Shown here piece by piece: positions 1 through 64,000 of a stretch of 64,000 nucleotides of DNA. The stretch's first letter is position 1. Every line of letters begins with the position of its first letter. The notes under the pieces were generated by a model that saw only the letters and a program-made list of their open reading frames with translations, was not told the DNA's origin and made no database searches. The position numbers were made by a program, and so were the translations under genes. Source of the DNA: Zygnema circumcarinatum SAG 698-1b (taxonomy: Eukaryota > Plantae > Zygnematophyceae); NCBI GenBank assembly GCA_037447605.1, contig CM074805.1, forward strand, positions 2,637,361 through 2,701,360, written 5' to 3'.

Positions 1-875
1 GGTGACCTGTGATACGCTGAGCGACTGGCCTTGGCTGTCGCACGCTGCGACAGTCACCTTGCGACGGCACGATCCCCGGCGGTTGCGGCGGAATTCGTAC
101 GGTACGGCACCGGCCTGGGAAGCGTCCGTACATCCATCCACCAGTACGACAGTTGATTCTTTGCTCCAAAAACTGAGCGAGTCGGCCACGTGGCGCCCAT
201 CCGCGCAGTTCCGTTGGGCAATCCACGACCGGTGCCGCCGAGCTCGCCACATGCCCCCCCGCTGGGACCGCCACGTTGGACAGCCTCACACGTGTTTCCC
301 CTCCATTCGCTGGCGCCTGTGCCAAATCTCCGCCGGGATGGGCCGCGGCGGGCGGGCGGGCGGGCGGGCGGGCACGTGGCCGCACCTATAATAGTGAGCG
401 CCGCTTTGTGCGCGGGGACACGTGGCGAGCGGCGACTGGCGGGGGGAGGGTGAGGGACGGTACGGCGGGCGGCAGGGCGGGCCGCTGTCCTTAGGCGCGG
501 ATGAGGGTGGCAGTACGAGCAGTACGGTCAATGACATGTCAATGGGTTGAGGGTTAGGTTTACCGTACTGTACGGTGGTCGTTCGGTGTGTCGGCCCGCG
601 GCGATCGCGGATCAACTTCTTCGCCCCTGCTTCCGTCTGGAGGGGGGGTCGGCGGTTGAGCCTCGCGCCGCAGTGGGTGGATCTCGACATCTTGTTCGCG
701 AGGATGGTTGATTCCCTGCCGTTGATTCCACTTTGATTGTCGGATTTCGTTGCACTGATCATCAATTGAATTTTCGCAGTGAAAAAGGCGCGTTTCCATG
801 GTCCAACTTGGGATGGCAAAAAGTCCGTACAAGGGACTTTCAGAGTTTTAGATTCCAGAATCAGAACGGTCTAAT

Positions 876-1692
876 GAGAATGATACTGCACCCCCCCCAA
901 TATGGATATCCCACCCCCTTTCTGAAAACTTTGCCCTCCCATTTTGGTGATCCCGCACCCTTGTTTTGGATGTTTCACCCCTATTTTGGATATCCTACCC
1001 CCTTGTTTTCTCGATTTCACTACTGACTTCCAACATTGTGCAACGAAAGAAAAGGGGATTTGCATTGATCTCACGATGGTGAGGCCATCAAATGACCATG
1101 ACATGGGGAACCACGAGAAACTGGTTGCAAAGGACCTAAGCACAAAATAAAAAAACTAAGTGCAAAAACCTTAAAAAGAAACTAAACGAAACAACCCAAA
1201 TTTCCTTCTTTTTGGAAAACGTCGCCTTGATCTTGAAAGGGCAATTTTTCAAGCTGCTGGAGGTATGCCTCTTCTTGCTACTCTCTTCCTGACCTCTATT
1301 CCCGTAGGTCCCCCCGCTGAAGCATTGCAGGTGGAGTCGCCGGCTGTCGCTATGCCTGCCGATCTTGATGTCAACTCCTTCGTGCCTGTAGTGCTCGGTG
1401 ATGACTTGTACGAGCTCATCGCGGGTCTCATACTCAGTTGGTAGCATTTTTGTGGACATTGCAAACCGAGAAGAGGAGAGAAGAGGAGGGGAGGGTAGGG
1501 GAGGGGAGGGGGGGAGGGGAGGGGAGGGTAGGGGATATCTCCTCTCGAAATATCCAAAACAGGGGGGGGGGATATCCAAAATAGGGGGTGGAATATCCAA
1601 AATAAGGGGCGGGATAACCACAATGGAGGGCAAATTTTTCAAAAAGGGGGGTGTGGTATCCAAAATGGGGGGGGGGGTGCAGTATCATTCTC
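876..1692 (-). mobile_element. Non-autonomous Mutator-like element (MULE) with long TIRs and 9-bp TSD
   Basis: Begins GAGAATGATACTGCACCCCCCCC (876) and ends with its reverse complement GGGGGGGGTGCAGTATCATTCTC (1692). Flanked by the identical 9-mer CGGTCTAAT at 867-875 and 1693-1701. Subterminal ~20-bp GGATATCC-containing repeats occur at both ends. An internal FAR1-like ORF fragment is present. Confidence 0.9.
1195..1459 (-). pseudogene. FAR1/WRKY-GCM1-like DNA-binding domain fragment of a MULE transposase
   Basis: MSTKMLPTEYETRDELVQVITEHYRHEGVDIKIGRHSDSRRLHLQCFSGG...KKRHTSSSLKNCPFKIKATFSKKKEIWVV matches the pattern C..G...(R/K)xS..xxCPFxIxA...W.V. A possible CHGH motif follows near 1095 in another frame. 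No DDE domain is present. Confidence 0.7.
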
Positions 1693-1702
1693 CGGTCTAA
1701 TA

Positions 1703-2271
1703 GGGGGTGTCAGACTTAAAAAATTCTCGTAATACTAAAAATTCGATATTCGTAACATTTCGAGTCAACGTCAGTAAAACTAAAATTCTCGAGCGTAGTT
1801 TTTCGCACTCGCTAAGCATGGGTCCTCGCTCGCGACCGCTGACGCCGCCTTCGCGATCTTCTCCAAACGCCGTTCGCGAATCCTCGCCTCGCTGCTAGGC
1901 CCCTCGTGACTTTCAACCGCCACGGCTGCTGGAGACCGCTATCGTTGTAGTCGTTGCTGTCACGGGCGGATATGGCGCGCCTGCGAAGCCTGAAAACAAC
2001 CATGACGTCACGTTGACGCGATTTTCGCCAGTATTTTCTTCGCGACGCCCATTTCGGCTTCTTTGGGTGCCCAAAAATCGCAGCGTAAGAAGTGCCCTTT
2101 TAAGAAACCCCACGGGTCAATCTTCGCAAATATCACCCGTTGACTTAGCACAGTTGACTTCCGTTCGGCTGGCTGGGTTCGGGGGCTCGGCGATTTTAGT
2201 ACCTAAGAACCTCATTCTCGTGAATACTAAAAACTCGATATTCGTAACATTTTGTTAAGTCTGACACCCCC
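1703..2271. mobile_element. MITE (~570 bp) with 17-bp TIR
   Basis: GGGGGTGTCAGACTTAA at 1703 and TTAAGTCTGACACCCCC ending at 2271. TA (extendable to TAATA) lies on both sides. A ~40-bp direct repeat (ATTCTCGT.AATACTAAAAA.TCGATATTCGTAACATTT) sits just inside each TIR. No coding capacity. Confidence 0.8.
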
Positions 2272-2809
2272 TAATAGAGGGAGTCAGACCTTGACCATCG
2301 CCAAATCAATTTCGTAAGCCTGTCGGGCGAATTAAGCATTGGCTAGGTACGCATTTCGGTATGGCTGTGTATGGCGGAGCCGCGGATCCCGACACGGAAT
2401 TCGTACACGAACTATAGCTCCGTATTATACACTTTGAGGTTCGATACAATGTATAATACAGTATTAATACTATATTATACACTGTATAATACCTTAACGC
2501 AACTGTTAACATCCGTACAATTGGAACATAGATACATACGGAAATTATGTACGGAATGGGTGTACCAATATGTACGGACCAAGTCACACGTGTTGAGAGT
2601 TTGGCACGTGACGTGACTTGGCAAGTGCTGGAATTTCAATATTATAATCAATCTTTGTTCAACTAAGCACTTAAAATAAAATAAATATTTAAAATTAATA
2701 AAAATATTAATCAGAGATTTTTAAATTTTTATATAATACGATGTAATATACAGTGTATTAATACACGCGTTTGATACATACCTGAGCCATAACATGAACC
2801 TTTGACTTC

Positions 2810-3540
2810 TAAAGGTGGGATCACAAGTTGTTTTCCACCTCGTGACAGTTAAGGCCCCCAAGAAATTCGGCCCGATTTTGTCGTAAAACCAACTTTTTGT
2901 ACCTGTAGACTTTGTGTTATCTAAAAACTATTCTGTACAATCCGTGACATCTGGTACCATTCCCACAACTGTATTTGGGGCCGTAATTAGTTGCATTAGC
3001 GCCGCAGTAACTATTTCATCTTCATAGTGTCGCTGAAGTCGCTTCTCCCTCTTCTTTCTGGCCTCATAATGCATAATATACATGCGATACTGATAGATAT
3101 AGTGTTACGTATACTGGCATTTATGCGTACGTACTGTACACAAAGAGATTCTGTTTTCGCCATGACTTCGAAATATCGGGCGTAAAAATATCAGATGGCA
3201 AATATAAGGTCCGTTACCACCAAAGTGTTGGCCTCATCGTGATGTTAGAGTTCATGCACGTCAGACGTGATCGCATCGCATCGTCGCTTTCACATATCGC
3301 GACCGCTGTCGCATCAGATCGTGACGCAAACCGCATACGCTATTGCCATGAAGCAGTTTCTAGCGCTCACCGAGGCAAAAGAACCAAAAGCTGAGCCCCG
3401 TGAATCTGCCACTTTCAAGGCCAGGACGGCCAGCATTTTAGAAAGTACCGTATCTACGCATCGCATCGTATCAACCAATAAGAAGTGGAGAAGAGCGAAG
3501 CGCCTCTTACTGGCCAAGACGCGCGGGGAGAATAATAGGT
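2810..3540. repeat. Spacer-Y family repeat cluster: inverted copy (about 2810-3130) plus forward half (about 3140-3540)
   Basis: About 2830-2945 is the reverse complement of the Y half seen at about 48757-48882. About 3045-3130 is the reverse complement of the right end of Y (CCAAAAAGAAATGGAGAAG). About 3155-3500 matches Y at 13170-13407 (GGCAAAT..AAGGTCCG.TACCA). Aligned by eye; degenerate. Confidence 0.55.
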
Positions 3541-3547
3541 GAGTTTA

Positions 3548-4425
3548 TGTAGTCCGCTAGCGTAGAGCCGGGCCAACGCGGGTTCACGCCGCCACTCTTC
3601 CAGCCGGTCACGGACGTTAGAATCCGTGAGCTGCCAATCTCGGATGCGGTATATGTGTTATACTCCACTGCACAGCTGATATCGCCCAATATGCACTTTA
3701 GCGCCAAGACTGCCTATACATTAGTTTATTCCATCATAAGTAGTTTCATTATGTCACTAGGTTACCTCAGTGAAATACACAATCGAACGTCACCTGGCTT
3801 CACATCTCCCAGGATTTCATCGTCGAGATAGATAGATAGTTTGGATAAGTGTCGCTTATATTTAGACGGTCGTGGTTTGTTGTCTTGTTCTTCTTTCTTC
3901 CTCCCCAAGCCCAAAAAGAAATCACAGCACGGTATATATAAAGAGTTCCACCGCAGTAGAGAGAGAGAGTCTCTTTGCCGTATACATCAGGACATCCAAT
4001 TCAGCCCAACCCGCATAGCATTTCAAAGTTGAGAAGACACTTATATCAGAATTGAGAAACCTACCCACCGCCGACAGTAAAGTTTCAAGACACCCTTTCT
4101 AAACCGATTCCTATCTTCCTTTGTCAGCGCATGCCAGCCCAACGCGATCTCGCTTCATTTCGCCCCACGAGATCGGCGATAACTAGAGTTTAGCAAAGAG
4201 AATAGTCAAGAGAGTAAACAAAGAAGAGAATCCCTCAGGAAGGGCTCTTTGCTTATCGAACTGGCCGCCGCTGAACACTACACTTCACGCCGCTGCGGTT
4301 CTTCAATCCTCGCCCGGCTTCAGCATCGCCAGTATTCACAAATTAACCAAATTCATTGGGCCAAGCATGTGACGCATTCAGTTACCGCACACACCTCAGC
4401 CCAGATCACAGCCTCCCACCTCGTG
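3548..4425 (+). repeat. Diverged solo LTR of Gypsy family A in opposite orientation, tail-to-tail with LTR-a
   Basis: Starts TGTAG. Contains GTGGTTTGTTGTCTTGTTCTTC, a (GA)n tract and AAGGGCTCTT, all reverse complements of family A LTR motifs. A TATA-like TATATATAAAG lies near 3933. Confidence 0.7.
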
Positions 4426-4428
4426 AAG

Positions 4429-5411
4429 ACAAGATAAGTGGGGTTGGGTGCGAGACGCCGAGCTAGTCAGCAGGCCGACGGCTACCGTCCGGCATTTTAA
4501 AACCGACACGGCGGTCGGGCTGGTACGTGGATCCGCCGCAAAGATGAGCCGTGATCCTGGGATCGTGAGGTACGCCAGCAAATTTTAAGACGCAGGGATT
4601 CCGGCGATGCCCCCACCGCGTCGGACTCGACGCGAAAGAGCCCTTCCCTTGGGGCTCTCCCTCCCCGCCCCTTCCCCAGTCTCTTAGCCAGGGCTTCTAG
4701 CTAATATCGTCATTAAAGAGGAAATGTAAGGCGTGATGTAATCAAGATGGTAGCTTCGCATAGTGACTAAAGAATGGTAAAACAGCACCAACTTAGGATA
4801 AAGGCTGTATTTTGAAAGTCACCCCAGCCAAGTTGGTCAGGGATACCATTACAATGAAAGGATCTTCTCATCAAATCTTGTCTAGTCATTGAATGGGACG
4901 CCTAAATGCTAATGCTAAGAAGACTCTTCTCTCTATCTACGGCATGGGACTCTCTCTCTCTCTCACACTTAGCATCTGTTGCTGGAACTGAAGAGGAAGA
5001 AGAGAAGAACAAGACAACAAACCACACAGCAAATACAAATACTAAGCCCAGCACTAAAAGACAAACTAGCATCACTGACATCCCATCTACTTAGCGCTGA
5101 CAATAGATCTTGAGCCTTAGCAGTTGATAAATTCCCCTGATAATAACCTACCACCCGAAAGGGCCTCCTCGGGACCGGACGCGGAGCCTTTCTGGACAGT
5201 CAACCGGCGACAATCGCATGGTATTTTAAGGGCGCTTTCCGTACTGGATGGTGTGTTGCCCGTGGCTGCCAACATGGCCGCTTTCTCGCATTTTCCCCGC
5301 TTCAAGAACTCCCGATTATGCCGCCGTCCGCGAGCATCAACAATACGTAATATTGCTAAAAGATAACCGAATCTGGACAGCGATCCGTCAGAAGGCCGTT
5401 CTACGCTTACA
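4429..5411 (-). repeat. Family A 3' LTR (LTR-a)
   Basis: Runs from ACAAGATAAGTGGGGTT to CTACGCTTACA on the plus strand. Homologous to the LTRs at 11943, 13408, 18903, 20331 and 47746. Confidence 0.8.
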
Positions 5412-5829
5412 TCGCGAAGCATTGGCGCCTGGGAAAATACACGCACTGGGCGCAAAGCAATGTGAAGAAGAGAGACAAAGGGCGTGGAGGAGCCAAATGG
5501 ATGACGGACGGAGTAAGCAGCTGCGGTCGTGGTGGGAGAATCTTCTCCATATTCTGCAAGAATGGGAGTATCTACAGGACCGGAGGCGAGGAGGGAGTAA
5601 GACAAATTAAAATCGAAGGGATCTGGCCACACAAAGCAGAATACGTCGGGCGGCTTAAAAAGTGGCTGAATTAGAAATGGACCAATGAGGGAGTCGCTAC
5701 GGCAGTGGTATAAAGCGAGTAATCGCTGGCCGTCGGGTTGCAACGCCAGCCTATCTGGGAGGAACTGCCGACGCTGGCGGCACAAATGTCGCATCCAGCA
5801 GGAACGCCAGCCGGCGTTTTACTTAGAGT

Positions 5830-8800
5830 CGTGGTTCTCCAAATGACGGCCCAACCCGGACTCCGACCTTTAATCGACACAAACGGCGGCCCAACCACCA
5901 AAGCCCGCTGAGTCGGCTCAAGCGAGACTCTCGAGCCAAATGAGCCGACGCACCTGATTGGGCTGAGAGCAGCCGCCCCAAAGTCAGCGCTAGCCACCGC
6001 GCTGCTCGGTGCGCGGGAGGCCATGTAACCTGGTTTGGGGCCGGAGGGCCGAGTCGGGTTGCGGCTGACCCATCCGGGAGGAGCCGCCATCGTGAGAAGA
6101 GGGGCTCAGCAGAGGAGGTCAAGGGGAATGCTGGGCTTACTACCATGGTGGTTCTCGTAGGGAGCAGAAGCCAGAGTGAGGAATCGCAGGTGTTGTACGC
6201 GAAGACCGGGAGGGATGGTCTTCGCCAGCCCGCTCTCCGCAACGCTGAACGACGCATCCTGACCGTCTGTATGGTAATGCTCGCAGCCCATTCTCGCCAC
6301 TCGAAAGGGGCCAAAGGTGCTGCGGGAATGATGCGAAGTCCCCATGAGCTTGCGGCAAACGCCTCAGATTCGGTGCCAATGTCGTGAGCTGACAGAGTAG
6401 GGAGAGAGTGACGGTGAATGTACGCCGCCGAAAGGGGCAGAGTCGTATCTAACGTTTAGATTTCGTCAGCGCGGAACTTCCACCACTTATGTGGTCTGCC
6501 CACCTGAAGACCTGAATAGCCAGAGGGGTGCCGAAGCCGGGGATGTAAAAGGCGCCGATGTCTAATCTTCGCGACGCCACAGACGGATCTCACCCATCTC
6601 GAGGGCTTGGCGTCGGGGAAGCGTATTGGTCGCTGGCAAATGGGGTGCAAGGTGTTTCGGGATGTACGCTCACACCGCTGCCATGGAGGCCGGGCCAATA
6701 AGCAGGGCTTCCCGCAAAGAAAAGCGCACCATCTTCGCTAAGGTGAAATCCGCTCGGTTGGGGGAATCGTAGCGACGCCCAGAATTTGCGCTGGGGAAAG
6801 GAATGGGGAAGGCTCTGGAAGGTAGAGAATCGGCCCATCATCGACGTAGGAAAGCCCAGCCGGCGGAGCACCAGCCCTCTCTAGATCCGCGGATAAAAGT
6901 GGGGGCAAGGAAGCCGCGACGAAATAAGAGGAGGGAGTCGAATGGACGTCATCGCGCCGGGAAATGGGGAGGAAGTTAAAAGGAGCCACCATCGCCATCC
7001 ATGCGCGAGGAGCTCCTACCTGACCGCATGGGTGGCCGGGTGAAGTCGGTCCCGCCGCCGAAGGAGGTGTGGTGGCCGTGGGCCGGAATATCGGGACAAA
7101 TTTATCCGCTGAATATGACATCACGCAAAGTCTTGATCCGCAATAAAAACTTGTCGAAGAATTTCGTGGTTCAAGAAAGGGTGGGTGGAGGGATGGGTTC
7201 AGAACGTCGGATCGCGACAGCAGGAGGAGCCGACTAGATTGGCGCATCGAGGGCCGTCGTCGCGACGCGACCAATACCACGGATGCAGTGACCTGAGTAC
7301 ATTATACTCCTCCAACTTCATCACCCATCGCAAACTTAAAGGCCCGGAGGGCAAAATGCATAATGTACCAAGTGGGAGGGGTATGTACGGGTCCGGCCGA
7401 CACAATGGTAGTCAGAAGAGCTTGAATCTCGCGCCTGAGATACCGCTGCTCACCTCTAGGGTTGCATTTTGGTCTCGCTCAACAAAACCTCGCGGTATAA
7501 TCGGACGGGTGTTCCCCTATCCGGAATGCTTGATCGCCACGCCCCAGCCTGCCTCGGCTCCGCCATGCCACAATGGTGGGGCAGTGGTGGGCCGAAATTG
7601 GCGCATAAGTGAGCCCGGCGAGGGCACTCTGAGCGCTCGGAAGGCCAAATCTCGCGCCGGCTCCATTCATAGTGGACTCCGTGCTTCTCCAAGGCATGGA
7701 GGGGACGCGCGATAAGGGCATAGCCCTTGATGAACCGGCGATAGAATGAGGTGAGTCCCAAGAAAGACTTGAGCCGAGCGCAGGTCTCCGCGGAATCGCG
7801 CATAAGGTCACCGTCAAATCTTGTCGGAAAGGATGGTTTCGCGCCATCGGCGCCGGTGGCGGTGCGCCCGGTGATGAAAGTTGATCTCCTCATGGCCCCA
7901 TTTGCACTTCTTGGGTGCAATCTTCAAACGCCGCATCGATGAGCCGCGAAGTACTTGGTCAATGTGTCGCAGTGGTGACCAACTTTGCCGCAGGAAGCAT
8001 CATCCACGAAGTAGTTCCGCAGTATAGTACCCACAAGGGTCGTAACACCTGCTGGCCACGCTGGTGAGTCTGGCTGGAATTCTGAGCCCAAAGGGGAAGC
8101 ATAATCGCCCACCGCATCTAAGCGCGGGTCGTATAAGCCCCGCTCTGCAGCCGATCGGCCCGCCGCAGGGGACCGCCAAAAGGACTTCGTGATAAGTTCA
8201 GTGCCGAGAACCATCGTCCGCGGAGACGCCGCGGAGAATCAAATCCACATCCGTAATCGATAAGGATCCCACTATGGCATTAAGTTTCCATAGTCCCAAG
8301 CGCAGTGAAAGGTGTTATCCGCTGGGGCAGAATCTACTGGCTGGCCCAAGGTTCTTTCTCCCGGAAGTTCCATCAACCGGGCAGCCTAATGCTTCATCGA
8401 CCGTCGCCGGCTATCGGCCCGCTGAAGCCGCTGGAAAAGCTTTAGGGAGTCAGTGGTCATCGACGCGAGGCATCCTCGCATCGGCATGTGACGCCAATCA
8501 GCGCAGCTTCCTGTCATGTCAAGTGAATGGCGGCAAAACCAGTGATTTCGGCGCAAAAGACTTCTGGCGTAATCGAGAATGCTTTTGATCGTCCGAGGAC
8601 CGCCGGCCCCAATCGCATTCACCTTCTTCTATCTCCAAACACTCTTCTCAATACCACGGTCTCGCCGCTGGGTCGGAAAGTTCGCAAAATGGTCCCCTAC
8701 AGAAAAGGTCTCCGGCTCTGGCCGCCACGCAGGGTCGGGACCCGGGTGCAGGGAGGGGGAGTCTCGCCTTCGCATCAAAAATTGGCCGATCCATGGAAGA

Positions 8801-9100
8801 ATGGGGTCACCGCATTTGCATACGGATTCGTAGGGAGACCCGCTACCGTAGGGCGGCGTTTGGGGAAGCGAGGTGGGTAAGGGACTCGAGGATGATGGGA
8901 AGAGTACCGTCCCGGCCAAAGCAGATAAGCGAAATTTATACGTAGCAAAGTTGATTTGTGCTCCTATCGCGATGAGCCAATTCGAAAGCCCAAAGAAGAT
9001 ATTAGTGCTCAGCCGGCCGTGGATGACCAAAGATTCGCCTGCCCCATCTCTCGCCTAAGGTCGATGATCACTGCACCGCCAATTCCTTCACATGTATTCC
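5830..9100 (-). pseudogene. Family A pol remnant, copy A1 (PR-RT-RH-INT)
   Basis: Fragmented ORFs, e.g. 8629-9030 protease-like NWLIAIGAQINFAT, 7456-7920 RT thumb, 7199-7405 RNase H end, and 5823-6314 integrase C-terminus. Many frameshifts. Confidence 0.8.
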
Positions 9101-9199
9101 CCTCAACCCCTACGAGCATTTGAAACGGGCTCGAAGGCTTTGTCCAACTTAAATCCCCCGCAACTTTCATCACCGCTTGGATGTAATCAGGCAAAGATA

Positions 9200-11850
9200 G
9201 GGCCCCGTGGTTTATCATGTGGGCCTTGCCGGGATGACCGCTTAGCCATACATCACAGCGACTGCATCGTTGGTGTTGGATCGTGGGGAGGGAGAGATAC
9301 GAATCATGGTAGAGGGATGTATGGGAGAGCTAACTGGGTTCCCGAAGAGGCGCCGTGGCCATGTGGTGGATATCCGCCGTAGGGATGTCCAGGGAGTTGA
9401 ACCGTGGGAGGTCAAGTAGGGCGGCTCTCCGCGACTGCCGCCAGCTTTTTATTTAACTATTCGGGCGCATCGAACTGTACTCGCAGACAATCGCGGGATG
9501 CGTAATGCCCATCTTAGCTCGTTTCCCCTATGAGCCGAAGGAACTATGCGTTTCAATCGTGGATAGCGCCATCTGCTTCTGGGAGTGGGGCACGCATCGC
9601 CGCCAGGTAGAAACGGGCCGTCTGAGGGCGCACGGGAGGCTGACGCAGCATTTCTTCCGCCGCCGGTGCCGCTTCGGCCCGTCGCGTCGCTATGTCGGCT
9701 CCTCCTCATCAGATCATCCGCTTCCTCGTGCATGGATCCCAAGGGATGACCCGTGGAAGGAGGGAGGACGGGAGTTCTCCTGCCTGACAGGGGGGGCGAC
9801 CGGTGGAGCCGCGGCTGCAGGAGCCGGGTGCCGCTGACATTGGCAGGATAGCAAGGTGGACGAAAATGAGGATCGCCAATATTGTGGAGTCTGCTGGGCA
9901 GCGTTGCAATCTCTACGATCCCAAGCCAGCACCTTCTTCAATTGATAGTGATTCGTAATTGCCGCCGTATCGTCACGTAATCCGTAAGCATGGGCGCTGG
10001 CAGCCGATCGTTCTACCCCAATGCGTTTGTCGGGCGAGTGGAGTCCATGGGGCTAGATGTATTAAGGACCGTAGGATGGTATAAGCGGTGAAGGGAGGTG
10101 GAGGGGCAGCTTAAAGGGAGCCGGAGTTCTGGTGTGTGAATAGCCTGAGCATGTCCATGAAGGTGATCTTCGGCAGGAGCTCGCACGCCTCTTCTGCCTT
10201 CTCACTGGAAAGTCTCCCCGATGCACACACCTGCATCATGTCCCGTGATCCGCAGGAGTGTTGTGTCCATGGTCCACAGCCAAGTACCGCTGGATTATGT
10301 GATTCAGGCCGCGTGCAAGCACAAAATGCTCCTCGGAACTCCCCGCCACTGCTATCCGACGGCAAGAATTGGCCTCCCCGTAGCCTTCTTTCTTCGTGTT
10401 CGACTGGAGGCGACCCTGATATCCCGGACGAAACACGGTATGTGAGGACTACCGACGCGCCAATGGGATGCGCCAGATCGCGAGGGTATGGGGAAAGGGG
10501 AAGGCTTTACCGCTACTGGGTTATGTTCAGGCTGCACTACGTGGGCTGCCCTACGCCTGCTGTGGGACGGGTGAAAGTGACGCAGTTTGTTCCTGTAAGA
10601 TGTAATGTAGTGGACTACGCTAACCGCTGGATTTTGTAGTCTTCGTGAACCGGTGAAATGCATCTTGTCGGATCCTAGGCATTCATGTAATGTGGTCGCA
10701 TATGTCTAGTTGGGCTCCCTCTCTTTGATCCTTCTCCAATTCGCTCGCCTTTCTAACAACGCCGGGTATCTGGCCGGTGGGTTGTCACAAGAACTAATGA
10801 TCCAGTGGAGATCCTCCTCGGCCATGGCCTTATGTCCATCGAGAACTTCGAAAGTCGCAGTTCTCGATCAGATTACGGCGCATCGTAAAACGCTCAAGAA
10901 TTCAAATACCGCCATCATCAGCACTCTCGCGGGTACCAGCGCCGATTGATCCGGGAATCCGCTGTCTCAAAGTCAGCTTGAATGTGTCCTTGTCGTGGTG
11001 CCGACGACATCCGCGAAGCGCTGACAGCCTTCCGCCACCGCCTCTCCTTCCAAATACCGGTAAGGGCCGCCTTGATCCACCTGGGCTTCCCTTCAAGTTC
11101 CCGCTTATGCCGCTTTCTCCTCAAGATAAACCACCAGGCTTCTCGATCTTCCCCGCTTAAGCCGAATCCTCTGGTGACATGCCCGTGGTATCTTCTACCT
11201 CACTCTTCTTTTCGTGAATCACGGCTATTCGCCGGTCATCATCTCTTCCATCTTGCCGGAAACCGTGATCCGACACGCGGTGTTTCTCCTCGCAGTCAGG
11301 CGGAAGTCGGAGAGGGTCCTTATGTATCGCCCCGCCTCGCCTCGAAGCCGGCCCTGGGCCGCCGGGGATGAGTAAGTTGTGAACGCCGGAGCGGGGTCTT
11401 CGAGGAATCCCTTGCTCGTCAGAAAATCGCGTGTCAGCCGGTGCAGGTTTGGCAAATTCCTGGTGCGTAGCTTATCCCGACATTAGATCCCCGCGGGTTC
11501 TCGCTCTCCGTGGGCCGCGCTGGGACCTCGCTTTAACGTACCTCTCTTCACGACCGCGTCGTGATGTGCTGGACCGCAGGTCGCAGCTTGATCATCCGGG
11601 CGCAGTATATTGCCGTGGGGCCGGAAGTTTATGGCCATCACGCTTAGACAGAGTCGCCGTAGCTTCTTCAATCGACTCGACCGCCAAGGTAAGCCGCACG
11701 GGCTAAGGGCTCCTCGTGAGGCTCCATCTTCACTTCCGACCGCTTTTCCTTCCGAATCAACTGGGCCTCGACTACCGCCTGCTCTTCTTGAGGTCCCACG
11801 TTTCATTCAATACTCATGGAAGATCTCGCTTGTCCTCTTTGCTGCTCTTC
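9200..11850 (-). pseudogene. Family A gag remnant, copy A1
   Basis: Homologous to 16570-18850 and 45262-47727. A degenerate CX2CX4HX4C knuckle lies near 10220-10265, followed by a Pro-rich region. Confidence 0.55.
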
Positions 11851-11942
11851 ATTCATGGCGGCCGTGACACGGGGTCGTCGATCTTAAAATTTCACGGCAT
11901 CGGGCGTGCACGCGCGGATCTCAAACCCCGTGTCCTATACCA

Positions 11943-12931
11943 AGATAAGTGGGGTTAAAAGGAGATTGCCGAAAGGTTGTGCCGCAGGCGCTGCACGCAC
12001 AAGGTCTGCGGCCGAAAACCTGGCGAAGGGTTGGGTTGGTGCTGGTGGACTGCCTCGCGCGATAAAGCTGTGATCCGGGATTCGGGGAGGTACGCCGCAG
12101 GCCGGAACGAGGGATCCCGGCGATGTTCCCACCTACGGCCGTGGACTCGACAAAGAAAGAGCCCCTTCCTGGGGGCTCTCCTCCCCTCGCCCCTCCCTCG
12201 CTAGTCTCTACCTATAGGGGCTTCTATTACGTTGGTCATTGGAGGCAGTCGTAAGGCGTGATAGAACAAGATGGTAGCTTGGCATAGTGACTCGTATATG
12301 AAAGGTAAAACAAGACTCAACTTAGATAAAGGCTGGGATTGATGCCAGCTGGCTATCGGGATAGTCATTACAATGAAAGGATCTTCTCACCTAAATCTTT
12401 GTCTAGGCTGGGCTGAATGGGACGTCTAAATGCTATCAACAAGAAGACTCTCTCTCTTCACCTATGGCATGGACTCTCTCTCTCTCTCTCACACTTAAAG
12501 ATTCAAGGTTGAACTCAGAGGTTATTAGGGCAAGAGAAGAACAAGACAACAAACCACACAAAGAAATACAAATACTAAGCCCAAAGACTAAAAGACAAAC
12601 TAGTACACGACATCCCATCTACTTAGCCGACAATAGATCTTGAGTCAGCAAAGATACTCGACGCCAACCGCCCACCGAGTGGCCTCCTGACTGACCGCTG
12701 TGGAGCCTTCTGGATAGGTCAACTCCATGACAATCGGGCGGCATTTTGCGGCGCTTCCGAAAGTGCCTTACCGGATGGCGCGTTGCGGTCGCTGGGCTGC
12801 CAACACACGGCGTCAGCCAGATTTTCGTCGCAACCTCGGATTATGCCGTCCGCGGACATCAATAATACGCATATGTCAAGTACAACCGAATCCGACGCTG
12901 ATCCGGCTGAAGCGCCGCCTCCGCTACTACA
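11943..12931 (-). repeat. Family A 5' LTR (LTR-b)
   Basis: Abuts the PBS-like sequence on its left and ends CCGCTACTACA on the plus strand. Confidence 0.8.
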
Positions 12932-13407
12932 CTCCACTTATCTTGTGCTGGCTAATCGCGACGGGCCAAGAGAAAATAAGACGCGTAGTACGGGTTAAGC
13001 ATTTAATGGTAATGAGTCGTGATTTAATAGTACTCGGCCAACACAAAGTTACCTACGTGCTGGGTGGTTTCCGCGAAAACGGGCCAATTTCGGGGACGAC
13101 TTTTAGTTGCAGGAAAATATGACGGGTCTTACCGCATCAACACACATAAGCTGTAAGTCTCGCCATATGCCTTTCCACCGGTTTCTAAGAAATACCGGCT
13201 AAAAATATTGTTTTGGCAAATGAAGGTCCGCTATACCAATAGGCGAAATTTAACGATGTTAGTGTTTATGTCCGTCAGACGATCGTGATCGTGATCGTGC
13301 ATGTTGTCATATCGCATCAGACGGCCTACCAGAGGGTCATGCATGCTACGGATAGTACCGTGATCTGAACGATCAGATCGTGACGGGCCAAAAAGAAATG
13401 GAGAAGC
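12932..13407. repeat. Spacer Y1 between family A copies
   Basis: Starts CTCCACTTATCTTGTGCT, the inverted copy of the LTR end. Contains opposed GGAAAATATGACG and CATAT..TTTCCACC motifs. Homologous to 19865-20330. Confidence 0.75.
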
Positions 13408-14288
13408 TGTAGCACAAGAGATAAGGGGTTAAAGTAGACCGCCAGCCAGCTTAGCAGCCAGGATGCTACCGCCCGGCCAGGTTTAAACCGGATGAAGGGC
13501 CGGGCTGGTGCCGGGTCTCATGCGCATGAGCCGTGATCCGGGATTTAGAGGTATCGCCAGCCGAAGACGTAGTGGATCCCAAGATGTTCCCACCGCAAGG
13601 CCGGACTCGAGCAAGCAAAGAGCCTCTTCTCTTGGGGCTCTCCTCCCCGCCCTCCTACTAGTCTCTAAATGCAGGCTTCTAGTTATCATATTACGCTGAA
13701 AGAGGAATGAAAGTGATAACAGATATGGCTTCGGCATAAGGATGTTTGAAAGGAAAACAGACTCAACTTAGATAATGGTGGTATTTTTGAAACTCTCACC
13801 CTGTACCAAATGTTGGTCAGATAGTCATCACAATGAAAGTATCTTCACCTAAATCTTTGTCTAGCCGATCAATGGGACGCCTAAACAAGTATCACAGTTG
13901 TAAGACCTTTTTCTCTCTCTCTATCTACGCATGGAACTCTCTTCTCTCACACTTAGCATCCTGTTGTCACCAAGAGGAAGAAGAGAAGAACAAGACAACA
14001 AACCACACAAGAATTACAAATACTAAGCCCAAAGACTAAAAGACAACAAGCATCACCGCATATCCCATCTACTTAACATCGATAATAGATTTTGAGTTTT
14101 AGCAAAGGATGGGGCCCCCTCGATACAATCAGCCCATCGAGAGGCCCGACTACACTACTTTGGGCCTTTCGACAGTCCGCCACGCATAATCGGGCGTGCA
14201 TTTGGCGGCGTATCGGGATGGGGTGCCGCTCGCGGGCCGCCAACACATGGCGCCGTATCCGGGCTTGAAATTCCCGGATTATGCCGCC

Positions 14289-14388
14289 NNNNNNNNNNNN
14301 NNNNNNNNNNNNNNNNNNNNNNNNNNNNNNNNNNNNNNNNNNNNNNNNNNNNNNNNNNNNNNNNNNNNNNNNNNNNNNNNNNNNNNNN
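14289..14388. other. Assembly gap (100 N); other 10-N gaps at 16561, 32312, 33842, 35237, 36179
   Basis: N runs in the sequence. Confidence 1.
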
Positions 14389-15878
14389 CGTAGGGAGAGA
14401 AGCGGTGGAGGAGTGAGCAGAGGTGTTATGCGTGAACCGGGGAGGGATGACCTGGCGCCCGATCCGCCTCGACTCAGCGCGGCAGCGAGCATACGCATCG
14501 CTTGACGTCTGTATGAGTACGTTACGCAGCCCGATACGCCCGCGGGAGTAGGGGCTAAAGGTGTTGATGGATGTCTGGAAGTCACGCATGAGCTTGGCAA
14601 ACGCCCCCTTGTATTCGGTGCCATTGTCAGAGTGGACAGAGTAGGGGAGAGAGTGACGGTGAATGATGGCCGTCAGGAGGCGGGCAGAGTGGACTGAATG
14701 CTTAGATTCTGTCGCGTGAACTTCCACCACTTGGTGTATCTGTCCACGGCTAAGAAGACCCGAATGTAGCCAGAGGGGGTGCCGAGCAGGGGGATAGAAA
14801 AGGTGTCGATGTTCCAATCTTACTGCCGGTGACGCCGGCGTGTGGGATCTCCACCCATCTCGAGGGCTTGGCCCGGTGGGGAGGCGAGGCGCTTGCAGCG
14901 TTAGCGTGAGATGCCGGGTTTTGATGTAGCGGCTCACGCGCCATGGGCCAGGAGCCAATGGCCAGCTCTGCGGCAGGCGACCATCTTCTATACGGCCAAG
15001 AGTGGAATCCGCCCGGTGCAGAATAGATGATAAGCGTCGAATTTCCATCATTTCGTTGGGGAAAGGAAACGAGGAAGGCGGAGGAGGTAAGAATCTGTCG
15101 CCATCATCAGCGAAGTTCAGCGAACAGCGAACTCGGTATCCGTGATAAAAGAGGCGGCGTCACGAGTCGCGGCGTAAGCCTTGAAGAAGAGTCGAGAATG
15201 GACGTCATTGGCGCTGGGGAAATGGGGAGGAAGAAAGGGAGCTTCGCCATCGTCATCCATGAGGAGTTCCCACGGATCCGCATGGGGGTGGCCGTGGGTG
15301 AAGTCAGGGTCCTGCCAGCGATGGAGGGTGGTGGCCGTGGCCGGAATATCGATCAGCCCATCCGCGAATATGACATCATGCAGGTCTTGATCGGCAATAA
15401 AAATCTCAATGGGAAGATGCTTAGGTTCAAGAGGGTGGGTGGAGGATGGGTTCGAGGAGCGGCGGGATCGTGGCGAGGAGGGAGCGGCCGGATTGCGGCC
15501 CCGGGCCGTCGGCATTGCCGTGTCACGGCGGGATGGTGTGACCTTGAGTACAGTATACTCCTCAAACTTCACCATCACCCATCGTCTGGAAACTTAGGTG
15601 GGAGGGTAGCCATAATGTCAGAGCTAAGTGAGGGGAGCATGTGGGTCAGTCCAGAATGACAATGGTACAGTAGGCTGTAAGAGCTTGAACTTCTCAAATT
15701 CTTGAGAGGATGGCGGCCTCACCCTCAGTAGAACATGCCCAGTCTCGGTTTTAGGAACAAAGAAACCCTGCTACTAGCATAGCGGCCAGATTGTTCCCCA
15801 TCCAGAGAATGCTTGGCCCCTTTGCCCAAAAGCCCGTCGACTCCAGTCGGCGTGTCAGTAATGGTGGGCGGGGTGGGG

Positions 15879-16529
15879 TCAGGTGTCACAGTGAGCACGA
15901 AGGAGGGCACTCTTGAGCGCCTGGAAGGCCAAATCCTGCGCTCGGCTCCATTCGTAGTGGACTCCGTGCTTCTCCAAGGCATGTAGGGGACGCGCGATAA
16001 GGGCATAGCCCTTGATGAACCGGCGATAGAATGAGGTGAGTCCCAAGAAAGACTTGAGCTGAGTGAGGTTCTGTGGAATCGGCATAAGGTCAATCGCTTC
16101 AATCTTGTCGAGTGATGGTTTCAGGCCATTGATGCCGAGGCGGTGCCCGAGATGAGTGATCTCCTGATGGCCCCATTTGCACTTCTTGGGTGCAATCTTC
16201 AAACGCGCACTGATGAGCTGTTGAAGTACTTGGTCAATGTGTTGCAGGTGGGAGGACCAATCCTTGCTGTGGAGGGAAGCATCATCCACGTAAGGTTCGC
16301 AGAAGGCACGACAGGGGCCGAACACCTGGTTGGCCAGGCGCTGGTGAGTCTGGCTGGAATTCTTGAGCCCAAAGGGAAGCACTGTCCACTGCACGAAGCG
16401 CGTGGCTGTGCGAAGCCCTGTCTTGCAGCGATCGGCCTGTCGCAGGGGGATCTGCCAGAAGGACTTCTGCATGTCCAGTGCCGAGAACCATCGGTCCTCA
16501 GGGGAGACGCCGTGGAGAATCAGGTCCAC
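15879..16529 (-). CDS. Gypsy reverse transcriptase fragment (family A, copy A2)
   Basis: LDMQKSFWQIPL...VLPFGLKNS...YVDDASLHS...KKCKWGHQEITHLGH...LKSFLGLTSFYRRFI. Confidence 0.9.
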   Translation of the reverse strand: MDLILHGVSPEDRWFSALDMQKSFWQIPLRQADRCKTGLRTATRFVQWTVLPFGLKNSSQTHQRLANQVFGPCRAFCEPYVDDASLHSKDWSSHLQHIDQVLQQLISARLKIAPKKCKWGHQEITHLGHRLGINGLKPSLDKIEAIDLMPIPQNLTQLKSFLGLTSFYRRFIKGYALIARPLHALEKHGVHYEWSRAQDLAFQALKSALLRAHCDT

Positions 16530-19500
16530 ATCCGGTAACGTATAAGGATCCCACTTCGTTNNNNNNNNNNTGTCGCTGGTGCTGTCGGCTCTGGCTGTGC
16601 CGTTGTCGGCTCCTCCTCATTGAGATCATCTGTTTCCTCCTCAGGCATGGATCCCAAGGGATGACCCGTGGAAGGAGGGAGGACTGAAGTTCTCCGGACA
16701 GGGGGGGCGACCGGTGGAGCCGTGCCAGAGGAGCTGGCGCCGTTGACATTGGCAGGGAGGAAGGGCAGGGGATGAGCATGAGGATAAACACACAGTTGAC
16801 GAGAACTGCGCCAAAGCGGTTGCAATCGGCGATCAGCGAGCCTGCTAACCGGAGGTGTTCGTTGATTCGGACCAAGCGGGTGTAATGCAGCGGCAATCGT
16901 ACAGTCTTGGCGCGAACGCCCGGTCGGGCTCGGCCCCAATGCGTTTGTCAAGGAAGGGGAGTCCATGCGATGCAGATGGATAGGTGGTCGTTGCAGGATG
17001 GTATAAGCGGGTGAAGGAGGTGGAGGCGGGCGAAAGGGAGCCGGAGTTCTCGGTGGTGTGGGAGTAGCCGGGAGCATGTCCATGAAGGTGATCTCTGCAG
17101 GTGAGCTCCCTGCAGCTGCCTCTTTCCCCTTTCGGGCCTTCTCACTTGAGAGTCTCCGCATGCACACACGGGCATCATGTCCCGTGATCACGGCGAAGGT
17201 CGCAGGTCCATGAGTCCTGTGGCGGCCGCGGATTATGATTGAGGGCCTTGTGAGCAAGACAAATGCCCTACGGAACCCACATGCCTACGTCATCAGGCGG
17301 CGCCGAATCGGCCTGGCGGCCTCTCTCTCTTCCCCGGTGTTCGTCGGAGTAAGGACGATATCTGAACGAAGCCTTCGGGTGTCTTGAGATTACCCGGCTC
17401 AATGGGATCTTAGCGGGATCATGAGGGTATGGGGAAAGGGGAAGGAGCTTGAGTAGCTATAGCGGAGGGCTGCACCACAATTTGCAGGACGTCTGGCGGG
17501 GATCTCTTGCCCAGGAGAAAAGGCGGCTTGTTCACTGAAGATGTAGCGTGGGGATCATACAACTCTTGATTTTGTGTCTTGAGGGGAGCTGGCGGTAGAG
17601 TCGTCTTGTCGTGGATCTGTAGCATTCATGTAACGTAATTAGTACATGTCAGTTGCCTCTCTCTTGATCGCCACGAATTAAACCGCCTACTTGATACGGG
17701 CATCTGGCGGTGGAGTTGTCAGCCTTGGCTCGGCTCAGTGGAGATCGCTACGTGGCCTTAGCGAACCAGCGAAACCCGGAAAGTGGGGGCAAGTTCACCG
17801 TCGTATTTGCCATCGCGCCGCGAAACGCTGATGGAGTCCGAGCGGCCAGCTCATCCCTTTATGCTTGACTCTATGTGGAGAAGTCGGTCCTATACGGTGA
17901 TTGGATCTGAAATCGGCGTTGTCACGGCTTCGGCTTGAATGTGTCCACTGTCGAGTGCGGCGACATCGCTTTGTGCGATTTCGGGGCGGCTTCGGTTGCG
18001 CACTCTCCTTCCGGCGCTCGAAGGGCGAGCGATCCAGCGGTCTTCCTTCCAAATTACGCTGCGGCCTTCTCCTCCAAAGATGTCGGCCAGGCTTACGCAT
18101 CTTCACCTTGCCGGTAGATCCTGCAGTGATGATACGGTAGTATCTCTCACCTCCTCTTTTCGAGGAATCGCCAGCTGTCGGTTTTGTCATCATCTCTTCC
18201 ATCTTCTTTGAAACTCCAGATACGTCGTATTACTTCTCGCGAGTTGTGGTGCGAAGCCCAGAGGTCGCTGGGTGTCTGCCCTTGCCCCTGGCTTACTTCG
18301 CCACAGGGCTGCGGATGAGTAAGTTGTGAACAGGAGGTGAGGGGATCTTCACGAGAATCCCTTGCTCTGGCTGTAGGGCTAGCGTGCGGCTAGCATTAGC
18401 GAAGGACTCACAGTGCGATGGATTATCCGACATTGTTCCGTGGGTTACGTCTGCAGTGGGCGGTGGGGACACACCGAGGTTTGAAACGGCACTCCTCTCT
18501 TCACGGCATGTCTAGCGGCCGTGGCGGCAACTGAAGCGAGCAAGCTTGATCGCCGGCGTGCATATTGCAGCGTGAGGATTTATGGCCATCGCGCCTGATG
18601 GAGTCGTGCGGCCTCTTCAATCGACTCCGTCACGCTCAGGTAAGCGAGGCGGGTTTAAGGTTCTCTTCGGTGATGCCCATCTTGATCTCTCATTTTCTTC
18701 CTGCGATGCAGATCCGTCCTTGGATTTCAGGTCGCTTTGTTCTAACAACGAGGTCCGCGTCTTCATGCGAATACTCGCGAAGATAAGCATCCCTCTTGTT
18801 GCGGCTCTTTATCCATGGCCGGTACATGACACGGGTCACAGGATACGGCGGCCTCAAGTATCCAGATGCGTGGATCTGCCAAAACAACCGAATTACGACT
18901 TAAGATAAGTGGGGTTAAAGGAAATTCTTGAAACTGAATTCGAGTCTTTGTACACGGCCACTCAGCGCGTCGTCTTTAGCGATGAAGGTTGGGTTGATGC
19001 TTTGTGGATGCACACTGCAGCATAAAAGCGAATCAGAGATTGATGCCTTGTGAAAGCGTAAGGATCACGAATATTTCCCACGTTGGACTCGATCTTGAGA
19101 GCCCTTCAGCAGGGGCTCTCACTATCCTCTCCTCGGCTAGTCTCTTAGCTAGGCTTCTAGTTATCATTGGTGTTGGGAGATGTAGGCGGGGATAGAACAA
19201 GATGGTAGCTTAGCAGCATAGTGGCCGGCAAAAGGTAAAACCAGACTCAGCAGGCTCAAGGGTTGTATTTTGAAGATGCCTCACTGACGGCCGGTTGGGC
19301 AGGGATAGTCATACAATGAAAAGGATCTTCTCACTTTGAAATCTTTGTCTAAATTTAGGCTGAATGGGGCGTCTAAATGCATAAACAAGAAGACTCTTTC
19401 TCTCTCTCTCTCTCCCCATCTATGGCAGGACTCTCTCTCTCTCTCACTTAGCATACATTCTTTGTAGGCGAAGAAGAACAAGACAACAAACCACACAGCA

Positions 19501-19864
19501 AATACAAATACTAAGCCCGGCACTAAAAAGACAAACTAGCATCAGCGACATCCCATCTACTTAGCTTGTGACAATAGATCTTAGTGTAGCGGTGATAGTC
19601 CACTGATTGGCCAAGCCTTGAGTGGCACGGTGGCTGCGTGGAGGCAACGGATAAGGTCAGCTGATGACAATCGGCGGCATTTGCGGCGCTGGGGAGTGCG
19701 CCTAGCTGGATGGTGTCTTTGTGTTGTAGACGCCAGCATGGCGCCGCCTTCGCATTTTCCGTCAGCAACTCTGGATTATGCCCGATTAGTGACAGCGAAT
19801 ATGAATATATGAAGTCTGGCCCCGAGCGGGCCGGATAAAAGTCGGCGCCGCTCGTTCGCATACA

Positions 19865-20330
19865 CTCCACTTATCGCATTGCTACACACGTGGCAGCTGA
19901 AATACAGCTGAAATGCGGAATGAAATGCGGTTGAAATACGAATAGTGCAGTGCGGCCGAATAATCAGCTAACACAAGATTACCCGTACAAAAAGTGGTTC
20001 GGCAAAATGGGGGCGAATTTCTTGGGGACGCGCACACGAAGGTAGAAAATATGGCCGGTCTTCGCATGCGAACACACATACGGGGGTTACCGTCATATTT
20101 TCCACCTAATTTCGGCTTAAATACGAGGCGAAAATATTGTTTTTGGCAAATAGAAGGTCCAGTGTTACCAATAGGCGTGAATGATAGTGTTTATGTCTGT
20201 TAAAATGCGTATAAATATCGTATGCGTATGTTGTCATATCATTACCGTATCGACTCTTAGAGGTCATCTGGCGTCACGGATAGTACCGTGCTCGGAGCGT
20301 GTCATTATCGTGTCAGGCCGAAAGTGGGCG
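19865..20330. repeat. Spacer Y2 between family A copies
   Basis: Starts CTCCACTTATCGCATTGCTACA. Contains TACGGGGGTTACCGTCATATTTTCCACCT (20079-20107) opposed to GGTAGAAAATATGGCCGG (20041-20058). Ends directly before TGTAGCACAAGATAAGTGGGG. Confidence 0.75.
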
Positions 20331-21657
20331 TGTAGCACAAGATAAGTGGGGTTAAAGGAGGCTGGCGGAGCTAGTTGGCAGGTCTTTGTCGCGGCCACTC
20401 CTTGGCGTCAAAGATCTTTGGCTTGATGAAGGGTTGGGCTGGTCTTTGTGGAGTGCGCATGCGGCATAGAGCGAGATCGGGGGATTTAAGTGCGTATTGA
20501 GGCGTAAGGGATCTGAAGATGTTCCCCACCGTGAGGTGAATTTCGTCTTGAAAGAGCCCTTTCAGCAGGGGCTCTCCTCCTGTCCTCTCCTAATTTAGTC
20601 TCTTGGTAGGCTTCTAGTTATCATTGGTCATTTAGCAGAGAGAGGGAATGTAGGCGGGGATAGAGCGAGGATAGTGGCTTGGCATAGTGACAGCAAAGGG
20701 AAAACAGGACTCAACTTAGATAATGGTGGTATTTTGGAAACTCACCCCAGCCAGCGGTTGGCTGGGGATAGTCATCACAATGAAAGTATCTTCTCCCTTT
20801 GAAATCTTTGTCTAGGCTGAATTTGAATGGGACGTCTAAATGCTATCGGCAAGAAGACTCTTTCTCTCTCTCTCTCTCTATCTATGGCATGGAACTCTCT
20901 CTCTCTCTCACACTTAGCATACATTTCTTTGGCCTTGAAGGAAGAAGAGAAGAACAAGACAACAAACCACCACGGCAATTACAAATACTAAGCCCAGCAC
21001 TAAAAAGACAAACAAGCATCTTGACATCCCATCTATAACGACAATAGATCTTGAGCCTTAGCGGTGGCAGGTCCTGATTGTGGCCTTGCTTGAAGGCGAC
21101 TAACTGCTTGAGACGCCGATAGGTCGGCTAGCGGCAATCAGCGGCATTTAGGCGACACTTCAGTCGCCCTATAGGCCCCGGATGGTGTCTTTATTCCGTG
21201 GAGCGCCAACACATGGCGCCGCCCAACTACCAGCGGTATCCGTCGGCAACTCTGGATTATGCGGTCCGTGACGAATATGAATATGTCGATGCGGTGAGCG
21301 AGCGGATCCGTCCAGTGCCGGCTCCGTTGCGCTATCGTAGCACATCTTGGGGAGAAAAGCGGCGCCGCCCTAGCGGGCATAATGAAGAAGAAGACAAAGA
21401 GGCGGGGAGGAGCCAATGATGAGGGCGGGGAGGCGGAGAGTCGGTGGCAGGTGTTGAGAAGCTTCGTACATTGGCAATGGGAGTATCGGCAAGGCCCAGG
21501 AGGTGGAGGAGGAGTAAGACAAATTCAAAACGAAAGTTCGGCCGGCAGGCGCAATGTTGTTAGCGGCGGCAAAAGTGGCGGGGAATTAGAAATGGACCAA
21601 TGAGGAGTCGTCATGGCAGGGGGGGTACGAGGAGACCGCGCTGTCGGTCGCAAACGC

Positions 21658-21890
21658 TCAGCCATCGCGGGGGGGAGGAACTGCTGACGTGGCGGCCCGA
21701 ATGTCAATCCAGTGTGAACGCCAGCGCCGGGCGTTTCCACTAGCGTCGGGGCCTTTCGAAATGATGGCACAACCTGGGATCTCCGACGGACCGACACAAA
21801 TGAAGGGTCCCAACCACGGAAAAGCCCGTTGAGTCGGTTTGGCAAGATTCCTGAGCCAAATGAGCTGCCGTGGCGCTACCTGATTGGGCG
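21658..21890 (-). pseudogene. Family A integrase C-terminus (GPY/F-like), separated from the core by insertion B
   Basis: RQLIWLRNLAKPTQRAFPWLGPFICVG continues the frame from ...RRRRAAL at about 35580. No chromodomain is evident before the stop. Confidence 0.7.
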
Positions 21891-22585
21891 TGTAGCGAAA
21901 CGCTACAGTCACCTACGGGAGATGTACTTAGGGCGCTTTCCGTCTTGGTACTCTCGTCCGGGCGCCGGCCGAGTGGTTAAGGCGCCGGGCACCATCTGGG
22001 ACCCGGAAGGTCCTGGGATCGAACCTTGCAAATATTGCAAGGGTTCGATATGGCGCGATATACATAGATATATCGATATAAGCCAAATTGTGGTCGAGGA
22101 TCGAATCGACCACATCTTCCCTTACCCCGTTTTTGATGCGTATTAGCCATCGTCCAAAATGCCTTGCGGGTTCTGGTTAGTGCAGACGGTACATCGTCGA
22201 ACCAGCGCCCTTGTGGCATAGGATCGGCCAGATGCACCGGCGTCTGGTGGTGGCGCGGCGTCAGCGGCAGCGCCCTTGAGAATATCTTGATATTAAGCGT
22301 TCGTACGTTGTACACCTCTGACCCATTCGGGTCAGAGAGGGACACGTGGCAGTCTGCCATTGGACAGCCCTGCTTCCAATCCTCCATGCTGGTAGGAGGT
22401 TCGACGGGGGAAGCGTAAAGGGGCGTGGGTGACTGTCGTCACCCAACCAACGTACCGGCATTCGGTTGCACCCCTGCCGGGGCTGCGCCACCCACTCTGA
22501 CTCTCTCTCTCTTGCTCTCTCTCTACCAACTCCCAGCGCCGTGTGTGATTCCGCTGCAGTCAAGAGGCGGTTTTCTACCGCTACA
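21891..22585 (+). repeat. Element B 5' LTR (695 bp)
   Basis: Its 3' ~290 bp (from about 22295) are nearly identical to 35281-35574. Starts with the hairpin TGTAGCG-AAA-CGCTACA. Confidence 0.85.
21960..22030 (+). ncRNA. tRNA-like module (Pol III A-box and B-box) inside LTR B
   Basis: A-box/D-arm GGCCGAGTGGTTAAGGCG; anticodon-like stem CCGGG-(12 nt)-CCCGG; variable AAGGT; T-arm with B-box GGATCGAACC. The acceptor stem is not restored, so this is not a functional tRNA. Confidence 0.6.
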
Positions 22586-22875
22586 TTTGCATCGAGTCGC
22601 TGCCGCGGCCTTCGGTAAAGAGAACCCGCGTCATACACCCCACCGGGCCGGAGGGGGACCCCGCCCTCGGCCGCCATCACCTCACCACCCGTCCCCCTGA
22701 CGCAGGTGATGGAGGAGAACTCTGGAGATCTGCCACCCCCATGGGAGGGGCCCCCGTCTCAGCCTACTGACATGGTCAATCGGATCGCCGCCTCTTCCTC
22801 AGGTTAATGCGGAGTCGGTAATTCGCGTATCCGCCGATCCTGACGGCGCCCACATCACGCGGGCTGGCCCTAAAG

Positions 22876-24141
22876 ATGGTGAAGAAGAGGATCGACGAAC
22901 TGGGAGCGGATGTAAGGCAGCAGCGCGTCGCCACCATGGCCTGTACGAGGCAGGTGGACGACATGGAGCTCACGGTCCGCCGCTTGGTGGACACGCTCCA
23001 AATGGAGTTCCGGGGCCTTTCGGACAGGCTCCGGAGGATCGAGGAAGGTATGCCCCGAACCCCCCCTCAGGCTGTAGAGGCAGTAGATGCAGCAGGTCCT
23101 GGGGACGGGGTTAGGCTTACCACTCCGGTAGCGTCGTCTGTCCCGACGCCCCAACCGGCTGCCGGAAGCAGCCGGCAGAAGTCCGCACCCCCTGGTTTTT
23201 CCACGGGGGGGAGTCACCCCCACGGGGGTGGCGAACCACCCAGCAGTGGGGGACCCCCGTCGGGGGCAGCTGCTGGGGGCGGAGGAGATCCCAGCCCCTG
23301 ACTGCCCAAGAACTCATCGAGGATGCCCGACTAATCGGGCTGGGTGGCCCCAAGGCTTCCTTCGGGGCGAACATCCTACTACCTGACCGCCGATTGAGCA
23401 GTTGGTTAACAAAACGGCGGTTACCTTCGGCGACCAACTGTCCCTCCAGCCAAGCTACATCAAGACTCGTGAGGAGCCGCATAACGCGGTGTATGAGGGC
23501 CCTCTCGATGAGATTTCAGACGACGATAGTTCCAGATGAACTTATCAAACACTTTGTCTCGGATCCCGGCTTGGAGGCCCTCGATAAATTTCAGAACATG
23601 GTCCAAAACCGGCAGCGGTCAAGCAGCTTCATGAGACTACGTCATGGTGCCTCAATCACCACTACAAGCCCGACAGGTCGAAGTTCTTTTTCCACTTCGT
23701 GAATGGCTTAGCCACACCTCGAGGAAGCAGCTTGAAGAACTAACCTAATGACTCAAAACCGTGGGACCCTCACACTGAAATCAGATTACGTACCTATTCG
23801 CTGACACCGCCTCTTAGCGATGTAAAGTTCTTTCCCGACCCCGCCAGAGGTCGGGCGACGGGACAGGGTCGTGGAAGGCGGGACCCTCAGCTCCTGCCAA
23901 GATGGCAGGAAAGAACAAGCGGAAGCAGCCGGAAGAGACTGCCCGCCCAGCCACTGCAAGGCCGCAGAAGTTGACTCCAGAGGAAATGGAGAAGATGCAG
24001 CGGGAGAACAAGTGTTTCCGTTGCCGCAAGGAGGGGCATAAGGCCCGGGATTGCCCTCTCAACACCAAGGACAAGAAGGGCAAGGCCGGAAAGTTCCCCA
24101 ACCCACCAGCCAGCCTAGTGGTCGCTGGCCGGTGGACATAA
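22876..24141 (+). pseudogene. Element B gag (frameshifted) with CCHC zinc knuckle
   Basis: ORF pieces 22876-23301, 23394-23702 and 23902-24141 (ENKCFRCRKEGHKARDCP). Confidence 0.8.
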
Positions 24142-24389
24142 GCAGTTGGGAGTGGAATGGGGCCGCCATCATGATAGAAGACTGTTGTTTCTCGGAACCT
24201 GACATTCTTAACTTCATGTGGGGCGGTGCCTCGGGGAGTTGCAAGATCTCTTTGTGTTCGATGTACCCCTTCTTCCATTTCTTCCCCGCCAATCGGGTAG
24301 CGACTCTTCGCCGGCGGATGTGGTGACGATGGTCACGGAACAAAGTTTATCCTCACGTCAGCGGGTAATGATGTCTTGGTGACTGTGCC

Positions 24390-25067
24390 ATGAACGCTTA
24401 CGACGCTACGCTGACACATCCCATATCCTCAGTCGATGCGGCCGGGTTCCTCACGACTTGCGCAAGCTCAAGACTTTTCCCAACGCCAACCGCTAAGCAG
24501 GAAACACGGAGAAAGTGCACAAGTTGGTGGAAGCATCCACCGGGCCGCCGGGTTGATCCCCCTACACTCTGGCGCGAGGATCGGCCGCCCTCACCCGATA
24601 TAAGGCGATCTATGTTCCACCTTGCCCATCGCGCCATGACCTTCATCGGGTCAGCCAATGGCCACCCAGCAGTTGTACTGCTAGATACTGGGGCAGATGC
24701 TAACTTTGTTAGTTCTGCATTCACCCATGGATTTGGGTTGACCACAGATCCCCATTCAGAAAGTGTTACTTTCGGGGATGGACGAAACGGCCAGATCTCT
24801 GGCATCGTCACACTCAAGATCAAGCTCCAATCCTACTCCGGGGCAGTCAAGTGTCTTCTGACTCATCTGGCCCCTGGAACAGATGTTATTTTAGGGAGTG
24901 CTTGGTTAACCATGGTCAAGGCACAAATGGACTTTTCTGTCCCACATTGCATTCTGCACAGTGGTGACAGGCGGCTTACCCTGCACCCTGGCACCTCCAC
25001 ATCCTTTGCTATCGTTGTAACCCGATACTCCTTATCTCAAGGCCACCTATGCAATTGGCCAAAGTAG
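24390..25067 (+). CDS. Element B aspartic protease region
   Basis: VVLLDTGADANFVS...VTFGDG...DVILGSAWL. Confidence 0.85.
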   Translation: MNAYDATLTHPISSVDAAGFLTTCASSRLFPTPTAKQETRRKCTSWWKHPPGRRVDPPTLWREDRPPSPDIRRSMFHLAHRAMTFIGSANGHPAVVLLDTGADANFVSSAFTHGFGLTTDPHSESVTFGDGRNGQISGIVTLKIKLQSYSGAVKCLLTHLAPGTDVILGSAWLTMVKAQMDFSVPHCILHSGDRRLTLHPGTSTSFAIVVTRYSLSQGHLCNWPK

Positions 25068-25249
25068 CTATGAGTGGGATGCACCTTTGTTCATGGTGCA
25101 TGTCATGACGTACCCACCGAGGACGTTTCATGACGGTATCAGGAGTGGCAACATCACATCTATCGACGCGCTTCCATCGCTCCTCCCGCCCAACCAACCT
25201 CTCGTTGATGAATTCGTGGATGTCTTCCCCGATGATCTTCCAAGAGGTC

Positions 25250-25882
25250 GCCCCCATCGAGGGGCACACAATCCTCTTGAGTCGAGCAAAGCCGCCATAC
25301 CGACCCATCTGCTAAGTCCGGAAGAAACCGGTGAGAGCGCGAAAAGTTAGCTTGGCAACTTTACGCGGATAAGGGGCTGGATGGGGAATTCCAAATTTCA
25401 AAAGCCCCTTGGGGTTTCCATCTTGTTTGTCGGAAGAAAGATATTCGCTGAGGATGTGCACCATTATCGCCACCTAACAAGGCGACCTTAAAGAACCGCT
25501 TTGCGTTACCACGTATTGATGATCTCATTGCTGGACTACGCCGAGTGTTTATCACCGATCTTGCCTGGGTACCATCAGATCCGCTGCCACTGCTTGATGT
25601 GCCAAAACTGCGCTCCCGGACCGACCGGGTCACCCAATATAAGGTGCTCTTTGATCGACTCACGTTCCGCTTATCTTCATAGGCTAAGATGAACTTAAAA
25701 TGTTCATCGGCATGGACGAGTTTGTTTTGGTTTACCTCGATGATATCCTTGTCTTCAGTAAGACAGAGGAGGAACATCTTAAACACGTTCGGGAAGTGTT
25801 TGAGACCCTGAGGAAACACCAATTTTATGCCAAGAGGAAGAAGTGTCACTTCATGCAACGTGAATTGCTTTATCTTGGGCAT
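25250..25882 (+). pseudogene. Element B RT, 5' part (interrupted by element C)
   Basis: FVLVYLDDILVFSKTEEEHLKHVREVFETLRKHQFYAKRKKCHFMQRELLYLGH. The frame resumes after C as ILNDQGLRPDPAKV. Confidence 0.9.
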
Positions 25883-28800
25883 TGTTGATGTATAGGGTAC
25901 ATCAAGGTGTTGGTACTTAGTTCCTAGCATGAATGTTGTCCGGGACATCAATGTGGTGGTATAGGGACAATGTCATGTATGAATGGTCATGTTTGGTGTA
26001 GGACCGAACATGGGGGGTGCCTGTATCGATAGGGCATGGTACGGCAGGTCTAGGGAAGGTCTAGGGTCGTGGAATTACGGCTTAGGCTTAGATCGTACCA
26101 AAGGGGGTGCACGGAATGTGCTTGAACGTTAAGGAGCGCGCACGTACGGACGGTGCGCGACTCAACGGACGACGCGAAACGTAAGGACGCGAAGATATTT
26201 GGCGCGAGAGGCGGATCTGCACGAAGCGACATGATTGGTCGCGCCAGCGTGCAGATAGCGACGCAGTCTTCGGGCGTGACGTGACGCGGAAGTCGGTTGA
26301 GAGATTGGAGTTGTCGGCGACGAATGAGGAGGCGGCACGTGGCATTGCGTGGACCCTTAGTGCGGTCCGCGGCTCTGACGAGGTCAACTGAGAAGGGGAC
26401 CGAGTCAGCACTTGAGCGGGCGGCGGATATGTACGGCTGGGCGGCGGACGTGTACGGCCGGGCGGCGGAACAGTACGGACGACCTTGTGTAGGTCGGTGC
26501 TGGCGTAGGTTTACGTGAGACCGCGAAGCTGGCTGTTGAACGCGTAGCTGGCCGCTGAACGGCTTGCTGGCTGCTGAAATGCATGCGTGCCAGCAGGTGC
26601 CTGTGACGCACATCGCCGTCACGCCGGCCGCCATAGTTTAAGAGGGAGCAAGCTTGGCTCCCTCACTCACTCACTCTCTCTGAACGTTATGCTGCTCGAC
26701 CGTTGTTGTAAAGGAAGAGTAGGCAGAGGCTGAGGCCTTAGAGGAGTCCGGCCTTGTGTATGAAGGTCGTGGATGAACTAGCTCTATCATGCTGCCTTTA
26801 AATGGGGTTAGTTAGATGGTGTGTCCCTGATGTGTTGAGGTAGAGGAGGAGTTCATGGAGGCAGGTTGTGCTTGGCTACTGCAGTTGGGGTGTAGGCTAT
26901 CTATGAGAGGATAGGATAGTGCTCATGTGAGGAGGAGAATCTAGCATACGGGATCGATGTAGATTTCTCAAGAAATTGGGGATACACTCATGAAGTTTAA
27001 GGAGTTTTAGGGCCGTGGGCTTTCTCCTTACTACCGTGATCATTTGTCATGTGAGTCCTCGTGGTTGGATTGACGTGAGTGGATGAGTGGAGGCGACCAT
27101 TGTATGGTATGTGTGTTGCTCCACACGCAGGAGACTATCGAGGAGCTGGAGTCAGGAGCCGAGACCATGGAGGAGATGAAGAAGTTCACTTGTTGAGGTG
27201 GGGTGTTTTAGTTTTCCGCTGTGCGCACCTGGTGAGAGGTGGACGAGAAGGCATATCGTAGCGGAGCGGTATGTGGCCCAAGGAGAAGCAAAAGAAAAGT
27301 TTAGAGCTTTGATACCAAGGCATGTGATGCCCTTCCTTGAGTCTTTCCTTTCTTGCTGCCCCTCACACCAACAAGTGGTATCAGAGCTAAGGGTTGAAGT
27401 CTTGGAGCATCTAGTGCTTAAGATTCAGTCTTAGAGCTTATGGTTGTCATCCAAAAGAGTACCAAGTGAGAGTGAGGATCTTGGAGCATACTAGAGTGGG
27501 GGGTTTCAGATCCTTGAGAGTATGGGTTCCAAAGGGATAGATCCTTGACTAGAGAAAGAGCTAAAGGGTAGTTCTTAGTGGGAGCCTAATGGTTGGCTCA
27601 GGAGTACTCAAAAAGGATGTAGTTATGGTCAAACTCCTAATCACGTTGATGGTTTCATTTGTAGCAAGCATGTTGCCGTAGACTCAGCTTTGAGGAGCTA
27701 GAGTCATGAGAGGATGCCTTTGGAGTACTAGTCTTGACAGCTCAATGGGAAGAGTGCGAAAGAAGGCTAGATTAACGGCATTGGCGTTGGCGCTGTTTTG
27801 AGAGACTTGGCTCAAGGGAGTCAAGGTCCGGCGGCGTGGAGGTGGTGCATCGAGTTGCACACATTCGAGGTGACCCAACTCAACGGAGTTGGAGGAGGCA
27901 GCGTGAGGGACGCACAAGCAAGGGTGGGACTTACCCTTTGGAAGCTTGTATGCTCGGATATGTCGAAGGCGAAGTTGCTTCATCGAAGGATTCGAGGGGA
28001 GGACTCATCAGCACTTCGAGAAGTGGAGAAGGTTCCACTGCCATATCGAGATTGCCATGGTATGTGGAGGGGACTGCCCTCCCAAGCACGCTCTTGGGAT
28101 TAAAGACTAGCTTTGGAGTTAGAGACTAATGAACTAGACTCTTCACATTGGTTGTGGGAGAGACTAGGAGAGGTGGAGAGTGGCAAGGAGTGCCACGTAA
28201 GGAAATAGTTCACTTCAATGCGTTTGGGGTGAAGGAGGCCCAAGATCTAAGATCTAGGGGAGAAAGCTGCCCAAGGAACCATTGCTTGAATCCTGACTAG
28301 CCTGGTGGACAGAGCTAGTGGAATTGATAGTCACTAAGTTGTTAGTGATGGACCACTAAGGAGGAGTTTAGGGAATTCCCCAAGGAGTAGTGGAGGAGAT
28401 CAATTCGGAGGTAGGAAGGTCGCAACTTTCTACAAGGAGTCTACTTCATGGAGGAGTAGATGTAGCAAAGGAGGAGAATGGATCGAGTCAAGAGGCGTTG
28501 ACGACCATTCAAGGAGGGGCAAGGCTGAAGTCGGACGAGGAGGATTCCACTCCAAGTTGACTTGATGAAGACGAGAGATTATGGGAAGTCCTTTGGAGAT
28601 CATAATATTGCTAACGACTAGCAGGCCGATTCTTAGAGGGATCATTCGATCCAAGGAGATGTCAACATGGAGGCCTGCGTGTCCGTATCGTGGACCTGAT
28701 CTATGTCTGAAGAGTTTGGTCAGAGTGCACGCCTAGTTTATTCGGGAACATGGGATAGATTTTTCGGAGGAGGAGCCATGTTTGTTGGATCTCAAGAGGA

Positions 28801-31800
28801 GAGGCAAGAGGAGCTGATGGATATCGAAGGAGAAGTGGCGTACAGGCGTCTTGGAAGACAAGGTTAAATCATTTTGGAAGCAAGCAAAAGAGTTAGATGC
28901 GTTGTCAGAATTTCTGTCACATGCAAGTAAGGAGACCCTTGTGAAGGTGAGAGCGGAGTAGTCAGGGATTTCTTCGAAAAGGGAAGGTGCAAATGGGTGG
29001 ATTTGCTGGCATCGATAGCTTGTGGAGCTCTGCATCGAAGCTCCTGGACACCTGCTGGAAGAGCTTGAAGACGCTTGCAAGGACTAGGATCTTGAGAGGT
29101 GCCTAGGTCCGGGAGTCACAAGAGGGAAGAGGCATCGACATGGAGCTGGCGAGATCGCACTCATGATGGGATGGCGCTCTAAAGCAAGGTACCGCAACCT
29201 TGAACACCTTTTGGTGATAGAGCTGGTGACAAATTTCGGTTTCTTCCCTCAAAGGTAAGATAGTAAGACTCGTGTACATGGCTGGAGTGAGGGTGTTTGT
29301 GAGTGTAGCCCGAGAGACCCAATCGTGCTTATCATTAGCGGAGGAGCAGCAAGACCATAGGCTGGAGATGCTGACTTCTGATGACTTCTGTCCGGAGTGG
29401 GAGAAATGAAGAAGATGCTATGATAGAGGAGGCTGAGCAATCTTGAAGCGTTAAAGCGAAGACCTTGAAGATTCGAGGAGCTGCAAGTGATCATGAAGAT
29501 CAAGTGGCGGCAAGGAGCGCTTGGAGGCGCGGCTGGTGGCAAACTTAATCAAGGACGAGCAGAGGTGGAGATAGTCATCATGATGATGGTGCTGCATACC
29601 TCCCTTCGTAGTATTCCTGTGAAAGTCACTAAAGCCGAAAGTGAGGTGTTTTATTTATTATGAAGGTGCAGTTACACCTGTTGAGAAATTGACATGCAAT
29701 CAAGAAAGTGTCAAGCAGGGTTTGTGGTGGACCTTGATGTGAAGAGGAACATCTGGTTAGCTGGCTCATTGATGGAGTAAGTGAGCAGAATTAAGACCCC
29801 AAAGGTGGAGTACAAGAGGAGGGTGCCGAGATGTCGAAGCTGGAGGTGGCTTTGGAGGACCAGTCCTTGTACAAGGAGGCTGTTTAGCTTAAGAGGGGGT
29901 AGTTAAGGTGTTCAGATTCGACCTTGGCAAATGGTGCCGAGGGGAGCTTGTCCATGGGGGACAAAGGTAGTTCATAGTGTGGGGTCCCAGGATCGTGTAG
30001 AGGAAGTTGTTGGTGAAGACGGCACTTCATTTGGGTGGAGGCCTACAACAAATGGCGAGAGTACCACAAGGAGGATTCGAAGGACAACTATGAAGGACCT
30101 CATGTTTATGAGGGGGTGAGCGGCAATGGAGAAGACGACATTCTGAATGTGTGAGATGGGAGGAGAAGTTAGGTTTTCTCGGGTTTACCTTGGAGGATGA
30201 ATTTTGGAAGACTTTGAAAAAGTTGAAGGTTCCCAACACATTGTTGACAAGGTGTCAATTGCGCTCAAAGAGGTTCTGATGTGCAACGATTGCACATGCG
30301 GAGAGAAGACCATCTTCAGGAGGAGGTGGCCCGGGGGAGAGTGCAATGGCTGTTGCATTCACGGTGGAATCAATTCAAGGGAATTGGTGAGCAAGCGGCA
30401 AGGTATGCTTAAGTGTTGCTTAAGCTTAGGGTGCCATGTTAGTATAGCTTGCAAGGAACTTACGTACCAAGAGGGGGATTGTTGATGTATAGGGTACATC
30501 AAGGTGTTGGTACTTAGTTCCTAGCATGAATGTTGTCCGGGACATCAATGTGGTGGTATAGGGACAATGTCATGTATGAATGGTCATGTTTGGTGTAGGA
30601 CCGAACATGGGGGGTGCCTGTATCGATAGGGCATGGTACGGCAGGTCTAGGGAAGGTCTAGGGTCGTGGAATTACGGCTTAGGCTTAGATCGTACCAAAG
30701 GGGGTGCACGGAATGTGCTTGAACGTTAAGGAGCGCGGCCGTACGGACGGCGCGCGACTGTACGGACGACGCGAAACGAATGGACGCGAAGATATTTGGC
30801 GCGAGAGGCGGATCTGCACGAAGCGACATGATTGGTCGCGCCAGCGTGCAGATAGCGACGCAGTCTTCGGGCGTGACGTGACGCGGAAGTCGGTTGAGAG
30901 ATTGGAGTTGTCGGCGACGAATGAGGAGGCGGCACGTGGCATTGCGTGGACCCTTAGTGCGGTCCGCGGCTCTGACGAGGTCAACTGAGAAGGGGACCGA
31001 GTCAGCACTTGAGCGGGCGGCGGATATGTACGGCTGGGCGGCGGACGTGTACGGCCGGGCGGCGGAACAGTACGGACGACCTTGCGTAGGTCGGTGCTGG
31101 CGTAGGTTTACGTGAGACCGCGAAGCTGGCTGTTGAACGCGTAGCTGGCCGTTGAACGGCTTGCTGGCTGTTGAATGCATGTGCTTGCTAGTGCGCCTGT
31201 GACGTGACATCGGGTGTCACGTCACGCCGGCCGCCATAGTTTAAGAGGGAGCAAGCTTGGCTCTCTCACTCACTCACTCTCTCTGAACGTTATGCTGCTC
31301 GACCGTTGTTATAAAGGAAGAGTAGGCAGAGGCTGAGGCCTTAGAGGAGTCCGGCCTTGTGTATGAAGGTCGTGAAGGAACTAGCTCTCATCATGCTAAG
31401 CTTTAGTGAAGAAGTAATGCGCCCCTCATGCTGAGGCAGGAGGAGTTCATGGAGGCAGTTCGTGCTTGGCTACTGCAGTTGGGGTGTAGGCTATCTATGA
31501 GAGGATAGGATAGTGCTCATGTGAGGAGGAGAATCTAGCATACGGGATCGATGTAGATTTCCTCAAGAGCTTGTATTACACCTACGGCTTAAGGAGTTTT
31601 AGGTGGGCTTTCTCCTTACTAATGACGGTCATGTGAGTCCTCGTGTTGGATTGACATGGTGGATGAGTGGAGGCGACCATTGTATGGGCGGTGTGTTGCT
31701 CCACACGAGGAGATCATTGGAGGAGCGTGGAGTTGAGGAGCCGAGACCATGGAGGAGATGAAGAAGTTCACTTGTTGAGGTGGGGTGTTTTAGTTTTCCG

Positions 31801-31955
31801 CTGTGCGCACCTGGTGAGAGGTGGACGAGAAGGCATATCGTAGCGGAGCGGTATGTGGCCCAAGGAGAAGCAAAAGAAAAGTTTAGAGCTCTGATACAAA
31901 GGCATGTGATGCCCTTCCTTGAGTCTTTCCTTTCTTGCTGCCCCTTGCACCAACA
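25883..31955 (+). mobile_element. Copia-type element C, internally decayed and shortened, nested in the RT of B
   Basis: TSD GGCAT at 25878-25882 and 31956-31960. LTRs TGTTG...CAACA at 25883-27373 and 30480-31955. Perfect tRNAi-Met PBS TGGTATCAGAGC at 27376-27387; PPT AAGAGGGGGA at 30469-30478. Degenerate zinc-knuckle (~28015), LWHRRLGH-like/EGKRHR (~29030-29140) and EAVxLKR (~29875) traces are visible. Confidence 0.85.
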
Positions 31956-31960
31956 GGCAT

Positions 31961-34900
31961 ATTCTCAATGATCAGGGCCTTCGACCTGACCCTGCCAAAG
32001 TTTCCGCGGTAGAGACTTGGGCGCCACCGACTGACCTGCATCAGTTGAGGTCTTTTCTGGGCTTTGCGAATTATTTTCGTAAGTTCATCCAAGGGTTTAG
32101 TAAACTGGTTACTCCCTTGACTAATTTGACACGTTCCGGTGTCCCCTTTACATGGACCCCTGAATGCCAGGATGCATTCGAAGGTGTGCGCCATGCACTT
32201 GTTACCGCACCCACTCTCCGTTTAGCGGACCCGTCCAAGCCTTATGAAGTGGTTTGTGATGCTTCGGGATTCGCCTTGGGTGCCGTCTTGTTTCAAGATG
32301 GCCAACCTTTGNNNNNNNNNNATCATTTGTCATGTGAGTCCTCGTGTTGGATTGACATGGTGGATGAGTGGAGGCGACCATTGTATGGGCGGTGTGTTGC
32401 TCCACACGAGGAGATCATTGGAGGAGCGTGGAGTTGAGGAGCCGAGACCATGGAGGAGATGAAGAAGTTCACTTGTTGAGGTGGGGTGTTTTAGTTTTCC
32501 GCTGTGCGCACCTGGTGAGAGGTGGACGAGAAGGCATATCGTAGCGGAGCGGTATGTGGCCCAAGGAGAAGCAAAAGAAAAGTTTAGAGCTCTGATACAA
32601 AGGCATGTGATGCCCTTCCTTGAGTCTTTCCTTTCTTGCTGCCCCTTGCACCAACAGGCATATTCTCAATGATCAGGGCCTTCGACCTGACCCTGCCAAA
32701 GTTTCCGCGGTAGAGACTTGGGCGCCACCGACTGACCTGCATCAGTTGAGGTCTTTTCTGGGCTTTGCGAATTATTTTCGTAAGTTCATCCAAGGGTTTA
32801 GTAAACTGGTTACTCCCTTGACTAATTTGACACGTTCCGGTGTCCCCTTTACATGGACCCCTGAATGCCAGGATGCATTCGAAGGTGTGCGCCATGCACT
32901 TGTTACCGCACCCACTCTCCGTTTAGCGGACCCGTCCAAGCCTTATGAAGTGGTTTGTGATGCTTCGGGATTCGCCTTGGGTGCCGTCTTGTTTCAAGAT
33001 GGCCAACCTTACGCATGAAAGTCGCGAAATGAATCCCGCCAGCCGGAACTATTCTAAATGTAATGTGAATCGCCAGTAAAGTGGTCCACGCCTTTGCGGA
33101 CATGGCGGTGCTATTTGGGGCTTAAAGCGTCAGCGTCGGCCACCACTCACCGCCTCACGGGACGCTTTCTACCCATCACCTTTGTCTAGGGCGTGCGCAC
33201 GCCGTCTGAGTTCCTCCAAAGGTTTGACTGCCAGTGGGTTTATCGGCCCGGAAGGCTGAATGTTGCAGACCCACTGAGTAGGCAGCCTCGGCATCTTGCC
33301 TGGATGGTGCGCTCGTCGACTCGAGTGTTGGTGGAACGAGATGACAGAGGTGAGGGGCCGGCCAACCCCGAGTCTCCGTCTCCAGTATGCTTTGTCATAG
33401 ATCCCTCCACCAGTGACGCAGTCAACCCTCTTGCTCTCTCTGATCTCAGACAGATGATTCAGGAGGGGTATGCTGGTGATCCTTTGTTCCTGGATGGCCA
33501 AGGAAATGGCTATAAGGACAAAGTGGTGTCTAAAGACGGATTTTGGTACCACGGCCAGCAGTTGGCCGTGCCCAAGGCCGGGACTGTACGGCAGCTCATT
33601 CTGGGTGAGCTTCATGATCCTCCGTACCGAGGTCACATGGGAGTTGCCAAAACCCGTGAGGCACTGCTCCGAGAGTTCTGGTGGCCTGGACTCTCGAGGG
33701 ATGTGAAAGCGTATGTACTCGCTTGTCCAACTTGTCAACAAAACAAACCCCGCACTGGCAGGATCCCTGGCCAGCTGCAACCCCTCACACCTCCTTTTCG
33801 GAAATGGGATAGTGTGGGTATGGACTTGATCACAGATCTTCNNNNNNNNNNCTTGCCTGGATGGTGCGCTCGTCGACTCGAGTGTTGGTGGAACGAGATG
33901 ACAGAGGTGAGGGGCCGGCCAACCCCGAGTCTCCGTCTCCAGTATGCTTTGTCATAGATCCCTCCACCAGTGACGCAGTCAACCCTCTTGCTCTCTCTGA
34001 TCTCAGACAGATGATTCAGGAGGGGTATGCTGGTGATCCTTTGTTCCTGGATGGCCAAGGAAATGGCTATAAGGACAAAGTGGTGTCTAAAGACGGATTT
34101 TGGTACCACGGCCAGCAGTTGGCCGTGCCCAAGGCCGGGACTGTACGGCAGCTCATTCTGGGTGAGCTTCATGATCCTCCGTACCGAGGTCACATGGGAG
34201 TTGCCAAAACCCGTGAGGCACTGCTCCGAGAGTTCTGGTGGCCTGGACTCTCGAGGGATGTGAAAGCGTATGTACTCGCTTGTCCAACTTGTCAACAAAA
34301 CAAACCCCGCACTGGCAGGATCCCTGGCCAGCTGCAACCCCTCACACCTCCTTTTCGGAAATGGGATAGTGTGGGTATGGACTTGATCACGATCTTCCCG
34401 CGACACCCTGGGCATGACTCATCCTCGTTTTGTCGACGGCCAAAGAAGATGGTGCATTTTGCACCAACTACTAAGACCGGGGCCACGCAGATTGCACGGG
34501 TTGTATGTTGACAAAGTGTGGAGCCAAAGATGGTCTTCACCGAAATTGTGTCTCAATCGCGATTCACGACCACCGCCATTTCTGGACGCTCAAAATCGCC
34601 GACCCGCGCGCTGAGTACAGCTTTCCACCCGCAAACCGATGGCCAGACGGAACGGGTGAACAGGATCCTGGAGGATTACCTCCGGCATTATGTGGGACCT
34701 ACCCCGGATGGGTGGGACGAACTGCTCCCAGTGGCTGAGTATGCCATCAATAATGCTTACCAGGAGTCCATTGGTACCACCCCTTCTTCCCTAACTTTGG
34801 CCAAGATCCTCTAAATCCCCTCGCGAACCAAGGATCAGCCCTGATCCGAACATGGGCGTCCACAACCCCTCGCATCCTTGAAGCCGAGGGGACCGGATGG

Positions 34901-35236
34901 GACTCAACTCCCGCTAGCCAGATCTTTGTCCGCTACTGCCCTGAGTAAGGCGCTGCGGTGAGGCACGGCATCTCGCTAGCGCCCGGGCCAGCGACAAAGG
35001 CCTATGCCGACCGGGTCATCAGACTCCAACTCACCTTCAACGGCTGGCTATGAGGTGTTGCTGGCACGGCGAACTTGGAGACTCAAAGCTTATGGCGGAA
35101 CACGTAAGCTGTGGCCCCGCTTCATCGGACCCTTCAAGGTCGTGAAGCGAATCAATGATGTCGCTTACCGGTTGGATTTACCAGCTCATATGAAGGTGCA
35201 TCCGGTCTTTCATGTGGGATTGCTAAAGGCCTACCG
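31961..35236 (+). pseudogene. Element B RT-RNase H-integrase (with assembly duplications)
   Basis: LRSFLGFANYFRKFIQGFS; YEVVCDASGFALGAVLF; WVYRPGRLNVADPLSR; LHDPPYRGHMGVAKT; CPTCQQNK; WDSVGMDLIT; GPF motif. Any chromodomain would fall in the 35237-35246 gap. Confidence 0.9.
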
Positions 35237-35574
35237 NNNNNNNNNNGCGCCGCGTCGCGGCGCGCGCCGTGGAATGCGGTAAGCGTTCGTACGTTGTACA
35301 CCTCTGACCCATTCGGGTCAGAGAGGGACACGTGGCAGTCTGCCATTGGACAGCCCTGCTTCCAATCCTCCATGCTGGTAGGAGGTTCGACGGGGGAAGC
35401 GTAAAGGGGCGTGGGTGACTGTCGTCACCCAACCAACGTACCGGCATTCGGTTGCACCCCTGCCCGGGGCTGCGCTACCCTCTGAAGCTCTCTCTCTCTT
35501 GCTCTCTCTCGCTGAACTCTGAGTGCTGGTGTGTGATTCCGCGCAGGCTGAAGAGGCGGTTTTCAGTCGTTACA

Positions 35575-38500
35575 GGGCGGGAGAGCAGCGCGTCGGCGCC
35601 TCCCAAAGTCGGTGAGTTGTCGCCTGTGCGCGCGTTCGAGGTGGTGGGAGGCCATGGAATCTAGGGTTTGGAAGCGGAGGGCCAGGAGCTGAAGCTGGGC
35701 GACCCGATCTGGGGGAGGAGCATCATCGTAGAAGAGGGGCTCAGCAGAGAGGAGGTCAAGGGGAATGCGGGGCTTACGGCCATAGAGGAGCTCGTAGGGA
35801 GAGAAGCCCGTAGAGGAGTGAATAGAGGTGTTGTACGTGAAGACCAGGGAGGGGATGACCTCGCGCCAGTCCGCCTCGAGCTCCGCGCAGCCGCGAACAC
35901 ACGCATCCTTGACGGTCTGAATGGTACGTTCCGCGAGCCCATTCTGCCAGGGGGAGTAGGGGCTAGAGGTTCGGTGAATGATGCGGAAGTCCTGCATGAG
36001 CTTGGCAAACGCCCCCTTGTATTCGGTGCCATTGTCAGAGTGGACACAGTAGGGGAGAGAGTGACGGTGAATGATGGCCGTAAGGAGGCGGGCGGAGTGG
36101 ACTGAATGCTTAGATTCTGTCGCGTGCATTTCCACCCACTTGGTGTATCTGTCCACGGCTAGGAAAACCCGAATGTAGNNNNNNNNNNATGTAGCGGCCC
36201 ACCGCGCCATGGAGGCCGGGCCAATAATAGCGCTCCTGCAGCAGGGCGACCATCTTCTTCTGGCCAAGGTGGAATCCGCCGGGCTGGGAATCGTGTGCGA
36301 CGTCCAGAATTTCCATGCGCTCGTTGGGGAAAGGAACAGGAAGGCCGGAGGGGAGGTAGAGAATCTGTCCTTCATCATCGACAGAGAAGTTCCGAGCGCG
36401 GCGGAGCAGCCGAGCCCTCTCGGTATCCGTGATAAAAGGGGGCAGCGTGCGAGTCATGACGTAGCGCAGAAGAGAGGAGTCAGAATGGACGTCATTGGCG
36501 CTGGGGAAATGGGGAGGAAGAAAAGGAGCTTCGCCATCGTCATCCATGAGGAGTTCCCACGGATCTGCATGGGGGTGGCCGTGGGTGAAGTCAGGGTCCT
36601 GCCAGCGATGGAGGGTGGTGGCCGTGGCCGGAATATCGATCAGCCCATCCGCGAATATGACATCATGTAAGTCTTGATCTGCAATGAAAATCTCAATGGG
36701 AAGGTGCTCAGGGTTCAAGAGGGTGGGTGGAGGGATGGGTTCAGGAACGGCCGGATCGTGACAGAGGAGGGGAGCCGAGGGATTGCGACTGAGGCCGTCA
36801 GCATTGCCGTGACTACGGCCGGGACGGTGAGTGACCTTAAGTACATTATACTCCTCCAACTTCATCACCCATCGTGCAAACTTAGGGCGTAGGGTAGCCA
36901 TGATGTGCAGCCAGGTGAGGGGCATGTGGTCAGTCCGGATGATAATGGGCTGGTACGCCGTGAAGAGCTTGAACTTCTCGAGTGCCCAGAGGATAGCCGC
37001 GGCCTCACCCTCAGTAGGGCTGTACTTGGTCTCGGTTTCTGAACCAACCCTGCTAGCATAACTGACCGGGTGTTCCCCATCCGAGAATAACGCTTGATCG
37101 CCACTGCCCCGGTTTGTCCGACTCCGTCAATAATGGTGGGCGTGTGGTGGGGTCGAATTGATGCGCATAAGGAGCCCAAGGAGGGCACTCTGAGCGCCCG
37201 GAAGGCCAGATCCCCGCGCCGCTCCATTCAGAGGGACTCGTGTTTCTCCAAGGCATGTAGGGGACGCGCGATGAGGGCATAACCCTTAATGAACCGGCGA
37301 TAGAAGGAGGTGAGTCCCAAGAAAGACTTGAGCTGAGTGAGATTCTGTGGAATGGGCATAAGGTCAATTGCTTCAATTTTGTCGAGTGATGGTTTCAGGC
37401 CATTGATGCCGAGGCGGTGCCCGAGATGAGTGATCTCCTGGTGGCCCCATTTGCACTTCTTGGGTGCAATCTTCAGACGCGCACTGATGAGCTGTTGCAG
37501 GACTTGGTCAATGTGTTGCAGGTGGGAGGACCAGTCCTTGCTGTGGAGAGAAGCATCATCCACGTGAAGGCCTACGTAAAGAACCCATTGTGGGCCGACT
37601 CCGCTGGCCAGCGCCGTGAGTCTGGCTGGAATTCTTGAGCCCAAAGGGAAGCACCGTCCACTGCACGAAGCGCGTGGCTGTGCGAAGCCCTGTCTTGCAG
37701 CGATCGGCCTGTCGCAGGGGGATCTGCCAAAAGGACTTCTGCATGTCCAGGGCCGAGAACCATCGGTCCTTGGGGGAGACGCCGTGGAGAATCAGGTCCA
37801 CATCTGGTAATGTATAGGGATCCCACTTCGTTATGGCATTCAGTTTCCGATAGTCTCCACAGAAGCGGAGTGTGCCATCCGGCTTTGGGGGCAGAACGGC
37901 CGGGCTGGCCCAAGGCCCTTCTCCAGGTTCCATCAAGCCGGCAGCCACGTTCTCATCGATCTGTCGTTCGACATCGGCCTGCTGAGCGGCGGAAAAGCGG
38001 TAGGGAGTCATGGTCATGACGGGAGGTGCATCCCCCGTATCGATGTGGTGCTCTATCAGGTGGGTCTTGCCAATGTCGAGTGAATGTCGTGCGAAAACTA
38101 GATGATTTCGGCGCAGCACTTGGCGTAATTGTGAATGCTTGATCGGGTCTGAGAGGACTGCCGGCCCCAATCGCATCTGACCCTCTATTTCCAGCCACTC
38201 CTCATCACTAATGGTCTCGTGGGGGGGAAAGCTGGGTGCAGCTATCACCGGCGGCAAAAGTTCTTCCGTCGGCGCACAGAGAGCTGGACTCGTAGGAGCA
38301 GGAGGGGGAGTCTCGTCATCGGTATCAGAATTGGCCGATCCATAGGAAGAATGGGGGCTGCCGACCGCATGGTACATGGTGATCTCTGGGTAGGAGACCT
38401 GCGCCGTGGCGTGGCGCTTGGGGAAGGCGGAGGTGGTAAGGGACTCGAGGATGATGGGGAAGGAGCAGTCTGTCCCGCCAGCAGATAAGTGCAGTTGACA

Positions 38501-38700
38501 TGTAGCAAAGTCGATTTGTGCTCCCATCGCGAATGAGCCAATCTGGAGCCCAAAGAGATAGAATATTTCACGCCGCGATGACCGTGATTCACCGTGGCTC
38601 TATCTTGCCAAGGCTGATGATCACTTGGGCGCTGCCCAATCCTTCATGTAAACTCCCCTCAACCCCCACATCTCGGGGGATGGGCTCAAGTGTCTTGTCC
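35575..38700 (-). pseudogene. Family A pol, copy A3 (PR-RT-RH-linker-INT)
   Basis: ORF 37556-38527 (PR end and RT: WASPAVLPPKPDGTLRFCGDYRKLN); ORF 36110-36925 (RH end, linker, GFHLGQKK...RYYWPGL); ORF 35563-36378 (INT core VDRYTKWVE...HSDNGTEY...NGLAERTIQTVK). Confidence 0.9.
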
Positions 38701-39069
38701 AACTTAACCCTCAAGTACTTTCATTATCGGCTGTGGATGTAACTGCGCGATAGCTCGTGGTTTCATCATGGCTTTGCTGATGACCGTTCGTACCATACAT
38801 TGACAATAATTCGCGACGCTGGGTGTTGGGATCGAGGGAGATCTGACCGCGCGAGGAGGATGGCGGGAGAGCTAACCGGGTCCGAGGAGGCGCCGTGTCA
38901 TGTGGTGTATGCGTTCTGGCCGGGCGAGGGATGTCCTGAGGAGGTGCCATGGTAACCGTGGGAGGCCGCAGGGTGGCCTCGGCACTGTCGGCCAGCTTGT
39001 GAACTACGGCTGCAGCACCTGGAACCAGTTGCATCAACTGTGACAAGGTAATGCCGATCTTAGCCTTGT

Positions 39070-42000
39070 TGTTAGTGTTAGTGTATGATAGTTAGACATT
39101 GTATGGCACACACTAACTTGTTGTGGTACTCAGTTTGTAGAACATGAGATCTGCTAGGCGTAGTGCTCTTAGATTTAGGAATGTCGATTGCTCACGACTC
39201 GGTGAGTCATAGCGAGAGTCGCATGAATTACAAGCGGCGGCGTGATTGGGCCTTGGCCGACACATGTCGCGCGAGGAGAGCGAGGACGGCGCCTTTGACC
39301 AGTAAGCGGCGCTTGGCCTTGGCTTAGCGGAAGCGCAAGGATTTAGCGGCGGCGGAAGCGACGCCAAGATATTTGTGGCGAACGGGAATGCGCCACGTGG
39401 ACCACTCGCGTGTAGGTCCAGCGAGTTGGAAGTGTGCGGCGAGGATGGCGGGCGAAGCTTTGAGGAAGGAGCTGGCCAGCAGCGGCCCAGCTATGCAGGG
39501 CGGGTATGCGGCGACAGAACTGGAGTGTGGCCGTGTGGGTTTCTGGCGGCCCCAGCACGGTCGCTATTCACTGATGCGCCCACTCGGGCGGTGCATGGGT
39601 TTGCAATGGCGGGCCGGCGTGACATGTGTGTCGATCACGGTACTCACTTATTATATAGTGCATAGTTTGTGTATAGAGTAACCCACCCACACTACTTTGT
39701 CATAGTCTGGGTCTTGATACGTACCGCTTTCGTCTTTTGCTAGGCTGCCTACACTTGTGTAATGAGTGGTAGTGAGTGGCGAAATGGTAGGAAATTTCAT
39801 TGTGGGAAGAGCAGTTTTATTATAAGGAGTTTTAGGCCGTGAGCTTTCTCTAACACTCTCTCATTGTGATTTCAGTGCTTGTCTTGTAACTTCATTAAAT
39901 TTGTTATGAAGATGAGTGAAGTAAGATAGAGCTTTGAGTGTTGAATGTCTTCATCATTGGGAACTCAGGATTCCAATGGGCGACACACCCAGGTGGCGCG
40001 GAGTGAGGAGCAAACCCCTGCTTCAACAGAGTGGTATCGAAGGCAAGGTGGCGAGAAGACCCGTGAAGTTCAACATCCATCTTGATTCCGGACTACAAGG
40101 GGTGGAGATGGCCATTTGGTTCCCTTTACTCGTGGGCAAAGAGTACATTGAGAATGCGTTAGCCCGGCACCATCAAAGGCACGGTGCAGCGAGGAGCCTG
40201 GCGGAGAGAGCGGCGGTCGGAGTTAAAACCACATTTCGCCCAGATGGAGGACCAAGGACAACAAGGCCCTCACCCAGATCGTCATGAGCGTGAGGGGAAG
40301 TCCCTCTTCCATGCTGTATGACCTTAAGACTTCACATGCTATGTGGAGATGCTTAGAGGAGATGTATGATGTAAAGGATAGCGTAGCGATAGTCAGCCTT
40401 TACAGCGGCTTGGGAAAAATGAAGATGTCTCGGAAGAGAATATGGTCAGATTTGATACTCTAATGGAGAGATTTATAAGCTATTTTGCCAAAAGCAGTTA
40501 GAGGAGACCATAAAATGACTGATTTAGGGGACTGCAGCCGATTTGATGTAGCAGTTGGAGCTCTTAGGACTGTTCTAACGAACACCGTGATGACCCTTGA
40601 GCAAGTGAAACGGAGGATCAAGGAGGAGAACACTGTCCAAGACGTTGGAGGCACCGAGGAGAAGGTGTTGGCGCTGCACTCACGACAAGTTCGAAGAGGA
40701 GGTCGCGCCGAGAAGCGGGAACCGTGGGAACGCCTAGCGAGGGCGTGTTACGTCGCGGCAAGGCGAGACACTTCTCGGCGGTACGAGAACAAGAACACCC
40801 AAGATCGGGGTGGAGGAGCATCGTCATCCGTCAAGAAGGGATTCAGGGGAATCTGCTTTAAATGCAAGAAGCGAGGCCAAAGAGCATAGATTGCAAAGTG
40901 GCGGTGGAGACGAATCTCATGCTGACTGAACATTCTGATTTTGTTGGGAAGATCCAGGTTACGGATCTGAAGCGGCCATGGCTGATCGACTTTGGCGCTT
41001 CCACGCACATGTGTGGCGACAAGCGAATGTTCTCTACGCTGGACACCTTGGAGAGGACCAGATCTGTTCACTCGGCAACCGGAGAGGGAGTGACAGTTAC
41101 AAAAGGAGGTGTAGTAAAGGTAGTCCACTGGGAGCGGCTCTATCATCTCTGAGAAGAAAGAAGAAAAGCGGTTATTACATTGGTGGCGTACTTCATACTC
41201 GACTGAAAGCAGAACTTCGTAATACGTTAGTCAAGTATGTAAGAGAAGTCTGAGAATCACCTTTAAGGAGAAGTCTTGCGTAGCTACTCACTTAGAGTCG
41301 GGGAAGCGGTTGTTTGAGGGGTACGAGAAGGGAGGCCTGTATTACCTTCATTATAGGAGAGAAGAAAATGAGGGTGTAATGGCCGTAACTTAGGGTGCAG
41401 TAAATCTTTGGCATCGTAGACTTGGTCATCTAAACCACAGGGGACTGCAACAGCTTGCTGCAAGGGGGCTGGTCCACGGGTTAGACATTGACGTGGTTGA
41501 GAAGGAGCTAGGCTTTTGCAAAGAGTGTGTAGAGGGGAAAGCGCACAGGAGACCTTTCTCGAGGAGTGGAGAGGAGTCATTTCACGCGCAAGAGAAACTG
41601 GAATTGGTTCATACCGATTTGTGTGGACCCGTGACACCGGCAACGAGTGGAGGAGCTCGCTACTTCATCACCTTCCTCGACGATTTTTCGAGGAAAATTT
41701 GGGTGAAAATTCTCAAGTACAAATCACGGAAGCTTTGAGACGTTGGAAGATTAGCGGGAACTTCGAATGGGCGGCGGTGGCGAAACGCTGCTGGGACAGG
41801 GAATTCAGGTCGAAGGAGTTGGCGGGTACTTGAGCTCGCCCGGAATAAGGCATGAATTTTCTGCTCCTTACTCCCCTCAAAGTAGCCATTTGAGAGGGTC
41901 AATAGGGCCAGTGGGGGACATGTACGGACCTGTCTTGATAGATTCCCCTTCAGGCATCCTTTTTGGGGGCGGTGATGACCGCTGCCGTAGATGCCCATCT

Positions 42001-45000
42001 TACATTGCTTAAAGTCGAGGTTCTACGAAGAGGTGTGGAGTGGGAGAAACCCACGGTGTCCACACGAAGACCTTTAGGCCTTCTTGGTCAGCGATCTTTG
42101 AAAGCGGCGAAGTTCGACCCCGAGCGTGGAAGGTACCTTCGGCTACAACATTCGCACCTACCGGGTGTGGAACCTCCGAGCAAGCGAAGGCCGAGCTTCA
42201 GAGAGGCGTTCTGATGGGCGAGAGGCGGTGACTCGGCTAGGTGAGACCCGCGCACCCCAAAGGCCGAGTTGGAAATTATTATGCGAGGATGTGGAACCAG
42301 CAAAAGAAAGCATGGGCACGCCTCTCGGGTCCCGGCCGAGAGGAGAGATCAGCCGCGGCCCGAGGCGAGCGGAGGCTGCTTGCCCGAGCGTGGAAGCGGC
42401 CGCGTGGGAAGTTGAACCCGAGCGCAAAGCGAGAGCCGCAACAACCGGCGGAAGCGGCACCACTACACACTCACACAATACGGCGAGGAGAACTTCGGCA
42501 GCGTACCTTTGCATGGGCGGGGAGTCGAGGTTGGAGGCGAGTGAGAGAGGGTATGTTGTCGAGCATGCCTTTGGGTTTGTCCGGATTTTCTTCAACACGA
42601 GGAGCCGGGCGCCAAGGACGCGGAGGAGCACCGATGTGGTGAGAGCGATCACTACGAGGCCTTGGCGGTTAACCTAGTCACGAGGAAGAGTGCCTCGGAC
42701 TCGGCCGGACCTCATGAAGGGAGCTGCCTTGTTTATGATCACCGAACCGCCAAACCTTTGAGGAAGCGCCGCAGCGGGGCGATGGAGAGAAGTGGCGAGC
42801 ATGTCGGCGGCGAAGTGGAGACGATTTCTTTGGAGAGCGGCACATGGCGACGAGGGCTGGCAGGGGGAAAGGAGGGCCATTGGATGCAAGTGGGTGTTCA
42901 AGGTGAAGCTGGCCGGACGGGGAGTGTGGAGCCACGATACAAAGCGGCTGGTGGCGAGAGGCCCACGACCAGGCGTGCGAGATCGACTACGGAGACCTTA
43001 CGCCCCGTGGTGGTTCAACTCCTCGTGCCCTAATATAGGTGCGGCGGCCGAGGGGATACCCGTACATCAACTCGATATCAAGACTGCGTTTCTGTACGGA
43101 GATCTCGCTGAGGAGATCTACATGGTACAGCCCGAAGGGAAAGTTGTCCCGGGGCAGGAGCATCTCGTTTGTCGTCTTGTGAAAAGAGTTTATGCAATTT
43201 CAAACGAGCGCCAGGATTTGATGCGAAAAATTGACCTCTGAAGAATGCGGATTTCTTGCTTGATTGAGGCGGATCATTCGTGTACCGACAAGGGAAAGCG
43301 GATCTCATATGCGTTAGGATCTGCGTGGGCGACCTCATAATGGTGAGCCTCATTGGAGAATCAATGATTTGAAGCGACTTTTGGAAGCTAACTTCAAAAT
43401 GTATAGGATCTAGGGGCTGATATCTCACAGAATGCGATTGAAGAGGCGGGGCGGTAGCTTACTTATTTCTTTGTGTCCGAGAAGAAGTCACGCCCTTGAA
43501 TATACTTGCAGTTCAAAATGGAGAGTGCGTCGCTTGTTGTCAGATGGAGATAGGAATGCGGTGTCGAGGAATATGATGCGGCAGCAGATCTTGAATTACG
43601 AAGGAATGTCGCGAGAATAAAATCCTGAATCGTGTCGGAGTTTAATAATATCTGATATTAGGTACTTCGTCGACTTGGCAAAAGCCGTGAGCTCGGCAAG
43701 TGGTTCATGGAGAATCCCGGTCTGAACATTGGGAGGCGTGAAGCGGATTTTCAGATTAGATGAAAGGGACCTTGGTCTGATCACCAATTTGAAAGAGGGG
43801 CCAACCACGGTGATGGTGCCGACTCTAATTGGGGAGAGTGATATTGAACCTACGTCACGATCGGCGTCGAGTTGTGTTCTGAGCGGAGGCCGATCTCATG
43901 GAGCTTCGAAGTTACAAGATCACGGTGGCGTCGAGCATAGAAGGAAGTGCAATGGGAGGCGTGCCCGTGCAGCAGAGGATGTGGTTCCAACATTTCTTTG
44001 ATGAATGTAAGCAACCACAAACACCATTGACTCTTTTACGGACAACCCGGTCATCATAGCCCTCATGGAGAACCACATGTTTCATAAGAGAGACGAAACA
44101 CGTTAAGTGCTGTGAAATATCATTATGTCTTGAAGTTGGTAGAGGAAGGGATGATAGTGGTGAAGTTTGTAGGAACAAAAGAGCAGGTTGCAGACATGTT
44201 GACCAAGGGGGTCAGCAGGGAGACACTATTAGTGAACAACAGATTGATTGGGCTAGGGCCCATGAGGAACTGAGTCCCAAGGGGGATTGTTGGTGTTAGT
44301 GTATGATAGTTGGAGCATTGTATAGCCATAGCGCTAAGCTTGTTGTGAGTGCTGGTTGGCCGTTGCATGAGATCTGCTAGGCGTAGTGCTCTTAGATTTA
44401 GGAATGTCGGTGCTTTCATTCCGGTGGAGTCTTGCAGTCTGTGAGGTCTGAGCGGCTTGGCCAATTAGACCTTGTGGCTTAGCATGTCTTGAGAGAACAG
44501 GCCGCGCATAGCTTTGATTAAGTCATGGCCTTGAAGCGCAGCTTAGCGGAAGCACTAAAGTTGCAGCCTTGAAGCGACATAGAAGATATTTGGCGGCGAA
44601 CCGGAATGCGCCACGTGGACCACTCGCAATGTGGGTCAGCGAGGATTGAAATTAATGCGGCGGCGAGGTGTCGGCGGGAAGAGCGGTGGCCCAGCAATGT
44701 ATGCGAGACGAGGGTATGCGAGCGACAGAACTAGGTGTGGCTGCCGTAGGTTCTGAGCAGCTAGCGATGTGATACGAAGTCGCGCCCGCTCCGGGCTTCA
44801 GTCTATGGGAGTTTGCAATGGCGGACGCGACGTGACATGTGTGTCACGTCACGGACGCCATATTATATAGTGCATAGTTTTATTATGGGAAGTAACCCAC
44901 CCACACTACTTTGTCATAGTCTCGGGTCTTATTCTGTGCCTGCTCGTGCTGCTAGGCTGCCTACACTTGTGTCGTGAGGTAGTGAGTGAGAGGGACCTTG

Positions 45001-45256
45001 AAGTAGTGGGAGAACTTCATTGTGGGAAGAGAGTTTTATTATAAGGAGTTTTAGAGCCGTGAGCTTTCTCCTAACACTCTCTCATTGTGATTTCCGCTGT
45101 GCTTGTCTTGTAGCTTCATTCTGTTGTTATGGGCGATGAGTGAAGTAAGATAGAGCTTTGAGTGTTTGAATGTCTTCATCCGTGGGAACTCAAGTTCCAA
45201 TGGAGGGCGACACCCAAGGTGGCGCCGGAAGTGGGGAGCAAACCCCTGCTTCAACA
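39070..45256 (+). mobile_element. Ty1/Copia element D nested in A3 between gag and PR
   Basis: TSD CTTGT at 39065-39069 and 45257-45261. LTRs at 39070-40028 and 44288-45256. PBS-like TGGTATCGAAGGC at 40032-40044; PPT AAGGGGGA at 44279-44286. Confidence 0.95.
40100..44260 (+). pseudogene. Copia gag-pol remnant (gag-PR-INT-RT-RH)
   Basis: GICFKCKKRG knuckle; WLIDFGASTHMCG protease; LWHRRLGH; ELVHTDLCGP...RYFITFLDDFSR integrase; KWVFKVK and HQLDIKTAFLYGDL RT; EQVADMLTKG RNase H. Frameshifted. Confidence 0.9.
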
Positions 45257-45261
45257 CTTGT

Positions 45262-47727
45262 CTCCCATGAGCTGATGAACCATGCGTCCAATCAAGGATA
45301 GGCCATCTGTCGGGGGGGGTGGTCGTCGGTCGGCTGCCTGGGGGTAGAAACGGGCTGCCCGAGGGCGATGGGGAGGGTTGACGTGCATCTCTTTTGTCGC
45401 TAGTGCTCTCGGCTCTGGCTACGCCGCTGTCGGCTCCTCCTCATTGAGATCGTCAGTTTCCTCCTCAGGCGTGGATCCTAATGGATGACCCGTGGAAGGA
45501 GGGAGGACTGAAGTTCTCCGGACAGGGGTGGCGACCGGTGGAGCCGTGCCAGAGGAGCTGGCGCCGTTGACATCGGCAGGGAGGAATGGCAGGGGATGTG
45601 AATGAGGATCACTTTGGTTGACAGGGAGCCTGCGCAAGGCATTTGCAATCTCGGCGATCCGGGCTTGAGCACCCTCTTCAGAAGTGATGGGGGATTCGGA
45701 CCAAGCCGGTTGTAATGCCGCGACAATCTGGGCAGTGCGTGAGCGGGCAGCAGGATCGGGCTCAGCAGCCAATGCGTTTGTCAGGGAAGGAGAGTCCATG
45801 GGGTGCAGGTGGATGGGCGGACGTTGCAGGATGGTGTAAGCGGGTGAAGTAGGTGGAGGCGGGCGAAATGGAGCCGGAGTTCTCGGTGGTGTGGGAGTAG
45901 CCGGGAGCATATCCATGAAGGTGATCTGCAGGTGAGCTCCTAGCTGGCACGCCTCTTTCCCCTTTAGGGCCCCTTCTCACTTGAGAGTCTCGCATGCACA
46001 CGGGCATAAATGTCCCGTGTCTGGCGAGGAAGAGTCGCAGTCCATAGTCCGCCGCGCCCAACCCGCGGTGCATAATTCAGGCCTTGAGCAAGGCCAGGCA
46101 CGCCCTACGGAACCCCACTGCCTCTACGTCATCGGCCAGTATGAGATCGGCTGGCTCTCTCTCGCCGGTGTCGCGATCCGAATAAGGCCCGATATCTGGG
46201 CGAAACATCTGTTATATGAGGATTCACCGCCCGGCTCAATAGGATGTGCGGGATCGCGAGGTATGGGGAAAGGGGAAGGGGCTTGATGCCGTCTTGGCTA
46301 TAGCGGAGAATTTGCGCCACGGTGACGGGGCGTCTTGGCGAGGATGCGGGCGGCTTGTTCTGCTTGGTGTAGCATAGGGATCGCTGGCTTGCTGATTACG
46401 TGTCGCCGAGGAGCTGGCTGGTAGAGTCGATCTTGTCGTGGATCTGTAGCATTCATGTAATGTGGTCGTACATGTCGGTTGCCTCTCTCTTGATCCTTCT
46501 GAATTCGCTCTGCCCTTTCTAACAAGGCTTTGGGCATCTGGCGGTGGAGTTGTCGTAGCGGCTCAAGATCAGTGGAGATCGCTTCTTCAGCATTGGCCTT
46601 GCGGAACCCTTTGGAGAACCCGGAAAAAGTCGAGGCAAGTTCGATAGTATTTGCAGCGCGCACAAAACGCTTCGATGAACTCAAGCGGCCCGCTCATCAA
46701 CGTAGCATTCTATGTAGCGAAATCGGTCAGTACGATGTCCGGATCCCGAAATCCCGGCGTTGTCTGGCTTGGCAGATATTGTCCCTTTGTCGAATTACCG
46801 GCGACATCCGCTTTGTGCGGTTGGGGCAGCTTCGATTGTGACCTCTCCTTAGCGCTCAAGGGGCGGCTTGATCCCAGCGGTCCTCCTTTGGGAGTGAAGC
46901 TTAGCACCTTCTCCTCAAGGTAATACCGGCCATGCTTAGCATCTTCACGCTTGCCCGGTGAAGCCTCTTGTGATGATACCCGTGGTATCCCTCACCTCCC
47001 TCTTTAAAGGAATCATTGCGCTGCTCGGTTTGGTCATCATCTTCCATCTTGTTGAGGAAGCTGAATCGACTTCGTGTGCTTCTCACTTGAGTTGAGTCTG
47101 CCCCGAAAAGTACAGGAGGTCGCTACTTGATTATCTGCCCTTACTGAAACGCTTCGCTGGTGCGGATCAAATGAGATTGTGAGCGCCCGGAGGTGAGGGT
47201 CGCCGAGGAATCCCCTTATACAACTGTGGGAGTAGCGTGCGTTAGCGTGCTTGAAGGGACTCTGATGCGTGTTATCGGCCGAGCTCCCGTGAGTTCACAC
47301 GTCTGCGGTGGGCGCGGTGAGGACCTCAGGTTGACGGCACTCCTCTTCAGGCATCTGCTGACGTGGCGGCGGCAGGCGCAAGCGATCATCTAGCGTGCAT
47401 ATGCATGGCGGTTTGTGGCCATCCTTTGCCCTAGATAGATGCATTGCTGACTCTTTGTCGACTCACGATCTGCTCAAGGTAAGCCAAACTGGGATAAGGG
47501 TTCTCTTCGGTGATGCCCATCTTCAATCTCTCTCTGACTGCTTCTTCCTCTGCGTCTGAATCCGTCCTTGGATTTCCGATCGCCTGTTCTTCTTGAGGTC
47601 CCAAGTCTTCATCTGAATACTCATGAAGATTTGCTTGTCCCTCTTGTTGCAGCTCTTCATCCATGGCGGCCGTGACCCGTGGTCCGCGGGATGAAGCAAC
47701 CTCACGTATCAGTGCGTGGATGCGCAA
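45262..47727 (-). pseudogene. Family A gag remnant, copy A3
   Basis: Begins just after the PBS (ORF 47431-47727). A degenerate knuckle lies near 46000, followed by Pro-rich ORF 45419-45916 shared with A1 and A2. Confidence 0.6.
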
Positions 47728-48729
47728 AACCTTGACTCGATACCAAGATAAGTGGGGTTAAAGAGGCTGGCGAGGCTAGTTGTAGGTCTTTGTCACGGCC
47801 CTTTCCTTGCGTCAAAGTCTTTGAAGCCCGATGAAAGAGGTTGGGCTGGTCTTTGTGGGTACGCATCGCGACATAGAGCGAGATCCGGGGGATTGAGGAA
47901 GATGCAGCGTGAGCGTGGGATCACGAAGATGTTCCCACGGCGGTGGACTCGTCTTAAGAGCCCTTCCTTGGGGGCTCTCCTCCCCTGTCCTCTCCTCGTG
48001 GTCTCTTAGCTAGGCTTCTAGTTATCATTGGTGTTTAGCAGGGAGGAATGTAGGGGCGAGGATAGAAGCGGGATAGTGGCAGCATGGTGGCGGCAAAGGG
48101 AAGCGAGGACTCAACTTAGATAAAGGTGGTATTTTGAAACTCACCCCAGCCAGCGGTTGGCTGGGGATAGTCATCACAATGATATCTTCTCTTGAAATCT
48201 TTGTGTCTAGGCCAGATGGGGCGTCTAAATGCTATAGGCTGAAGACTCTTTCTCTCTCTCTCTCTCTATCTATGGCATGGAACTCTCTCTCTCTCTCACA
48301 CTTAGCGCCGTTGCGGCGAAGAAGGAAGAGAAAGAACAAGACAACAAACCACACAGCAATTACAAATACTAAGCCCAGCACTAAAAGACAAACAAGCATC
48401 ACTGACATCCCATCTACTTAACACTGACAATAGATCTTGAGCCTTAGCAGTGACAGTCCCTGATTGGCCAACTGCCCACTGAGAGGCCTGACTAACTACT
48501 TGGGGCCTTCTGATAGGTCCGCTGCTGACAATCGGCGGCATTTGGCGGCGCTTCCGAGTGCGCCTAGCTGGATGGTGTGCTGTTCCGTGGGCCGCCAACA
48601 CATGGCGCCGCCTTCTCGCAGTATCCGTCGGCAACTCCTGGATTATGCCGGTCCGTGACACTGAATATGAATATGTCAAGTACGACTGAACGGGCGCGGA
48701 TCCGTCGAACGCAGCTCCGTTACGCTACA

Positions 48730-49067
48730 AGCGCGAGGGTTTTTAGGGTTTTAGGGTACGGATAGTACGAATAGTACGGCTAACACGAAGTTACCGTACA
48801 AAAAGGTGGTTTCGGCAAAATCGGTGCGAATTTATTGGTGACGCACTGTTGAAGGTGGAAAATATGACGAGGACCCCCTGTATCCGATACGGTACGTCGC
48901 GGTACGATATGTTAACAAACGATACGATACGATATGCACGGACCTACATGAACACTAACATAATTCCGCTCGCCTATTGGTAACACGGACCTTCTATTTG
49001 CCAAAAACAATTTTTTCGCCCGGTATTTGCCGAAACCAGGTGGAAAATATGACGAGGACCCCCTGTA
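48730..49067. repeat. Spacer Y3 with inverted second half and perfect 30-bp direct repeat
   Basis: AGGTGGAAAATATGACGAGGACCCCCTGTA at 48853-48882 and 49038-49067. The segment between is the reverse complement of the second half of Y1 and Y2. Confidence 0.75.
48736..48756 (+). repeat. Short telomere-like run (TTTTAGGG)
   Basis: AGGGTTTTTAGGGTTTTAGGG; only about 2.5 units. Confidence 0.4.
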
Positions 49068-49720
49068 AGTTATGACCGTACAACTAGGGGCAGGGCGTAC
49101 GGACGACGCGCGAGCGTACGGACGCCAACAGGGGCGCTGGACAGGCGCGCGCGATGTCGGTGGAGGGACGCGAAGCTTCGAGGAAGGCTGGCGCGTCGAG
49201 GGAGGGCGCTTTTCGTACGGACGCTTCCTCTGGCCATGGCGGGCGGCCCTCCCTCTGGCCGAGCTCTCCCTCCTGCGCAGAGCGGAGCGACTTCCAGGAG
49301 AGGCGCGGAGCTGCCCCAATGTCGTGGAGGAGCGCGTCGTGGCAGCGCGCGGTGGGACGCGGAGTTATGCAGCATTTAGTATTTAAGAAGGATATATTAT
49401 TTATGATTTGTTTAACTTAATTCAGCTGTTGTAGCTCAGCTCGTAGCAGTGCTGAGTGGAGTTTTCTGGCTGTATGGCCAGCAGCAGGAAGTTGGGGCAG
49501 TTAGTCAGAGAAGTATCAGAAGCTTGGAGAGCTAAACTTACTGCTTGTTACTTTCCCATTCTTTATGAAGGAGTTTTGAGGCCGTCGGCGCTTTCGCCTT
49601 GCTTTCACTTTTCTCGGTGTTTTTGTTCTGAAGTATGTTTCTCTTTCAGTCTGTGTGCATTTGAGGGGCATTTTGTTTCAGACCTGCAGACATGGCAAAG
49701 GGTGCAGTTAGAGGGAACAA
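49068..49720 (+). repeat. Probable solo or remnant LTR related to the C and D LTRs
   Basis: Shares CGTACGGACGACGCG with LTR C and AAGGAGTTTT(G)AGGCCGT with LTRs C and D. Ends are not defined. Confidence 0.45.
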
Positions 49721-50353
49721 CCTGACCTGGCTCAATTTAGCGAGTTAAAAGACTACAAAGCTACAGTACGTCGAACAAGGGTGAACATGCTTGTTGTTTG
49801 AATTGTACCGCAACTTGGTTTCGGTATGTACACTTCGAAATACCGCCACAGGTGCAGTGCTTCTCGAACCAGCATGGAAAAGGTTTTAGTACAAATCAAA
49901 AAGAAGCATGTCAAACCATCTTGGGACATAGCTGCTACGACAGCTGCACGTTTGGTGCTAGAATGACCACATATGGCAATTGGTTGACGGCCAAGAGGCT
50001 CGTCAAACAAATGATTTCGAAGATGCGAAGCTGCACTGACTTTGGCAGATGTTGACATTACCTACTGTAATTCCTGACGTGAAGGTTTCCAGAGGCAGAA
50101 CTCCCCTGGAGGGAATCATCCTCTTAATGCATCTTCAATGCTGCTCTAGAACTTAAATTTTCTTAAGTGGAGCAATGCAACCTGCGCACGAACCTCTTGC
50201 ACAACTTTGGGTGCATTTACTACGTAGTGAGAGCCTAACCATAAGGAAGAGCAAAATCCATTCCTATGAACAAAAAGCGCGAATGCCTCGTAGACGTAGG
50301 CTACTCATGCTGCCAGATTTTCTAAGCGGCTTTTCACTCTTGTGAGCAGAAGA

Positions 50354-53300
50354 TCAACGCGTGGGAAATGAGAGATGCGCCAGCCATCTTTGGTACTCCT
50401 CGAAGAACTCGCACATTTCCTGGACTTTCTTTTGCAGAGGCCTGAGATCCCCCGGCAGGTCCAAATTCTCCCAACCAGCCGACGACTGCTGCGCCGTCTC
50501 TTTTTCTCCCTCGCCCTGCGTCTCCCCAGAAGCAGTCGCCTGCTCTTCCTCCGCCTCTGCCCCCGCAAGTCTTGCAGACATTCCGCCCTTCTGTAGTTTC
50601 ACGGCAGTCTGTCGTGCTTCATGGCAGGCGAGGAGGAACATGATGGCCGTGTCCGGCTGCCTTGCTTCCCGCACAGCTTCCAACGCCGATGACAGAGCGC
50701 CGGCGGCCACAAAGAGAGTCATCGCCCTGCAGGAGACATTTCGCAAATGCAAGCTAGGTCAGAGGGCACACTGCTCTCGGAGCAAGCCGACTGATGCCTA
50801 ATTTCCATCTCAAACGTTACAGCAGTAAAAGAAAGGAAAGGGCCTGTCCGCATGCTTCACGTCCAGACTACTGTCATTGGCTTTGCCTGATACAATAGCG
50901 TAGGCCACGGAATGGCAATCTCAGCCTAGTCCAAACATTAGTGCTAACTGGATAAGTAGTACTGACCGCCAAAGATCATGTTCATTGTTGAGGCAATGCC
51001 ACGCCCAGCGCAAGAGCACTCTGCATTACACCACCGACCCCGAATTCAGCAAGCACCATAGTGAAGAAAGCCTTCCGAGCATCGGCCCACACTTTCCACA
51101 TCATCTGAACTCCCAGATGCCACGACAACGAATTGCAGCACCATCTCTGACGTGAACAACAATAACAAAACTAACGACAGGATATCTGTCTCTTCCCTGA
51201 ATTGTAAGAGCGTGTCCACGTAATTAATTAATAATAATTGACAGAACATGTCAATCAAATGCACAACAAGCCTATCAAGGAAGTTGTGTTCTACCTTGCA
51301 CGATCTGAGCCTGACAAGTGTGTTGCTGCGAGGGTGCACGCGTCCACCCAGCGGCCCGCGTCTTGAAACTGTCGCAACATTTGGCGACAATTGAGAAGGA
51401 GAGGATGAAGAGCAGAACATGAGCAGAGCGTGTCAATAGAACTCTCACACTACATGTCGCCTTGACAGTGACAGTGCATTCCCCTCTTTGAGAAACTTAT
51501 TGCACAACAACAACCGCGTGAGAGTTTTGACAAAACAATGTTTGAGAAGCAGAGGGACGGTACGCAGGACATGCCTGCGAGCATGCCTCCTGATATCGTC
51601 CCACAGCACACAGAAGGTGAATCCCTGCCAACGGCTCCTGCGACTGCACCATGTTCGCTGCCACCACCTGCACCCTCCCCTCCGCGAATGCAGTTTATCC
51701 GTGAGGCACATCATCACAATGGCAGAGCTGTTGCATCCACTAACAGCGCTACATGTACTAGCCGAGCGAGCAGAGCTACAATGCTCCATATCAACGACGA
51801 ATTTAATGCGGAATGGACATCCCACTGTTAAAAGCATATTGCTGAAAGGAATCTTCGATTTGCAGCAGTGTATTCCGAATCATTCCTCCAATGCGCCCCG
51901 CTCGACAAATCTGCCAGAGTCTAATTGGCTGAGTGCAAGGACACTGAATAAGTGCAACAGGCACGTGGGTAAACCTCTCATACTTAAGCTGTATGAGCCA
52001 AACCCTGAATCGCGGGAAAGACAAAAACTCACCTTCACAGCAAGCTCGTGCATGGCGGGAGAGACGGCTGAAGCCAAAGCCACGGCTCTCAGAGCGTCCA
52101 CAAAAAACGTGGGACTATCCGGGGGAGAGGCAAGAAGGAGAGTAACAGCAGCTTCATAGTCCCCCACAGCAATGAACCTGCACACCAGGCACTACCATTA
52201 TTCACCTCTCCTTCGCCTACTTCCCAGCGAAAGAGATAACAGCATTAATACGAGCAAAACTAGTGTAGAAGCAATGCACAGTCAGAGCAAATGCAACGGC
52301 AGCACATGCAGGCCGCTCAGAGGGGCTCACTCGTGAATCTTCTTCTGCGAGACATCAGGCCCCAACAGCTTTTCGTGCCACTGAATGCGCTCAAGCGCAG
52401 CGGCTCGGACTGCTCCTTGCTCTCCCCACTCCGCATCCTGTTACCGTCCATGAGAGCACAATCCCACCCTTGCGTGAGGACTGTAGGGCTTGCAGCACTA
52501 TTAGCTGATCTAGCAATGCTTCATCAGAGTCATACTCATACTGAAACGAGTCGTGGCTCACATAGGAAAGGGGCGACTCCGGCCCTTCTCCTTCCGCATC
52601 CGCCACCCTCAGAACGGAGGGCCTTCGCAAGCCCCGCCTGCTGCTGGCGAACGGAGTGCTCTGCTCTTCAGGGCCTGTAAGGGGCTCTCCCTCCACCCCC
52701 CCACTGCCGCTCCCACTCCCACTCTCCGTGACTGCCTCAGCAGGGGCATCATCGACTGCCGCTTCCCAAAAGGCATATCGCCCTGCTGCTCCCTGCACTT
52801 GTCACTTGCATCAGCTTCCTAGCAACACCCAGATGTTTCGAAGACGAAATGACAAAGGAAATAGCATTCAACGAAGTCTTCCCTCCTCCGTAAACAGAGT
52901 CTCAAGTTTCATAGCGATCGACTCTATCGGAACTATACTTTTTCAACCCACTTCTGATGTTGCGCACAAACAAAGCTTTTGCATGCCATGATGGATGACT
53001 GAGAGGGAGGGCGAGCCCCCCTACCTTGCTGAGCAGGTGCAGCGCATGCGGCAGCTGTAGCCAGAACTCCGCCTCCGCCATGTCCCCATAATGCGCCGCC
53101 ACAAATGCACACCGCGATGCAACCCCCTTGCGGCAAATGCGCGCATATCTCCTCGCCGCTTCCACTTCCATCAGTCGGCCTGCACGGAACAAAAAACAAA
53201 CAAAAGAAAAACAAAAAGGGTTCAGTGCATGTGGGGGTCCCAAACTTTTCCCCCCATAAGGACTGGTCGGTCTGCATTGCCATCTGACCTGCGAGACGGT

Positions 53301-56300
53301 GCGGTTCAAGGCCCTTGAGGAGTACTTCCATCACTCCTGAGCTTCCAACGGAGGGCAGAGGGGAGGTGTCCAGCATATGGCGACGAAGGTCCCCAATGTC
53401 TCGAGGGGCTCGTTCGGGCTGCTCTAACCAGGAGGGTTTTACACCCTGCTGAAGGAGCAGGCGCAAAGCCTGTGCCACAATTGCAGTTAAATGGAACTTC
53501 CTTAGACTGGTCCGCAGTATCTACGTGAGGCAAAATCATCAAAATCTGTACCTAGAAGTTGAAATGAGAAACGCGAATGGTCGTGGGAAGGTTCGCGTTC
53601 GATGAACCGAAGGGAGAGGGAGGGGGTCGAGAAGATGTGGTGTACCAAGGCATGTGGAGCCGGAAGTAGGGCCACAGAGCAGAGAGGAGAAGGGCGGAAG
53701 CGCTCCCATGCAGCCACTTGGTTTGCCTCAGGGCGCACACTCTTTAGCGGCACACTCCTGCAGATGGCCCACCCGTCAGTCACGCCCAGGGAAACACGTT
53801 TTAGCCTCAAAAGTAGATATCAATCATAGAAGAAAAGCAGGGTGTGGCTTTGAGGTCATGGACATTCGTCATCTAGTTCCTTGCCCGAGGGGCTCATTAC
53901 AGCTGTGAGCTTCAAAACGACACATCCTGAACATGAAGCGAAGGAGCCTTAAAGAATTATATCCTCAACTCAACAGAACTCTCCTTTCCTTTATCGAAAG
54001 TGCAATAGCCATATGAGAAACAGTTTTGCAGGTAGCGGGTGGGTACGCACGCATGCACTTCAAGGAGGCGGAGACTGCCGTCTGCAACTGCCACACAGAG
54101 CAGTTGGGGCAACGCGTCGGGCCAAAGGTGCGTCTCGCCCTGAAGGGGGAGCCAATCCAGCTCCAAAACAGCAAGATTCGCAAAGTCTTTCCGAACCAGT
54201 ACGTTCGGAACAATCTCTCCTGCGTCCTGCAGCATCATCACTTTGGCTCAGGTATTTCTTGCAGAGAGGAACTCCAATATACGGAGTTGTGAAATAGAAA
54301 GCACACGCATGCACAACACGAGTTGTTGGACAGCACAAAGCAGCAGAATTACAGACGGATGAAGGAAAGTGGAACCAGAATGAATGGGTAGCCTGGTTAA
54401 CCACCAGCTTCACAAACGGAGCATGGAGGGCACAAAGGCATCAAGCCAAATGCTGTCCATTGAAACAGACATAAACACAATCTTGACCCTCAAGAAACAA
54501 CAATCATTCTCAAGCCCCTTTTGCACATGACCATGAAGAGCACGCTCTAATGACAGAAGCACCGCTGTTCCCGGTCATCGAGAGACTGACCAGGTCGAAG
54601 AGTGCAAAGCTGCGATCGTTGAAGAGCAGCACCACCCTCCCCCTGCTGTGCGCCGTCGGCAGTGAAGGGGCAAACCGGATTCTCCGAATCCCTCCGCGGT
54701 GCGTGTTGAAGGCCGCCGCCTGCCCCGTCGTCACGTCCCACCACCGCACGTGTCCCAGCCGGTCACCCATCACCTGCATTCCGTACACGCTCACACCCCA
54801 CCATCGGAATCGGGCATACGGGCAATTGAATTTCCCTCTTGCACTTAGAAGAGTTACAAAGTAAGAAACGCAAGGTGGGCCAGAGGGCAGTCGGCAATGA
54901 GGCAGGTTGGGTGCGGAATTGCGAGCAATAGATAGGGCTGCCGAAGAAGCAAGAGGAGGGATGAGGTTGGCAGACCACGTGCGGAAGTCTGTAGGCCATG
55001 GCGGTGACCAGCACATCGGGTGCAACGAATGAAGCTGCGGGCCATTTGGGCCTGCCCTTCAACAAACCCCCAATCTGTTCTCAGGATTAAGCAAGACGCT
55101 ACGGCACTCTCTGTTAAATACCCCTTTAAGCTTTGCTCTTATGGTAGTCAAAACCTCATTTTATGATTACAAATTGGGCAAGAAACAAAGATCGAAAAGA
55201 AAAGTGCTTTTATGCGAACCTCTCTGAGATCCACTAGGACCTGCTGACCTAAGTCGAAATGGACAGTGTTCTTAATGCTACATTCTGTCACATACAGCTA
55301 TCAAGCATTTGGTCCATTCATCATCAGCATAGCTGTACGGTATGCTTATGATCTGAAATATAGTACATCTATACTGGGTTGAAGGGGCTTGCATAATACA
55401 GACTAATTAAGTCAGTCAGTCAGTCTTGCAAGCATAAGAAGGACGTAAGCAAGCATCATGTGTCGGAACTTCCATAAAGCACTTTCAACTTTACAACACT
55501 AACAAAGGATTCTCGCGACGTACTCAAAAAGCACAAAACCGACTTTCAAAGCAGTACCTGAAATCGCGCACTCGACGACCACGGAGCTCAAAGACTCCGA
55601 GAGATCCATTCACAAGGGCGAATGCAAAGCTTTCCGCGGGTTCCTCCCCTGCTGGGTCAACCACCTTCTGTCCTTCACCTGCAGGCCATCATTGGGAAAA
55701 GAAAGGAATGACTCCACATATTTCATGGCCCCTACACCCACCCAAAGTAGTTGAGTCCATACTGAGATCCAACAGACAAAGTAGACAGAAGATTCAGAAA
55801 AGAGTCTCTTAATGACAGAACAGCGAAACTCCTTCACATATGAAGAGAGAAGCGGAAGGCTATTCCCACCTGGCACTGGAAAGAGTGGCCTCTGCCCTAA
55901 AGTGGATGCGCCTCCCACAGGATAGTCCAGAGGGCTGGAAGGCTCTGAAGAGAAGGGGAGGGGGGGGAGTGCCCATTCCATCACTGTGAAGGGAAGGGCA
56001 AGCGAACGCAGCTGCACACAAAAGGAGGGGTCAAGATGGTGGTGCAGTGGGAGAGAGTGTCTCGTTTGGAGGTTTTATAGTGGGGTAAAGATTGCAAAAT
56101 GGTAAAGCATGGCATTGAATAATAGAAAAACGATACGAAGTTATGTCCAGTCTAAAATCAACAGGAAAGTCCTGGAATTCTTTCACTATGTCAGTATGCG
56201 CTGATATTCCATTGTCCCCACGTGAAAGATATGGAGCCATAAGCTCGATCATTATGAAGTAGATTATGAAGATAAAACACAACAAATCAAGCAGAATCTA

Positions 56301-59300
56301 AAACAACCTTCATAACTCCCAAAAGAGAACAGTGATTACTGGGACCCACCATTGTTGGATTTCTCGTCATTGCCCACACTTCAGCGGGTGCTTCTCGGAA
56401 GAGAATCAGTAGATACCTGATACATCAATGTAAGGACCAATTTGCAATTGCTGTCACTCCCTCGATAACAAAAGTGGTTAAACACGTATGAGCTGCCCAT
56501 TGCAAGAGTTTAGAGAAGTCGAAGGGGAGAATGGTGCAAAGGTTGTCGAGCAACGAATTAAGCAAAGGCGAGATCAACTCTCTCATCGTAAGCTTGCAAA
56601 CAATTGCAGGGGTACAGCAGCTAGGTGGGTTATCACAAATAGTCGTACATTCACGCCCCAAAATCATCCTCTAGCACGCTATGCAGGAGCCCGCATGGCG
56701 TAGACAATTCTCGTATCGTCAATCAGAATTGTCCTCAAAGCCCATCCTCCAAGAAACACTTCTTCAATATCGCATGGAGATTCACCTGCCCGATGGAGAA
56801 GACCGAAGTCCCCTCATAGGCGAGCGTTCAGGCAACGGCAGAACACGGAAAGGCCGGCTCTGTCCACTTCGCACGTCTGTCACTACCACACGATTATGGA
56901 AGCCGCCACCCTTGCCTTTCACCTGCAAATGTCCAGACCCCAACCAACTCAATTATTCTGAGAGCAACCATGTTTGGAGGGCATCATTTTGCCAGACAAC
57001 CATGCCAAGCTTAGGACATTGAATATGCATTTCTTGGCCCAACTGTGCGTTGGGGGGAAATATGCCAAGCAGCCCCAGTATGAGCGAACCGTGACCTTGA
57101 CGCTGAAAACATCTTGTGGTCAACTGACACTGTAGGATGCATTTCACCGTGTCAAAATGCACCACTGGCGCAGGTCCATGCTCAGGCTTCTATGCTGTGT
57201 TGTTCTTAAATATATTCAGAGGATATGCCCCACACTCCTGTACTCTCACTTCCAGGCTGGCGACAAACATCCCAAAGCTACAAGACCATAGAGGAGATTC
57301 AATTCACCATTTGAATCCATATCCTATTTGAATTCCGACTTGATTGAAGTGACATAACGCTGCACAGGCATGGCCCTCTTGCCATCTTCCAGTACAAGGG
57401 TGGCTCGGCTGTACGGCTGGCTCAGACTACTATACTGTGAGTGTGCACGTGTTCATCCCACCCTTTACTTTCAAAGTTGTCCTTATCTCCTTGGGCAATG
57501 TTTGCGCTGACAAAAATCCTTCAATTCTTGAACTTCCCCAACCCCTTGCCTTGAACATTTCTTCTTCCAACAGTTCTAAAGACAACGTGCAGCTCTCGAG
57601 TACAGCTGACATTGACAAATTTGTCTTCAAACATGCTCTCACGGATACCGCGATGACCCACCCTTCGCTGCAAGCTTCTCTATCAGTACAGCACCTATCC
57701 GTGGCACCCCGTCCATCATTTGGAGGATCGACAGCTCACCTCCGTAAAGCTGAAGGAGACAACTCGTTGGTTTCCGAGCCACCGCACTCCCCTCACCATG
57801 GACGGATGGAGCGCAAGGCTAACACAAATGGCATGGCTTGCTGTGTCAAGCAGCTCCACGGACCCACCATTTGTGGCAAGGGCGACTAAAGGCACAGCCG
57901 TGGCAGCTCCCTGACCTAGAGCTCCAACTCCTGCAAATCATCTCAGAGTAATCCCTGAGTTAGGCAATCTTTGAGCCCAGGTCCGTTCACGCGAATGTGC
58001 TGATTAACAATGAGCTCCAACTTTCTAATTCTGCAGAAGTTGGAGTCCTATGGGTCGCCAACAGGTGTTCCGAGGGCAGCAAGCATGGCTAGAGAAGGTC
58101 AAAGGAAAGTTCGAACACAAACATCCAGTGGATTTGTACTCAAGTTACATTGAACAGGTAGTGTGGTGATCTATTATCATTGCTTTGTTTCAATAAAAAA
58201 AACATATTTAAGGCTCTAGCATACAGTCGCTTGTGTCAAACACCAGCAATATAACTAATCAGGAGAAAGGCATGCTAATGTACTTATATATCTTATGGGC
58301 CTGGCAGACGCCTCTCACACAGGCAAGATTGCAAAAGCGGCGAGTATGTTTGAGACTTTCCTCTTTCCCAAATGTTCATAGCCACCATCACCATCTGTGG
58401 TTGCTAAAATTTCATCATTGACCCTTCCAATGAAACTAACTTGCGACTTCCATTCAGGCAAGTTGCCGAGAAATTAAATACTCTGCTTTCATGTCTGTTA
58501 AAAATAGAGCAGAGAACAGGCAGGAGTAGAGGATTCCAGGGCAAAGTGCTCTTTAATCAGGTTAAAAGCCAGTGTAAAATCGAACGTATACTTCAAAAGC
58601 AAGCGTCAAAATGCATTGGAAAGCTCTTTACACGGCTCAAGCAAGCCGGCAACATCTGGACAAGTTCAGTAGCTGCTCGTCCTAAAGGTAATGGTAAAGA
58701 AAGGCGTTTGCTTATTACAAAGTATAAATGGAAGTAGGAACCCTACCGGGTGTTGTTGCCATAAGCGAGGGAGCTGGGACAGCTAATGTCGTGATGGGAG
58801 ATGGAAGTGCATGCATCATGCCCTGTAATTCAATCTGAGGATATGCCAAAATAAATCACATCATCAGCATAGAAATTGTCTTCTCATCGACTAAGCCCCC
58901 TGAATGACTAATTGCAAACTTCACGCAACATGTGGTCACCGGTCTATGCATCCATGAGGACAGGGGTTAGTTACCATATCACTCAACATGACGATACACA
59001 TTATTCCATTATTGATTCCACAGCCTTCTCAATATGGTTAGATGGTAGCCACAAAAGAATCATGTCATTTGCCTTCAATACTATACTATCCGAACAGACC
59101 CTCATGGTTGTCGTGAGTTCTTTAGTCCTTAGTTTCTCTTTCACGTTGTGTTACTATGCCACTCAAAAGTCAAAACGAAGTAACAAAGAAGAAAGGCACT
59201 TGAGATTATAAGTCGTCAATCGAGACTCACTTTATTACAAACATAGCCATGCATTTCCCGCTCAGCCTATAATCTCTTTTTGTCAGTTGATTGCATTAAC

Positions 59301-61766
59301 ATGCAGCGTACAACTTTCTATTTAATCATAGATCTGCAAAGGAGCTTCATGACCATAATCTGCATAGAGGAAAAAGGTTTTCACCCGCTCCAATGAACCT
59401 CTGTTCCACAAGTTTTACAATTCACCTAGGCAACATTAAAGTATAAGACCACTCCTGTGCAGAAATGGCTATACACGTCAATTGTAAATATTGTTAACGT
59501 GTCAGCTATTGATTTGCCCATACGCAGATACGATATCTTTGCCTCTCGTACTTTTCCGTTTTAAACTGCAAACTTTAACAACAATTGCCAATACTCCCGC
59601 TAACACTGTCAATGACCCATTTCCGCCAAGGACTTCACAGCAAATCTAAAGCGTTAGTTGTTTATCCAAATTTGGAATTCCTATAGTCGTAACTTTTTGT
59701 CATTGATCAAGGGTACATGTTTAGTTAATTATATTTTGTAGATTTCTATTTCTCTTTTTGTCAATTTTTAAGATGAACCATCCCAAGGAATGGAATCAAT
59801 TGAATCGAGAAGCAAGTTTAGTGGCAGACTCCCGCCAATAGCCTTCGCTCCGCCTTCACTCTATTAGGATTTTCAGTGTTGAAAGGTGTAAGCCAACATG
59901 ACATGAACATGAACACATGAATCTTTAAGTGCAACCACATACCCTGAAAGAGAGCATCCATTCTTCCGTTGTCGGGATCAATACATCACCCGGTGATGCA
60001 ATCGACATAGACATGCTGCTTCTCCGCAGGTCGTCCACAGAACTTGAAAACGGCTTCATTGCGGCAGATGGTGTTTCATTCTGATCTATACCCAGCTCTG
60101 CAGTTGCAAGCCACTGCCAGAGCTTACCGTCATCCGTCAATACCATTATCATGCTAGAACTACCACCGTCCATCGCGTCGCCACCTGAATAATATGCCTC
60201 ACTTGATGCGAAAGACGATGAGCTGAAAGACGCTGTCAGCCAGCGTTCAGAAGAAAAATCTGAAGATTCTCTACCACTTGAGCTCTTAAGTGAGATGCTT
60301 TTGGCGGATGCAATCTCTGGTATTTCATCATCGTTTCCTGCAAGTTGTGGAAGTGAAGGTTGCGGGCAATGCATGAGACCAATGACTTGAGCCGTGGGTG
60401 CAGAAGATCCTTGGGAGGGAACCAGCTGTTGCACATGACGGAGAACGTATAACTGCTCGTGCCTGCACATAATCTCCCAAGAAAACCACACGGTCCACTG
60501 TTTGAGGATGGCAACAATGACATTTTGCAACCCCTGCTCAGTGACAGGATGCAACGTTACGGGGCTGAGGGTGCGGTAACTGAAAATTTAAGGTTACTCT
60601 CCTTTGCATGGAAAATTTACTCGTAGACGCTCTGGCCAATTGCAGTACATTAATTCCTAATTAATAATCGTTCCGTATTCCTGATTGTGAAAGTCCCGAA
60701 CCATGGCTCATGTATCTCCATTCAATCGTTATGCATTATAAGGTTTCTCACAGACACCATTAGGAGCATCGGTTTATGGGTGGTGATTTCAGATGAATAC
60801 GTATATGAATAAACATATGTAATACTCGTGTATACTCGCGGCGAAAGGGGGTAAGACTCACGGCTTTCTTTGCCAAGCAGAGAGCGAGGAGTCCGCATGG
60901 AGGCAATAAAGAATGTTGCCATCCACTGGCACGACAATATCCACAAATCGCATAAAACCGCGCGGTAGGACTGTACTGGCTATGTTACGACCAAATTGTA
61001 TATCATACAGGATGATCTCTCTTGGTAATAATACAAATAGCAATCCTCGCGCGCGGGGTGCAAATATGCAACGAAGGACAGAATTAAGCTCTGGCTGGGC
61101 TGCTCCTGACGAGCTTTCCCTTCCTGCTGGTTTCTCCTTGGGCTCCGGAAGAGGCAGCTTCGAGATTGAAGTCATGATATCTTCTTCAGTGGAGCCGCTA
61201 ATGGAAACAGTAATGAATGCACCTTTACCACCAGAAATCCCCACTTGCCGGGGATCATGCGGGTCGCATGTGATTGACATCAGAGGCTCCGGCCCCGCAT
61301 CAAAGCGCCATATTATGCGCTCCGATCCAGGGTCCCATATTACAGCCTGCGTCGGTCCGACGAGGGCTGCCAAGAGCCACGGATGCCGCATGACCCACCG
61401 GAGTTCTTCAATCCTCCCTGCCGGCTTATCCATGATCAGCCATGTGAGCACCTGCTCCTCCACCACATGCCATATTGCTATTCGCCCCATCTTGTCTCCT
61501 GCTGCCAGCCGCAAATGTGGCTTCTCTGCCAAGGCGCGGTTCAAGCCCTCGGGGAGAAACTGCACTGCAGTTGTCGGAGAGTCTATTCTGTCCCCGTAAA
61601 GGAGAGTGTGCACAAGCTGCATGCTCCCCACGTCCACTAACGCCACTGCAGAGCCGCAAGTGTAGGCGAGCAGCCCCTGCGCGCTGCAGTCCACCGCGCA
61701 GTTGTCGCGCATCATGGGCCCCGCCAGGCTCCCCGCGACGGCCGGCACGCGCTGCCGCCGCGCCAT
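50354..61766 (-). CDS. WDR11: WD40-repeat protein, WDR11 family (plant-type), 21 exons, 1376 aa
   Basis: Exons in transcript order: 61766-60862, 60462-59943, 58834-58747, 57930-57740, 56922-56786, 56416-56350, 56011-55870, 55678-55558, 55051-54976, 54773-54591, 54226-54051, 53757-53646, 53469-53289, 53179-53025, 52792-52562, 52437-52331, 52177-52033, 51667-51575, 51368-51295, 51020-50967, 50726-50354. They sum to 4131 nt with consistent phases; introns are GT-AG except one GC-AG. Motifs recalled from plant WDR11 homologues: RGVRWLGN, YLLILFR.AP.EVWAM, LRSLALPFTV.EW.LP, ERI.WHEKL, VVAANMV...HLLCAVGRYQEACSQ. Confidence 0.85.
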
Positions 61767-63460
61767 GGCGCCTCAGCGCTCTCGAGGAGGCCCGAAGGCC
61801 GACGGTCACTTGCGTGGAGAGGCCGCGGACGCCATGGCCCGGCTCTCGCTTCACCTCAACGTTTTTTTTAAAGATTTTATGAAAGTTTTTGATACGCTTC
61901 AATTTTTTTGTGAAATGAAGTTTCGGTAGTAATTACATATCTGAGACGCTGTTTTCCAGGCAGGCGTCATTCTCTCTTTCCGGCGTCAGTTTTTTTTTTT
62001 TAAATGGGAAACTGTAAGTGATTTGAAGGGGTTCACACGGAAAGTATTTTCCTTCAAGGGCCGTCTCATACCGTCTCTGCAGACATTGGTGCACTGGCGC
62101 CAGATAGTGTGCAGGAGGACGAGTGTGATTTTGCATGCGAAGTGCCAAACGCAAAACCGAGTGTGCAGGACTGGGACTTCTCCTGCAACAGGAGGTACAG
62201 GGGCTGGAGTAGCCTCCAAGATAAGGTGATTACAGAGTCAATTTTATCACTGTCGAATAGCTTTGGCTGAGAATAGAGGGCATCAGGATTAGGATCAGGA
62301 TGAGGTTCACTTGTTATTGCTGATGCTATTGATCACTTCGGAAAGTTTCGTACAAATTATCCTAATTATACGTAGGATATGCTCGTTAGGGAGATTCGAT
62401 TAGGTGCTTATTGTGGAATGCGCCGCGCGCTTCAATTGCGCTCAGCGTTGAATAGTTTCTGCAGCGCCTGCTGTCCCTTGGAGGTATATTGGAGTGGTTT
62501 TAGGACAATCTGACCATATGCAGTTCATGCAATTTACAGGATTGAGGGGATTCGGAGAAGGTTATTGAATTGTGAACACAGTGAGCGAGCGATGTTGCGT
62601 TTCTTGTTCTTTATAAAACCAGCCAGCCTAGTGGATACGTTCTGCAATAGCTTAATCGTTCAGCTTTGCTTTTCAATTAACCACCACAATTGAGGAGCGT
62701 GCGAGCTTTGAACGGCCACATATGCAACTTTAGGACATTGTATCTCAGTGACATTTCCGTACTGCTAGAAAAGATAACATGAGAATCCTGCTTGTCGTAT
62801 ACCCGTGTCCAAGATTTCAAGTTTTCTACGAATTAGTCATATGGCCATTGCCACATTCATTGATTTTTGTTTTATATTTCTTGTCGCCTTTATATCCTGC
62901 CTTATACTATTCTGTGTAATGATCAAGTTTTGTTATTTTGATGAACTACTTTGAAAAGCTGTTTTGAAGTGAAGAGTTCAACTCGGTTGAAGTTTTATTT
63001 ATTGCTCCATGGGCCTTTTTCTGAGGGAATGAAAGGGAAAGGGTGCAGGGTGGCAGGTTAAATGCATCGTTTTCGACATGTTTAAGGGGAGGGCTTGCAA
63101 CCAAAATTGGATTGCTTCGTCGTTTTCGTATAACTCATGCTAGTTATGCAAGATCAGGATATCTGCAACAGCGGCACTGGTCACCTACTGGAGCAACATT
63201 TCATGAAAGCCACACACTTTTTGCCTTCAAACTGATGCCGACTTCTTTTATCTTGGTTAAAACCCTGGAATTATGGTCGGGCGTTAAGAGATATGGCTCA
63301 GTGAAACTCTATAATGAACTGAAATGGGAGTAAGGGAAGCACAATTTCGCAAGGATCTGGAAGAAGGAAGATTTCATTTGCCATAAGCTGCCTCGTTGGC
63401 AGCCTGGTTGAAAGGCCTGCTTCAGATCAGGAGAACATTAGATTTTTTTCTACTTTCAAT
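61767..63460. promoter_or_regulatory. Divergent intergenic / 5' UTR region between WDR11 and the transporter
   Basis: Head-to-head gene geometry. A possible 5' UTR intron runs from AAG|GTGATT (~62226) to TTCAG| (~63425). No specific element was identified. Confidence 0.35.
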
Positions 63461-63731
63461 ATGAATGTGGTGGAGAACGGAGAGGATGCACTGCCGATGA
63501 TAGGCAATCGTTTCACGGAAGGCAGCACTTGTGATGGTGAAAATGTCCATAATCTAGACGTTGACCGGATAGCTGATTCTGCAGATTCAGAGATTGAACT
63601 TTCCGTGAAGAGTCTTCTGGAGGTTGGAGGAGAAAAAAATGCGGCATTTATAAGCGGATCCCAGAAGCAGTCTGTAATTTTGCTCACCTTAACTGCCGGT
63701 ATCGGTGGATTTCTATTTGGTTACGATACAG
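63461..63731 (+). CDS. First coding exon of an MFS sugar-porter family transporter (inositol transporter-like); continues beyond the window
   Basis: ...VILLTLTAGIGGFLFGYDTG is the TM1 signature of sugar porters, followed by the donor AG|GTATAG at 63732. Confidence 0.8.
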
Positions 63732-64000
63732 GTATAGCCCGCGTCATCATGTCGTGTGCGGAAGGAAACCAAATGGGAGCTGGAAAAGGCAATTTGAGAT
63801 AAGAGAGCTTTGAAAAAAAGGAATTGGCTAGCTACAAGAAATCCATGGATAACCTGTTGGTGGAGTTTTCGGAATGCCTTATTGTTGTTTTGCTGGGCCT
63901 TGTACGAGATTAGCCAAGAATTTATGTACATCTAGAAAGCTAGAACTGTAACTGCTTTTCATGGTTGTTTCTACTTGTTTTTTACAGTCTCGTCTAGGTC

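Follow-up and report, generated by a model that had tools for sequence, protein, structure and literature searches.

The window analysed here, a stretch of 64,000 nucleotides from Zygnema circumcarinatum SAG 698-1b, contains three copies of a Gypsy-type retroelement, family A (A1, A2 and A3), which are three periods of one same-strand array with a period of approximately 9 kb. Read along the minus strand, its parts follow one another in the order f - I - e+X - S - d - I - c+X - S - b - I - a (LTRs a to f, coding internal region I, motif X and spacer S), and the unit repeated in each period is LTR-PBS-internal-LTR+X-spacer S-purine tract-LTR. Two LTR contexts alternate along the array. The 'P' LTRs (b, d and, in part, f) possess a purine tract, formed by the last nucleotides of spacer S, at their start and a putative initiator-tRNA-type PBS at their end, whereas the 'Q' LTRs (a, c and e) are located between the coding internal region and S, are bracketed by motif X, and adjoin neither a PPT nor a PBS.

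All parts of the array lie on the minus strand. LTR a, the 3' LTR of A1 (4432-5411; 'Q'), is followed by the X-like sequence TGTCTTCAC (4423-4431) and preceded by the X-like sequence TGCTTCGCGA. The internal region of A1 (5412-11942) is heavily decayed in its coding content and carries the PBS-like sequence TGGTATAGGACACGGGG at 11926-11942, next to LTR b (11943-12931; 'P'), which has a purine tract at its start, a PBS at its end and no X. A first copy of the spacer (12932-13407) separates b from X (13408-13416) and LTR c ('Q'), which together occupy 13408-14288; the 5' part of c is lost in a gap (14289-14388). The internal region of A2 (14389-18902) has a decayed PBS and adjoins LTR d (18903-19864; 'P'), which has a purine tract before it and no X. 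A second copy of the spacer (19865-20330) leads to X (20331-20339), the core of LTR e (20340-21336) and, directly upstream of this core, the X-like sequence TGTGCTAC (21337-21344), a segment spanning 20331-21344. The internal region of A3 (21345-47745) is interrupted at two places, about 21.4-35.6 kb and 38.7-45.3 kb, where other elements are nested within it; its PBS (TGGTATCGAGTCAAGG, 47730-47745) adjoins LTR f, the 5' LTR of A3 (47746-48729), which possesses neither X nor, upstream, the inverted 21-mer described below. Upstream of f, a rearranged copy of the spacer (48730-49140) combines a direct right part, an inverted middle part and a CCCTAAAA-type run.

A distantly related LTR, A' (3537-4431), was recognized through local alignments on the plus strand, and adjoins LTR a tail to tail. 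It shares about 55-60% identity with family A LTRs (z = 27-64 against f, e, a and b when aligned this way round, compared with about 0 in the opposite orientation), carries its own tail+X-like end, and has a purine-rich tract and S-like fragments (2856-2945 and 3130-3300) upstream.

Coding remnants place family A among the Ty3/Gypsy elements, as the RT is followed by a DDE (rve) integrase. In A2, an RVT_1 match (15879-16529; E 1.5e-23) is accompanied by a weak rve match to the integrase core (14155-15051), and A3 contains RVT_1 (37556-38527), the integrase zinc finger Integrase_H2C2 (36110-36925) and the rve core (35563-36378; E 7e-10). In a scan covering 20 ORFs, no recombinase family, and hence no tyrosine recombinase, was matched, and the family A repeats align as direct LTRs; the earlier note had separated family A from DIRS elements by its DDE integrase. 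Further copies were sought beyond the window. An exhaustive HMMER search with the RT piece of A2 gave best matches of about 44% identity, none of them family A, and a word search with the 323-aa PR/RT ORF yielded generic Gypsy matches of about 40% identity and no family A copies. Metagenome scans returned zero matches for the tail 19-mer, and 17 loci for the 19-mer that is invariant in all LTRs, each of them a chance match of 19-26 nt.

LTR termini and motif X

The tail ...AACCCCACTTATCT is common to all six family A LTRs, and their alignment on the minus strand likewise places TTTAACCCCACTTATCT in six out of six; a search with the LTR-tail motif returned six matches (five exact, the one at c imperfect) against 1.2 expected by chance. 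What follows this tail depends on the position of the LTR. The tails of b and f run directly into a TGGTAT(C/A)G... PBS, which by its resemblance to the plant sequence may be that of initiator tRNA-Met, and the tail of d runs into its decayed counterpart. In c and e the tail continues into TGTGCTACA (motif X, 9-11 nt), and in a it is followed by the decayed X-like 9-mer, an ambiguous extension since it sits exactly between LTR a and A'. LTRs c and e consequently terminate in ...GCTACA (a: decayed and ambiguous), while b, d and f terminate in ...CTTATCT followed by the PBS region. The earlier note had described b and f as ending directly before TGGTAT, d as lacking the extension next to a degenerate PBS, and c and e as extended (c imperfectly), all of which is borne out by the sequence, with X as the extension.

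Motif X completes the terminal inverted repeat TGTAGC...GCTACA of the LTR, and it is absent from all three PBS-adjacent LTRs, even though these diverge by 25-35% and span two LTR groups. The X-like 8-mer upstream of the e core occurs just three times on both strands of the window, and each occurrence borders c or e. The sequence before e, TTTTCTCCCCA-AGA-X, resembles an LTR tail plus X, and a decayed version of X lies upstream of a. The presence of X at c and e and its absence at b, d and f constitute an asymmetry that no canonical route explains.

Family A fails to show the identical TG...CA LTR termini and the 4-6 bp TSD typical of Ty3/Gypsy elements. A check for TSDs, proposed by the earlier note, found none under four boundary definitions (core or 21-mer as the left border, combined with core or X as the right border), and TSDs could have decayed at 20-35% divergence. 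A match of CGCGC with CGCCC at A3 was dropped as a TSD because it is one nucleotide out of register.

An element of another family nested within A3, N2 (39069-45256, plus strand), serves as a canonical control. Its two LTRs (39069-40028 and 44287-45256), with 76% identity between them, are bounded by TG...CA; a GAG spacer precedes the PBS TGGTATCGAAGGCAAGG, and the PPT AAGGGGGA adjoins the 3' LTR. Its PBS, set beside that of b and f, reads TGGTATCGAAGG. Because N2 has kept all these features at a similar divergence, decay is not the cause of the family A anatomy, and we agree with the earlier note that canonical tRNA- and PPT-primed replication of three separate elements does not produce it.

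Spacer S and the purine tracts

The two copies of spacer S (c-b and e-d) show homology over approximately 470 bp. Both this homology and the 8-mer directly upstream of the e core had escaped the earlier note. The body of S is present in Logan contigs of four runs with summed depths in the thousands, which is within the range of much of the LTR; these contigs are 60-100 nt long and the runs hold 5-7% of the words of the stretch, so that they report on abundance and cannot bridge junctions. With such depths, S is an abundant repeat rather than unique flanking sequence.

The right end of S is an inverted version of the LTR tail plus X. It is found at 12932-12949 (extending to 12952, the last 18-21 nt of the first copy, purine-rich) and, as a variant, at 19865-19886, with a chance expectation of 0.01; it lies just upstream of b and d, and not of f, the 5' LTR that has been preserved best, which is preceded by a short CCCTAAAA-type run (48736-48757). 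The window contains the sequence GATAAGTGGAG at just two places, each upstream of a 'P' LTR. The two inverted 21-mers read GTGGAG, whereas each of the six LTR tails would give GTGGGG, and the 21-mer was therefore inherited with S and not recopied from U5. The feature that the earlier note had read as a copy of U5, inverted and joined to the 5' LTR, is hence the conserved right end of S: the copies at b and d are real, but the feature is absent from f and belongs to the spacer.

Together with the tail+X of the preceding LTR, this right end brackets S with a 21-bp inverted repeat. The copy between e and d contains an additional, internal 14-nt inverted repeat (20040-20053 and 20094-20107), and in the copy between c and b the start motif of S reappears at its end. 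S-like pieces also occur in rearranged form and without a preceding LTR (48730-49140 and 2856-3300). S could not be identified as an inverted or decayed piece of an LTR, to none of which it has significant similarity in either orientation, nor as an RNA gene or SINE, since no Rfam family was matched and the tRNA scan found no tRNA gene in the window.

A canonical PPT would abut the 3' LTR. The 20 nt upstream of a and e consist of 45-50% purines (the border of c is lost in the gap), in line with the view of the earlier note that no purine-rich tract precedes the 3' LTRs of A1 and A3; a PPT-like tract adjoins b and d instead, with 70% purines over 20 nt and 75-83% over the last 12 nt. PBS and PPT-like tract consequently flank the same LTRs, b and d (the PBS of d being decayed).

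LTR relationships, age and assembly

A tree built from the final 330 nt of each LTR divides the six into {a,b,c} and {d,e,f}, with 100/98 as support, and thereby places the two LTRs of A2 in different groups, contrary to what a single insertion predicts. LTRs e and f are sisters in the whole-LTR tree (93/95) and in a tree of 420-nt tails (94/96). A simple tandem duplication after LTR divergence predicts that 5' and 3' LTRs group separately, which the trees did not show. The copies are old, since identity within the family A LTR pairs is 74-83% and no coding region is intact. The LTRs of the nested N2, at 76%, are less similar to each other than those of its host pair e-f, at 81%; LTR identities have therefore been distorted by conversion or by differences in rate, and the trees carry less weight in either direction.

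Six gaps are present in the window, and the 5' side of c is the sole LTR junction touched by one of them. Judged by collinearity with A1, gap 14289-14388 hides about 0.13 kb of LTR and 0.84 kb of internal sequence; relative to A1, about 1.36 kb is hidden or deleted at gap 16561-16570 in A2, and gap 36179-36188 hides about 155 nt. The flanking duplicates at gaps 32312-32321 and 33842-33851 are 100% and 99.8% identical, and both gaps look like unmerged overlaps for this reason.

Explanations for the asymmetric LTR ends

The best reading of family A, in our view, is an old composite array that expanded through DNA-level events, starting with a unit that had been rearranged beforehand. We put this reading at slightly less than an even chance; it would explain the greater part of the unusual LTR ends with no need for a novel mode of replication. 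The starting unit would have been rearranged or complex before the array grew; growth and reshuffling may then have proceeded through unequal crossing-over, duplication and local conversion. The same odd junctions would recur in all periods because they were inherited from this one unit. The anatomy, the homology and abundance of S, and the grouping of LTRs by neighbourhood are observed; the succession of these events, and the view that replication involved no special step, are inferred. The array reading is supported by the homologous S copies and the partial, rearranged one upstream of f, by the high copy number of S, by the split into {a,b,c} and {d,e,f}, by the GTGGAG common to the two 21-mers, by the 21-mer missing at f, by the absence of a TSD, by the location of PBS and PPT-like tract on the same LTRs, and by the age of the copies. 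It is also close to an alternative that the earlier note itself had offered, a rearranged ancestor that was then duplicated. Other observations speak against the array reading. The sister relationship of e and f is what one would expect if f-I-e were a genuine single insertion that was asymmetric from the start. As X completes the canonical terminal inverted repeat, it is the LTR with X that resembles a genuine substrate of the integrase, whereas the LTR next to the PBS resembles a truncated form, and the position of X directly upstream of the e core (decayed upstream of a) points to a designed feature rather than an accident. Moreover, the order PPT-LTR-PBS is expected for shared LTRs, but to our knowledge nothing equivalent to the 'Q' LTRs is found among complex elements described so far.

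Several of these observations favour the rival reading that the asymmetry is inherent in the replication of family A, whose 5' LTR would lack X and end at the PBS, X being confined to the 3' LTR. A tail-like module plus X would replace the PPT, and a non-canonical step would add or regenerate the GCTACA terminus, either through priming or templating by this module or by means of RNAs, read-through or composite, in which S is present together with its purine tract. In addition to the terminal repeat completed by X and the sisterhood of e and f, this reading can claim the 8-mer found solely at 'Q' LTR borders (three of three), once within the element just upstream of e, the mirroring of the LTR tail plus X before e, the consistent lack of X from PBS-adjacent LTRs despite their divergence and two groups, and the canonical N2, which indicates that decay alone spares PPT and PBS. 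We nevertheless regard it as rather unlikely. No mechanism could be derived that places X at the right end alone when U5 abuts the PBS; of the reverse-transcription schemes considered by reasoning (a tRNA stub or a plus-strand primer left in place, the junction of a circle, and self-priming from a hairpin), none does so. Every copy seen is part of one array with homologous spacers, TSDs were not found, all copies are dead, the protein and metagenome searches gave no independent copy, and the inverted 21-mer is missing from the unit at f. This last point, together with the GTGGAG shared by the two 21-mers, the abundance of S, and the grouping of LTR tails by neighbourhood across the A2 pair, leaves unsupported the proposal of the earlier note that symmetric 21-bp ends arise through non-canonical priming or through regeneration of the ends.

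A smaller probability attaches to site-specific insertion of family A at one position of an abundant, perhaps tandem, S repeat, an alternative already raised by the earlier note. The inverted tail+X that terminates S, perhaps along with the X where S begins, would then be target sequence resembling the element's own end. S-like sequence precedes b, d, f and the related A', that is, every LTR with a 5' purine tract or S, and S follows c and e at the same homologous position; S is a high-copy sequence, and its start motif recurs at the end of one copy as in tandem monomers. This reading is weakened by X within the element upstream of e, by the LTR terminal inverted repeat that needs X, by the missing TSDs, and by the uniform orientation of three elements at a proposed target that is palindromic. 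No empty S-S junction was seen, and a single contig that joins an LTR end to a variant of S (20031->20330) rests on 19-26 matching letters, too short to be trusted. Slightly less probable again is a composite replicating unit, in which LTRs would separate a PBS-bearing coding module from a PPT-bearing S module, the direct and inverted 21-nt tail+X would regenerate or equalize the ends recognized by the integrase, much like the internal complementary region of DIRS elements, and 5' and 3' LTRs would be born different. An origin of the array, or of its junctions, in faulty assembly (repeats that were collapsed or made chimeric, or mis-scaffolding) is very improbable; the six gaps, two of them with duplicated flanks, attest to an imperfect assembly at this locus, but the LTRs and S copies diverge by 20-35%, each junction is distinct and no product of collapse, and gap contact is limited to the 5' border of c.

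Arrays whose elements share LTRs have been documented as complex elements (Sabot & Schulman 2007; PMC1950507) and for the Cassandra TRIM (PMC7215508). Family A resembles them in that successive internal domains alternate with LTRs on the same strand, that the PPT-like tract and PBS flank b and d, and that LTR kinship, in the tail tree, is unlike that of independent insertions and fits recombination within arrays (the whole-LTR trees pair e with f). It differs from them because two kinds of segment alternate, a coding region that has a PBS and lacks a PPT, and S, 470 bp long, in which a PPT-like tract is present and a PBS is absent, because every second LTR is bracketed by a 9-nt motif rather than by PPT and PBS, and because no TSD surrounds the whole array.

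Should the array reading be true, the locus would be a worked case of recombination turning retrotransposons and a companion repeat into a higher-order repeat; that such arrays can mimic 'impossible' LTR structures would matter for automated TE annotation and bear on LTR-based dating in algal genomes. If the asymmetry were instead born at each insertion, it would represent an undescribed way to make LTR ends in an integrase-bearing retroelement.

With canonical Ty3/Gypsy elements such as N2, family A shares the order of RT and integrase, an integrase of the DDE type that includes an H2C2 zinc finger, LTRs that begin with TG and measure about 1 kb, and a putative PBS beginning TGGTATCGA; it departs from them in the PBS-adjacent LTR without terminal ...GCTACA, the lack of a purine tract before the post-integrase LTR, and the absence of a detectable TSD. 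A short internal or flanking sequence complementary to the element terminus is reminiscent of DIRS elements, from which family A is set apart by its DDE integrase, its direct LTRs, and a 21-mer that f lacks and that acts like a component of the spacer. The LTR-S-LTR segment, finally, recalls a TRIM or LARD in its short non-coding internal domain and the PPT-like tract adjoining the downstream LTR, but S starts with X rather than with a TGG-type tRNA PBS, and its pieces also occur rearranged without a preceding LTR.

Copies, internal regions and gaps of family A

Self-comparison of the window placed the ~1-kb LTR of family A, a decayed Gypsy-type retrotransposon, in six minus-strand copies: a (4432-5411), b (11943-12931), c (13417-14288, cut by a gap), d (18903-19864), e (20340-21336) and f (47746-48729). 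They bound the elements A1 (b to a), A2 (d to c) and A3 (f to e), with b, d and f as PBS-adjacent 5' LTRs and a, c and e as 3' LTRs. Identity within the LTR pairs is only 74-83% (BLAST). The three internal regions between the LTRs are homologous, with every reading frame broken, and on the minus strand they still carry RT ahead of an H2C2 zinc finger and a DDE integrase core, the domain order of Ty3/Gypsy elements. Nested insertions add ~20 kb to A3; two repeat pairs there (25877-27373/30474-31955 and 22294-22575/35280-35564), each ~93% identical, probably represent the LTR pairs of younger nested insertions, and the gap at 35237-35246 cuts the outer pair.

Judged by collinearity with A1, the 100-N gap at 14289-14388 hides the 5'-most ~0.13 kb of LTR c together with ~0.84 kb of internal region, and that at 16561-16570 hides ~1.36 kb, unless these stretches were deleted; the gap at 36179-36188 conceals ~155 nt. 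Two further gaps, at 32312-32321 and 33842-33851, each lie between duplicates (682 bp, 100% identity, and 547 bp, 99.8% identity, respectively) that look like contig overlaps within a nested insertion, left unmerged in scaffolding. The stretch 31628-33010 plus 33295-34397 is thus probably ~1.2 kb too long in the assembly.

Asymmetric LTR ends and the control element

An alignment of the LTRs and their flanks revealed the tail TTTAACCCCACTTATCT in all six copies; the motif has eight matches in the window against 1.2 expected, including the six LTR tails (five exact, that of c imperfect). Directly past the tail, TGGTAT(A/C)G... follows in b and f, a decayed version of this region in d, TGTGCTACA (the motif X) in c and e, and TGTCTTCAC in a. 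The asymmetry of the LTR ends asserted in an earlier note on this DNA is thus confirmed at the level of individual letters. The X-type extension that it gave for the 3' LTRs c and e holds; such an extension is ambiguous at a, where the 9-mer sits between a and an inverted distant LTR relative, A' (3537-4431, plus strand; alignments to four family-A LTRs give z = 27-64, and only in this orientation). The end of A', ...CAGCCTCCCACCTCGTGAAGACA, aligns with the family-A tail plus X, and since A' and a lie in opposite orientations and abut tail to tail, the one 9-mer that separates them may be part of either.

X is found to the right of c and e, and TGTGCTAC also directly to the left of e (21337-21344); across both strands of the 64-kb window, this 8-mer has only three occurrences, all of them at these borders. 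Upstream of e, the sequence reads TTTTCTCCCCA-AGA-X, similar to the LTR tail plus X, and a decayed version of X flanks a on either side. With X, an LTR has a complete TGTAGC...GCTACA terminal inverted repeat; hence, the X-bearing LTR looks like the proper substrate of the integrase, and the PBS-adjacent LTRs seem to lack nine nucleotides. In canonical reverse transcription, the U5 of the PBS-adjacent LTR is copied into both LTRs, a process that therefore cannot place X on a single side. Four other schemes were reasoned through (retention of a tRNA stub or of a plus-strand primer, a circle junction, and hairpin priming), and none of them fits a one-sided X. No target-site duplication was detected for any pairing of a left border (LTR core or inverted 21-mer) with a right border (core or X).

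The claim that a PPT is missing before the 3' LTRs applies to a and e, where the 20 nt upstream are 45-50% purine; the 5' border of c is lost in the 100-N gap. The 20 nt upstream of b and d are 70% purine, and the last 12 nt 75-83%.

With LTRs that have diverged to the same extent as in family A, the nested element N2 (39069-45256, plus strand), of a different Gypsy-type family, served as a control. Its LTRs still have TG...CA ends, its PBS, TGGTATCGAAGGCAAGG, comes after a GAG spacer, and the PPT AAGGGGGA directly adjoins the 3' LTR; consequently, decay alone does not explain the family-A junctions. The sequence TGGTATCGA, common to N2 and b/f, supports reading the sites at b and f as PBSs, with a putative match to plant initiator tRNA-Met. 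N2 must be younger than its host, although its LTRs are 76% identical and those of the host pair e-f 81%, so that LTR identity is an unreliable clock here; conversion or uneven mutation has distorted these values.

The spacer repeat and its inverted 21-mer

The c-b spacer (12932-13407) and the e-d spacer (19865-20330) are homologous over their full length, forming a ~470-bp repeat, S. The letters reported in the earlier note stand; this homology had been missed. A partial, rearranged S lies upstream of f, with its right part direct and its middle part inverted, and further S fragments (2856-3300; one direct, one inverted), together with a purine tract, precede A'; S hence occurs alongside the LTRs of at least two related families. 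In neither orientation is S significantly similar to the LTR, and it matches no Rfam family and no tRNA. In Logan contigs of four runs from one study, which are too short to bridge the junctions, the summed depth of the S body runs into the thousands, about as high as for much of the LTR; S is thus an abundant genomic repeat and not a unique flank. Internal inverted repeats are present within S (20040-20107); upstream of f, the flipped middle part (48807-49038) and an exact 30-nt direct repeat (48853-48882 and 49038-49067) suggest inversion by recombination between internal repeats.

Inverted copies of tail plus X, reported earlier as an inverted U5 copy fused to the 5' LTR, do occur upstream of b (12932-12952) and d (19865-19886); f has none, and its upstream flank carries S-like sequence and a short run of the CCCTAAAA type. 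Both 21-mers read ...GATAAGTGGAG; this 11-mer has no other occurrence in the window, and all six LTR tails would instead yield ...GTGGGG. This shared derived state indicates that the two 21-mers descend from each other as part of S and were not recopied from the adjacent element. Together with the absence of a copy at f, it argues against the earlier proposal that end regeneration builds symmetric 21-bp ends. At f, ~2.5 units of CCCTAAAA(A) (48736-48757, minus strand), the C-rich strand of the Chlamydomonas-type telomere repeat, lie between the S-like sequence and the LTR start, a few bases upstream of it, in the place of the purine 21-mer at b and d.

Array order and competing readings

Read along the minus strand, the array runs f - I - e+X - S - d - I - c+X - S - b - I - a (I, coding internal region), with two alternating LTR contexts. 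At b and d, the purine-rich end of S abuts the LTR start and the PBS abuts its end, as in the PPT-LTR-PBS junction of shared LTRs known from complex or tandem arrays (PMC1950507; PMC7215508). We tentatively favor an old composite array: its periods would all owe their odd junctions to one ancestor unit, itself rearranged or complex. A non-canonical structure of the family as a whole, for which the one-sided X and the intact junctions of N2 might speak, appears rather unlikely to us; protein searches and metagenome scans reached no family-A copies outside the window. Site-specific insertion into S, for which the abundance of S and its presence beside related LTRs might speak, is more doubtful still. 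An assembly artefact is highly improbable; the 5' border of c is the sole LTR border touched by any gap.

The LTR trees bear on how such a composite array might have arisen. The last 330 nt separate {a,b,c} from {d,e,f} (support 100/98), which puts the two LTRs of A2 in different groups. Three independent insertions do not fit this split, and a simple tandem duplication after divergence of the 5' and 3' LTRs predicts b, d and f versus a, c and e, contrary to this tree. The topology does agree with the reshaping of an array, either through unequal crossing-over within the internal region or through local conversion. However, e and f pair in the whole-LTR tree (93/95) and the 420-nt tail tree (94/96), as expected of a true LTR pair, which speaks against reshaping. 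With the identity of N2 below that of e-f, distorted identities give the LTR trees limited weight. Every family-A LTR also carries (GA)n microsatellites, either one or two per copy and variable in length (e.g., 12470-12490, 20890-20910 and 48255-48300), adjoining the most conserved LTR block, GGTTTGTTGTCTTGTTCTT, which is invariant in all six copies and also present in A'.
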